NCBI GenBank assembly: GCA_964344705.1
Contig: CAYFOG010000001.1
Coordinates: 2,172-46,983 of the forward strand
Direction of reading: 5' to 3'
Origin: Candidatus Woesearchaeota archaeon
GTDB lineage: Archaea; Nanobdellota; Nanobdellia; UBA10117; ARS21
Length of the DNA: 44,812 nt
The notes under the pieces were generated by a model that worked only from the letters and a program-made list of their open reading frames with translations, did no database searches and was not told the DNA's origin. The position numbers were made by a program, and so were the translations under genes. Shown one piece after another: positions 1 through 44,812 of this stretch (position 1 is its first letter; every line of letters begins with the position of its first letter).

Positions 1-1
1 C

Positions 2-502
2 GATCCAAAATACATGGTTCTTCCTCTTGCGGCGCTAGCAGGAATTGCAAATAATGCGCTTGATTTTGAAGCTACCGACGTGCTTGTTGGAGGAAGTAGC
101 TTTATTGGTTCAGCATTTGTTGCAGCATTGTTAGGAATTGTTTCTTTATACATTTCAGGTTCTTTGCTGAGCTTCACTGGAAGATGGCTTAAAGGTAAGG
201 CCAATGCTTTGAAATTGAGAGCAGCAATTGCTTGGGCGGGCGTTCCAGTTATAGCTTCGCTTGTGTTGTTTATTCCACTTTTCTTTGCACTTAATTCAAG
301 CTCAATGGGAATTATTGGACTGAGCAGTATTGCATTTGTTGTTTTAGGTCTTTGGTCGTTAGTTCTTCAAGTTGGAATGATTTCTGAAATTCAAGGTTTT
401 TCAATCTGGAAAGCAATTTTGAATATAATATTGGCAATTATTGTAATTGCGGTGCCACTACTAATTCTTGCAGTACTTGCAGGTGTAGCAACAGTTGTAT
501 AA
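2..502 (+). CDS. Polytopic membrane protein, Yip1-like, 5'-partial
   Basis: The frame is open from the window edge (DPKY precedes the first Met at 14). It has 4-5 hydrophobic spans, and the segment GRWLKGKANALKLRAAIAWAGVPVI resembles Yip1/DUF1282-type proteins. Confidence 0.45.
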   Translation, partial: DPKYMVLPLAALAGIANNALDFEATDVLVGGSSFIGSAFVAALLGIVSLYISGSLLSFTGRWLKGKANALKLRAAIAWAGVPVIASLVLFIPLFFALNSSSMGIIGLSSIAFVVLGLWSLVLQVGMISEIQGFSIWKAILNIILAIIVIAVPLLILAVLAGVATVV

Positions 503-542
503 CTGTAGTTAAGTTTTTAAACGCATTTTACGAAATAAAATT

Positions 543-647
543 GGGCGTATAGCTTAGTCTGGTCAGAGCGCTGGTCTTATAAGACGCTACTCGTTTAGAG
601 TAGTCTGAGTATACCAGAGGTCGCAGGTTCAAATCCTGCTTCGCCCA
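543..647 (+). tRNA. Intron-containing tRNA, anticodon read as UAU (Ile)
   Basis: Cloverleaf: acceptor GGGCGTA/TTCGCCC with one U-U mismatch and discriminator A. D arm GCTT..GAGC. Anticodon stem CTGGT/ACCAG. T arm GCAGG-TTCAAAT-CCTGC. Variable loop is 5 nt. The loop begins CTTATA(A), with TAT at 578-580, followed by a ~30-nt insertion (~582-612) containing the hairpin CTACTC-GTTTA-GAGTAG. This places the intron at or next to the canonical 37/38 site. Confidence 0.75.
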
Positions 648-2312
648 TTACATTTCTGAAACAGCTTCAATTCCGAGCAAACTTAATCCGTTATTTAGAG
701 TTTGTTTTACTGTTGCGCTAACTGCTAGCCGATGAGAAGTTAATTCTTTCTTATCTGAGATTATCAGATTTTGAGAATAGTATGAGTTGAATGTTTTTGC
801 CAAATCCATCAAATAATTTGCAATTGTGCTTGGTTTTTTGGAAGTGTAAGATTTCATTACAATCTCTGGGAAATTGTAAACTTTCTTTAGAACTTCTTGC
901 TCAGCATCATTAGTTAATTTTCCATTAATTTTCCTTGTAATTCGTTTTCGTTTCAATAGAGAGTTAATTCTTGCGTGAGTGTATTGTAAATAAGGTCCAG
1001 TATCACCTTCAAATGAAACTGCGCGTTCTAAATCAAAGACAACATTCTTTTCAGGCGTTGTTTTTAGGATTGAATATATTACTGCAGAGTTTCCAATAGC
1101 TTCAACTGACTTAATACTTCCTCTCTTTCTGTTCTTGATTTCTCTTTTTACATTACTGTAAACTTCCTTCATAAAGTCTTCAAGTAAAACTACTTTTCCT
1201 TGACGCGTACTCATCTTTCCACTTTTTAGAAGGACAAAAGAATAATGAACAACATCAGGCATACTTAGACCCAATAAATCCATTCCGGATTTTGTTTGTA
1301 AGTAGTAAAGTTTTTGATCTTCACCGAGAACCATAATATTATCTTTTGCACGACTTAGTTTGTATTCAGTGTAAGCTAAATCTCTTAATCCATACAATGA
1401 AGTTTTATCGCTTCGAGTCAGAACGAATACAGGATTCTTCATTGGGAGCTTGTAATCATGTAAATCCAAATACAATCTTCCTTCTCCGTCTTCCAAAAGT
1501 TTTTTGCTTCTTTCTAATCTTTTTAGAATATTATTCACTGATTTGTTAAACAAGTATTTACTTTCGTAATCAAAATAATCATATTTGATTCCTAGTTGAC
1601 CCAAAATTTTAGATTGACCTTTGATACAAATATTTACTATGTTCCTGAAACGTTTTCTAACTCGTGTATCTCCGCTTTCAAGTTTGTGAAGCAAATCAAA
1701 AACTTCTTTTTCCTTTGAAGGATATTTTTGTATTTTCTTATTTATTTTAACATACATATCAAGAAGGTTTGAGAACTTCGGTTTTCTGTTTCCTGCAGCT
1801 AGAACCAACATTGCAATTTGTTTTCCAATATCGTTGACATAATAGTGAACTTCAGGTTTGAAGTTAAGGAATTTGTAAATTTGAACTAATGAGTTTCCAA
1901 TCAACGCATTTCTTGCACGTCCGATGTGTGGTGACGCGTTTGGATTAATACTTGTGTGTTCGATTAGAACCCTTTTTCCTTTACCAATATTTGTTGAACC
2001 ATAATTTCTTCCTTCTTTTTGTACTTGAGTTACAACTTCCTTTGCAAGCGCTTCTGAACTGAAGTAAAAGTTTAGATAGGGTCCATGAACTTCAATTTTT
2101 GAGAATGCTTTTGGGACTTTGATTTTTCTCCTTAATTGTGTAGCAATACTTCCCGGAGACATTTTGAAAAACTTTCCAAGTGAAAAACAAGGAAAAGCTA
2201 AATCACCCAACTTTGAATCAGGAGGAGTTTCAAGTAGTGAATGAATATCTTTGTTGCTCAAATCAACAACTTCAGAAATTGTCTTTATTGCTGCTTTACG
2301 AAACTTGTCCAT
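648..2312 (-). CDS. argS: Arginyl-tRNA synthetase
   Basis: 554-aa ORF with a class I catalytic core (NPNASPHIGRARN HIGH-like region). The C-terminal anticodon-binding helices end in ...EAVSEM, as ArgRS proteins typically do. Confidence 0.93.
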   Translation of the reverse strand: MDKFRKAAIKTISEVVDLSNKDIHSLLETPPDSKLGDLAFPCFSLGKFFKMSPGSIATQLRRKIKVPKAFSKIEVHGPYLNFYFSSEALAKEVVTQVQKEGRNYGSTNIGKGKRVLIEHTSINPNASPHIGRARNALIGNSLVQIYKFLNFKPEVHYYVNDIGKQIAMLVLAAGNRKPKFSNLLDMYVKINKKIQKYPSKEKEVFDLLHKLESGDTRVRKRFRNIVNICIKGQSKILGQLGIKYDYFDYESKYLFNKSVNNILKRLERSKKLLEDGEGRLYLDLHDYKLPMKNPVFVLTRSDKTSLYGLRDLAYTEYKLSRAKDNIMVLGEDQKLYYLQTKSGMDLLGLSMPDVVHYSFVLLKSGKMSTRQGKVVLLEDFMKEVYSNVKREIKNRKRGSIKSVEAIGNSAVIYSILKTTPEKNVVFDLERAVSFEGDTGPYLQYTHARINSLLKRKRITRKINGKLTNDAEQEVLKKVYNFPEIVMKSYTSKKPSTIANYLMDLAKTFNSYYSQNLIISDKKELTSHRLAVSATVKQTLNNGLSLLGIEAVSEM

Positions 2313-2351
2313 AAGAGTAATTTAAGACGAAAGTATAAAACAATATTGAAT

Positions 2352-2395
2352 AAATGCATGAGGCAGATAACCTGAACTTCGTTCATGAACCTGCC
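2352..2395 (-). pseudogene. Degenerate copy of the 3' half (T arm plus acceptor 3' strand) of the adjacent tRNA-Leu
   Basis: The reverse complement reads GGCAGGTTC[ATGAACGAAGTTCAGGTT]ATCTGCCTCATGCA. The tRNA-Leu 3' end reads CGCAGGTTCGAATCCTGCCTCGTGCA. On the + strand, ATAAATGCA[T/C]GAGGCAG is repeated about 50 bp apart. Confidence 0.4.
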
Positions 2396-2405
2396 GTTGG
2401 ATAAA

Positions 2406-2489
2406 TGCACGAGGCAGGATTCGAACCTGCGAAGACACTAAGTCACAGGGTCCTTAACCCTGCCCATTTGACCGCTCTGGAACTCGTGC
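2406..2489 (-). tRNA. tRNA-Leu (type II, long variable arm); anticodon loop UUAAGGA reads as AAG
   Basis: The reverse complement folds as follows: acceptor GCACGAG/CTCGTGC plus A73; anticodon stem CAGGG/CCCTG; 15-nt variable arm (GAC-TTAGT-GTC); T arm GCAGG-TTCGAAT-CCTGC. A73 plus the long variable arm indicates Leu. Anticodon bases lie at 2455-2453. Confidence 0.85.
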
Positions 2490-2540
2490 GTAAAAAAATA
2501 TTGAGAGTACTCCTTTTAAGTTTATCTCTGTACTACATTT

Positions 2541-3668
2541 ATGAAGCAATTATTTACGTCAGAATCAGTAACTGAAGGCCATCCTGATAAGATTTGTGAC
2601 CAAGTTTCAGATTCAATTTTAGATGCGCTTTTGGAACAAGACGCTGAATCACGAGTTGCAGTGGAATCCGTTGCAACTAAAGGCTTGATTTTTGTAACTG
2701 GAGAAGTTACAACTAAAGGTTATGCCGATATTCAAAAAATAGTTCGTGAAACTTTGAAGAATATTGGATACACTAATCCTGAATTTGGATTGGATTGGGA
2801 AGATTGTGGAGTTATTGTTTCTTTGAATGAACAAAGTCCGGATATTTCTCAAGGAGTTACTGCAGAGGAAGGTTTGTATTCTGAACAAGGCGCGGGAGAT
2901 CAAGGAATGATGTTTGGTTATGCTTGTAATGAGACGGAAGAGTTCATGCCTTTGCCGATTACTTTAGCGCACAAGTTGACTCATAAATTGGCTGAAGTTC
3001 GAAAGAATAAAGTTTTGCCGTGGGCCCGACCGGACGGAAAAGCCCAAGTAACTATTGAATACGAAGACGGCAAACCAGTTAGAGTTGATACGATTGTTAT
3101 TGCTATTCATCACGATGATGGAATCTTACATGAGGAGATAAGAGAACAAGTTATTGAACATGTAGTTAAGCCGGTTTGCGGAGATTGGTTAGATTCTGAG
3201 ACTAAATATCATATTAATGCAACTGGGAAGTTTATTATTGGTGGTCCGGAAGCAGACGCAGGATTGACTGGAAGGAAAATCATTGTTGATACTTATGGCG
3301 GAATGGGTCGACACGGAGGCGGTGCTTTTTCAGGTAAAGATCCATCAAAAGTTGACAGAAGTGCGGCTTATGCTGCAAGGTTTATTGCTAAGAACTTGGT
3401 TGCAAATGGTTTGGCTGAACGATGTGAAGTTCAATTAGCATATTCAATCGGTGTTGCTGAGCCCGTTTCTATTTCAGTCAATACTTTTGGAACTGGAACT
3501 AAGTCTGAATCAGAGTTGGTTGAAATTATTCGAAAGAATTTTCCGTTGAAACCGGCCAAAATAATTGAATATTTTGAATTGAAGAGACCAATATACAGAG
3601 AGACTGCAGCCTATGGACATTTTGGTCGATCTAAATTCCCTTGGGAAAAAATTATTGAATTAAAATAA
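2541..3668 (+). CDS. metK: S-adenosylmethionine synthetase, bacterial/eukaryal MetK type
   Basis: Contains [29 protein letters not shown] and [19 protein letters not shown], the classical MetK signatures. Confidence 0.95.
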
Positions 3669-3675
3669 TCAAAAA

Positions 3676-3795
3676 TTATTCTCTTCGCATTCGTCTTAGT
3701 CGCTTCTTTTTCTTAAGCTTCTTTCTGTACCACTTCCATCTACCTCGGTATCCGGACTTGTTCTTCTTTTTCCATTTACGGGACGAACGTTTCAT
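3676..3795 (-). CDS. rpl41e: Ribosomal protein L41e-like, 39-aa highly basic peptide (absent from the ORF track)
   Basis: My translation: MKRSSRKWKKKNKSGYRGRWKWYRKKLKKKKRLRRMRRE. The RWKW(Y)-KK-L-K/R-rich pattern is as I recall it for archaeal L41e. A palindromic TATA element GTTTTATAAAAC (3822-3833) lies about 27-38 nt upstream. Confidence 0.55.
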   Translation of the reverse strand: MKRSSRKWKKKNKSGYRGRWKWYRKKLKKKKRLRRMRRE

Positions 3796-3909
3796 TCTGG
3801 TTTTAGGTTAATTGTTTGTTTTATAAAACTTTCGAGGTGGCTTAGAGAGATTATTGGACATTGGACAAGTTATTGCGTCGATTATAAAGCCGGAAATTAT
3901 TCTATTTGT

Positions 3910-4032
3910 ATGGAAATCAAAACCTACTTGAGACAGATATTTGGCCGAGGAGGCTATGCTGAAGACTATTTGCCTGTAATTGAGAGAAATCGAAAAATTA
4001 TGGCTGCGAAGAACTTATACTCATCTATTTAA
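3910..4032 (+). CDS. Hypothetical 40-aa ORF
   Basis: ATG..TAA frame giving MEIKTYLRQIFGRGGYAEDYLPVIERNRKIMAAKNLYSSI. TTATAAA at 3882-3888 lies about 25 nt upstream, which is leaderless-type spacing. No recognisable family. Confidence 0.25.
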   Translation: MEIKTYLRQIFGRGGYAEDYLPVIERNRKIMAAKNLYSSI

Positions 4033-4049
4033 CACCTGCGTTTCCTGTG

Positions 4050-4074
4050 CCCTCGCGTTGCGAGGGTACGTTTT
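4050..4074. terminator. GC hairpin plus T-run between convergent genes
   Basis: CCCTCGC-GTT-GCGAGGG (4050-4066) followed by TACGTTTT. It lies between the small + ORF and the end of orc1/cdc6. Confidence 0.3.
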
Positions 4075-5156
4075 CAGAACTCAGTAAGCTTTTTTTCGGG
4101 ACCCAAGTATTCGATAATTGAAGAACGTCCTTGGAAACCTTCGCCTGTTGGTTTTAGTTTTATTAGCCCTTTACGTTTTAGAGAATCAAGAGTTCGTTTG
4201 AAAGTTTTTTCAGACTTTTCTCCGCCCGAATTTGTGTATTTTTTGTAAAGTTCTCCAGTTGTTTTTCCTGAATTCTTTTCACAAACATCCAAAACTAATT
4301 TTTCCTCATCTTTGAAAGTTTTATTTGCGGCGGCCGGTTTTAGTGTACTAATTCTTTTGGATGCTTCTTTGACGTGTTCAAGAGTTACTTTCTTTGAAGA
4401 ATCTTGTTCTGCAAGTTCTCCTGCGATTTTGAGCAAAGTAATTCCCACTCTGATGTCTTTGTATCCTGAAGCCACTTTTGCTAGCTCTGCAAAAGCATCA
4501 GAATTCCATGTGCCTTGATAAAATGCATATTTGATTCTTTCTTTTAGAATATCAAAAGTTTCTGAAGCAGTGTATTCTTTGAATTCTAAAGTTTCAGGAG
4601 TTAATCTACTTATTATTCTATAATCAAGTTGAGCATTTATGTTTGGCTCGTTTGTAAGAAGAATAATTGTTCGCTTCTTTATGTTCTCCAAAATGTGGTA
4701 TAAGAAGTCTGTGTCATCTGCCTTGTCAATTTCATCGAGAACTATCACCACACCATCATGTTGAGCGAGTCGATCAATAACTTTGTTTATTAGCTCATTT
4801 GTTTTAAGATTTTGAATAAATCGAAGCCCTAACTGTGTTGCAATTTCAGACAGAACTTTGTATGTAGTGTTTGCTTTCCAACAGTTTATATTCACTTTTA
4901 CAATATTATCTGCTTCTTCATACGCTTCCAAGTCCATTACAACTCGTTTTACGGATACAGTCTTTCCCACCCCAGAAGGTCCACTTACAATTAATGATAT
5001 TCCTGTTCGTCCGTGAAAGAGAGGTTTGATTGCTGTTGCCACAAATTGCTGTTCATTTTCTCGATGTGGTAAAAGCTTAGGAATAAAATCTGGGTCAAGA
5101 GCATCCGGATTAGAGAAGATGGTTTGTTCTGAACCCAGGAAGTCAAAACTACTCAT
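4074..5156 (-). CDS. cdc6: Orc1/Cdc6 replication initiator
   Basis: AAA+ Walker A GPSGVGKT, Walker B VVIVLDEID, and a C-terminal winged helix. I chose the start at ATG 5156 (MSSFDFLG). The track's 5327 start would overlap the divergent gene. Confidence 0.9.
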   Translation of the reverse strand: MSSFDFLGSEQTIFSNPDALDPDFIPKLLPHRENEQQFVATAIKPLFHGRTGISLIVSGPSGVGKTVSVKRVVMDLEAYEEADNIVKVNINCWKANTTYKVLSEIATQLGLRFIQNLKTNELINKVIDRLAQHDGVVIVLDEIDKADDTDFLYHILENIKKRTIILLTNEPNINAQLDYRIISRLTPETLEFKEYTASETFDILKERIKYAFYQGTWNSDAFAELAKVASGYKDIRVGITLLKIAGELAEQDSSKKVTLEHVKEASKRISTLKPAAANKTFKDEEKLVLDVCEKNSGKTTGELYKKYTNSGGEKSEKTFKRTLDSLKRKGLIKLKPTGEGFQGRSSIIEYLGPEKKLTEF

Positions 5157-5235
5157 ATTTTTCTGTGTTATGAAGAGTTTTAAGAATTTCTGGGCTGTGG
5201 GCAACGTTTTTAATTCCGCGATTTTATGGAGAATC

Positions 5236-6309
5236 ATGAGTAAGTTTGATAAATATCTTGGCTTTGTTAGAGGAATTAAACCAAGCGATAAGGTTGTTTT
5301 GTGTTTTGACCAAGATGGCGACGGCATTCCTGCAACAGTATTAATGTTAAAAGCTTTTCAACGATTGAAGATTGATAATGTTCACTGGGTTCCGTTCAAT
5401 CGCAACGACAGGATGCATGTTGCTGAAGAGATTTTAGCATGGAATCCAACTCATGTGATTTTTTTAGATGTTGCTGCAGAAATTTATGAAGGTTTAATGG
5501 GGAAATTGGTTAGCAAGAAAGTTATGGTTATTGACCATCATGAAACACACAAATCTTTTGACGGCGTTACTGTTCTGAAACCTCAGAAAATTGGTTTTGA
5601 AGAGTCAAATCAATATTGTACTGCTAAATTAGTTTATGATTACATGTCAAACTTGGTTGATCTTGATGATGTTGACTGGATTGCGGCTGTTGGAGTAATT
5701 TCAGATATGGGTCAAAGAACTTGGACAAGTTTTTTGAGAGATGTTTTTGAGAAACATGAGTTTAAGATGAAAGAGGATTGGTATGAAACTGTTCCTGGAA
5801 AAGTTGCACAAATTATTAATTCAGCTACAAGTGTTAATCCAATCCGCACGGATGAAGCTATTGCGCTTTTGGTCAATTCTATTCCTCGTGAAATCTTAAA
5901 GTCGCCCCTTGCTGATTTGAATGCAGATATTAACGCGGAAATTTCAAAATGGATGAAAGAGCCCGTTGAAAGCTTTCATGATGGTTTGTTGAACATACAA
6001 GTTATTGATAATCCAAGTTATTCAATTGGCGGAGTTGTTTCAAACAAACGCTCTAGGGCTGAGCGAGAAAAAGCGTTTATTGTGATTACCGTTTTTGGAG
6101 ATAAACTAAAAGTTTCTGCTCGAAGTCAAGAATTTAAAGTTCCAATGAATGAACTTTTGAAGAAATCCGTAAAAGATTTTGACAGCGCTAATGCTGGAGG
6201 ACACGATCCAGCATCTGGAGCTTCACTTCCAAGCGAGAATTTAGAGGAATTTAAGAAAAATCTTGTTCAAGTTTTTGGAGAAATTTTACAAGTTAACTCT
6301 ACAAGTTAA
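5236..6309 (+). CDS. DHH/DHHA1 phosphoesterase (RecJ/GAN/NrnA-like)
   Basis: Motifs DQDGDG, FLDVA, VIDHHE and AGGHDPASG (the GGH of DHHA1). Start set at ATG 5236 (MSKFDKYLG). It is divergent from orc1/cdc6. Confidence 0.8.
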   Translation: MSKFDKYLGFVRGIKPSDKVVLCFDQDGDGIPATVLMLKAFQRLKIDNVHWVPFNRNDRMHVAEEILAWNPTHVIFLDVAAEIYEGLMGKLVSKKVMVIDHHETHKSFDGVTVLKPQKIGFEESNQYCTAKLVYDYMSNLVDLDDVDWIAAVGVISDMGQRTWTSFLRDVFEKHEFKMKEDWYETVPGKVAQIINSATSVNPIRTDEAIALLVNSIPREILKSPLADLNADINAEISKWMKEPVESFHDGLLNIQVIDNPSYSIGGVVSNKRSRAEREKAFIVITVFGDKLKVSARSQEFKVPMNELLKKSVKDFDSANAGGHDPASGASLPSENLEEFKKNLVQVFGEILQVNSTS

Positions 6310-6753
6310 TCGAGATATTTTTGTTATTGAAATTAATAATATTCCTAACGCTACAAGTTTCAGTTCATATCCGTAAAAAGGAAAGATTGATAGGAAACCA
6401 GCAATGCCCAGATATCCAGCAAGAGTTATGTTGCAAGCTGCACAACCGAAGATTAATACTCCGAGCGTTCCACCCAAAAAACCTTTCTTTTCGTTCAATT
6501 GGTTTGAATAATCATATCGGAAAACAAATAACCCAATAAAAATTGCAAATAATGACGCCATTACCAAATCAGTTGCGAGTTGTAAATATGCAAAACTTCC
6601 CAAGTTTCCTAACTGTTGCTCAAGGTCATTGAAATATTTAATTATTGTAAGAAATCCTACAAAAGTAATTACAGATATTGCTAAATATTTTCTTTGTTTT
6701 AGAATACTTGTAATGTTTTCTATATGATTACGCATTTGCTGCTTCAAGTTCAT
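6286..6753 (-). CDS. Four-TM membrane protein with an intramembrane CXXC (FGCAACN)
   Basis: Four hydrophobic spans, with CAAC in the third. The start overlaps the end of the upstream DsbA-like gene by 26 nt. Confidence 0.6.
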   Translation of the reverse strand: MNLKQQMRNHIENITSILKQRKYLAISVITFVGFLTIIKYFNDLEQQLGNLGSFAYLQLATDLVMASLFAIFIGLFVFRYDYSNQLNEKKGFLGGTLGVLIFGCAACNITLAGYLGIAGFLSIFPFYGYELKLVALGILLISITKISRLTCRVNL

Positions 6754-7624
6754 CTAAGATTATTGATTCAAAACTTGAAAATGGTTGTGCTCCTGAAATT
6801 CTAATTCCATTTGCGAAAGATGCAGGCGTTCCAGATACTCCAACTTGTCTTCCAAGTTCGTAATCTGCATCAATTTTATCTTGATATTTGCTTGTGTCAA
6901 AACAATTATTGAATTCTGTTGTGTCTAATCCAAGTTGACTTGCCCAAGCTTTGTAGTTTGATTCGCTTAATGATTTTTGATTTTCAAAAATTAAGTCATG
7001 CATTTCAATCCATTTTCCTTGATCTGCCGCGCACTCAATTGCATTTGCTCCGGGAACTGCTTCTGGGTGAAAATTTAGTGGAAAGTGTTTGTAAACGAAA
7101 TAAACTTTTCCCTCATCTACTAAATTTCTAACTCCAACTAATCCGTCTTGAGAGAATCTTGCGCAGAAAGGACATTCTACGTCTGAAAATTCTATGAAGG
7201 TTACTGGTGCGTCCGGATTACCAATTGTTAGTTCTCTGTCACCTAATTCAATTTCTGTACGAGGAATTTCGTAAGTTCCATCAGATCTTACATTTTTATC
7301 GATAGGAAACAAGTTTCCAATAATCATTGTGCTTACGTCCTTAGTTATGTACACGTCTTGTTTTTGAATCTGACCATTAATATTAATATCAAGATTTACA
7401 GCATATAATCCATTAACTTGTGAAATTGTATTTGCCTTTGCAACACCGCCTTGCTCTACAACAAGTGCTGTAACATGACCTTCAGCAATTTGCATAACTT
7501 CACTAGAAGTTGTTGTCAACATTAGGGTTGCAACAGTGTATAATAGTAAAATCGCAATCAAAGTTAATTTTCGTGTTTTTGGTTTTTTAGAAACTGGTAA
7601 ATTTTCTGGAGCTTGCGGTTCCAT
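6728..7624 (-). CDS. Membrane-anchored DsbA-family thiol:disulfide oxidoreductase
   Basis: N-terminal signal anchor (LTLIAILLLYTVATLML). Thioredoxin-fold active site FSDVECPFCARF. DsbA-like C-terminal region with GTPASFANG. Confidence 0.8.
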   Translation of the reverse strand: MEPQAPENLPVSKKPKTRKLTLIAILLLYTVATLMLTTTSSEVMQIAEGHVTALVVEQGGVAKANTISQVNGLYAVNLDININGQIQKQDVYITKDVSTMIIGNLFPIDKNVRSDGTYEIPRTEIELGDRELTIGNPDAPVTFIEFSDVECPFCARFSQDGLVGVRNLVDEGKVYFVYKHFPLNFHPEAVPGANAIECAADQGKWIEMHDLIFENQKSLSESNYKAWASQLGLDTTEFNNCFDTSKYQDKIDADYELGRQVGVSGTPASFANGIRISGAQPFSSFESIILDELEAANA

Positions 7625-7644
7625 CTCTTGGTTATGGAGAATAA

Positions 7645-8160
7645 CTATAAAAGAGTTGTGAAGTTTCGGGCAATAAGTAGTAGTGCTGCAGAATAAACTA
7701 CTAGTGAAATTATTTTTTCATGGTTTGATCCGCTTCTTATCGGACCCCTGATTGTATAGGGACTAAATGGTGCAAAAGGTTTTACTCCATGAGGAGTTAG
7801 TGCATCAGTTCCAAGATGAATTAAATATCCGATGAAAAACCAACCCGCAATTGCGAGATTGTAATTGTTTAAATTCAGCAGGAATCCAATTCCAATTGTG
7901 ATAAGTATTCCCGTGAAGATTGAATGTACGAAACCTCTGTGTCGAGTAAATAAATTTGCCAAAGAATGCATTACTGGAACTCTTCGAGATATATGAGAAT
8001 TTGGTGAATCTATATCGGGCACGATTAAACCAATCAGAAAGAACAGTGTTGCCGCCACCTCCGGACGATTCAAAGTTCCAAGGAAAGGAATTGTAATGGA
8101 ATTCATAAATAATAGTACATATGCTAGCAATCCAAAACTGAGATGGGACTTGAACATCAT
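7645..8160 (-). CDS. Membrane-bound metal-dependent hydrolase, YdjM/DUF457-like
   Basis: N-terminal KSHLSFG, PDIDSPNSH, HRGFVHS and HLGTDALTPHG His/Asp motifs in a polytopic protein. Confidence 0.6.
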   Translation of the reverse strand: MMFKSHLSFGLLAYVLLFMNSITIPFLGTLNRPEVAATLFFLIGLIVPDIDSPNSHISRRVPVMHSLANLFTRHRGFVHSIFTGILITIGIGFLLNLNNYNLAIAGWFFIGYLIHLGTDALTPHGVKPFAPFSPYTIRGPIRSGSNHEKIISLVVYSAALLLIARNFTTLL

Positions 8161-8204
8161 GTTTATTTGAGAAGCTTTTTAATTTTAAGTGTTGTTATGA
8201 ATCC

Positions 8205-9047
8205 ATGTTTAATCAACTCAGAACTGCGATGTTGTTAGGATTGTTAGGAGGAGTTCTACTTTTAGTTGGAGGATTTCTCGGAGGACAACAGGGGCTGATT
8301 ATTGCATTAGCCTTTGCAATAGTTATGAATTTTGGAGCGTACTGGTATTCAGATAAAGTTGTTCTGAGAATTTATCGCGCAAGAGAACTCAATGTTAATG
8401 AGTATGCACACGTTCATCGAATGCTTAATCAATTAGCTAAGAAAGCGAAATTACCAAAACCTAAATTGTATTTAATTCCCTCACAGAATCCAAATGCTTT
8501 TGCGACTGGAAGAAATCCTTCCAATGCCGCAATTGGAGTTACTGTTGGAATTCTTAATTTGTTAAATGACAAAGAATTGAAAGGAGTTTTAGCGCATGAA
8601 TTAAGCCATATTAAGAACAGAGATATTTTAGTTGGAAGTGTTGCTGCAACAATTGCCACAACAATTGCATTTCTGGCAAACATGGCGCAGTGGACTGCGA
8701 TGTTTGGAGGTTTCAGAAATAGAGATAGCGGAAATATTGTTGGGTTACTAGTTTTGGCGATACTTACTCCAATAATTGCAGGAGTTATTCAGATGGCAAT
8801 TTCACGTTCAAGAGAGTATATGGCTGATGAATCTGGCGCAAAGATTGCAGGAGATTGGAAAGGACTTGCTTCGGCTCTGACAAAGCTTGAAAAAACTTCT
8901 AAACAATTTCCAATGAGATTTGGAAGCGATGCGAGTGCGCACATGTTTATTGTCCATCCTTTCAAAGGTCGAAGCATGATGCATTTATTGTCAACACACC
9001 CCTCCACAAAAGATAGAATTAGTCGTTTAGAAAAAGTCCAATTATAG
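8205..9047 (+). CDS. htpX: Zinc metalloprotease HtpX (peptidase M48)
   Basis: HELSHIKNRD zinc site (HEXXH), downstream EYMADESGA, and four TM segments. Confidence 0.9.
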   Translation: MFNQLRTAMLLGLLGGVLLLVGGFLGGQQGLIIALAFAIVMNFGAYWYSDKVVLRIYRARELNVNEYAHVHRMLNQLAKKAKLPKPKLYLIPSQNPNAFATGRNPSNAAIGVTVGILNLLNDKELKGVLAHELSHIKNRDILVGSVAATIATTIAFLANMAQWTAMFGGFRNRDSGNIVGLLVLAILTPIIAGVIQMAISRSREYMADESGAKIAGDWKGLASALTKLEKTSKQFPMRFGSDASAHMFIVHPFKGRSMMHLLSTHPSTKDRISRLEKVQL

Positions 9048-9087
9048 GTTTCGAAGCACTTTTAAACCGCTTAAGCGGATTTTACAC

Positions 9088-9777
9088 ATGAGTTTGAAAA
9101 GCAGATTCTGTCCTAAATGTGGTAAAGAAACCGAAAAACTTATTGATAGTTTATGTAGCTCATGCTATTCTGGAAAGCCAAATGTTAAGGTTCCGAATCA
9201 AAAAAATGTTTTACAATGTGTTAAGTGTGAAATGATTTACAATAAAGGATTTTGGACTAAACCACGAAAAAATATTGAAACTTATTTGGTAGATAGAATT
9301 AGAGATTCAATCAAACTTCCAACAGGTGAAAAATTAATCGATGTTAAATTACTGGAAGAAGGAAAAGAGGCAGAATTATTAATTCGATCTCAAATTGGTG
9401 ATGAAAAAATTGAACGAATTGTTAAAGGTAAATTTGAAATCAAGAAGTATTGCTGCCCAGCTTGTTCAAGAGAGCAAGGAATTGATTACACCGCCAAACT
9501 TCAACTTAGATCTGCTAAAGAGCATGAAAAATTTGTTGAAGAGGCACTGAAATATATTCGTGAAGCTGCGCCAAAAGTTTCTAAAGTTGAACCAATGCTC
9601 AAAGGTGTTGATGTTTATTTGGTAAATCAAAGATTGGCGAAGCAAGCTGCCAGAAGAATCAAGAAGCATCTTGAAGTTACTATGAAAGAAAGTTATCGTA
9701 ACTACTCTTGGGATCATGAAAATGATAGACCAAAAAGACGTATAACAATTCTTATAAAGCAGAAATTGAGGAAATAA
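9088..9777 (+). CDS. NMD3-family protein (archaeal large-subunit binding/export factor homologue)
   Basis: N-terminal Cys clusters FCPKCG..LCSSCY..CVKCE and CCPACS, matching the archaeal NMD3 layout. It sits upstream of aIF1A. Confidence 0.5.
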   Translation: MSLKSRFCPKCGKETEKLIDSLCSSCYSGKPNVKVPNQKNVLQCVKCEMIYNKGFWTKPRKNIETYLVDRIRDSIKLPTGEKLIDVKLLEEGKEAELLIRSQIGDEKIERIVKGKFEIKKYCCPACSREQGIDYTAKLQLRSAKEHEKFVEEALKYIREAAPKVSKVEPMLKGVDVYLVNQRLAKQAARRIKKHLEVTMKESYRNYSWDHENDRPKRRITILIKQKLRK

Positions 9778-9779
9778 AG

Positions 9780-10136
9780 ATGGTTGAAGCAAAGAAAAAA
9801 CATAAAAAGCGCTCAAGGCACGCATATGATAAATCTGAAGAAGTAGGACGAGTCAGACTTCCAAAAGGAGAAGAAGTTTTTGGAGTTGTCGATGTTAGAC
9901 TTGGAATGGGTAAATCAAGAATTCGTTGTGCCGATGGAAATGAAAGAATTTGTAGGGTTCCCGGTGCGTTAAAAAGACGTCTTTGGGTTAGACCTGGAAA
10001 TATCGTAATCATAAAACCTTGGGAATATGAAAGCGATAATAAAGGAGATATTATATTCAATTACAAACCAATTCAAGTTGAATGGCTTCGAAAACACGGT
10101 CATTTGAAGAACTTACTTGAACAGGAAGAATTCTAA
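9780..10136 (+). CDS. eif1a: Translation initiation factor aIF-1A
   Basis: S1/OB core: GEEVFGVVDVRLGMGKSRIRCADGNERICRVPGALKRRLWVRPGNIVII. Confidence 0.9.
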   Translation: MVEAKKKHKKRSRHAYDKSEEVGRVRLPKGEEVFGVVDVRLGMGKSRIRCADGNERICRVPGALKRRLWVRPGNIVIIKPWEYESDNKGDIIFNYKPIQVEWLRKHGHLKNLLEQEEF

Positions 10137-10137
10137 T

Positions 10138-10641
10138 ATGCATAGCGAAGTTGTCAATATTCCAAAAGATAGAATCGCAGCACTAGTTGGATCCAAAGGA
10201 AGTAATAAAAAACAACTTGAAACGCGAGGAAAGTGCAAATTAAACATTTCATCTTCAGGTATAATTACAATTCAGTCTGAGAGTGCCGAAAATTTAATTT
10301 CAATTAATCGGGTTGTCGAAGCAGTTGGTCGAGGATTTAATCCTGAAGCAGCATTTTTACTGTTCAGAGAAGAATATTCACTTGAAATTTTGGATATGAA
10401 TGCCTATACAAAGTCAAAAGCTCGTTTGGCAACTCTTCGAGCAAGAGTTATTGGTCGCAAAGGCGCAGCACGACGAAAATTGGAGCAATTAACAAGTACA
10501 GCAATCTGCGTTTATGGCAAAACTATCGGAATTATTGGCAAAATTGAGGATGCTTATTTAGCTCAACGCGCAATGGAGATGATTTTGGAAGGAAGCAATC
10601 ATGTAAGCGTGTTTAGATGGGTTGAAAGTCAGCTTCAATAA
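10138..10641 (+). CDS. KH-domain RNA-binding protein (Dim2/Pno1-like)
   Basis: Two KH GXXG loops (VGSKGSNKK and IGRKGAARR). ATG 10138 follows the aIF1A stop directly. The track's 10117 start overlaps aIF1A. Confidence 0.75.
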   Translation: MHSEVVNIPKDRIAALVGSKGSNKKQLETRGKCKLNISSSGIITIQSESAENLISINRVVEAVGRGFNPEAAFLLFREEYSLEILDMNAYTKSKARLATLRARVIGRKGAARRKLEQLTSTAICVYGKTIGIIGKIEDAYLAQRAMEMILEGSNHVSVFRWVESQLQ

Positions 10642-10747
10642 TTAATCTCTAAAATTGTTAAATTATTGAACATACATGGCTAATTTTTGATAAGTTATTG
10701 ATGAAAAAGGGAAATCTTTTTAAGGAGACAGGCCGTTTGCTTGAGTT

Positions 10748-12358
10748 ATGGCTGAAGAGAACCATAAACAAGTATCAGTTGCTGAATTTTTTGAGAAGAA
10801 TAGACATCTTTTGGGATTCAATAATCCATCAAAAGCGCTTTTAACCTCAGTTAAGGAAGCTGTAGACAATTCTTTGGATGCGTGTGAGGATGCAAATATT
10901 CTACCAGATATTGAAGTTAAGATTCAAGAACTGAAAAAAGGTAAATATCGAATGATTGTAGAAGATAATGGTCCGGGGCTGAATAGAAAAGTTCTCGAGA
11001 AGGCTTTTGGTTCATTATTATTTGGTTCTAAATTTCGTTCAATTGGCGGAAAGCAAGGAAGAGGACAGCAAGGTATTGGTATTTCTGCGGTAATTTTATA
11101 TGGTCAGTTAACTACTGGAAAACCTGCAAAGATTACTTCACGAACGTCAAAGGAAAAAGAAGCACGAGAGTATGTAATGCATATTGATGTTAAGTCAAAT
11201 GAACCGGACGTTCTTGCTTCCGATATAAAGAATTGGAAAAAGGAGCACGGAACGCGTGTTGAAGTTGAAATGGAAGGTAAGTATGTTAGTACAAAGCAAA
11301 GTCCATTTGAATTTATTAAGCAAACCGCAGTTGTAAATCCTCATGCTAAAATTACTTATACTGATCCCGAGGGAAAGAAACACAAATTTCCTCGAGTTAT
11401 TGACAAACTTCCTCGAAAGGCAAAAGAATTGAAACCGCATCCAAGCGGTGTTGAGTTTGGATTATTCAAGAGAATGGCCAAAGATACTTCAGCAAGAAGT
11501 ACAAAGAGTTTCTTAACAAATGATTTTGACAAAGTTGGTGGTGGAACTGCTAATTCTATTTTAGAAAAAGCGAAAGTTGAAGGAAAGATTATGCCTAAAC
11601 TTTTGAGTGATGATCAATTACATGAAATGCACGCAGCGATTAAAGAGACTAAGATTATGAATCCAAGTACAGATTGCTTAAGTCCAATCGGTGCTGACGC
11701 CCTTGGAAAGAGTCTTGAAAGTGAATATGATTTGGAATTTGTAAAAGCAGTTTCTAGAAACCCAACCGTTTATAGGGGATTCCCATTTCAAGTTGAAGTT
11801 GCAATCGGATACGGTGGTGAACTTGATCAAGAAGGTTCTGTAAAATTAAATCGTTTTTCCAACAAAGTTCCATTACTTTATGAGGAAGGTTCTTGTGCTT
11901 TGACTAAAGGTGTGAAAGGCATTACTTGGAAAAGTTATGGTTTACACAACTCAAGCGGCTCAATGCCAACAGGTCCGGCAGTAATAGTTATTCACATTGC
12001 GTCTACTTGGGTACCATTCACTTCTGAAAGCAAGGCAGCAGTTTCAAATTATCCTGCAATTTCCAAAGAAATTAAACTTGCAATTCAAGAAGCTGGAAGA
12101 GCGCTACAAATTTACGTTCGCAAAAAAAGAAAGGCAGGTCTTGAAGAAGAAAAGAGACAGAAATTCAAAGGCTATGCGGGTGAAGTTGCCGGTGCGGTCG
12201 CAAAATTAATTGCAAAAGATTCTTACAAAATTAAAAAAGAAACATTAGAAAAGAGTGTTGCTAAAATTGAGAAGTCTTTGTTGAAGACTGCGGAAACAAT
12301 GTATTCAAGCGGGAAAGATTTAGAGGATTCGGAGGATGAAGAAAATGAGCAAGAATAA
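10748..12358 (+). CDS. top6B: DNA topoisomerase VI subunit B
   Basis: GHKL/Bergerat ATPase motifs VKEAVDNSLDA and VEDNGPGL, a transducer domain, and an acidic tail. Confidence 0.95.
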   Translation: MAEENHKQVSVAEFFEKNRHLLGFNNPSKALLTSVKEAVDNSLDACEDANILPDIEVKIQELKKGKYRMIVEDNGPGLNRKVLEKAFGSLLFGSKFRSIGGKQGRGQQGIGISAVILYGQLTTGKPAKITSRTSKEKEAREYVMHIDVKSNEPDVLASDIKNWKKEHGTRVEVEMEGKYVSTKQSPFEFIKQTAVVNPHAKITYTDPEGKKHKFPRVIDKLPRKAKELKPHPSGVEFGLFKRMAKDTSARSTKSFLTNDFDKVGGGTANSILEKAKVEGKIMPKLLSDDQLHEMHAAIKETKIMNPSTDCLSPIGADALGKSLESEYDLEFVKAVSRNPTVYRGFPFQVEVAIGYGGELDQEGSVKLNRFSNKVPLLYEEGSCALTKGVKGITWKSYGLHNSSGSMPTGPAVIVIHIASTWVPFTSESKAAVSNYPAISKEIKLAIQEAGRALQIYVRKKRKAGLEEEKRQKFKGYAGEVAGAVAKLIAKDSYKIKKETLEKSVAKIEKSLLKTAETMYSSGKDLEDSEDEENEQE

Positions 12359-13454
12359 AATTAGAAAAGAAATTGTTGAGAAGCTTCGAAAGTTGGGAGA
12401 ACAACTTGATAAGGAGATTAAGAAGAATAAAGATCCAGAAATCACAATGCCAATTCGAACATTGAGCAATGCATATTTTGATGATAAAGATAAATTAATT
12501 CGGCTTGGAGATAAAATACAAACTAGAAATTTCTTCAATGTCGGTCAAGCACGAAAATTCATGCAGACAACTTTGATTGCTGCACAAATTAAAGAATTAC
12601 TTGAACAAGATAAGCCAAGTATTTCCACAAGACAACTTTACTATATCTTGAAACGAACTATTGATGGTTTGAAGGAAAACACTTTTGAGGAGCAAGCTGA
12701 AAGTGACCCAATTATTGAAGATATTGAAGTTGCAATTGATGCTTTACGAGAAGACTTGGGTCTTGAGCCAACACCGGACGGAGTATTTTCAGGACCAATT
12801 AAATACACAGATTTGAAGACAGGAGATGAAATTGATTGTGCTAAAATGGGAACTGCTGGCGCAGCAATTCCAGCAAATACTGAACCGGGAGTTGTTAAGT
12901 TTGGAAAAACTACTGCGAAGTATGTTTTGGTTGTAGAGAAATTTGCGGTGTGGTCTGTTCTAAATCAATTGAAGTATTGGAAGAAGAATAATTGTATTAT
13001 TCTTACAGGTAAGGGGCAAGCAGGTCGTTCAACTCGAAGATTGGTTGCACGATTAAACAAGGAATTAAAACTTCCAGTTTATGTTTTTGCAGACTTTGAT
13101 CCATACGGATATTATATTTATTCTGTTTACAAACAAGGTTCCATCAATTTGGCGTTCTTCTCAGAAAAAGCAGGATGTCCTGATGCAAAATATATTGGAT
13201 TGAAACATGACGATATTAAACAGTTCAAAATTCCTAAATCAAATTTCATTAAATTGACGGATCAAGACTTGAAGCGTTTGAAGGAAATTAAGAATTACGA
13301 ATGGTTCAAGAAAAAAGAGTGGCAAGAAGAAATCAAAAAGGCACAAGACTTTGGATATAAGATTGAATCTGATGCGTTAGTTTCTAAGACAATTGAGTTT
13401 ATGGCTGACACTTATTTGCCAAAAGTAATCAAAGACAAAGATTGGTTGGATTAA
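12336..13454 (+). CDS. top6A: DNA topoisomerase VI subunit A (Spo11 family)
   Basis: Winged-helix 5Y-CAP region (STRQLYYIL) and Toprim YVFADFDPYGYYIY. It overlaps top6B by 23 nt. Confidence 0.95.
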   Translation: MKKMSKNKIRKEIVEKLRKLGEQLDKEIKKNKDPEITMPIRTLSNAYFDDKDKLIRLGDKIQTRNFFNVGQARKFMQTTLIAAQIKELLEQDKPSISTRQLYYILKRTIDGLKENTFEEQAESDPIIEDIEVAIDALREDLGLEPTPDGVFSGPIKYTDLKTGDEIDCAKMGTAGAAIPANTEPGVVKFGKTTAKYVLVVEKFAVWSVLNQLKYWKKNNCIILTGKGQAGRSTRRLVARLNKELKLPVYVFADFDPYGYYIYSVYKQGSINLAFFSEKAGCPDAKYIGLKHDDIKQFKIPKSNFIKLTDQDLKRLKEIKNYEWFKKKEWQEEIKKAQDFGYKIESDALVSKTIEFMADTYLPKVIKDKDWLD

Positions 13455-13484
13455 ACTTAAATACTAGAACAACTTTTTTCTTGT

Positions 13485-13871
13485 ATGGCACTTAGTGTTG
13501 TTGAATGGTTTGTAGCTATTATTGCAGTAACTGTTTTGGTTAAGGCTGTTCTTTTCAATTTGAATCCAAAGAAATGGATTGATTATTGGATGAAGTATTC
13601 AAAAAATTTTGCAGCATTTAGATTATTTTACTTGGCTGTATTCTTTGTTCTATCATTTTATTTACTTCAAGAAATTACATATGTACAATTTTTCGGAGGA
13701 ATGATTGCAGGAATGTTTTTGTACGCACATACAATGATGCATTATCCAGAAGTATTGAAAAAATATGCTAAGAGTTTCAGAAACCGATCAGATTTGAAGA
13801 AACTATTATTGGATTGGATTATTTATATTGCTTTGGCAATTATGGTATTAAGAGAGTTATTCTTCTTGTAA
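13485..13871 (+). CDS. Hypothetical membrane protein (4 TM)
   Basis: 128-aa ORF with four hydrophobic spans. No recognisable motif. Confidence 0.45.
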   Translation: MALSVVEWFVAIIAVTVLVKAVLFNLNPKKWIDYWMKYSKNFAAFRLFYLAVFFVLSFYLLQEITYVQFFGGMIAGMFLYAHTMMHYPEVLKKYAKSFRNRSDLKKLLLDWIIYIALAIMVLRELFFL

Positions 13872-13912
13872 TTTCACGTTAAGCTTTTATTTAATTGAGT
13901 ATACAATTAATC

Positions 13913-15076
13913 ATGGCTGAAGCATCTTTAGTTGTTGCACTTATTGGTTTTATTCTAATTGTAGGTGCGTTTCTCAAACACAGCTCTCAAAAGAGAGGAT
14001 ACCCGCTCACCTTAATATTACTTTTACTAGGAATTCTTCTTGGACCGATTACAGGGATATTTTCTCCAGGTGCAGCAGAAAATCAAGTTGCAGTTACTTC
14101 ATTCATCACGTTAGCATTAATATTAGTTTTATTTGATACAGGTTCTCAGATTAAGATTGGTTCTCTGTTTAGAAATTTTGCTGGACCAACGATGTTTGGA
14201 TTACTTAGCGTTTTATTTACAATTGGAATTGTCGCAATTCCGTTTAAATTTTTATTAGGTATTGATTGGATTCTTGCAGTTTTGTTTGGAAGCTTTTTGG
14301 CCTCGACAGATTTGACTATTCTTGGACCCGTGCTAAGCAATATTAAATTGAAGGCAAAAATTTCAGAGTACTTGGAACTTGAATCAACATTGAATACTGT
14401 TATCTCAGCAGTATTAGTAATTGTGTTAGTCAATTTAATTGAATCTCCAGTTACTGCGAAAGCAACAACAATTATTGGAGAAGGTCTACAAACATTACTT
14501 TATCATATTTTTGTAGGTGTCGGACTCGGGGTATTATTTGGGTTTGCAATTTTATGGTCCATTCGCCATATGACTTTGGAAGAATTACCACACATCATTA
14601 TGATTGGAGCATTATTTGCTTCTTACGCAATAACTGAAATTCTTGGCGCTTCGGGAATTGCGACCGCACTTGCAGTAGGAATGGTTTTCGGAAACTCAAG
14701 ATATAAACTTCCAAATATAATCAAATCTTTTGGTGGTGAGCTTGAATTAATCTTAGTAACATTTGTTTATGTTATCCTTGGAGCGATTATTGATTTTACT
14801 ATTTTGAAATCAGTCATTGTTCTTGCGTTATTGCTAATCGTAGCAGTTTACTTTGCAAGATATGGTGCGCTTAGAATTACAAACAAGGAAAATGCGAAAT
14901 ACAATCGATTTTATTTAATTAGTTCTCCGCGAGGAATTACTTGTGCCGTTTTGACGTTGAGTTATGCTAACTTGTTCCCAGATCCGACCTCAATAATTGG
15001 ACTAGTATTTGGAGTAATTCTTGTAAGTAGCCTGTCATTATTTGGAATTCCAAAAACTTTACCTTCCAGATTGTGA
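13913..15076 (+). CDS. Cation:proton antiporter (CPA1/NhaP-like Na+/H+ exchanger)
   Basis: About 11 TM segments. The FLASTDLTILGPV segment resembles the conserved (A/S)TD region of NhaP/NHE. ATG at 13913 is preferred over the track's TTG at 13895. Confidence 0.75.
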   Translation: MAEASLVVALIGFILIVGAFLKHSSQKRGYPLTLILLLLGILLGPITGIFSPGAAENQVAVTSFITLALILVLFDTGSQIKIGSLFRNFAGPTMFGLLSVLFTIGIVAIPFKFLLGIDWILAVLFGSFLASTDLTILGPVLSNIKLKAKISEYLELESTLNTVISAVLVIVLVNLIESPVTAKATTIIGEGLQTLLYHIFVGVGLGVLFGFAILWSIRHMTLEELPHIIMIGALFASYAITEILGASGIATALAVGMVFGNSRYKLPNIIKSFGGELELILVTFVYVILGAIIDFTILKSVIVLALLLIVAVYFARYGALRITNKENAKYNRFYLISSPRGITCAVLTLSYANLFPDPTSIIGLVFGVILVSSLSLFGIPKTLPSRL

Positions 15077-15366
15077 AGTTTCAAATTGAATGTGAAAATC
15101 GATATACTGAAAGGCCAAACTTTTTGTGAGAAATAATAAAACTTATAAACTAGATGATTCTAACCAAGTACAGTCAACCACGAGTTGACGATTCTGTGAG
15201 GGCATCGCCTGAGACACATGCTCATTTGATGAGCGCAAATGTGTGCCAGTTGCAATAACTGGTATAAAGTAGGCGAAGTGATACTTGATAGTTGACACAT
15301 TATGATACTATCAGTGAGTATCCCAAATATTCCAAACTAAATAAATTTTCAAGCTAGCGATAAAGA

Positions 15367-16828
<1,462 letters not shown>

Positions 16829-16922
16829 TTATACAAATGTCCCACGGGATGTTTGATAAACTCGAGGTGAAGTATTACTTCACCGCAGAGGTCCTCCGGG
16901 TTTAATCTTGGAGGATCTCCAA

Positions 16923-16996
16923 GGGCTTGTAGCTCAACCTGGTAGAGCGCCCGCTTTGCAAGCGGGAGGTTAGGTGTTCGAATCACCTCAAGTCCA
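16923..16996 (+). tRNA. tRNA-Ala (UGC) in the 16S-23S spacer
   Basis: Acceptor GGGCTTG/CAAGTCC with the G3:U70 identity pair. Anticodon arm CCCGC-TTTGCAA-GCGGG. T arm GGTGTTCGAATCACC. Confidence 0.95.
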
Positions 16997-17140
16997 TGTC
17001 CCTTTTAGAAAAAGGGACGACAAAAATTGGCGGGTTAAAACCCACCAGTTACTCGTAAGAGAATATTGCGATCAAGATGTTAGATGGCGCTTTGGCGTCT
17101 ATCTTGGTTAAGGTAGACCTCCAGAATTAGTAAAATAAGC

Positions 17141-19982
<2,842 letters not shown>

Positions 19983-20071
19983 TAACCTTAAAGTTTATTT
20001 TACCCATTCTGGAGGTCTACTTCATATTCTTTTTTAGAAACATTTATCATTGACTTAAGTTTATCAAAACT

Positions 20072-20272
20072 ATGCGAAGACGTCTCAGAAAGCTGACAAA
20101 CATTCAAACATTTTCTTTAGTAGTATTCAGTGCAGTTGTTGTTTACTTCGTAGATTGGTTTATTTTACGGCCGCTTGGAATTTTACCGAGTGTGGAATTT
20201 TTTATTGACGTTGTTTTGTTCTATGTGTTCTTCAAACTAGTTCAGAAAGAAGCACCAAAATTATTGAACTGA
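20072..20272 (+). CDS. Hypothetical small membrane protein (66 aa)
   Basis: Basic N-terminus MRRRLRKL followed by two hydrophobic spans. It lies between the 23S rRNA and RNase P RNA genes. Confidence 0.35.
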   Translation: MRRRLRKLTNIQTFSLVVFSAVVVYFVDWFILRPLGILPSVEFFIDVVLFYVFFKLVQKEAPKLLN

Positions 20273-20320
20273 TTTTCCAGTCACCGTAATACTTTTAAAG
20301 CCAAAAAATGGTGCTAAATT

Positions 20321-20579
20321 AACGCAGAGAGGCAGACTGTCGGCGCTTGCGCTGTGGAAAGTCCACCCACTCACGAAGTCCACTGAGCTTTAATAGGCTC
20401 GTCTGGCAACAGAAACGAACTGCTCTGTTCGTACGATGATCCTCAAGGTGAGGTTGTTCAGAGTAAGATGAAAAAATGTCAGACTGGATGAGTGCAAGGT
20501 TAAAAACCGCTTAGTCAAATGTCTGCACAGTCATTCCAATTGAGGAGACTGACAGAAGGTGGCTTACATCTCTGCGTTT
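20321..20579 (+). ncRNA. rnpB: RNase P RNA
   Basis: P1 helix AACGCAGAGA / TCTCTGCGTT closes the molecule. CR-I-like GGAAAGTCCACCC. AACAGAAAC. CR-V-like ACAGAAGGTGGCTTAC near the 3' end. Confidence 0.8.
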
Positions 20580-20628
20580 ATATTTATTCTTTTCAAACAT
20601 TTTTTAAACCAGTATTTTAGTTCTAACT

Positions 20629-20784
20629 ATGGCAAAGAAAAATAAAATGAGAATGCCTTCCTCGCAAGGAGGTTTGGTTAATTATTACGACGAGAATAAG
20701 GCCTATGTAAATATTTCTCCGAAGTTTGTTATCGGACTGACGGTTGTAATTGCTATTTTGGCAATTTTGGTTCGAGTGATATAA
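20629..20784 (+). CDS. secG: Preprotein translocase subunit Sec61-beta/SecG (51 aa, absent from the ORF track)
   Basis: My translation: MAKKNKMRMPSSQGGLVNYYDENKAYVNISPKFVIGLTVVIAILAILVRVI. It has a basic N-terminus, a G-L-V-x-Y(F) motif, and a single C-terminal TM, as in archaeal Sec61-beta. Confidence 0.7.
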   Translation: MAKKNKMRMPSSQGGLVNYYDENKAYVNISPKFVIGLTVVIAILAILVRVI

Positions 20785-20786
20785 TT

Positions 20787-21542
20787 ATGAAAATTATTTC
20801 CTGGAATGTGAATGGAATTCGTGCTGTTTTGAAAAAAGAGTTCTCAGATTTTGTTCGTAAATCAAATCCAGATATTTTGTGTTTACAAGAAACTAAAGCG
20901 CACCCTGATCAAGTTGATAAAATGCTCGATAATTATGAGCATCACTATTGGAATAGTGCAGACAAGAAAGGCTATTCCGGTACTGCAGTTTTTTCTAAAA
21001 TTAAACCTTTGAAAGTGGTTTATGGTGGCGGACTTGAAGAGGGCGAGACTGAAGGTCGTGTAATTACTTTAGAATATGACAAATTTTATCTGGTTAATGT
21101 TTATACTCCGAATTCTAAGAGAGGCTTAACTCGTTTGACTTATCGCCAAAAATGGGATATCGCCTTTTTGAAGTATTTGAAAGAATTAGAGAAAGAGAAA
21201 CCAGTTGTTTTGTGTGGTGATTTGAATGTTGCACACAAAGAAATTGATTTGGCACGTCCAAAAAACAACAAAAAGAATGCAGGTTTTACTGAGGAAGAGC
21301 GAAAAGGAATGGATAATTATGTTAAAGCTGGTTTTGTAGACACATTTAGAATGTTTACTGAAGAAGGCGGACATTATTCTTGGTGGAGTTATATGTTTAA
21401 TTCTCGTGCCAAAGATATTGGTTGGAGAATTGATTATTTTATTGTTTCTGGAAAACTAAAATCCAAAGTTGAAAATTCTAGAATTTTGAAAATGGTTATG
21501 GGTTCAGATCATGCTCCTGTTGAGTTAAAAATCAATATTTAA
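20787..21542 (+). CDS. xth: Exodeoxyribonuclease III / AP endonuclease
   Basis: ISWNVNGIRA, LCLQETK, GDLNVAH and C-terminal GSDHAPV, which mark the EEP nuclease family. Confidence 0.95.
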   Translation: MKIISWNVNGIRAVLKKEFSDFVRKSNPDILCLQETKAHPDQVDKMLDNYEHHYWNSADKKGYSGTAVFSKIKPLKVVYGGGLEEGETEGRVITLEYDKFYLVNVYTPNSKRGLTRLTYRQKWDIAFLKYLKELEKEKPVVLCGDLNVAHKEIDLARPKNNKKNAGFTEEERKGMDNYVKAGFVDTFRMFTEEGGHYSWWSYMFNSRAKDIGWRIDYFIVSGKLKSKVENSRILKMVMGSDHAPVELKINI

Positions 21543-21544
21543 TA

Positions 21545-21561
21545 TACATACTTAGTATGTA
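21545..21561. promoter_or_regulatory. Perfect 8-1-8 palindrome upstream of the RHH gene (candidate operator), followed by a TATA-like box
   Basis: TACATACT-T-AGTATGTA at 21545-21561. ATTATATATG at 21577-21586 lies about 25 nt before ATG 21606. Confidence 0.35.
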
Positions 21562-21605
21562 GTTATATGAGAAAGTATTATATATGTAAAGTAATTCATA
21601 TCTGT

Positions 21606-21740
21606 ATGCCGCGTGACAGAATTAGTATTACTATTGATAAAGGTCTTTTGAAATGGATTGATAAGCAAGTTCGTAGTCGGCGCTTTTCAAGCAGAAGTCA
21701 TGCGCTTGAATATGTAGTTTCGAGATATGGAAAAAAATAG
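21606..21740 (+). CDS. Ribbon-helix-helix (CopG/MetJ-type) small protein, 44 aa (absent from the ORF track)
   Basis: My translation: MPRDRISITIDKGLLKWIDKQVRSRRFSSRSHALEYVVSRYGKK. It shows the RHH pattern: beta strand RISITID, then helix, then RS(H)-ALEY helix. It overlaps the giant gene's start by 14 nt. Confidence 0.6.
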   Translation: MPRDRISITIDKGLLKWIDKQVRSRRFSSRSHALEYVVSRYGKK

Positions 21741-24700
21741 ACCACTTTTTATAGTCAGCAATTTAGCAGTAATTTTAGGAATTTCTATTCTTGTCTTAAG
21801 CGGTTTAATTTTTGTAACATTTAATGCTCCAACAGGATTTTTCGAAGGCACAATATCTGGATTTACAACTGCAGATTTGAATGATTCAAATTCTACAAAT
21901 GACGCGGCAGTTAATTTGAATGGATTTGAACAAGGAACTGCGGTTGTTGGTCAAGAGGTTGAGTGGATTAATCCTGGAACAAATGAACTTGTTACGACGA
22001 CAGCACCCGAGGTTAGCGAAACTAGTGAATCGGAAGTTGATGGTAAACTTCAAAAGAAAGTTACTGTTGCTTCTGATTTTCACTATCAAAATGTTTTGAC
22101 ATATGCGTCGATTCCTGACTTGACTCCAGCTCAAGTTAAGTTGTATTGGATTATTGATGGAGTTAAGACTGATGTTACAGATAGAGAAGATTTTAATGTA
22201 ACTTTTTACGATGAGAACAATGATGAATTAATTGACAAAATTTCTTGGATTACACCACATTTATCTACGCAGGAATTCATTCTTGAGTTTGATATAACAG
22301 TTATCAATCCTTGGGAATTCGGACAAAGTGGTGGAGAATGGGTCGTATATTTTGATACAACTGGAACGGGAACTTTGAATATTACAAAAGATGATTTGTC
22401 AAATTCAGTTTTGACGTTTAATTATTTGAAATGTGGGGCTACTGATGTTCCGTATAGTTATGTTGGACAATCTTATGTTGTTGAAAATTATACTTGTTCT
22501 GAAACTGCAACAATTGGTCATACAATTGGAGATATGCCTAATGAAATATTTTCTTTGAGGTTTGATTTCGGAAATGATTTACAAAATGATGTGGATTTTG
22601 CTTATGATCCTGCCATGTGTTTACCTTGGCCAACAGGTATGCCTGGTGAACCAGATTGTTCTGCGTGTGTTCCCGAAGGATTTGTAGGTTTTGATATTGA
22701 TCCAAGCGTTGATGGTGCTTGTTATAGTGATCCGTTTTGTGCAACGCCGTGTGGCGGGGGTGGCCCTCCACCAAACAATGCACCTGTGGCCGTAGCAGAT
22801 TCATATGTTGTTAATGAAGACACTCAGCTCTCTGTTTCTGCGCCAGGCGTTATTAGTAATGATACTGATGCAGATGGAGATTCATTAACTGCTACATTGA
22901 ATACTGACGTATCAAATGGAACACTTTCCTTAAACTCAGATGGTTCATTTACATATACGGGAGATTCAAATTTTAATGGAATTGATACTTTCAAATATTA
23001 TGTTAGTGACGGAACAGATACATCAGATCTTGCAACGGTCACAATTACAGTAACTGCAGTTAATGATGCGCCCAGCGCACCAAGTCTTTCTTTGAGTCCA
23101 TCCACAATTTATGCTTATCAAACGTTGACTGCTTCTGCGTCTGGAAGCACCGATCCTGAAGGAGATACACTTTCATCTTATTACTATGAATTCTATAATA
23201 AGAACGATGCGACCACAGTTCAGTCATATTCTACGACTGCGACATATTCAATTCAATCAACAGACGATAATGATGAAATAAGAGTTCGTACAAAAGTTGA
23301 TGATGGTGTTGTAAATTCTTCTGAGACTACTAAATTAATTAATGTTAGTGACTCAGTTCTTTGTGGAGATACATTAAGTGCTTCAACAACGCTAAATCAT
23401 AATATTACTGACTGTACTAGTGACAATTTTTTAACAATCTCAGGAAATAACAGAGTTATTGATTGTAACGGATACACAATTCAAGGTACTGCCAACACTG
23501 CTTTTTATCTTGGAACGGGAAATTCTGGATCAACTATTAAGAATTGCAATCTCAAATTAAATGGACCAACCAGTAAAAATGGAATTGTTGGATATACAAC
23601 TACGGGATTAACTATTCAGAATAATACAATTAATGTAACGAGTCACCAAGCAATATATCTTGGAACTCGAAGCGCCAATTCAACAATACAGGGAAACACC
23701 TTTATTGGAGATAATTCTAATCCTCTTGTTTATTTGGTTAATGAACCTTTCAATATTACAGTAAGAGATAATAGTTTTACGGAAGGCAACCGTTACGCAA
23801 TTAGATATTATAATGGAAGCAAACATAATAAAATAATAAATAATACTATAACTACTTCAACTTACGGAATTCAATTATATTCAGGAACTTATAATACTAC
23901 TATTGAGAATAATACTCTTACTTGTTCTGGAAATTATTGTGTACAAATTCGTGGCAACGCGAGCGAGAATACAGTGTATAATAATACTCTGATTAATGGA
24001 GGTTATTCTTTATCTTTAAATACCAATGTAACAAAAACTTTGGTTTACAATAATACTATTTCAACCAACTCTTCAGATGGAACCCGAGCAGTCAGATTTA
24101 CAAACGCAAGTCATAACAGAATTTACAATAATACTCTAACTACTTTTGATCAAGGAATTCAAATTTATCTTGAATCTGTCAACAATTCATTTTTAGACAA
24201 TACAATTACTGCAACAGATGATATTGGAATTGAAATACATACTCGTTCATCAAACAATACAATTACTGGAAACACTATGACAATATCTGACGATTATGGA
24301 ATTCGTTTTCTTATTGACTCGTCAGATAATCTTGTAAAAAATAATGTAATAACTGTTACAGATGCTTATGCTTTATCATTTGAGACTAACTCTAAGAACA
24401 ACATTGCTTGGAATAATAATTTCTCAACAAATAGATTAGCTATTCGTGATATAACTTCTGCTACCGAGTTTAATTCACTAGTTTACAATAATTCTTTCGG
24501 AGAGATTAATTTTAATTCAACCTCTTTGACTGAAAATGAGGGCGGAACGTTCGGATTGGGACAAAACCTATCTTTGTTGAGCAATGAAGTTTTTGTCAAT
24601 ATAACTCATTTCCCTAGCTTCAATAGTTCGTCGCGAATAATTATTTTTGGAACTGATGCACTGGGACTTGCAACACGAAAACCTTATCAGGACGGTGCCG

Positions 24701-27012
24701 CGTGCGATTCAAGTATTTGTACGGAAATATCAGATGCTGATATTTACAAATTTAATGTTACAACTTTGACAACCAATAAGAGATACAATTTTAGTGTTGG
24801 TACTGGTGAGTGTATGTCTGCATCAGGAAATGTTTTCGATATTAGTTCTGATACTTCATGTAGTTCTGAAACAATTTCAGACGTAAATAGTGAATTACGA
24901 TTGGGTGCAGGAAATTTGAAGTTAGACAAAGGGAATTTTGAATATTTAATTTTGAATATGACTGATGCTAACTCAATTTTGAATATAACTAATTCTAATT
25001 TTAGTTCCGCAGGCACCGCAGATATTAAAAACAAGTTGATAATATTGGACTCAACATTTAATATCTCAAATGGCTTAACAAGATTTTATCCTGGTTCAAA
25101 ATCAACATTCATCAATTCAACACTGATTACAAACAATTCAATTATTCACGGAAGCTTTGACATTGACCCCTCTAATTGGACCAACTATGGAAACTTAACG
25201 GTAAACAACACAGTTAATGTAACTGACACAACACTCAATGTTACTGATGATATAATCGTTCTAAATAATGGTTGGTTGAATGTTACAAATTCAACTGTAT
25301 ATTCCAGGGGAACTAATGTAACCGGAAACGTTACTATTGACCCTTCAACTTGGGAAGAGCACGGAGATTTGATTGTTGGACCTGGAGGAATGATGGATTT
25401 CATTGACACGGGAGTAATTGTTCATGGAAAAGTTATTGTTGATGGCGGAACGCTGAACTTCTTGCTTGATTCAATTCTTCAAATGAATGCAGATAATCTT
25501 CCAGCGGGAAACTCAGATGTTACAATACAAGATATTGGCTTAGATGCCGGACTAATGTATGTTGATCCGTCTAGCAGGATGGAGCGCAATTCTACTACAA
25601 ATTATAACGTCAAAGCAACTGCGGGCGGAGAACTTAGAATGTATGGTAACGCGACAGATATAGAAGATTTAACCATTGCTTCAGATTCAGTACTTACTTT
25701 CAATGCGGCACCATCTATGGAAGTTGAAGGAACTACTAGTTTAGATGGTACACTTACTATGGCCAGTTCACATTTTGTTTCAAACGGAACCGGAACACTT
25801 TCAATAACTGGAGCAAATTTCTACAACTTGTCTGTGCAGACTGGAACTACAACTTTAGGTTCCGCAGTAACTGTAGATAATTTATTATTGGTTCCTGGAA
25901 CTTTGACAACTAGCGATAATTCAGTAACTACTCCGAAGTTGGATTTGGATGGAACAATTAATGCGGGTTCTTCTGTTGTGACTGTCAATGGAAATGCAAA
26001 CATGACGGGTGGAACTTATACTGCTGGAAATTCCAAATTGATTTTGGGAGGAACGGGTGTTTTCAATCCTGGAGGAAATTCATTTGATAGTTTGAATGTT
26101 AGTAGCGGTAATAATGCGAGACTGGAAGGAGTAGCTACAATTAATCGATTATTCTGTCCAATCGGAGTTTACAATATTAGCGGAAATTCAAATCTGACGT
26201 TAAATCGTTCACAACAAGTTTGTTCAACGCAAGCATACTGGAATATCTCGCTTCACAATGGAAAGATAATCAATGCTTCGATTAATGGAACTAACATAAC
26301 TCACATCAATGGCTCCAATGTTGTTATCCATCCAATCTCAAGTTTCATCCTTGACGCAGGAAACTTCAGAAATGTTTCTTCCTACATAAATATAACGGCT
26401 TCTACTGGAACTTCTTCAGTTGATGTTAATGTTTCTTATCGTGACGAAGATGTCAATGATGTTTCGGAAAGCACAATTAAAATATTTAGATATACAGGAA
26501 GCGCTTGGAGTGAACTTACTGGCTCGACAGTGAATACTGCAACCAATATTATTTCAGCAACACTCAACACATTCTCATTGTTTGGAGGAGGAGGACATGA
26601 GAAATCTGTAGCTATTGCTTTATCTCCAAACTTATCCAGCAACGTAGGATGGACAGTTTCAAACACAACCGGATTGGAATGGATGGGACACAACAATAAT
26701 GGAACTGGACCGACAGGATACTACATTAATATTAGCGCAAATCAAACAACAGTCAATTTAACAATTAAGGCAGATGGAGCGCTTTCAAGCGGAGGAAATA
26801 GTATTGCGTTGACGTATTTCAATTACTCATACAACAATTCAGATAGAACGACACCGGGACCAAACAAATCAATCACTACGACAGCAACAAGCATAGGAAA
26901 TCAACTTGCAAATAAATCAGTAACTTGGTTGAAATTCTTCCTGACCGTTCCTACCCGACAGGCTGCTGGAAACTATACTAATGTAGTTACTATTGCTGCA
27001 ACAGCATCATAA
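21727..27012 (+). CDS. Giant (1761 aa) N-terminally anchored surface protein. It contains a cadherin/VCBS-like module, a PKD/Ig-like module, a right-handed parallel beta-helix (PbH1/NosD-like) array, and a C-terminal module shared with two downstream proteins.
   Basis: - N-terminal TM: FIVSNLAVILGISILVLSGLIFV.
- Cys-rich linker plus GGGGPPP.
- NNAPVAVADSY...NDTDADGDSL...TVTAVNDAP at 22777-23070.
- About 14 repeats of (I/V)xNN(T/V)(I/L) from ~23359 to 24456.
- Very many N-x-S/T sequons.
- Last 138 aa at 26596-27009. Confidence 0.85.
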   Translation: MEKNRPLFIVSNLAVILGISILVLSGLIFVTFNAPTGFFEGTISGFTTADLNDSNSTNDAAVNLNGFEQGTAVVGQEVEWINPGTNELVTTTAPEVSETSESEVDGKLQKKVTVASDFHYQNVLTYASIPDLTPAQVKLYWIIDGVKTDVTDREDFNVTFYDENNDELIDKISWITPHLSTQEFILEFDITVINPWEFGQSGGEWVVYFDTTGTGTLNITKDDLSNSVLTFNYLKCGATDVPYSYVGQSYVVENYTCSETATIGHTIGDMPNEIFSLRFDFGNDLQNDVDFAYDPAMCLPWPTGMPGEPDCSACVPEGFVGFDIDPSVDGACYSDPFCATPCGGGGPPPNNAPVAVADSYVVNEDTQLSVSAPGVISNDTDADGDSLTATLNTDVSNGTLSLNSDGSFTYTGDSNFNGIDTFKYYVSDGTDTSDLATVTITVTAVNDAPSAPSLSLSPSTIYAYQTLTASASGSTDPEGDTLSSYYYEFYNKNDATTVQSYSTTATYSIQSTDDNDEIRVRTKVDDGVVNSSETTKLINVSDSVLCGDTLSASTTLNHNITDCTSDNFLTISGNNRVIDCNGYTIQGTANTAFYLGTGNSGSTIKNCNLKLNGPTSKNGIVGYTTTGLTIQNNTINVTSHQAIYLGTRSANSTIQGNTFIGDNSNPLVYLVNEPFNITVRDNSFTEGNRYAIRYYNGSKHNKIINNTITTSTYGIQLYSGTYNTTIENNTLTCSGNYCVQIRGNASENTVYNNTLINGGYSLSLNTNVTKTLVYNNTISTNSSDGTRAVRFTNASHNRIYNNTLTTFDQGIQIYLESVNNSFLDNTITATDDIGIEIHTRSSNNTITGNTMTISDDYGIRFLIDSSDNLVKNNVITVTDAYALSFETNSKNNIAWNNNFSTNRLAIRDITSATEFNSLVYNNSFGEINFNSTSLTENEGGTFGLGQNLSLLSNEVFVNITHFPSFNSSSRIIIFGTDALGLATRKPYQDGAACDSSICTEISDADIYKFNVTTLTTNKRYNFSVGTGECMSASGNVFDISSDTSCSSETISDVNSELRLGAGNLKLDKGNFEYLILNMTDANSILNITNSNFSSAGTADIKNKLIILDSTFNISNGLTRFYPGSKSTFINSTLITNNSIIHGSFDIDPSNWTNYGNLTVNNTVNVTDTTLNVTDDIIVLNNGWLNVTNSTVYSRGTNVTGNVTIDPSTWEEHGDLIVGPGGMMDFIDTGVIVHGKVIVDGGTLNFLLDSILQMNADNLPAGNSDVTIQDIGLDAGLMYVDPSSRMERNSTTNYNVKATAGGELRMYGNATDIEDLTIASDSVLTFNAAPSMEVEGTTSLDGTLTMASSHFVSNGTGTLSITGANFYNLSVQTGTTTLGSAVTVDNLLLVPGTLTTSDNSVTTPKLDLDGTINAGSSVVTVNGNANMTGGTYTAGNSKLILGGTGVFNPGGNSFDSLNVSSGNNARLEGVATINRLFCPIGVYNISGNSNLTLNRSQQVCSTQAYWNISLHNGKIINASINGTNITHINGSNVVIHPISSFILDAGNFRNVSSYINITASTGTSSVDVNVSYRDEDVNDVSESTIKIFRYTGSAWSELTGSTVNTATNIISATLNTFSLFGGGGHEKSVAIALSPNLSSNVGWTVSNTTGLEWMGHNNNGTGPTGYYINISANQTTVNLTIKADGALSSGGNSIALTYFNYSYNNSDRTTPGPNKSITTTATSIGNQLANKSVTWLKFFLTVPTRQAAGNYTNVVTIAATAS

Positions 27013-27013
27013 A

Positions 27014-27160
27014 ATGAAAGAAAGAATTACAGTGAGCATTGAAAGAAGATTGCTTAAGAAAGTGGATTCAAGTATTGATAAGTATTTGTTTGCGAATAGA
27101 AGTCACGGATTTGAATATTTAGTTGCGGAGGAAAAGAGAAAGTCTAAAAGTAGGAGATGA
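27014..27160 (+). CDS. Ribbon-helix-helix small protein, 48 aa, paralogue of 21606-21740 (absent from the ORF track)
   Basis: My translation: MKERITVSIERRLLKKVDSSIDKYLFANRSHGFEYLVAEEKRKSKSRR. It aligns with the first RHH (R-I-[ST]-[IV]-[ST]-I-[DE]..LL.K.[IV]D....RSH..EY.V). It starts 2 nt after the giant gene's stop, and its TGA overlaps the next ATG. Confidence 0.6.
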   Translation: MKERITVSIERRLLKKVDSSIDKYLFANRSHGFEYLVAEEKRKSKSRR

Positions 27161-27903
27161 TAATGGATACTATGAAGAAGTTCTTGGCATTGATGATTAT
27201 TTTCACAGTTTTAGTTAGTCCAGTTATTGCTTTGAAAGGCGTCGGAATTAAGTACGGAGTTGAATACACTACTGTTGGTGAAGGTGCTGAAACTTGTCTT
27301 AGTTATGGAGTTTACAATCCTTGGGATGAAAGCGTTGTTGCCGAGTTAACTGCTGACGGAGAACTAGAACAATTTATTCATAAAACTCATAGCAAAAGAA
27401 TTCCAGCAGGAACAAACAGTGGAGACGCGATTAAGATCAATGTTTGTTTTGATGTCCCAAAAGGAACTTTAGATAGTTGTGATGAGCCAAAAGTTTTTGA
27501 GGGAACAGTTATTGCTCGTGAAAAGAAAGACGCCTTTATCAGCGGGAGTGGTTCAACGACATCAACGATGGTGTCTGCACCTCTAACTCTTGAAATTATT
27601 TGTGGCGAAGGTGTTACTGGAGCAGCAGTTGCTGGAGTTTTAAGCGGAAGTTTAGGAGTTGGAGCAATACTGATTGCAATATTAGCAGTGTTAGGTTACG
27701 GTGTTGCCAGATTTAGAAAGAGACAGCAACCACTATCTTCTCAGCCTGTTGAAGCCCATACGGTGCGAGAGATTTACATGCAAAAATATGGAGAACTTAT
27801 GACGCTCCATGCTAGAATCAAAGCAGGAGAGAGTAATCCTGAGCTTTTGAGACAATATCAATCTTTACGTGAATATTTGGAACACCTAAGATCAGATATG
27901 TAA
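27157..27903 (+). CDS. Signal-peptide beta-rich ectodomain protein with a C-terminal TM anchor and a helical cytoplasmic tail
   Basis: Signal peptide MKKFLALMIIFTVLVSPVIA. Ectodomain of about 130 aa. TM GVGAILIAILAVLGYGVA followed by RFRKRQQ and a 60-aa helical tail. AGGAG at 27152-27156 favours the in-frame ATG at 27163. Confidence 0.7.
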   Translation: MIMDTMKKFLALMIIFTVLVSPVIALKGVGIKYGVEYTTVGEGAETCLSYGVYNPWDESVVAELTADGELEQFIHKTHSKRIPAGTNSGDAIKINVCFDVPKGTLDSCDEPKVFEGTVIAREKKDAFISGSGSTTSTMVSAPLTLEIICGEGVTGAAVAGVLSGSLGVGAILIAILAVLGYGVARFRKRQQPLSSQPVEAHTVREIYMQKYGELMTLHARIKAGESNPELLRQYQSLREYLEHLRSDM

Positions 27904-27917
27904 ACCTTTTTTACATA

Positions 27918-27974
27918 TGTTAACAGTGTTAACAAAGATAAGATATATAAACAAGTATGTTAATATTGTTAACA
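27918..27974. promoter_or_regulatory. Four TGTTAA(C/T)A sites in two 9-bp-spaced pairs flanking a TATA-like box
   Basis: TGTTAACA at 27918-27925, 27927-27934 and 27967-27974. TGTTAATA at 27958-27965. ATATATAAA at about 27943-27951 lies between the pairs. The pairs are 40 bp apart and sit immediately upstream of the 27976 start. Confidence 0.45.
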
Positions 27975-27975
27975 G

Positions 27976-28470
27976 TTGGGTGGTAGATTGAATAAGTCAA
28001 TCAAAGGTAGACAGATTTATGTATATTCTACTAGTCACCTGACTCCAACTGAGCGTGTAAAGTTCTTCTACGCTCTGAAGGGCCGGAACGGCAAGCCTGG
28101 AATTCTAGATACCACCCAATCTATTTTTTTGGCTAAAACCGTTCTAAGCGTTCTTCCTAACCAGGCTAGGGAGATTGAGCAGTTCCTGAAAACTTGGGGC
28201 TGCAAATTTTCTGTCAAGAAGGTTAAAACTTCTGGCAAACCTACGCACGCAATTGTTCGTTATTCTACCATCCATTTGAATGCGACAGGACGTGTAAAAT
28301 TTGTTTATGCATTGCATGGACGAGGCAGTTCTGAAGGAATTTTAAGACCTGGCGAAATGATGGCGAAGACTATTTTGTTTGTACCTATCAAACGTCTAGC
28401 TGAAATTAAGGCCTTCTTGGAGAGCTGGAACTGCAAACTATTGATTGAGGAGGTGGAAGCTAGTGAGTAA
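27976..28470 (+). CDS. Hypothetical protein made of two tandem ~80-aa repeats (predicted alpha/beta), TTG start
   Basis: Repeat 1 is IYVYSTSHLTPTERVKFFYALKGRNGKPGILDTT..LAKTVLSV..QAREIEQFLKTWGCKFSVKKV. Repeat 2 is IVRYSTIHLNATGRVKFVYALHGRGSSEGILRPG..MAKTILFV..RLAEIKAFLESWNCKLLIEEV. No family recognised. Confidence 0.6.
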   Translation: MGGRLNKSIKGRQIYVYSTSHLTPTERVKFFYALKGRNGKPGILDTTQSIFLAKTVLSVLPNQAREIEQFLKTWGCKFSVKKVKTSGKPTHAIVRYSTIHLNATGRVKFVYALHGRGSSEGILRPGEMMAKTILFVPIKRLAEIKAFLESWNCKLLIEEVEASE

Positions 28471-29332
28471 GATAAGCCGATTGAGACAGGAATTGAATCA
28501 TGTTGCTAAGCTTAGGTCTGAACTTCATGCAGATAGAGAGAAACTTGCAAAGAGAATTCATGCACTGAACAGACAATACAAGCAATCTGAGATAACTCAT
28601 CAAAACTACTCAGAACAATTCGAAGACTTGCTTGGAAATAGGACTCTTGAAGATCATGAACGAAGATATCATAGACGAATTGAAGAGTTAAGGCATCGTG
28701 AGCACGCAATAAATCATAGCATTGGTCGAGCAGAAGCAAACAAATCAGCAATGATTAAGGCAATCATATTGTCTGCTATGATGTTGATGGCAGTTACTGT
28801 TCCAATAGTAATGTTTGATGGAGGAGTAACAGGATTTGCTACATCGCAATCAACAACTACAACGGCAACAGCAGAGATTGTTTATTACTATGCGTTGGCA
28901 GAATCTGCAGACTTCAGTGCCGGAATAGATTTCAGCAGTTTAGCTCATAATACTCAGAACAACAATGCTAGTTCGAACTATGAGAACTCAGGAACAGGAT
29001 ATGCTTTGAATCTATCTACAGATTCGAATACAGATGTATCGATATGTGTAAAGGCAAATACTGATTTGAAGATACATACAAGTCCAAGTAACTTGATTGG
29101 AATCGGAAATATGACGTTCAATGCTTCCATCACCAACTCAACTAGCTTACCTGCCTTTGGAAATAGAACTGAAATGAATAGCTCAATCTTCAGAAACGCA
29201 ACTCATAACTTGGGAGCTGGAAATGCAACCTTCTTCAGATTCTGGCTGACAGTTCCCGATGGAACTGTGTCAGGCACTTACAATAACTCAGCAACCTTCA
29301 AGGCAATCAGGACCGGAGATGCTTGCGCATAG
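28463..29332 (+). CDS. Bitopic protein with a cytoplasmic coiled coil, one TM, and an extracellular module homologous to the giant protein's C-terminus
   Basis: GTG 28463 is preceded by GGAGGTG (28449-28455), which is complementary to the 16S 3' end. TM AIILSAMMLMAVTVPIVMF. The ectodomain (28871-29329) ends in FFRFWLTVPDGTVSGTYNNSATFKA. Confidence 0.7.
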   Translation: MSKISRLRQELNHVAKLRSELHADREKLAKRIHALNRQYKQSEITHQNYSEQFEDLLGNRTLEDHERRYHRRIEELRHREHAINHSIGRAEANKSAMIKAIILSAMMLMAVTVPIVMFDGGVTGFATSQSTTTTATAEIVYYYALAESADFSAGIDFSSLAHNTQNNNASSNYENSGTGYALNLSTDSNTDVSICVKANTDLKIHTSPSNLIGIGNMTFNASITNSTSLPAFGNRTEMNSSIFRNATHNLGAGNATFFRFWLTVPDGTVSGTYNNSATFKAIRTGDACA

Positions 29333-29380
29333 CGCTTTGTTTTAAGAAATGTTTAAATAGAAAGTAAGTTTCTACTTGAT

Positions 29381-29599
29381 ATGAATTTAGACTTCTCAGA
29401 TAGGAAGATTTTGGCAGCAGGGATGGTACTTTTGGTTGTTGCTGCAGGTTTAGGAGTGCTCTGGATTGTAGATAATGCTACGTCTGAGACTCCAGTTCTT
29501 CAAACTTCTACTACTGGGTCGTTTATGATTGAAGTTACTGATAATAGTTTAGATAATGGCGAAGAAAGCACAGCGACGGAAACAGACTCGGCGGGTTGA
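29381..29599 (+). CDS. Small TM protein (72 aa) with a post-TM GSFMIEV strand and an acidic tail
   Basis: TTTAAATA at 29352-29359 lies about 25 nt upstream of the ATG. TM ILAAGMVLLVVAAGLGVLWIV. It overlaps the next ORF by 44 nt in another frame, so its coding status is uncertain. Confidence 0.4.
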   Translation: MNLDFSDRKILAAGMVLLVVAAGLGVLWIVDNATSETPVLQTSTTGSFMIEVTDNSLDNGEESTATETDSAG

Positions 29600-30119
29600 T
29601 AATCACGAATATGCAGTGATTGGCGCACTTGCTATAGTAGTTGCGGCTATTTTCGTTTTCAGCACTTATGGTTTTAATATTGTTGGAATGGCAGATGGCA
29701 CATTTCAAGTAGTTGTCACGGGAACGGCAGGCTGTACTATTGATCAAAGTTCTACTCTTAGCGCAGTAGGTGGGACTGAAAATACGACTGTTAGTGGAAC
29801 TCCGCTGATTTTGAACAACACTGGAAACGTAGATCTTAATGTTACAGTCAATTCAAGCAAGAACAATGCAACTTTATTCTCAGGAACCAGTCCAAAATTC
29901 TATTGGAACTTCAGTAATTATGAAGCCAGTTCAGGAACCATTGCCTCCGGGTTTGCGTCGTGGGTAGGAGTAGGAACAGATTCAAACATTCCAGTTACAA
30001 ACTTCCAATTTGAAGCAAGCACAGATACAATCAGGATTGACTTTAATGTCACTCCACCAGTAGATGAACCTGCTGCTACAAAATCTGCAACAATAACTAT
30101 CACTTGTGCACAGTCATAA
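29556..30119 (+). CDS. Small secreted or anchored beta-rich subunit-like protein (187 aa)
   Basis: Basic N-terminus MAKKAQRRKQTRR and TM YAVIGALAIVVAAIFVF. These are followed by DGTFQVVVTG, LILNNTGNVDLNVTV and IRIDFNVTPPVDEPAATKSATITITC. N-x-S/T rich. Confidence 0.65.
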   Translation: MAKKAQRRKQTRRVDNHEYAVIGALAIVVAAIFVFSTYGFNIVGMADGTFQVVVTGTAGCTIDQSSTLSAVGGTENTTVSGTPLILNNTGNVDLNVTVNSSKNNATLFSGTSPKFYWNFSNYEASSGTIASGFASWVGVGTDSNIPVTNFQFEASTDTIRIDFNVTPPVDEPAATKSATITITCAQS

Positions 30120-30619
30120 TGCTATCGAGATATCTTATTCTGTTATTTGTCTTGCCAGGAGTATTCGCATTCACAGTATCTCCAAGTGTGGTTGAATATG
30201 AGTTTATTCCAGGAGGCAATTATCTTGGAAAAATATGTATTGTTGGAGGAGAGGATAAATTTTTCAACTTGACTCTCGGAAACAAAGACATAATTAGTGA
30301 TATCGATTTTGAAGATACCTTTATACCTTCCAAAAATTATGATTGCCAGAATTACACATTTAGCACAAATTACTTCGTTGATGAGCAAAAAAATTATGAA
30401 GCGCATATATACGTTTCAGAGCACGATCCAAATAGAAACTTAGAGGAAGAAGGTATTAGTTTTTTGACAAGAATTGCACAACGTATTGTTATTGATGCTA
30501 AGGAAGCACCAGTCAAGGAAGACGCACCTAAAATGGGACTCACTTTTGCTTCAGTAGGTTTGGGCGCATTTATTGTAGGAGTTCTTACCTTATTGTTCAT
30601 TAGACGCAAGCGTAACTAA
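30119..30619 (+). CDS. Signal-peptide Ig-like protein with a C-terminal TM anchor and basic tail
   Basis: ATG 30119 overlaps the upstream TAA (TAATG). Signal peptide MLSRYLILLFVLPGVFA. FTVSPSVVEYEFIPGGN. TM LGAFIVGVLTLLFI followed by RRKRN. Confidence 0.7.
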   Translation: MLSRYLILLFVLPGVFAFTVSPSVVEYEFIPGGNYLGKICIVGGEDKFFNLTLGNKDIISDIDFEDTFIPSKNYDCQNYTFSTNYFVDEQKNYEAHIYVSEHDPNRNLEEEGISFLTRIAQRIVIDAKEAPVKEDAPKMGLTFASVGLGAFIVGVLTLLFIRRKRN

Positions 30620-30649
30620 ATTTATTAATCATTGAGAACTTTGAATTGT

Positions 30650-31948
30650 ATGCGTAGAGAATTACTATTAGTTCCGCTCTTCTTAATACTGCCCGGAGCT
30701 CTGGCTTTTGGTATGCTTGATGCTCTTTCAATACTCGATCCATTTGTTTCTGGAACATTCTCAATTGAAGTTGTAGGAGGAAATGCACCGGTTTGGAATC
30801 AATCTATTTCCAATGTCACCGTCAATCAAGATTCAGGTTCAACAGTTGTAGATTCAGATTTAACGCTCTTAGGAAATGGTCAATGTACTGATGCGGATAA
30901 TACTACTCCAACTTTTGCTGTGGAAAGTGAAAACACATCTGCGGTAGATTGTTCAATTTCAAGTACGGAATTAAGTATAACTCCTGCAACAGGTTTTACT
31001 GGAAATGATACATGTATTATTTCATGTTCTGACTCTCTTAATTCTACAAATAGCACCTTTACTATAACTGTAAATGCAGTTGCTGCTGAAGAAGAGGAAG
31101 CTACAGCACCAAGCGCCGCAGGAGGGGCAGGTGGAGGAGGCGCTTTTTCTGGAGCTCCAACACCAGAAGCAGGACCAACCTTTGAAGTAACTCCAGCAGT
31201 TATTACGATTGAATTGAATCGAGGTCAGACTGCTACAAAAACATTTACAGTTTCAAATTTCAGAAATGTTTTGAGAACATTCAAAATTACATTGAGAGGT
31301 ATTTCAAGTTTGGCAGTTGTTCAGAGTGACGCAGTTGTTGATGCGCAAGGCAGAGCCTTTGTTGGAATTAATTTCTATGTTCCAGAGGGAACAAGAATTG
31401 GCGTTTACTCAGGAAGTATTGATGTTGAATCTGAGACCATTTCTGTAATTGTTGAGGTAAAAGCGAGAGATACAGATTCTGAAGTAGGACTCACTTTACA
31501 AGATAGTAAATCGGCTCCAACTGCGGCATTTGTTGGACAGTTAGATTTGCGAGCAGTTTATCCGGGACAAGTTTTGAATCCTAGATTAGATTTGTCTTCC
31601 TTTTTTGATAAAGGATTTGATTTGTTAAATGTTGAATATAGAATTTTAAACTCTGAAAATCAAGTAGTGTATTCAGAAACTGTCGAAACTCAAGTTAGTG
31701 AATCTGAATTTGTGAAAGAAATTACTTTACCTACGGATATTTCCCCAGGGAGATATGTATTATCTGTGTTGATTGACGAAGAGAGAGCATCAGGTTCTGC
31801 ATCAAAAACCTTTGACGTTCTTTCAAGGCGTGCATTTTTCTCAGATACTTTTATTATTCAAATCGCCGTTGTCTTGACGATATTGGCTGGAGCGTTCTTG
31901 ATGCATGTACATCGCAAGGCAAAGAAGCACAAACCAAGAGCAAGATAG
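30650..31948 (+). CDS. Signal-peptide multi-domain Ig-like protein with a C-terminal TM anchor and basic tail
   Basis: Signal peptide MRRELLLVPLFLILPGALA. SGTFSIEVVGGN. Ala/Gly/Glu linker. FEVTPAVITIELNRGQTATKTFTVSN. A second beta domain. TM IIQIAVVLTILAGAFLM followed by HVHRKAKKHKPRAR. Confidence 0.75.
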   Translation: MRRELLLVPLFLILPGALAFGMLDALSILDPFVSGTFSIEVVGGNAPVWNQSISNVTVNQDSGSTVVDSDLTLLGNGQCTDADNTTPTFAVESENTSAVDCSISSTELSITPATGFTGNDTCIISCSDSLNSTNSTFTITVNAVAAEEEEATAPSAAGGAGGGGAFSGAPTPEAGPTFEVTPAVITIELNRGQTATKTFTVSNFRNVLRTFKITLRGISSLAVVQSDAVVDAQGRAFVGINFYVPEGTRIGVYSGSIDVESETISVIVEVKARDTDSEVGLTLQDSKSAPTAAFVGQLDLRAVYPGQVLNPRLDLSSFFDKGFDLLNVEYRILNSENQVVYSETVETQVSESEFVKEITLPTDISPGRYVLSVLIDEERASGSASKTFDVLSRRAFFSDTFIIQIAVVLTILAGAFLMHVHRKAKKHKPRAR

Positions 31949-31978
31949 GCTTTTATAATTCGAGAAGCTATTTTGTTT

Positions 31979-32989
31979 ATGCGTAAACTGGCTCTCTTGT
32001 TGTTATTGTTTCCAATAGTTTTTGCACATCACGGAGTTTTTGGCGAATTTGGATTTGTTGATTCTGAATTACCGTTTGGATACTCAAAAACATTCTCACT
32101 TTCTGAGGTTGAAGTTAATTTGGAAGAACGAAGCTACTTTGAAATAGACATTATTAATGAAGGAGTTGGTCCGCTGTTCTTGATTGTTGATTATCCTGAT
32201 TTTTTAAGTGGAGAAACGCAACTGGAGATAGAAGATGCTCATACTTTGCGAATTGATGTTGACAAAGTCAGCAATTCCTTTGGAGTTATTGGATTTAAGT
32301 CACCAGATTCCTCACTTTTTCTACCAGTTACTCATTCTTTGATAGATATGAGTGTATTTTCTAGCTTTGATTTGAAGTTGGTTTCGGATGTCTATTTTGC
32401 AGGAGGGAATATGTCTTTTGATATAGAAATAACGGATGATAATTCGGAAGGAACCAAAGAAGTAGAATTAAGACTCACTTTGATATCTAAGGACAATCAA
32501 GAGGTGCTTGAAGACACAAAAACCCTTGCCGTAGATGCATTATTTGATGAAGAAGTATCACTTTATTTACCTGAATATTTGTCTAAAGGAGAGTATGCAT
32601 TGTTTGCATCTATGAATTATGATGGTTCATCAGATTATGAATACTCACTTTTTACTTTGGATGAAAGCAAGGCAAAGGGAACAGATTTTTCAGGATTAAT
32701 TAATTCAGGATTATTTTTACTAATAATTGGATTGTTTGTATTTTTAGTACATAATAGCCATAGACATCTGGGTAAATTGAGGAGATTACACCATAAACAC
32801 TCACTTTCGATTCGACGGCATCGAGCAACACGCGCAGAAGCCGAAGTGGTTGAGAAGAAACTTTCTTCTATTAGATCTGCTTATTTAGAGGGGGCAATTT
32901 CCAAAAAGAACTATGATTCTGCAGTCAAAAGATTAAGGGATAGGCTTAAGGCATTGCGATTAGGCCTCAAAAAGCGCCCAGGTAAGTAG
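31979..32989 (+). CDS. Signal-peptide two-domain Ig-like protein with a TM anchor and a long basic coiled-coil tail
   Basis: Signal peptide MRKLALLLLLFPIVFA (ATG 31979). FSLSEVEVNLEERSYFEIDIINEG. TM GLFLLIIGLFVFLV. Tail of about 75 aa rich in Arg, Lys and His. Confidence 0.75.
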   Translation: MRKLALLLLLFPIVFAHHGVFGEFGFVDSELPFGYSKTFSLSEVEVNLEERSYFEIDIINEGVGPLFLIVDYPDFLSGETQLEIEDAHTLRIDVDKVSNSFGVIGFKSPDSSLFLPVTHSLIDMSVFSSFDLKLVSDVYFAGGNMSFDIEITDDNSEGTKEVELRLTLISKDNQEVLEDTKTLAVDALFDEEVSLYLPEYLSKGEYALFASMNYDGSSDYEYSLFTLDESKAKGTDFSGLINSGLFLLIIGLFVFLVHNSHRHLGKLRRLHHKHSLSIRRHRATRAEAEVVEKKLSSIRSAYLEGAISKKNYDSAVKRLRDRLKALRLGLKKRPGK

Positions 32990-33028
32990 TAAATGTTATA
33001 AAGAACTATACACTCTACTATCTATTAT

Positions 33029-33373
33029 ATGGCCAGAGCTAAACGTGTTTCCAAGGCAAGGAAAAGAGCCACCCGTAGAAAGTCATCTAAGAACCAAAAT
33101 TATTTGACTGCAGCGATGTCTGATATTGGCAAGGAACTTAGAAGACTCACTTTGGGCAAGAAGAGATTAAGATCTCGGCTGGAGAGTTCTAGAAGAGAGC
33201 TTTTGAGATTAAAGGTTCGAGAAGATAGAGTTCGAGACAGACTCACTAAATTGATTGCAAAAGAAGGGCCTATTCATGAGAATCAACGTAATTTGAAGCG
33301 TTCAATTACAGAACTTAAGAATAGAATTTTGAAAGTCAAGAAAATTCGAGAAGAAATTCGAGATCCAGAATAA
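33029..33373 (+). CDS. Highly basic coiled-coil protein (114 aa)
   Basis: MARAKRVSKARKRATRRKSSK followed by heptad-like R/L/K/E repeats. The T-run TTTTTTATTTTT (33382-33393) follows the stop codon. Confidence 0.55.
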   Translation: MARAKRVSKARKRATRRKSSKNQNYLTAAMSDIGKELRRLTLGKKRLRSRLESSRRELLRLKVREDRVRDRLTKLIAKEGPIHENQRNLKRSITELKNRILKVKKIREEIRDPE

Positions 33374-33419
33374 ATTGTCGTTTTTTATTTTTACAGTAAG
33401 GTTTTTATTGTTCAAGTGA

Positions 33420-33490
33420 GTTAAACTACTGTTAAACACATGTTAAACACTTCTCAGCAGGTGTTGAACATATCTAAACGTGTTTAAACA
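33420..33490. promoter_or_regulatory. Cluster of TGTT(A/G/T)AACA-type sites upstream of the wHTH gene
   Basis: GTTAAAC at 33420-33426. Tandem TGTTAAACAC(A) at 33430-33440 and 33441-33450, with an 11-bp period. TGTTGAACA at 33462-33470. The perfect palindrome TGTTTAAACA at 33481-33490. One more TGTTAAACAC lies at 33997-34006, just past the gene's stop. Confidence 0.4.
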
Positions 33491-33494
33491 GAAG

Positions 33495-33995
33495 ATGGTT
33501 GTCAAAAAAGCTCTAAGAAAACTTCTGAGAAGGAAGCGAAGAACTAAAACTGTAGAAAAAGAAGAAGTTGAGAAACACAAAGTTCTCAGAAGTTGGGAAG
33601 ACATTTATGGAGAACTAAGTGAACATCCTCTTACTCAAGCGAAGATAATTAATGAACAACTATTACATTCTACTAATGATGCTTTGAATGAAATAAACAA
33701 TAAGTTAGATAATTTAGATGAAAGAGTTGGTGCTTTAGAGCGGAGACGTCCAATATCCAAACGAAACAAAGGAGACGATAATATTCGAACTATTATTCCT
33801 CGAGCTAAGTTATCTAATCAAGAGGAACAGATTGTACAGTTGATTGAGGCTCAGAATGAAGTTGATGCAAAGACTGTTGCTCAGAAATTTAATATCTCTC
33901 GATCTAATTCTAGCTTGAAATTAAATAAATTGCATAATTGGGGTTTCTTAGCCAAGCGTTTAGATGAGAAAAGCGTTTTCTTTAGAATAAAGTAG
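33495..33995 (+). CDS. Coiled-coil plus C-terminal winged-helix DNA-binding protein
   Basis: The C-terminal EEQIVQLIEAQNEVDAKTVAQKFNISRSNSSLKLNKLHNWGFLAKR follows a MarR/ArsR-like wHTH pattern. ATG 33495 is preferred over the track's GTG 33480. Confidence 0.6.
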   Translation: MVVKKALRKLLRRKRRTKTVEKEEVEKHKVLRSWEDIYGELSEHPLTQAKIINEQLLHSTNDALNEINNKLDNLDERVGALERRRPISKRNKGDDNIRTIIPRAKLSNQEEQIVQLIEAQNEVDAKTVAQKFNISRSNSSLKLNKLHNWGFLAKRLDEKSVFFRIK

Positions 33996-34010
33996 TTGTT
34001 AAACACGCGT

Positions 34011-34817
34011 TTAGAGTTCATCTAAAGGTGAACGAACTTGTTTGAGCTCTTTATTTGTTAGATGTGTATAGATTTGTGTTGTGTTTAGATTAGAATGTCC
34101 TAGAAGTGCTTGTATCTTTCTGATGTCTGTACCATTTTCCAGAAGATGTGTTGCAAAAGAATGTCTTAGTGTATGTACATGTACATTCTTGTTTATCTGC
34201 GCCGCATTGGCCACTCTGGAGACAATGTTTTGTATTTGTCTTACAGATATTGGTTTATCTTCATCTCTCCCAGGAAACAAGTACTTGTTTTCGTCAGTTA
34301 TGTAGTTATGAAGGTCTCTACATAGATCTTCTGACAGGATTATCATACGATCCTTCTGTCCTTTACCCTTTCTTACCCAACCAATCTTTTGAGGAATTTC
34401 TAAATCATTAACTTTGAGCTTTTGGAGCTCAGATAAGCGTAAACCTGAGGAATAAAGCAGTTTAATCATAAGCTTGTGCTTTGGATCTTTAGCAGATATG
34501 ATCATTCGCTTTACTTCATCTTTGGTTAATACTACAGGTAACGTTTTTGGTATCTTGGGAGACTTAATTTTGATGTTTTTACCAAGAACTTCCTTGTGAT
34601 AGAATACTAGTGATGCTCTTGTTAACGCGATAGTTGATGGAGAGTAATTATTTTGAGAAATGATGCCTCCCAAATACTCTTTTATCTCTCTTTCAGTAAC
34701 TTCTTTGGGATGTTTGTTTAGAGTTTCAGTGAATTTTCTATTGTGGAACATGTATGCTTTGATAGTATCTGCGGAAAAACCGCGAATCTTTAGTTCGGAT
34801 TCCAATCGATGCAGCAT
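34011..34817 (-). CDS. xerA: Tyrosine recombinase, XerC/D (archaeal XerA)-type
   Basis: N-terminal SAM-like domain. Catalytic region GLRLSEL...HTLRHSFATHLLENGTDIRKIQALLGHSNLNTTQIYTH (R..HxxR..H..Y). Confidence 0.9.
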   Translation of the reverse strand: MLHRLESELKIRGFSADTIKAYMFHNRKFTETLNKHPKEVTEREIKEYLGGIISQNNYSPSTIALTRASLVFYHKEVLGKNIKIKSPKIPKTLPVVLTKDEVKRMIISAKDPKHKLMIKLLYSSGLRLSELQKLKVNDLEIPQKIGWVRKGKGQKDRMIILSEDLCRDLHNYITDENKYLFPGRDEDKPISVRQIQNIVSRVANAAQINKNVHVHTLRHSFATHLLENGTDIRKIQALLGHSNLNTTQIYTHLTNKELKQVRSPLDEL

Positions 34818-34919
34818 ATTATTAATTGCGTTTAATATTAATAAATTAGCCCTTTTTCTACCCTATATTTTACTCTTTTACCCTACCCTAAAGACGAAAA
34901 TAGGGGCTTCGTAAAGCGT

Positions 34920-35225
34920 TTATGGTGGAGAAATTCTTGCGAAAAAATTCTTGGCAGCTCTAAGTGATTCTCGACCATGAGCTTCTGTTTTCTTGTCCAA
35001 AATGTGTTCTGATTCAATTAATAGTTTGTAAAGTTGTAAGTAATTGTCATGTTCCGATCCCGGAATGGCTCTTTTGCTATGAAATGCTTTCCTTTCTAGA
35101 TGATGAACCTTGTTCATATGCGTTCTTGCAAAATGTTTGTTATATTTACTAACTCGCTTTAGTCTAAACAATTCGATTTGCTTTATCCACTCTGCCAAAT
35201 AATTATACAACTTCTTTTTTGACAT
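34920..35225 (-). CDS. Hypothetical helical protein (101 aa)
   Basis: ORF only. Basic and helical composition, with no recognisable motif. Confidence 0.4.
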   Translation of the reverse strand: MSKKKLYNYLAEWIKQIELFRLKRVSKYNKHFARTHMNKVHHLERKAFHSKRAIPGSEHDNYLQLYKLLIESEHILDKKTEAHGRESLRAAKNFFARISPP

Positions 35226-35580
35226 GTAATAGTAGGGGGTCGGAGATTAATAAGGATTATCTCTGGATGAACGCTAGTTCGCATAATATACATTAAACGC
35301 ACTCAGAATTTAGAAAGTAAGTTTTTAGAAAATAGGTAGGATATTTTTGCAAATTTTGGATTTTTGAAAAATTTTGAAATTTTTCCTTAATTCTTTTCAA
35401 TATTGTAAATAATATATATAAATTTTAATAATTTCTTAAAAGTTTTAATGAGATTTTGAGTTATTTAGGATCTAAAAAATAAGAAAAAAATGCAAAAATA
35501 GTATATTTAATTTCAATATTGAAAGAAATTAATTAAGAATCTTATTTATTTTCAATATCGACAATAAATAGGTAAAAACA
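35226..35580. repeat. 355-bp very AT-rich non-coding gap with short repeats
   Basis: (A/T)TTTTGRAA occurs three times with a ~10-bp period at 35352-35381. TTTCAATAT(T/C)G occurs three times, at about 35395-35405, 35510-35520 and 35549-35559. This is much longer than the other intergenic gaps in the window. Confidence 0.5.
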
Positions 35581-36390
35581 TTATTTGTAAAATTCAATAG
35601 TTTTTTTCAAACCTGTTTCTAGGTCAGTTTTTGGTGCCCAATTTAGCTCATTTTTGGCTTTTGTAATGTCTGCACAAGAGTAAAATAGGTCTCCGTAACG
35701 TGGTTTTTCTAGGACTACTTTTGATTTTGAGTTACACAATTTTATGATTAATTTAGCCAAATCTTTGAGTTTTATACTTTGTCCTGAACCTATGTTGAAC
35801 CCTTGTTCAGGTCCAGAATAGTTTACAGCGGCGATGTTTGCATCAACGACATCGTCAACATAGATGAAATCTCGCTCTTGATTTCCGTCTCCTGTGATTA
35901 CTAAATCCTCATTGTTTAGGGCCTTTTTTATGAATATTGCAATAACTCCAGCCTTTCCTTGTCCCGGGCCATAGACGTTGAAATATCTCAGAGAAATTCC
36001 TTCTGCTTCAGAGACAAGTTTCTCTCCATCAACTTTATTTTGAGCATAATTAGATTTTGGATTTAATTTATCATCTTCAGAAACCTTTCGATCATATTCT
36101 CCATAAACGGCGGCACTACTTGAGAAAATTATTTTTCCGTTAGATAGATTTACAACATTCTTAGTTCCTTTAACATTTACTTTGTGATATTCTTCAGGTT
36201 TTTCTTGACTTTCAGGAACGCTAATCTTTGCAGCAGTGTGGAAGATTATGTCAATGTCATCCAAAGCTTCAGATAATTTTTCTTTATCCAGAATGTCTTG
36301 ATCCAAGCTTTTATCATAAGAATTGCAGTTTAATTGCTTGACAATCTTGCTTCCAATGAAACCTTTACCACCGGTCACTAAATATTTCAT
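35581..36390 (-). CDS. NAD-dependent epimerase/dehydratase (extended SDR, UDP-sugar 4-epimerase-like)
   Basis: VTGGKGFIGS Rossmann motif and a catalytic YAQNK (YxxxK). Confidence 0.85.
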   Translation of the reverse strand: MKYLVTGGKGFIGSKIVKQLNCNSYDKSLDQDILDKEKLSEALDDIDIIFHTAAKISVPESQEKPEEYHKVNVKGTKNVVNLSNGKIIFSSSAAVYGEYDRKVSEDDKLNPKSNYAQNKVDGEKLVSEAEGISLRYFNVYGPGQGKAGVIAIFIKKALNNEDLVITGDGNQERDFIYVDDVVDANIAAVNYSGPEQGFNIGSGQSIKLKDLAKLIIKLCNSKSKVVLEKPRYGDLFYSCADITKAKNELNWAPKTDLETGLKKTIEFYK

Positions 36391-36441
36391 AGTTTGCCTT
36401 GTTAAAGAAATTAATAAATACTTCCAAGAGGTAGAATTAAT

Positions 36442-36879
36442 ATGGTTAAGAAGAGTCTTCGAGATATTCCTTTGCAGGAGATAACTTTGCGCAAATATGA
36501 ATCACCATATGGTCTTGATAATCGAGAATTGTCTCGGAAATTTCTTTTATCTATTGGATTGCTTCAACCAGGTGAGAGCAGAGATATAATTGTAGACATA
36601 TTTGAGTTGTTTGTCAAAGCTCGCAAGCTAAACAAACCTTTGGAAGTTGATTTTATTGTCAATGAGCTTGAAGGTAAATCAGGGGCGTCGGCACCAAACG
36701 TTGCTCGTCAGATTAAACGACTGAAAGACATGAAATTGATTGAGAAAATTCATGCAGGATACAGAATAACTGAGTTTGGGAAAATAGATAATATTGTTTC
36801 AAATTTTGTAGTTCCTTTTGTGATAAATCAAAGTGCTGAAAGGCTAAGTGAGTACGCAAAAGAACTTGACAGAAGATAA
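36442..36879 (+). CDS. Putative winged-helix DNA-binding protein
   Basis: APNVARQIKRLKDMKLIEKIHAGYRITEFG fits a wHTH recognition helix plus wing pattern. Confidence 0.5.
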   Translation: MVKKSLRDIPLQEITLRKYESPYGLDNRELSRKFLLSIGLLQPGESRDIIVDIFELFVKARKLNKPLEVDFIVNELEGKSGASAPNVARQIKRLKDMKLIEKIHAGYRITEFGKIDNIVSNFVVPFVINQSAERLSEYAKELDRR

Positions 36880-36910
36880 ACTTTTTAAATCAAATTTGGA
36901 GAAAAATAGT

Positions 36911-37183
36911 ATGTCAAACAGATTTACAAAAGACAATTTGATTGGAATAATTAGAAAAGGTATTGATGCTGAAGGTAATAAGCGAGAGCTTTTTTGGCCC
37001 AAAGTCGCTGAGCTAAGACTTCTGGGATTAAGACTTCCAATTTATTCTCAATTACCTCAATTTACTCGAGACAAAGACAGAGCCCTTAATGAAAGGATAC
37101 AAAGTCATTATGGTAATGTAGAAATTGTTGGAAAGAAAGTCTACTTGTCAAGAACTACAAATTCTTTAGAAAAGTTAGTGTAA
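36911..37183 (+). CDS. Hypothetical protein (90 aa)
   Basis: ORF from ATG 36911 (MSNRFTKD). The track's 36848 start overlaps the upstream gene. Confidence 0.35.
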   Translation: MSNRFTKDNLIGIIRKGIDAEGNKRELFWPKVAELRLLGLRLPIYSQLPQFTRDKDRALNERIQSHYGNVEIVGKKVYLSRTTNSLEKLV

Positions 37184-37195
37184 GAACCGAAGTTC

Positions 37196-37483
37196 TTACA
37201 TCAATAATTTGCCAAGATCTTCGAATTTATTTGCGACCTTTTCACCCTTACCAGTTAGTTGGACAATCTTAAGCCGACCTTTCTTTTCAAATCGGACCAG
37301 ACCTTGTTGTTCCATCTTTTGAAGTAAGTGAACGGTGTGTGAGTATGTGCATCGTGCTTCCTTAGCTAACATAGAAGGATATTTATTCGTGTTTTGTCGA
37401 GTAAGACAAAGTAACAGTTCAACGGGCTTATCCCTCAAGAATATTTCAAAACTTTTTCCTTTTTTCCACCATAAAAGTGCCAT
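37196..37483 (-). CDS. Small winged-helix transcription regulator (ArsR/MarR-like)
   Basis: YPSMLAKEARCTYSHTVHLLQKMEQQGLVRFEKKGRLKIVQLTGKGEKV. Confidence 0.65.
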   Translation of the reverse strand: MALLWWKKGKSFEIFLRDKPVELLLCLTRQNTNKYPSMLAKEARCTYSHTVHLLQKMEQQGLVRFEKKGRLKIVQLTGKGEKVANKFEDLGKLLM

Positions 37484-37584
37484 GATTATCTGTATAGAGA
37501 AAGATATATAACGGTTTCTTCAAGTATTCCGTAGTCGGGTTTTTCTGAGAAAAAAATGTAATCACTAAGTAGCAGTTGTTTTTG

Positions 37585-37986
37585 CTACTTAGGTTGCACT
37601 CTTGGCAGTTGCAATGGTGCTGGAAGCCCAATAGTCTTTGATAGAGGGATTGCAGTCACAAGACCAATTTCCATAATTCGAGTCAGAAATGCTGCTGCAA
37701 TTTTATCATCAACTTTCTTGTTTTTCTTCCAAGCTTTTTGTAAATCTTTTAGATCCTTTTCTTCACCAGTTATGAATAATGAACCTTCAAGATTGATGTG
37801 TCCAGATTTTCCATAAGAAGTGTTGAATGTAAAATCAACTGTTGCTCCAGCGCGTTTTTCACCCGCAGCAAAAAGTTCTTCAGTTGTAACTTTTGTAATT
37901 TCAGGCTTTGTTTCAATCTTAAGCCCTCTTTCAAGCTTGCCTCTTACGGCATCAACTTTTGTAATCTTATCGCCAACGATCATCAT
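37585..37986 (-). CDS. Hypothetical protein (133 aa)
   Basis: Clean ORF. The beta-rich core plus C-terminal helix has a weak SecB-like feel, but I do not assign a family. Confidence 0.45.
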   Translation of the reverse strand: MMIVGDKITKVDAVRGKLERGLKIETKPEITKVTTEELFAAGEKRAGATVDFTFNTSYGKSGHINLEGSLFITGEEKDLKDLQKAWKKNKKVDDKIAAAFLTRIMEIGLVTAIPLSKTIGLPAPLQLPRVQPK

Positions 37987-38027
37987 TGTGATATTCTCGA
38001 GTTGTTTAAACTTTTAAAGATTGTTAT

Positions 38028-39182
38028 TTATGATTTGTTCTTTATTCTGAACAAATAGAACAAGTAGGTTCCAGTGAGCGCCAAAAAACCCGCAATTCCC
38101 ATTGAAGTTAGTAGGGTTTTTCTTTGGTCTCCAATCTCTTCGTTAGACAAGCAAGTGTTATCTTCTTTACACACACCAGTCTGACAATGATAGTCTTCAG
38201 TACAGGACGAACTTCCTGCTTTTTGATGTTTCCAAACGCCATCTTGGCAGAAGGTTTTGTTTATAACCCTTCCCTCATCTGTGCAAATTTCGGTTGGAAT
38301 TGAAACTGTTTCGAAAGAAGGTTCAATTTCTCTGAAACAATCAGGATCTTCTGCCTCAGTACATCCTTCAGGACAATAATTGTCGCCAGAGCTACATTGG
38401 ACAGTAAGCTCATTTGTACAGCTTCTTCCGAGAGTTCCATCACCCGAACAAAGATCAATGGTTGACTCATCTTCGTCTACGCAATCTGAATGTTGTAAAC
38501 AAGTATTGTTTATTGAACAATCAGCATCATGTGTGGTTCCGAACAGTCTTTGTTCGTTCTTGCAACCCAATGGACAGAAATCGTCACCAGACTTACAATC
38601 AGTAATTGGTTCATACCGGCAAACAGATTGTTGATTATATGAACCTTCACAACTATCTGTTGTTCCAGGATTATTATCATCACATTCACGATCTAATTCG
38701 CACAAGTCTTGAAGAACACAATCATAGTCGGTATATCGACTACAGAAGCTTGGGCAATATCCATCATTATCTGTACAACTTTGTATTGTTTCGTGAACGC
38801 ATTTGTTTATACTTTCCATGCAAGTGTCAACGGTCGAATCTAATTGATCGTCACAATCTGCATCAACATTACATTCAAGTCTTTGAAGAACGTGGATTAG
38901 AAGCGTAGCATAATTTGTTTTTTGTTCTGAAACATAAAGTGTTGCATTGACAGTTATGTTCACCTTGTTTATGGACTTTGTTTCATTTTCATTAAATATT
39001 TTCCAAGTATCCTCAACAGCAACTCTTATTTGTGTATTTGAGAAAACATCCAACAGAGTTATGTTTCTTCCCGCCAGTTCAATAGATTCGCCCTCGCCCA
39101 GAGTCACTCGATCGTATGCAATATAATCTGCGCCTGCAAATGCTGTAGGCAACAAAAGTAGGATTAAGAGCAACCTTTTCAT
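38028..39182 (-). CDS. Secreted, C-terminally anchored cysteine-rich repeat protein
   Basis: Signal peptide MKRLLLILLLLPTAFA. Three tandem repeats of about 60-70 aa, each with 8 Cys, beginning C-x5-C-(D/V)D, containing GD-x-(Y/F)-CP-x-(G/F)-C and ending D-x-DC. A further Cys-rich segment. TM GIAGFLALTGTYLFYLF followed by RIKNKS. Confidence 0.8.
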   Translation of the reverse strand: MKRLLLILLLLPTAFAGADYIAYDRVTLGEGESIELAGRNITLLDVFSNTQIRVAVEDTWKIFNENETKSINKVNITVNATLYVSEQKTNYATLLIHVLQRLECNVDADCDDQLDSTVDTCMESINKCVHETIQSCTDNDGYCPSFCSRYTDYDCVLQDLCELDRECDDNNPGTTDSCEGSYNQQSVCRYEPITDCKSGDDFCPLGCKNEQRLFGTTHDADCSINNTCLQHSDCVDEDESTIDLCSGDGTLGRSCTNELTVQCSSGDNYCPEGCTEAEDPDCFREIEPSFETVSIPTEICTDEGRVINKTFCQDGVWKHQKAGSSSCTEDYHCQTGVCKEDNTCLSNEEIGDQRKTLLTSMGIAGFLALTGTYLFYLFRIKNKS

Positions 39183-39213
39183 GGAATAAGTAATTCGTTA
39201 GACAATAAAAATC

Positions 39214-39286
39214 TAGCCCTGCCCGGATTTGAACCGGGGTCCTCTGGCCCAGAACCAAAGATGATTGACCGCTACACTACAGGGCT
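39214..39286 (-). tRNA. tRNA-Gln (CUG)
   Basis: The reverse complement reads AGCCCTG-TA-GTGTAGCGGTCAATCAT-C-TTTGG-TTCTGGG-CCAGA-GGAC-CCCGG-TTCAAAT-CCGGG-CAGGGCT-A. The A1:U72 pair is typical of archaeal tRNA-Gln. Confidence 0.9.
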
Positions 39287-39363
39287 ATGAAACTGCTCCA
39301 TATCTGTCATTTATAAATTTATGTTCTAGTAATACTTTTAAATTCGCACGACGTAATACTTCT

Positions 39364-39831
39364 ATGATAGAATTACTTGCAGAGATAACATTTCATCCAA
39401 TTCTTTTAGTAAGTTTGATTGCGGCAGGAGTTTCACAATTTATCAAGATGCTTTTACATTCTTTCAGAACTCGGAAATTTCTTATTCATGTTTTATGGAA
39501 AGGTTATGGAAACAAATCAGGTATGCCTAGCTCCCATACAGCATTCATGTCCGCAGCCTGTACAGCAATTTACATTTTAGATGGAGGAGTAACTAATTTG
39601 TTCATGCTTTCAATTATATTTACAATCATTGTTATACAAACTGTTGTTGATTTGAAATTCCATTTTGATAAGGCATCAGATTATATTAACGAAATGTTCA
39701 GCGTTGTATTTGACTTTAATAAACCGGCTTGGAGTAAATGGGAACACGTTACTGGACACACATATAATCAGATAATTGTTGGAGCAATAATTGGAATTTA
39801 TACAACAATTAGAATTATACCATTCCTATAG
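39364..39831 (+). CDS. Divergent PAP2 / DUF212 family membrane protein
   Basis: SGMPSSHTAFMSA motif and several TM segments. Start set at ATG 39364, because the track's 39265 start overlaps the tRNA-Gln gene. Confidence 0.7.
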   Translation: MIELLAEITFHPILLVSLIAAGVSQFIKMLLHSFRTRKFLIHVLWKGYGNKSGMPSSHTAFMSAACTAIYILDGGVTNLFMLSIIFTIIVIQTVVDLKFHFDKASDYINEMFSVVFDFNKPAWSKWEHVTGHTYNQIIVGAIIGIYTTIRIIPFL

Positions 39832-40116
39832 AATTGTAAACTGTGCGTGTTTAATATTACCAATTTTTATGACTGCCCTTTTAGAGACAATTTTATTCTT
39901 CATTAATAACTCGACGATTTTATTTCCAATGACGTTTCCGTCATTGACATCTTTGATTAATTCTAAGACTTTTTCATCAATTTCTTCCGCACCATAGAAT
40001 CGAGGATTTACAAAGAAATCTAAATCTTTGTTTTTCAAAGTTTTCCCGATTAATTCTTTATCACAAATTGCAATTAAAGTTCCAAAATCTGTTTTGTGTA
40101 TTTTGTAGTAAAACAT
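39826..40116 (-). CDS. DUF424-family protein
   Basis: MFYYKIHKTDFGTLIAICDKELIGK...FYGAE...IKHAQ, the pattern I associate with archaeal DUF424. ATG 40116 lies 1 nt after the aIF2-beta stop. Confidence 0.55.
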   Translation of the reverse strand: MFYYKIHKTDFGTLIAICDKELIGKTLKNKDLDFFVNPRFYGAEEIDEKVLELIKDVNDGNVIGNKIVELLMKNKIVSKRAVIKIGNIKHAQFTIL

Positions 40117-40117
40117 T

Positions 40118-40537
40118 TTACTTAATTGATCTAACAGAGCTTTGTGCTCCACAAGCTTGACATTGTTTGAAAGTTATACCTTTCTCTTTTTGTAGCTCTG
40201 TATCTGGCTTTCCACATTGTTTACAAGTTACAAATTCCTTCACATATTTTTCAATCTTTTCGTTCAAAACTCTAGAATTGAATTTACCTATGAAATAAAA
40301 TTTGCTACCTTTCCATTCACCAGTTGTTGCTAAAGCTTTTAGCAAGAATTTTAGCAAATGTTTAACATCTCGTCCCAATTTTGAAGCAATTTGATTTAGA
40401 TTAGATACAAGAGTTCTATTTCCCTCAAATCCTCCAGCAATTGTTGGTATTTCAAATCTGCTAGTTGCTTCTGAAACTTTTGGAATAGAAGAATACGCTT
40501 TCTTTAACAATTCTTCATATTTATATTTCCAAGCCAT
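40118..40537 (-). CDS. eif2b: Translation initiation factor aIF-2 beta subunit
   Basis: YEELLKKAY N-terminus. Central domain. C-terminal zinc ribbon CKQCGKPDT...CQACGA. Confidence 0.9.
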   Translation of the reverse strand: MAWKYKYEELLKKAYSSIPKVSEATSRFEIPTIAGGFEGNRTLVSNLNQIASKLGRDVKHLLKFLLKALATTGEWKGSKFYFIGKFNSRVLNEKIEKYVKEFVTCKQCGKPDTELQKEKGITFKQCQACGAQSSVRSIK

Positions 40538-40575
40538 GTTTTCAAGTTTCTTGAGGCATTTAAGAAGGTTTTGAA

Positions 40576-40929
40576 TCAGTTTGATAAGTCGTCAAGAGAG
40601 GATTGTGGAGAGTTTAATAATCGTTGTATACGTTTAAATTCATCAGAAATGTTTCGATATACTCGGTCATTTATACAATCAACAGGATCTCTAATCTCAT
40701 GTGACATCCCAAATCCAATAGATTCTAATCTTTGTATATATTCAGAATCAGTTTCAGCAATAAATTCACCAGTTATCGAATATTTTACATCAAAATTAAA
40801 GTTTCCAACCGCGAAAGAAACACCATTTATTCTATACCCAACCAAAGGCAAATCACCTTCAACACTATATGTGAAGATTAGTTTACCATTTTCATCACTC
40901 ATACTCTCAAGGTTTAATTGGAAAGTCAT
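40576..40929 (-). CDS. Hypothetical protein (117 aa)
   Basis: The minus-frame product has balanced, protein-like composition. The mirrored + ORF (40571-40936) is Ser/Leu-rich and antisense-like. Confidence 0.45.
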   Translation of the reverse strand: MTFQLNLESMSDENGKLIFTYSVEGDLPLVGYRINGVSFAVGNFNFDVKYSITGEFIAETDSEYIQRLESIGFGMSHEIRDPVDCINDRVYRNISDEFKRIQRLLNSPQSSLDDLSN

Positions 40930-40969
40930 CTACTAATATTGCGTAACTTGTTTTTAAATTTTTAGGTGA

Positions 40970-41629
40970 TTATTCCAACAATTTTAGAATCCCTTTCTTA
41001 GGTTCAAAGACCTCTCCAGATTTTAGAAGATTGACAATGATATCTTTGGCCTCCCTTTCTTCCATCTTTGAATTCTTCATGACATCATCCATTGGTGCAC
41101 CATCTCCAGAATCATAAGCTTTAATCAATTCAACAATTTTTGTATTTGGATTATCATCAGCCGTGATTTCCATCACTTCGGGTTCTTCCTTTGGAGCAGA
41201 TTTGGCCTTTGGACGTTCTTCAACTTCTTTGAATTCTGGTTTGCCGAGTTCGAGGTGATCAACAACCAACCAGTTTGGATCCAAATCCTGTTTAATAACT
41301 TCTGGAACCAGATATGTTTCATCATTGTAATGCTTTACTTTTCCAATAAATCTTACAAATGAACTAACTTTTACATCTTTGATTTTTGCGACATCAGCAC
41401 CAAATGCTTTGACCCGAATTGTTTCTGAGCCATCGTCAAGAGTTAAAGCGCAGTAATTCCCATCTTCCGTTAAATATTTACTGACGATTGTGGCAATTAT
41501 GTTTACTCGAGAGACTTGATTATCGTTAATTATAATGTAACTTGGATTGAAACCCTCTTGCCGAAGGAATTCACCATTTATCAGGCTAGAAATTCTTACT
41601 CTGTATGCTGTGGATCTAGTAATTGCCAT
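40970..41629 (-). CDS. OB-fold plus C-terminal winged-helix protein (RPA32/Stn1-like single-strand-binding subunit candidate)
   Basis: The OB-like core reads VSRVNIIATIVSKY..YCALTLDDGSETIRVKAF..FVRFIGKV. An acidic linker follows. The C-terminus LLKSGEVFEPKKGILKLLE mirrors the MCM C-terminus. The gene lies directly downstream of mcm. Confidence 0.55.
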   Translation of the reverse strand: MAITRSTAYRVRISSLINGEFLRQEGFNPSYIIINDNQVSRVNIIATIVSKYLTEDGNYCALTLDDGSETIRVKAFGADVAKIKDVKVSSFVRFIGKVKHYNDETYLVPEVIKQDLDPNWLVVDHLELGKPEFKEVEERPKAKSAPKEEPEVMEITADDNPNTKIVELIKAYDSGDGAPMDDVMKNSKMEEREAKDIIVNLLKSGEVFEPKKGILKLLE

Positions 41630-41676
41630 ATATTTTCACTTAGGTTTTAGTTTAAATATTCTTGTTTGATTTAGTT

Positions 41677-43695
41677 CTATCCTTTCTGTAATACTCCGTG
41701 ACGAGGTTCAAATATTTCTCCAGCCTTTTTCAATCTCAATAATTCAGATTCAATTTTCTCTTTACTCATTCCTTTATCTTCCAATGCTTTGATTAAATCA
41801 TCCTTTGGAATTGCCTTCCCGAATTGTGCTTCAAGTTCAGTCATAGTTTGCTTGATGTTTGAAATTCTACTTCGCTCAGTTGCAGTTATTCCGCTTGTGA
41901 TTCTATCAATATCAATCTTTCCAGTTTCAGGGTCTGTTCCAAGTTGCTTCAATGTTTCTTCCACTAGACGAATTGCTCGTTCGGCATCTTCTCTTGTGAC
42001 TTGTTTTGAAAGTCTAATTCTTGCTGAAGCTTCTGCTAAACGAATTATTGCTTGGAGTTGTCTAGCGGAAATTGGAATGCTTTTAATTCCATCTTCACCT
42101 GTTGCAGTACTTCTAATTTTAACATAATAATCTCGAATTATTTTCTGAGGCTCCTTTCCCAATTTCGGAAAACAATTTTGTTTTGCATATGCAATATATT
42201 TTCTTAACAAAGAATGTTCAATTTCACTTTGTGCTGATTCTATATCTCCCTGTAATTTGAGTACATGAGTTGCTACGCGCTCATCACTCGCAATATTTGG
42301 AATATCTCGAATAACAAACATTAAATCAAATCTGTTGATTAGTGTTGGTGGAAGATCAATCTGTGTTGGTGGCGGTTGATACGGATCAAACCGACCATAC
42401 TTTGGATTTGCTGCTGCAAGAACTGATGCTTGAGACATTAACGTTGCCTGAATATTCGCTTTAGATATGGAAACGGTTTGCTGTTCCATGGCTTCATGCA
42501 TTGCACTTCGATCATCATGAGAAATTTTGTCCAATTCGTCGATACAAGCCATACCTTTGTTTGCCAGAACTAAAGTTCCAGCTTCCAATGCCCAGCCTCC
42601 TAAGAACTCATCTTTTACAACTGCTGCCGTAAGTCCTGCTCCAGAGGCTCCACGTCCCGCGACATATCTTGCCTTCGGCGCCAAGTTTGAAATATATCTC
42701 AATAAAATAGATTTACCTGCGCCCGGATCACCCATTAGCAAAACATGAATATCTCCTCGTAATTCAGTTCCATCACTTTTTACTTTACGCACGCCTCCAA
42801 AAAGTTGTAATACAATACTTTCTTTGATTTCATCATAACCATAAATTACTGGTGCGATTGACTGAATTAATTTTTCATAGATTTTTGGATCCTTTGCCAG
42901 CTTTAATATTTCTTCCTCTTCCTCTTCATTAACATCAAGCTCTTCAAATTCTTCTTCTAAAGATTCAACAGAATTTGCTTCTAAGATAATATCAAACTTT
43001 GTTGACTGTGCTCCAGTTCTTGTAGTAATTGCAACTTCTTTTACCATACCAACAACTCTAATTTTATTTCCAGGAAAACGATTCCGTTCCAAATCAGGTT
43101 CCAATAAATCGTCGTGAAGAATACATCTGATTCTTTTAGGTTGCGCACCACCCTCCAAAGATTCCGGAGGTTCTTCAATGATTAATTGCTGAACATCGCT
43201 AAGGTTTTTTTCAACCATTTTGAATTTTCCCTTGTGGCGACATTGCCCACATAGACCTGGCTCTGCTAATTTATTGTCGTGCTGCTCAAGTTTGCTTTGT
43301 GAACCGCATTTTGGACATTCAAATGTTGCAATAGTTATCATTGGTCTGATATCTGATGCTTGACGAATTAATGCATTACAAGTAATTAATTGTCCAAGAT
43401 TTTTACTTCTTAAATCTCGGATTTTAAGCCTTTGAGACGGAGGCAAATTAATAATTCTTGCCCTGATTGAATTTGCTAATTCACCGAGTTCTTCTTCTGC
43501 GATTGCTCCATTAATATATTCAAGACTTTCCTTTGGAGACATTAAAATATTCTCAGCTAATTCAGGATTATATTTGGATAAAATCTTCCAATCTATTTGA
43601 AGACTCTTTCCCCCCGCCTGAGCAACATCCAAAAGTTCTTTCTTGTAATACTTTTCCAGAAATGTTCTATACTGAGTTAAAGTTTTAGACTCCAT
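41677..43695 (-). CDS. mcm: Minichromosome maintenance (MCM) replicative helicase
   Basis: Zn finger CPKCG...CGQCRHKG. Walker A GDPGAGKS. Walker B ACIDELDK. SRFDL-type arginine finger region (INRFDLMF). C-terminal winged helix. Confidence 0.95.
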   Translation of the reverse strand: MESKTLTQYRTFLEKYYKKELLDVAQAGGKSLQIDWKILSKYNPELAENILMSPKESLEYINGAIAEEELGELANSIRARIINLPPSQRLKIRDLRSKNLGQLITCNALIRQASDIRPMITIATFECPKCGSQSKLEQHDNKLAEPGLCGQCRHKGKFKMVEKNLSDVQQLIIEEPPESLEGGAQPKRIRCILHDDLLEPDLERNRFPGNKIRVVGMVKEVAITTRTGAQSTKFDIILEANSVESLEEEFEELDVNEEEEEEILKLAKDPKIYEKLIQSIAPVIYGYDEIKESIVLQLFGGVRKVKSDGTELRGDIHVLLMGDPGAGKSILLRYISNLAPKARYVAGRGASGAGLTAAVVKDEFLGGWALEAGTLVLANKGMACIDELDKISHDDRSAMHEAMEQQTVSISKANIQATLMSQASVLAAANPKYGRFDPYQPPPTQIDLPPTLINRFDLMFVIRDIPNIASDERVATHVLKLQGDIESAQSEIEHSLLRKYIAYAKQNCFPKLGKEPQKIIRDYYVKIRSTATGEDGIKSIPISARQLQAIIRLAEASARIRLSKQVTREDAERAIRLVEETLKQLGTDPETGKIDIDRITSGITATERSRISNIKQTMTELEAQFGKAIPKDDLIKALEDKGMSKEKIESELLRLKKAGEIFEPRHGVLQKG

Positions 43696-43746
43696 GCTAG
43701 AATATTGAGTCTTCAGTTTGGGTTAAAAAGAATTTATCTAGTGGAG

Positions 43747-44340
43747 TTAATTATCGAGTTCGCCAACATCAATAAGCTGTTCTCGCAAAAACTTTACTGA
43801 TTCTTTGATTTCTTTTTCAGATTTAGCCCCAGTAATAACAATCTTTCCCGTTCCGAAAAGTAAGAATGTGATATTTTGAAGGATTTTTTCACCTTTGAGC
43901 TTGTATACAAGTCCGGGAAATTGTTCTGGTTCGTATTCTGTGTTATCGAATAGGAATACAATTTCGTTTAAGTTTAATCGTCCGCCAACTGAACCTGATG
44001 CAACCATGTTTTGAACTTTGATTTCTGGCTTTTTTGTAATTTCAATTCCGACGTCTTTCAAATCATCAATTACATGTTTAACTGCAGCGCGTGCATCTCG
44101 AATTGATTTTGTTCCGGTACAGATTACTCTGCCTGAACTGAATAGCAAATAACTTGCTTTACTGAATGAAAGTCCTTCATCTTCAACTTTGTAAATCAAT
44201 CCCGGAAAAGTTTCTGGAGTGTAATCAGAATTGTCTAATAAAACTGCAAGCTTTTCTAATGGCAATTTTGCAAAAATGTTAGCTGATACTACAACGTTTT
44301 GAGTTTTTGACCAAACTTTTGTATCGACTTCAGGTGCCAT
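43747..44340 (-). CDS. tbp: TATA-box binding protein
   Basis: Two direct ~90-aa repeats, each with (Y/E)(T/E)PE(T/Q)FPGL(I/V)YK and LLF(S/G)(S/T)G(R/K)(V/I)(I/V)(C/I)TG(T/A)KS. Confidence 0.95.
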   Translation of the reverse strand: MAPEVDTKVWSKTQNVVVSANIFAKLPLEKLAVLLDNSDYTPETFPGLIYKVEDEGLSFSKASYLLFSSGRVICTGTKSIRDARAAVKHVIDDLKDVGIEITKKPEIKVQNMVASGSVGGRLNLNEIVFLFDNTEYEPEQFPGLVYKLKGEKILQNITFLLFGTGKIVITGAKSEKEIKESVKFLREQLIDVGELDN

Positions 44341-44387
44341 ATTAGTTTTTTATTGTAGGAAAGATATATAAACCCTCCTTTATAAAG

Positions 44388-44812
44388 CTAATTCCGCCTG
44401 ATTTTTACCAAGAATCCAGTGTTTCTTATGGTTATATTTGGGTTTACCGGTTTTTTGAGATTGAATTGTATATTTTTTGCGTTTGTTTTCTTCTTTAATT
44501 CAGCATCATTTATACCCAATTCTTTCCCGACATTAATTTGAACTAGAATTTTGTCAGATTTTTTCAGTTTCGCACCCTTTCTCAAATCTTGAATTTTCCG
44601 AGTTAATTCTCGAGTGTACCCCTTTACTAACATTTCCTCATTTTCAGCAGGATCCAAATACAAAATATATCGGGATCTTGAAATTCCACGCAAACCTTTA
44701 GGCAATTGCCGGTTAACAATCACTTCTTTGTTACTAAGTTTGACAATTTTTCCCTTAACTTTAACTTTAATTGAGCCTTTTGAGATTTCTGAAATTGCTT
44801 TTTGAGTTGGTA
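44388..44812 (-). CDS. C-terminal part of a class Ia aminoacyl-tRNA synthetase (IleRS-like), 5'-partial at the window edge
   Basis: The frame stays open upstream of the track's GTG (44723) through to 44810. The LDPAENEEMLVKGYTRELTRKIQDLRKGAKLKKSDKI segment resembles the IleRS C-terminal L-T-x-E-L-x-x-EG-x-AREhhRxIQxxRK motif. Confidence 0.45.
   Translation of the reverse strand, partial: PTQKAISEISKGSIKVKVKGKIVKLSNKEVIVNRQLPKGLRGISRSRYILYLDPAENEEMLVKGYTRELTRKIQDLRKGAKLKKSDKILVQINVGKELGINDAELKKKTNAKNIQFNLKKPVNPNITIRNTGFLVKIRRN

What the first reader, a model, noticed from the sequence alone, without database searches (positions are those of the whole stretch)
21545..34006. Candidate uncharacterised cell-surface fibre/adhesion assembly locus
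About 12.4 kb of uninterrupted + strand genes sit between housekeeping xth and a recombinase, and none of their products matches a pathway I can name.

The parts look co-evolved rather than random:
- One giant adhesin (1761 aa) shares its last ~138 aa with the ectodomain of 28463-29332, and shows a looser pattern-level resemblance to 29556-30119.
- Three proteins carry the same short strand right after their N-terminal TM or signal sequence.
- Four proteins share the architecture of signal peptide, Ig-like beta domain(s), C-terminal TM and basic tail.
- Two RHH paralogues bracket the giant gene.
- A wHTH gene, a basic coiled-coil gene and arrays of a shared cis motif complete the set.
- Several gene junctions are overlapping or abutting (ATGA, TAATG, 8-nt and 14-nt overlaps), which implies coupled expression.

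The layout is one large tip- or adhesin-like protein, small subunits with the same terminal module, and membrane-tethered Ig-fold partners. This is formally reminiscent of donor-strand or chaperone-assisted fibre systems: bacterial chaperone-usher/Csu, TasA-type fibres, archaeal bundling pili and threads, and Firmicute WxL/Csc clusters. However, I see no usher, no type IV pilin signal, no prepilin peptidase, no sortase or archaeosortase signal, and no secretion ATPase. For a putative DPANN episymbiont, such a locus would be a plausible host-attachment device.
Basis: partly seen in the sequence, partly recalled or inferred. Interest (0 to 1): 0.8.

Follow-up and report, generated by a model that had tools for sequence, protein, structure and literature searches.

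The report
Pilin-like adhesin assembly locus, DPANN archaeon
A marine DPANN archaeon carries a conserved 12-kb gene cluster for a giant surface adhesin and small membrane partners; the end-domain they share is predicted to fold like bacterial and archaeal pilus subunits, which points to an undescribed and widespread archaeal way of building attachment structures.

Summary
Thirteen + strand genes lie between xth and a XerA-type recombinase in a Woesearchaeota/Nanoarchaeota chromosome, and apart from the giant protein's adhesin domains none reaches a Pfam, NCBIfam or PHROG cut-off.

- **Shared module.** The giant protein's last ~135 aa and the g06 ectodomain are homologous (hhalign 98.8%). An exhaustive search shows the module is a family-wide, strictly C-terminal domain ("CTD"). 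It is found on at least 159 cluster representatives, from small subunits to 3,000-aa adhesins, mostly in DPANN.
- **Fold.** A confident AlphaFold model (pLDDT 90) finds mainly donor-strand pilins in the PDB: CfaB, FimA, CsuA/B, PapE, Caf1, the archaeal thread and cannulae. E-values are weak (0.005–0.09) and TM-scores reach 0.58.
- **Co-occurrence.** In 73 metagenome loci found through the g04 protein, 69 also encode a CTD. Every locus with enough upstream sequence has one. The recurring order is adhesin-CTD, then 1–3 small CTD subunits, then a g04-like protein, then a g10-like protein.

The window holds an elaborated version of this operon, with a hypervariable g08–g09 cassette. My best reading is an usher-less, pilin-type system that displays an adhesin or builds a short fibre. 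Strand exchange itself is untested. It is a new variant of a known kind, with high interest.

The parts
21545..21561 (.). 17-nt palindrome TACATACTTAGTATGTA upstream of g01, followed by an A/T-rich TATA-like stretch (21574-21586). Candidate operator and promoter of the g01-g04 unit.
   Evidence: Sequence read. Conserved in L001, L004, L008 and L011. Function is inferred.
21606..21740 (+). g01, a 44-aa ribbon-helix-helix protein. Overlaps the giant gene by 14 nt.
   Evidence: RHH_1 E 1e-3, below cut-off. NikR N-terminal-like. Paralogue of g03 at 36% identity, E 1e-10.
21727..27012 (+). g02, a 1761-aa giant adhesin. Layout: N-terminal TM (21763-21819); conserved N-domain (~21904-22626); Big_9/cadherin-like domain (22774-23055); Beta_helix/NosD repeats (23578-24477); long N-x-S/T-rich beta region; C-terminal pilin-like module.
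   Evidence: Pfam hits. Topology and 78 sequons. The N- and C-terminal parts are conserved while the middle is replaced in L008, L011, L013 and L014.
26602..27009 (+). C-terminal module (CTD, adhesin type) of the giant protein, ~135 aa, ending at the protein's C-terminus.
   Evidence: Homologous to the g06 ectodomain. An exhaustive phmmer search found 159 representatives with E<=1e-3. The domain ends within 24 aa of the C-terminus in 144 of 150.
27014..27160 (+). g03, a 48-aa ribbon-helix-helix paralogue. ATGA overlap with g04.
   Evidence: Present between the giant and g04 in all window-type loci.
27157..27903 (+). g04: signal peptide, ~140-aa beta domain with 4 conserved Cys, TM, basic tail and a cytoplasmic helical tail. 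Founder of the 'g04-like' family that always accompanies CTD genes. Candidate membrane-tethered assembly factor.
   Evidence: Alignment A8. No Pfam, PDB or NCBIfam match. 69 of 73 g04-bearing metagenome loci carry a CTD ORF, and 51 of 51 with enough upstream sequence do. It has no sequons.
27918..27974 (.). Operator-like array: TGTTAACA at 27918, 27927 and 27967 (plus TGTTAATA at 27958), flanking a TATA-like box (27940-27952) upstream of g05.
   Evidence: These are the only 3 copies in the window. The array is conserved in L001-L012, including the divergent type.
27976..28470 (+). g05, a cytoplasmic 164-aa protein made of two ~80-aa repeats. It is the most conserved locus-specific protein and overlaps g06.
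   Evidence: Alignments A1 and A5. The family has 69 hits, including single-domain and NTase-fused forms. It is always next to a g06 that has a cytoplasmic N-domain.
28445..29332 (+). g06 (start at 28445 or 28463). Layout: ~100-aa cytoplasmic coiled coil; TM (28760-28816); N-terminal extension TGFATSQSTTTTATAEI (28826-28879); pilin-like ectodomain (28880-29329) with a Cys pair. This is the small-subunit type of the CTD family.
   Evidence: hhalign against the CTD profile gives 99.7%, E 2e-26. AF2 pLDDT 90.1, pTM 0.80. Foldseek top hits are donor-strand pilins. 14 sequons.
29381..29599 (+). g07, a 72-aa protein: TM, a single beta-strand motif (GSFMIEV, 29516-29536) and an acidic tail. Candidate strand-only donor or cap.
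   Evidence: Orthologues are in L001-L011, L013 and L014. Role is inferred.
29556..30119 (+). g08, a 187-aa protein: basic N-terminus, TM, strand motif (GTFQVVV, 29697-29717), beta-rich ectodomain, Cys pair with a near-C-terminal Cys. Probably a divergent small subunit. It is hypervariable.
   Evidence: Family of 10. AF2 failed at pLDDT 46.8. hhalign against small CTD subunits gives 95% with the TM and 41.6% for the ectodomain only; controls are <=1%. 45-51% identity in genomes whose flanks are 96-98% identical.
30104..30619 (+). g09 (probable start ATG 30119, TAATG junction): signal peptide, beta domain, TM, RRKRN tail. It is a paralogue of g04 and co-varies with g08.
   Evidence: hhalign g04 vs g09 gives 88.8% over 154 columns. 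The g09 HMM also hits the L013 g04. Hypervariable.
30632..31948 (+). g10, 438 aa. Layout: signal/TM, strand motif (GTFSIEV, 30752-30772), Big_9-like domain, Cep192_D6-like (PapD/ASH-type Ig) domain, MG2-like Ig domain, TM, basic tail. It is the conserved fourth component of the core operon.
   Evidence: Weak Pfam hits. 25 homologues, several with PF22076. A g10/g11-like gene lies downstream of g04-like in 26 of 45 loci with at least 2 kb downstream.
31973..32989 (+). g11, 338 aa: signal peptide, two beta domains (one shared with g10), TM, and a long basic coiled-coil cytoplasmic tail.
   Evidence: hhalign of g10(311-398) against g11(143-231) gives 88%. Topology.
33029..33373 (+). g12, a 114-aa basic cytoplasmic coiled-coil protein. 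Lineage-restricted accessory.
   Evidence: Present in L001-L011 and not detected in L013 or L014.
33430..33490 (.). Array of TGTTAAACA-type repeats (33430, 33441, 33462, 33480) upstream of g13. One more copy is at 33997-34005, between g13 and xerA.
   Evidence: The repeats travel with the g13-xerA pair in L013 and L014.
33480..33995 (+). g13 (probable start ATG 33495): basic coiled coil plus a MarR-like winged helix. Membership in the surface locus is doubtful because it is conserved next to xerA.
   Evidence: Weak MarR_2/HTH hits. g13-xerA adjacency is kept in the rearranged L014.

Best explanation
The locus encodes an archaeal system that displays an adhesin, or builds a short fibre, from pilin-like modules without an usher.

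**Shown**
- A ~135-aa domain sits at the extreme C-terminus of the giant adhesin. It also forms the ectodomain of the small membrane protein g06.
- This domain defines a large, mostly DPANN family. The family comes in two forms: on adhesins of any size, and as ~190-210-aa small subunits with an N-terminal extension.
- Genes for both forms are almost invariably followed by a g04-like protein (signal peptide, Cys-rich beta domain, TM) and often by a g10-like multi-Ig membrane protein.
- A confident model of the domain is most similar to pilins that polymerise by donor-strand complementation.

**Inferred**
- The giant protein acts as a tip adhesin, like FimH, PapG or CsuE. Its C-terminal pilin-like domain accepts a strand from the N-terminal extension of g06, and perhaps of g08.
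- g06 is held in the membrane by its TM. Its cytoplasmic coiled coil is bound by g05. Together these tether the adhesin to the cell.
- g07 is a TM plus one strand. It, or the matching N-terminal strands of g08 and g10, fills the remaining acceptor sites.
- The sequon-poor, membrane-tethered g04 and g09 act as dedicated folding or assembly partners for their upstream subunits: giant/g06 for g04, and g08 for g09. They would stand in for the periplasmic chaperone. No usher is needed in a cell with one membrane.
- g10 and g11 form the membrane platform.
- The RHH proteins act on the palindromic and TGTTAACA operators to control at least three transcription units.
- The hypervariable g08-g09 cassette and the swappable middle of the adhesin diversify what the cell exposes, under selection from partners or viruses.
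For: **Module homology and fold**
- Giant C-terminus vs g06.
- The family is strictly C-terminal, as expected if a free C-terminus next to the last strand matters: 159 representatives, and 144 of 150 end within 24 aa of the C-terminus.
- Passenger regions are adhesin-type: Beta_helix, LamG, FG-GAP, Big_1, F5/8C.
- AF2 model: pLDDT 90.1, pTM 0.80, with a low-confidence, flexible N-terminal extension.
- About 40 of the top 50 Foldseek PDB hits are donor-strand pilins. These include CfaB, FimA, FimI, PapE, the PapG pilin domain, CsuA/B, SafA, Caf1 and CS17, plus the archaeal thread Saci_0406 and cannula CanA. Probabilities are 0.85-1.0 and TM-scores normalised to the target are 0.50-0.58 for FimA, PapE and CsuA/B.
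- Nothing in the viral library scores better.

**Operon conservation**
- The window-type order is kept down to 42% g05 identity in L013, and the set survives rearrangement in L014.
- The adhesin / small subunit / g04-like / Ig-TM order recurs in L015, in L016 (a Methanomethylicota MAG) and in L018.
- 69 of 73 g04-bearing metagenome loci carry 1-4 CTD ORFs. All 51 with at least 900 nt upstream have one upstream on the same strand.

**Other support**
- Small subunits share a TGxAT motif followed by a strand as their N-terminal extension. g07, g08 and g10 carry a matching strand.
- Sequons are dense on the giant, g06 and g08 but nearly absent on g04, g09 and g11.
- g08 followed by g09 mirrors the subunit-then-g04-like order.
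- Known archaeal strand-donation filaments also lack a chaperone and an usher (thread paper; Tafi paper).
Against: - **Weak fold match.** No Foldseek hit reaches E<=1e-3. RMSDs are 4.6-13 Å and TM-scores are at or below about 0.58, so the match could reflect a generic beta-sandwich. GH123 N-domains also appear among the hits.
- **No sequence link.** Nothing connects the module to any solved pilin or to Pfam or NCBIfam pilin families.
- **Acceptor groove not examined.** Neither an incomplete fold nor strand insertion was tested.
- **g04 and g09.** They have no detectable similarity to PapD-like chaperones, and their fold is unknown.
- **Membrane anchors.** In the window every candidate subunit keeps an N-terminal TM and no processing enzyme is in the locus. 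A long polymer is therefore less likely than a short anchored assembly.
- **g08.** It could not be modelled, and its link to the family is weak once the TM is removed.
- **Exception.** One CTD adhesin, L017 from an Aenigmarchaeota MAG, has no detectable g04 neighbour.
Confidence: 0.45

Rival explanations
1. A membrane-anchored adhesin complex or glycoprotein coat that does not use strand exchange. The CTD is an ordinary complete beta-sandwich. It mediates lateral or heterodimeric contacts between the giant adhesin and the membrane proteins g06, g04, g10 and g11, much like a stalk or docking domain. No fibre forms.
For: - All eight exported proteins in the window keep a TM anchor.
- Foldseek E-values are weak, and non-pilin sandwiches also appear among the hits.
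- No chaperone, usher or peptidase family was detected.
- The co-occurrence data fit any obligate complex equally well.
Against: - The top-ranked structural neighbours are overwhelmingly strand-donation pilins from five or more unrelated systems.
- In other genomes the small subunits have cleavable-looking signal peptides and occur in 1-3 tandem copies, like pilus operons.
- The strictly C-terminal position and the conserved N-terminal extension are hallmarks of strand-exchange subunits.
- g07 consists of little more than one exported strand.
Confidence: 0.3
2. The locus is mainly a contact-sensing or transmembrane signalling device. Surface Ig-type proteins with cytoplasmic coiled-coil tails (g04, g06, g11) relay binding at the surface to the cytoplasmic proteins g05 and g12 and to DNA-binding proteins (RHH x2, wHTH).
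For: - g04, g06 and g11 have long cytoplasmic helical tails.
- Five small cytoplasmic proteins, three of them DNA-binding, are in or next to the locus.
- Conserved operator arrays are present.
- g05 always accompanies g06 forms that have a cytoplasmic domain.
Against: - The core operon in most other genomes lacks g05, g12, the RHH genes and the cytoplasmic tails, yet keeps the adhesin, small subunit, g04 and g10.
- g13 segregates with xerA.
- No kinase, nucleotide cyclase or other signalling domain was found.
- This could be an added layer rather than the primary function.
Confidence: 0.1
3. A chance neighbourhood of unrelated, fast-evolving surface or S-layer genes with no common machinery.
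For: Most products have no family assignment. Surface genes often cluster.
Against: - The same gene set persists across lineages with 31-42% protein identity, through a rearrangement, and as a four-gene core in 73 metagenome loci.
- The locus contains internal paralogy and shared motifs.
- Adjacent genes overlap.
Confidence: 0.05
4. An integrated mobile element or provirus next to its integrase, encoding receptor-binding proteins.
For: A tyrosine recombinase lies directly downstream. RHH and wHTH genes are common in archaeal viruses. One cassette is hypervariable.
Against: - The locus sits at the same place (sec61-beta, xth ... xerA, epimerase) in genomes down to 42% g05 identity.
- The recombinase is 67-98% conserved, like a housekeeping XerA.
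- There are no PHROG hits, no capsid, terminase or replication genes, no flanking direct repeats, and no shift in composition.
Confidence: 0.03

Closest known systems
Bacterial chaperone-usher pili (type 1/P pili, CFA/I class 5 pili, archaic Csu pili)
   Same: - They are the closest structural neighbours of the modelled CTD: CfaB, FimA, FimI, PapE, the PapG pilin domain and CsuA/B.
- The logic is the same: a two-part tip adhesin whose C-terminal domain is pilin-like, small subunits with an N-terminal extension, the pilin domain at the extreme C-terminus, and an operon that also encodes Ig-type accessory proteins.
   Different: - No sequence homology.
- No PapD-like chaperone and no usher family.
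- The host is a single-membrane archaeon.
- The accessory protein is membrane-tethered and has an unknown fold.
- Subunits in the window keep TM anchors.
- Strand exchange is not shown.
Archaeal threads of Sulfolobus acidocaldarius (Saci_0406 and the Saci_0404-0409 cluster)
   Same: - They are an archaeal, Sec-exported, heavily N-glycosylated strand-donation filament with no identifiable chaperone or usher, and with a cluster of uncharacterised accessory genes (paper 10.1101/2022.04.26.489512).
- Saci_0406 (7pnb) is among the Foldseek hits at E 0.039.
- An aromatic YYY stretch lies near the start of the mature subunit in both.
   Different: - No sequence relationship.
- According to the paper, threads are restricted to Thermoproteota.
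- The thread cluster has no giant adhesin carrying the subunit fold, and no g04-like or g10-like genes are described for it.
Tat-fimbriae / Tafi bundling pili (TafA/E pilins, TafC tip, TafF anchor, TafD peptidase, TafB regulator)
   Same: An archaeal strand-donation pilus locus with a tip protein, a membrane anchor and a transcription regulator (PMC12337348). The division of labour matches the one inferred here.
   Different: - Tafi loci are defined by the TafD signal peptidase and TafE-type pilins. No peptidase is in this locus, and no TafE-like match appeared in the sequence or fold searches.
- The paper reports Tafi in Halobacteria, Archaeoglobales, Thermococcales and Sulfolobales.
TasA / archaeal bundling pili (AbpA) and Pyrodictium cannulae (CanA)
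   Same: They are strand-donation filaments of single-membrane cells that assemble without an usher. CanA (9h8b, 7uii) appears among the fold hits at E ~0.06.
   Different: - No Peptidase_M73/TasA or SipW-type signal was detected.
- These systems do not have an adhesin with the subunit fold as its C-terminal domain.
- The similarity is weaker than to chaperone-usher pilins.
Firmicute WxL / Csc surface-protein clusters
   Same: They are gene clusters that combine large surface proteins with small proteins built as signal peptide, beta-sandwich and C-terminal TM anchor.
   Different: No WxL, DUF916 or DUF3324 match was found. One faint WxLIP_PGBD hit (E 0.81) in one CTD sequence is noise. The resemblance is in architecture only.

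Membership tests
Chaperone-usher pili | Subunit with a pilin Ig-like fold that lacks its last strand and is completed by a donated strand. | tested here: inconclusive
   The AF2 model (pLDDT 90) has donor-strand pilins as its closest PDB folds, but at E 5e-3 to 0.09 and TM <=0.58. The groove and strand insertion could not be examined because there were no coordinates and no multimer run.
Chaperone-usher pili | PapD-like periplasmic chaperone (PF00345/PF02753). | tested here: not met
   No such hit in any locus protein. The g04 family matches nothing in Pfam, PDB or NCBIfam. g10 has only a sub-threshold Cep192_D6 (PapD/ASH-type Ig) hit.
Chaperone-usher pili | Outer-membrane usher (PF00577). | tested here: not met
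   No hit. The organism is an archaeon.
Chaperone-usher pili | Sequence membership of the subunits in the Fimbrial, SCPU or related Pfam families. | tested here: not met
   30 CTD members were scanned. The only related match is DUF4402 at E 0.28 in one member. PDB profile searches found no pilin.
Archaeal threads (Saci_0406 family) | Sequence homology to Saci_0406. | tested here: not met
   Profiles A6 and A7 did not retrieve 7pnb from the PDB sequences. There is only a weak fold match at E 0.039.
Archaeal threads (Saci_0406 family) | Inter-subunit strand donation, and an isopeptide bond involving the N-terminal Asp. | not testable with these tools
   This needs a multimer model or an experimental structure.
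Tafi (Tat-fimbriae) | TafD-type signal peptidase and TafE/TafA pilins in the locus. | tested here: not met
   No peptidase domain in any locus protein. No Tafi chain appears among the sequence or top fold hits.
TasA / archaeal bundling pili | Peptidase_M73/TasA-fold subunit with a SipW-cognate signal and an adjacent SipW-type peptidase. | tested here: not met
   No Pfam or NCBIfam hit, and no peptidase gene in 20787-34817.
Type IV pili / archaella | Class III signal peptide, prepilin peptidase, assembly ATPase and platform protein. | tested here: not met
   No such domains in the locus or its immediate flanks. The N-termini have TM segments followed by TGxAT-type motifs, not a class III signal.
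Archaeosortase / sortase-anchored proteins | A PGF-, PEF- or VPXXXP-CTERM or LPXTG signal, plus a cognate sortase. | tested here: not met
   Only isolated sub-threshold hits to C-terminal TM models in 1-2 of 11 g04 homologues (PEF-CTERM E 9.5e-4, GG_III-CTERM 0.013). No conserved motif precedes the TM.
New 'CTD adhesin / small subunit / g04-like / g10-like' operon (defined here) | An adhesin ending in the CTD, plus at least one small CTD subunit, plus a g04-like gene on the same strand. | tested here: met
   In the window these are the giant (CTD at 26602-27009), g06 and g04. The same triad occurs in L013, L014, L015, L016, L018 and in 69 of 73 metagenome loci.

The most novel reading that the evidence does not exclude
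This would be the first donor-strand-type pilus or adhesin-display system of DPANN archaea. It is a widespread, previously undescribed four-component machine: an adhesin ending in a pilin-like domain, small pilin-like subunits, a membrane-tethered g04-type assembly factor, and a multi-Ig membrane platform. It would be an archaeal functional counterpart of chaperone-usher pili that arose without an usher. In episymbiotic Woesearchaeota it would serve as the host-attachment device, with a hypervariable subunit/assembly-factor cassette (g08-g09) and a swappable adhesin middle setting partner specificity.
Probability: 0.4. Interest if true: 0.9.

Novelty: new variant of a known kind. Interest (0 to 1): 0.75.

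Why it matters
**Open question it addresses.** DPANN archaea make up a large share of archaeal diversity and mostly live attached to other cells. The proteins that build their attachment structures are unknown. A cryo-ET study of a Nanobdellota archaeon says this explicitly for its attachment organelle (PMC11420986).

**What is new relative to known systems.** The papers I read place archaeal strand-donation filaments (threads, bundling pili, cannulae, Tafi) in Thermoproteota and in euryarchaeal groups. In none of these does the subunit fold also form the C-terminal domain of giant adhesins.

**What this locus offers.**
- It defines three uncatalogued protein families: the CTD, the g04-like proteins and the g05 repeat.
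- It gives a simple operon signature that can be searched in any archaeal genome.
- It names testable candidates for host attachment and for partner specificity in DPANN.

**If strand exchange is confirmed.** It would show that the adhesin-on-a-pilin-domain solution of Gram-negative bacteria also exists in single-membrane archaea, with a membrane-tethered factor in place of the chaperone and usher.

Tried and rejected
- **Provirus or mobile element.** Rejected. There are no PHROG hits, no flanking repeats and no compositional break. The chromosomal position is the same in all relatives.
- **AF2 of g08.** A 10-sequence alignment gave pLDDT 46.8. The model was not used for fold search.
- **Profile searches against the PDB.** Sequence profiles of g08, g09, g04 and the CTD found nothing significant.
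- **Pfam and NCBIfam scans.** Scans of CTD and g04 family members found nothing.
- **Viral structure library.** No informative hit.
- **Promoter, terminator and repeat scans.** The generic sigma-70 and terminator scan and the generic repeat finder gave nothing beyond chance. The real cis motifs were found by reading the intergenic spacers.
- **Exact look-up of g09.** Not on record.
- **g08 as a clear CTD member.** Not established.
- **g13 as part of the surface system.** Doubtful, because it is conserved next to xerA.
- **Literature searches.** I looked for a prior description of this operon in DPANN or Woesearchaeota and found none in the held library. That library is incomplete.
- **FimA C-terminus.** From memory, the FimA C-terminus (…ATFKVQYQ) resembles the CTD's …FKAV end. 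This is a recollection and was not tested.

Full report
**Context**

The window is archaeal. It has a 16S–tRNA-Ala–23S operon at 15367–20002 and an archaeal RNase P RNA at 20321–20578. Related contigs in the species-representative genome set are titled Candidatus Woesearchaeota or Nanoarchaeota MAGs, which are DPANN.

The finding covers thirteen + strand genes, which I call g01–g13. They lie between xth (20787–21542) and a XerA-type tyrosine recombinase (34011–34817, − strand).

**Checking the observation**

- **Family assignments.** Only the giant protein (g02, 1761 aa) has hits above a family cut-off: Big_9/cadherin-like at residues 350–443 and Beta_helix/NosD at 618–917. The two RHH proteins and the wHTH score weakly. 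g04–g12 have nothing above cut-off in Pfam, NCBIfam or PHROGs.
- **RHH genes.** They are paralogues, with 36% identity and E 1e-10.
- **Shared module.** The giant's C-terminus and the g06 ectodomain are homologous. BLASTP gives 34% over 109 aa (E 4e-4). Profile–profile comparison gives 98.8% probability, E 1e-16, over 134 columns.
- **Strand motif.** G[ST]F.[IV][EV]V occurs three times in the six-frame translation of the whole window. Each copy lies just after the N-terminal TM of g07, g08 or g10.
- **Topology.** A hydropathy scan gives two classes.
  - g04, g09, g10 and g11 have a signal-like N-terminus, a C-terminal TM and a basic tail.
  - The giant, g06, g07 and g08 have a single N-terminal TM.
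- **Cis motifs.** They are real and conserved even in divergent relatives.
  - The window's only three TGTTAACA copies lie in the 72-nt g04–g05 spacer, around a TATA-like box.
  - TGTTAAACA-type repeats cluster upstream and downstream of g13.
  - A 17-nt palindrome precedes g01.

The one weak item is the resemblance of g08 to the shared module; see "Reading the window locus" below.

**Co-conservation**

- **Close relatives.** Contigs carrying g08 or g05 relatives show the same order: sec61β–xth–[locus]–xerA–epimerase.
- **A divergent type.** L010, L011 and L012 have g05 at ~64% identity and g04, g06 and g10 at 31–35%. They keep every gene class, including the small ones.
- **L013.** g05 is 42% identical, yet the order and the chromosomal position are both retained.
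- **L014.** The genes are rearranged into divergent operons. The set is still present: a giant of at least 2776 aa with the same N- and C-terminal domains, plus g04, g05, g06, g07, g08, an Ig/TM protein and g13 next to xerA.

The set is therefore functionally linked and is not a mobile insertion.

**The C-terminal module is a large family**

An exhaustive phmmer search with the giant's last 174 residues found 159 cluster representatives with E ≤ 1e-3.

- The ~135-aa domain ends within 24 residues of the C-terminus in 144 of the 150 best hits.
- It occurs on proteins of 97–3088 aa.
- Passenger regions carry adhesin-type domains: Beta_helix/NosD, LamG, FG-GAP, Big_1 and F5/8C.
- No Pfam, NCBIfam or PDB sequence match covers the domain.
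- Source names, where available, are Woese-, Pace-, Nano- and Aenigmarchaeota, archaeon GW2011_AR1, Thorarchaeota and Methanomethylicota. One hit comes from a bacterial-labelled MAG.

Two forms are visible.

| Form | Where it sits | Distinguishing features |
|---|---|---|
| Adhesin type | At the C-terminus of a longer protein | Ends …FKAVxxGxxP |
| Small subunit | ~190–210-aa protein | TM or signal peptide, then a TGxAT-type motif and a ~15–20-residue extension before the first strand; Cys pair with the second Cys near the C-terminus |

g06 is of the small-subunit type. It differs in having an added ~100-aa cytoplasmic coiled coil.

**Fold**

With a 95-row alignment, the g06 ectodomain modelled confidently: pLDDT 90.1 and pTM 0.80. 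Only the N-terminal extension had low confidence.

Foldseek against the PDB gave no hit at E ≤ 1e-3, but roughly 40 of the top 50 hits are pilins that assemble by donor-strand complementation.

- **Bacterial pilins:** CfaB (best E 4.7e-3, probability up to 1.0), FimA and FimI (TM up to 0.58), PapE (0.55), CsuA/B (0.50–0.54, RMSD 5 Å), the PapG pilin domain, SafA, Caf1, CS17 and HdaB.
- **Archaeal filaments:** the Sulfolobus thread subunit (7pnb) and Pyrodictium cannula CanA.
- **Non-pilin hits:** the main recurring one is the GH123 N-terminal sandwich.

The viral structure library gave nothing better. I read this as consistent, moderate evidence for a pilin-like fold. It is not proof of strand exchange.

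**A recurring operon**

Looking up small CTD proteins in three distant genomes showed the same gene order each time:

1. adhesin with a CTD,
2. small CTD subunit,
3. g04-like protein,
4. another signal/Ig/TM protein.

The three genomes were L015 (a 1.17-Mb contig), L016 (a Methanomethylicota MAG) and L018 (a Woesearchaeota MAG).

I then scanned JGI metagenome contigs with the g04 alignment and recovered 73 loci.

| Measure | Result |
|---|---|
| Loci with at least one CTD ORF in the flanks | 69 of 73 (the other four are short or truncated contigs) |
| Loci with ≥900 nt upstream that have a CTD ORF upstream on the same strand | 51 of 51 (44 within 400 nt) |
| CTD ORFs per locus | 1–4 |
| Loci with ≥2 kb downstream that have a g10/g11-like gene downstream | 26 of 45 |
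| Loci with a g05-like gene | 30 of 73 |

The core is thus a four-component operon. It reads like a pilus operon: adhesin, one to three small subunits, a dedicated accessory Ig-type protein, and a membrane platform.

The g04 family has four conserved Cys. It has no relative in Pfam, PDB or NCBIfam.

**Reading the window locus against this core**

- The giant, g04, g06 and g10 are the four core components.
- g09 is a paralogue of g04 (88.8%). g11 shares an Ig domain with g10 (88%).
- g08 directly precedes g09, which mirrors the order of a subunit followed by a g04-like gene.
- The link from g08 to the small subunits is suggestive but not established.
  - Deeper profiles align g08 to the small subunits at 95% probability (E 4e-8, 167 columns) when the TM and N-terminal motif are included.
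  - Ectodomains alone give 41.6% (E 2.7e-4).
  - Controls give ≤1%.
- N-glycosylation sequons are dense on the giant, g06 and g08 (3.7–4.7 per 100 aa). They are nearly absent from g04, g09 and g11. This fits exposed structural parts versus membrane-proximal assembly parts.
- g05 is always next to g06 forms that carry the cytoplasmic domain. It is absent where the small subunit has only a signal peptide. It therefore probably binds that domain.

**Variation**

The g07-3′/g08/g09 segment (about 29500–30700) is only 53–68% identical in DNA to L001, whose flanks are 88–95% identical. The more distant L008 is 71–81% identical in that segment (protein values). This is allele discordance, as expected for a cassette that is exchanged or kept under balancing or diversifying selection.

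The middle of the giant is replaced between lineages, while its N-domain and CTD are kept.

**Mechanism proposed**

*Shown:*
- module homology,
- the family-wide C-terminal position of the domain,
- a pilin-like predicted fold,
- an obligate gene neighbourhood,
- topology,
- shared N-terminal strands,
- conserved operator arrays.

*Inferred:*
- The giant is a tip adhesin. Its CTD is completed by the N-terminal extension of g06 or g08.
- g06 tethers the assembly to the membrane and, through its coiled coil, to g05.
- g07 (a TM plus one strand) or the strands of g08 and g10 fill the remaining acceptor sites.
- g04 and g09 are membrane-tethered assembly factors for the subunit encoded upstream of each.
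- g10 and g11 form a platform.
- The RHH proteins regulate through the operators.

Every subunit in the window keeps a TM, and no processing enzyme is present. I therefore favour a short anchored assembly here rather than a long fibre. Loci with signal-peptide subunits in tandem, such as L052 and L076–L087, may build longer polymers.

I put 0.45 on this strand-exchange model and 0.30 on a non-exchanging anchored complex. The rest goes to signalling-first, chance-cluster and mobile-element readings.

**Comparison with known systems**

The system works most like chaperone-usher pili and archaeal strand-donation filaments (threads, Tafi, bundling pili, cannulae). It is a member of none of these.

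- There is no sequence homology to any of their subunits.
- It has no PapD-like chaperone, usher, TafD or SipW peptidase, class III signal, ATPase or sortase signal.
- The thread and Tafi papers report those systems in Thermoproteota and in euryarchaeal groups, and note the lack of a chaperone and usher.
- I found no description of this operon in the held literature.
- A cryo-ET study states that the proteins of a DPANN attachment organelle are unknown.

**Verdict**

Three corrections apply:

- The shared module is a widespread family, not a feature specific to this locus.
- g13 probably belongs with xerA.
- Strand exchange and host attachment are untested.

I rate it a new variant of a known kind, with high interest.

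Noticed in passing
window 33430-34817; L013 14338-15772; L014 4111-5584: The wHTH gene g13 is convergent with and adjacent to the XerA-like recombinase in the window, in L013 and in the rearranged L014 (XerA 49% identical). The TGTTAAACA repeats travel with this pair, and one copy lies between the two stop codons (33997-34005). This looks like a separate g13-xerA module and may be related to regulation of xerA or to its site.
   Followed up: partly
window 29500-30700: This is a hypervariable cassette covering the g07 3' end, g08 and g09. It is 53-68% identical in DNA to L001, whose flanks are 88-95% identical, while the more distant L008 is 71-81% identical here. That is allele discordance, suggesting cassette exchange or balancing selection.
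   Followed up: partly
window 22600-26500 vs L008, L011, L013, L014: The middle of the giant adhesin is replaced between lineages: 1075 aa in L008; 1145 aa in L011; 1887 aa with cadherin-like and LamG (Laminin_G_3) domains in L013; at least 2776 aa in L014. The N-terminal ~300 aa and the C-terminal module are kept.
   Followed up: partly
window 27976-28470; L019 7001-10266; P0103, P0104: The ~80-aa repeat of g05 forms its own family. One single-domain 97-aa form overlaps the start of a 1002-aa Big_9/CLIPPER surface protein. Other forms are fused to a Polbeta/NTP_transf_2 nucleotidyltransferase domain. No Pfam family matches. By eye the repeat looks like a beta-alpha-beta-beta-alpha-beta (ferredoxin/Cas2-like) unit, but this is untested.
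   Followed up: partly
L014 6776-9853; L020 6593-9836: In the rearranged lineages, the g07-g08-Ig/TM operon continues with a 141-145-aa protein and then a type II membrane protein with a weak Transglut_core hit. That protein is a candidate processing protease or cross-linker for the subunits. No equivalent is present in the window locus.
   Followed up: no
L010 (JAAZWY010000010.1) and L008 (JAAZWY010000001.1): The same MAG (bin102p) holds a window-type locus and, on a 5-kb contig, a divergent-type locus fragment. This is either a second paralogous locus or a mixed bin.
   Followed up: no
window 543-647: Rfam reports a tRNA of 105 nt (62 bits) that ARAGORN did not call. It is probably an intron-containing archaeal tRNA.
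   Followed up: no
window 28445-28760, 27700-27903, 32750-32989: The cytoplasmic parts of g06 (N-terminal), g04 and g11 (C-terminal tails) are helical, basic and coiled-coil-like. g06 and g11 both give weak GvpG hits (E 0.014 and 0.007). They may share a short cytoplasmic interaction motif that binds g05 or g12.
   Followed up: no
window 20629-20784 and 20321-20578: The RNase P RNA gene lies directly after the rRNA operon and before sec61-beta and xth. This housekeeping arrangement upstream of the locus is conserved in L001, L004, L008, L011 and L013.
   Followed up: no
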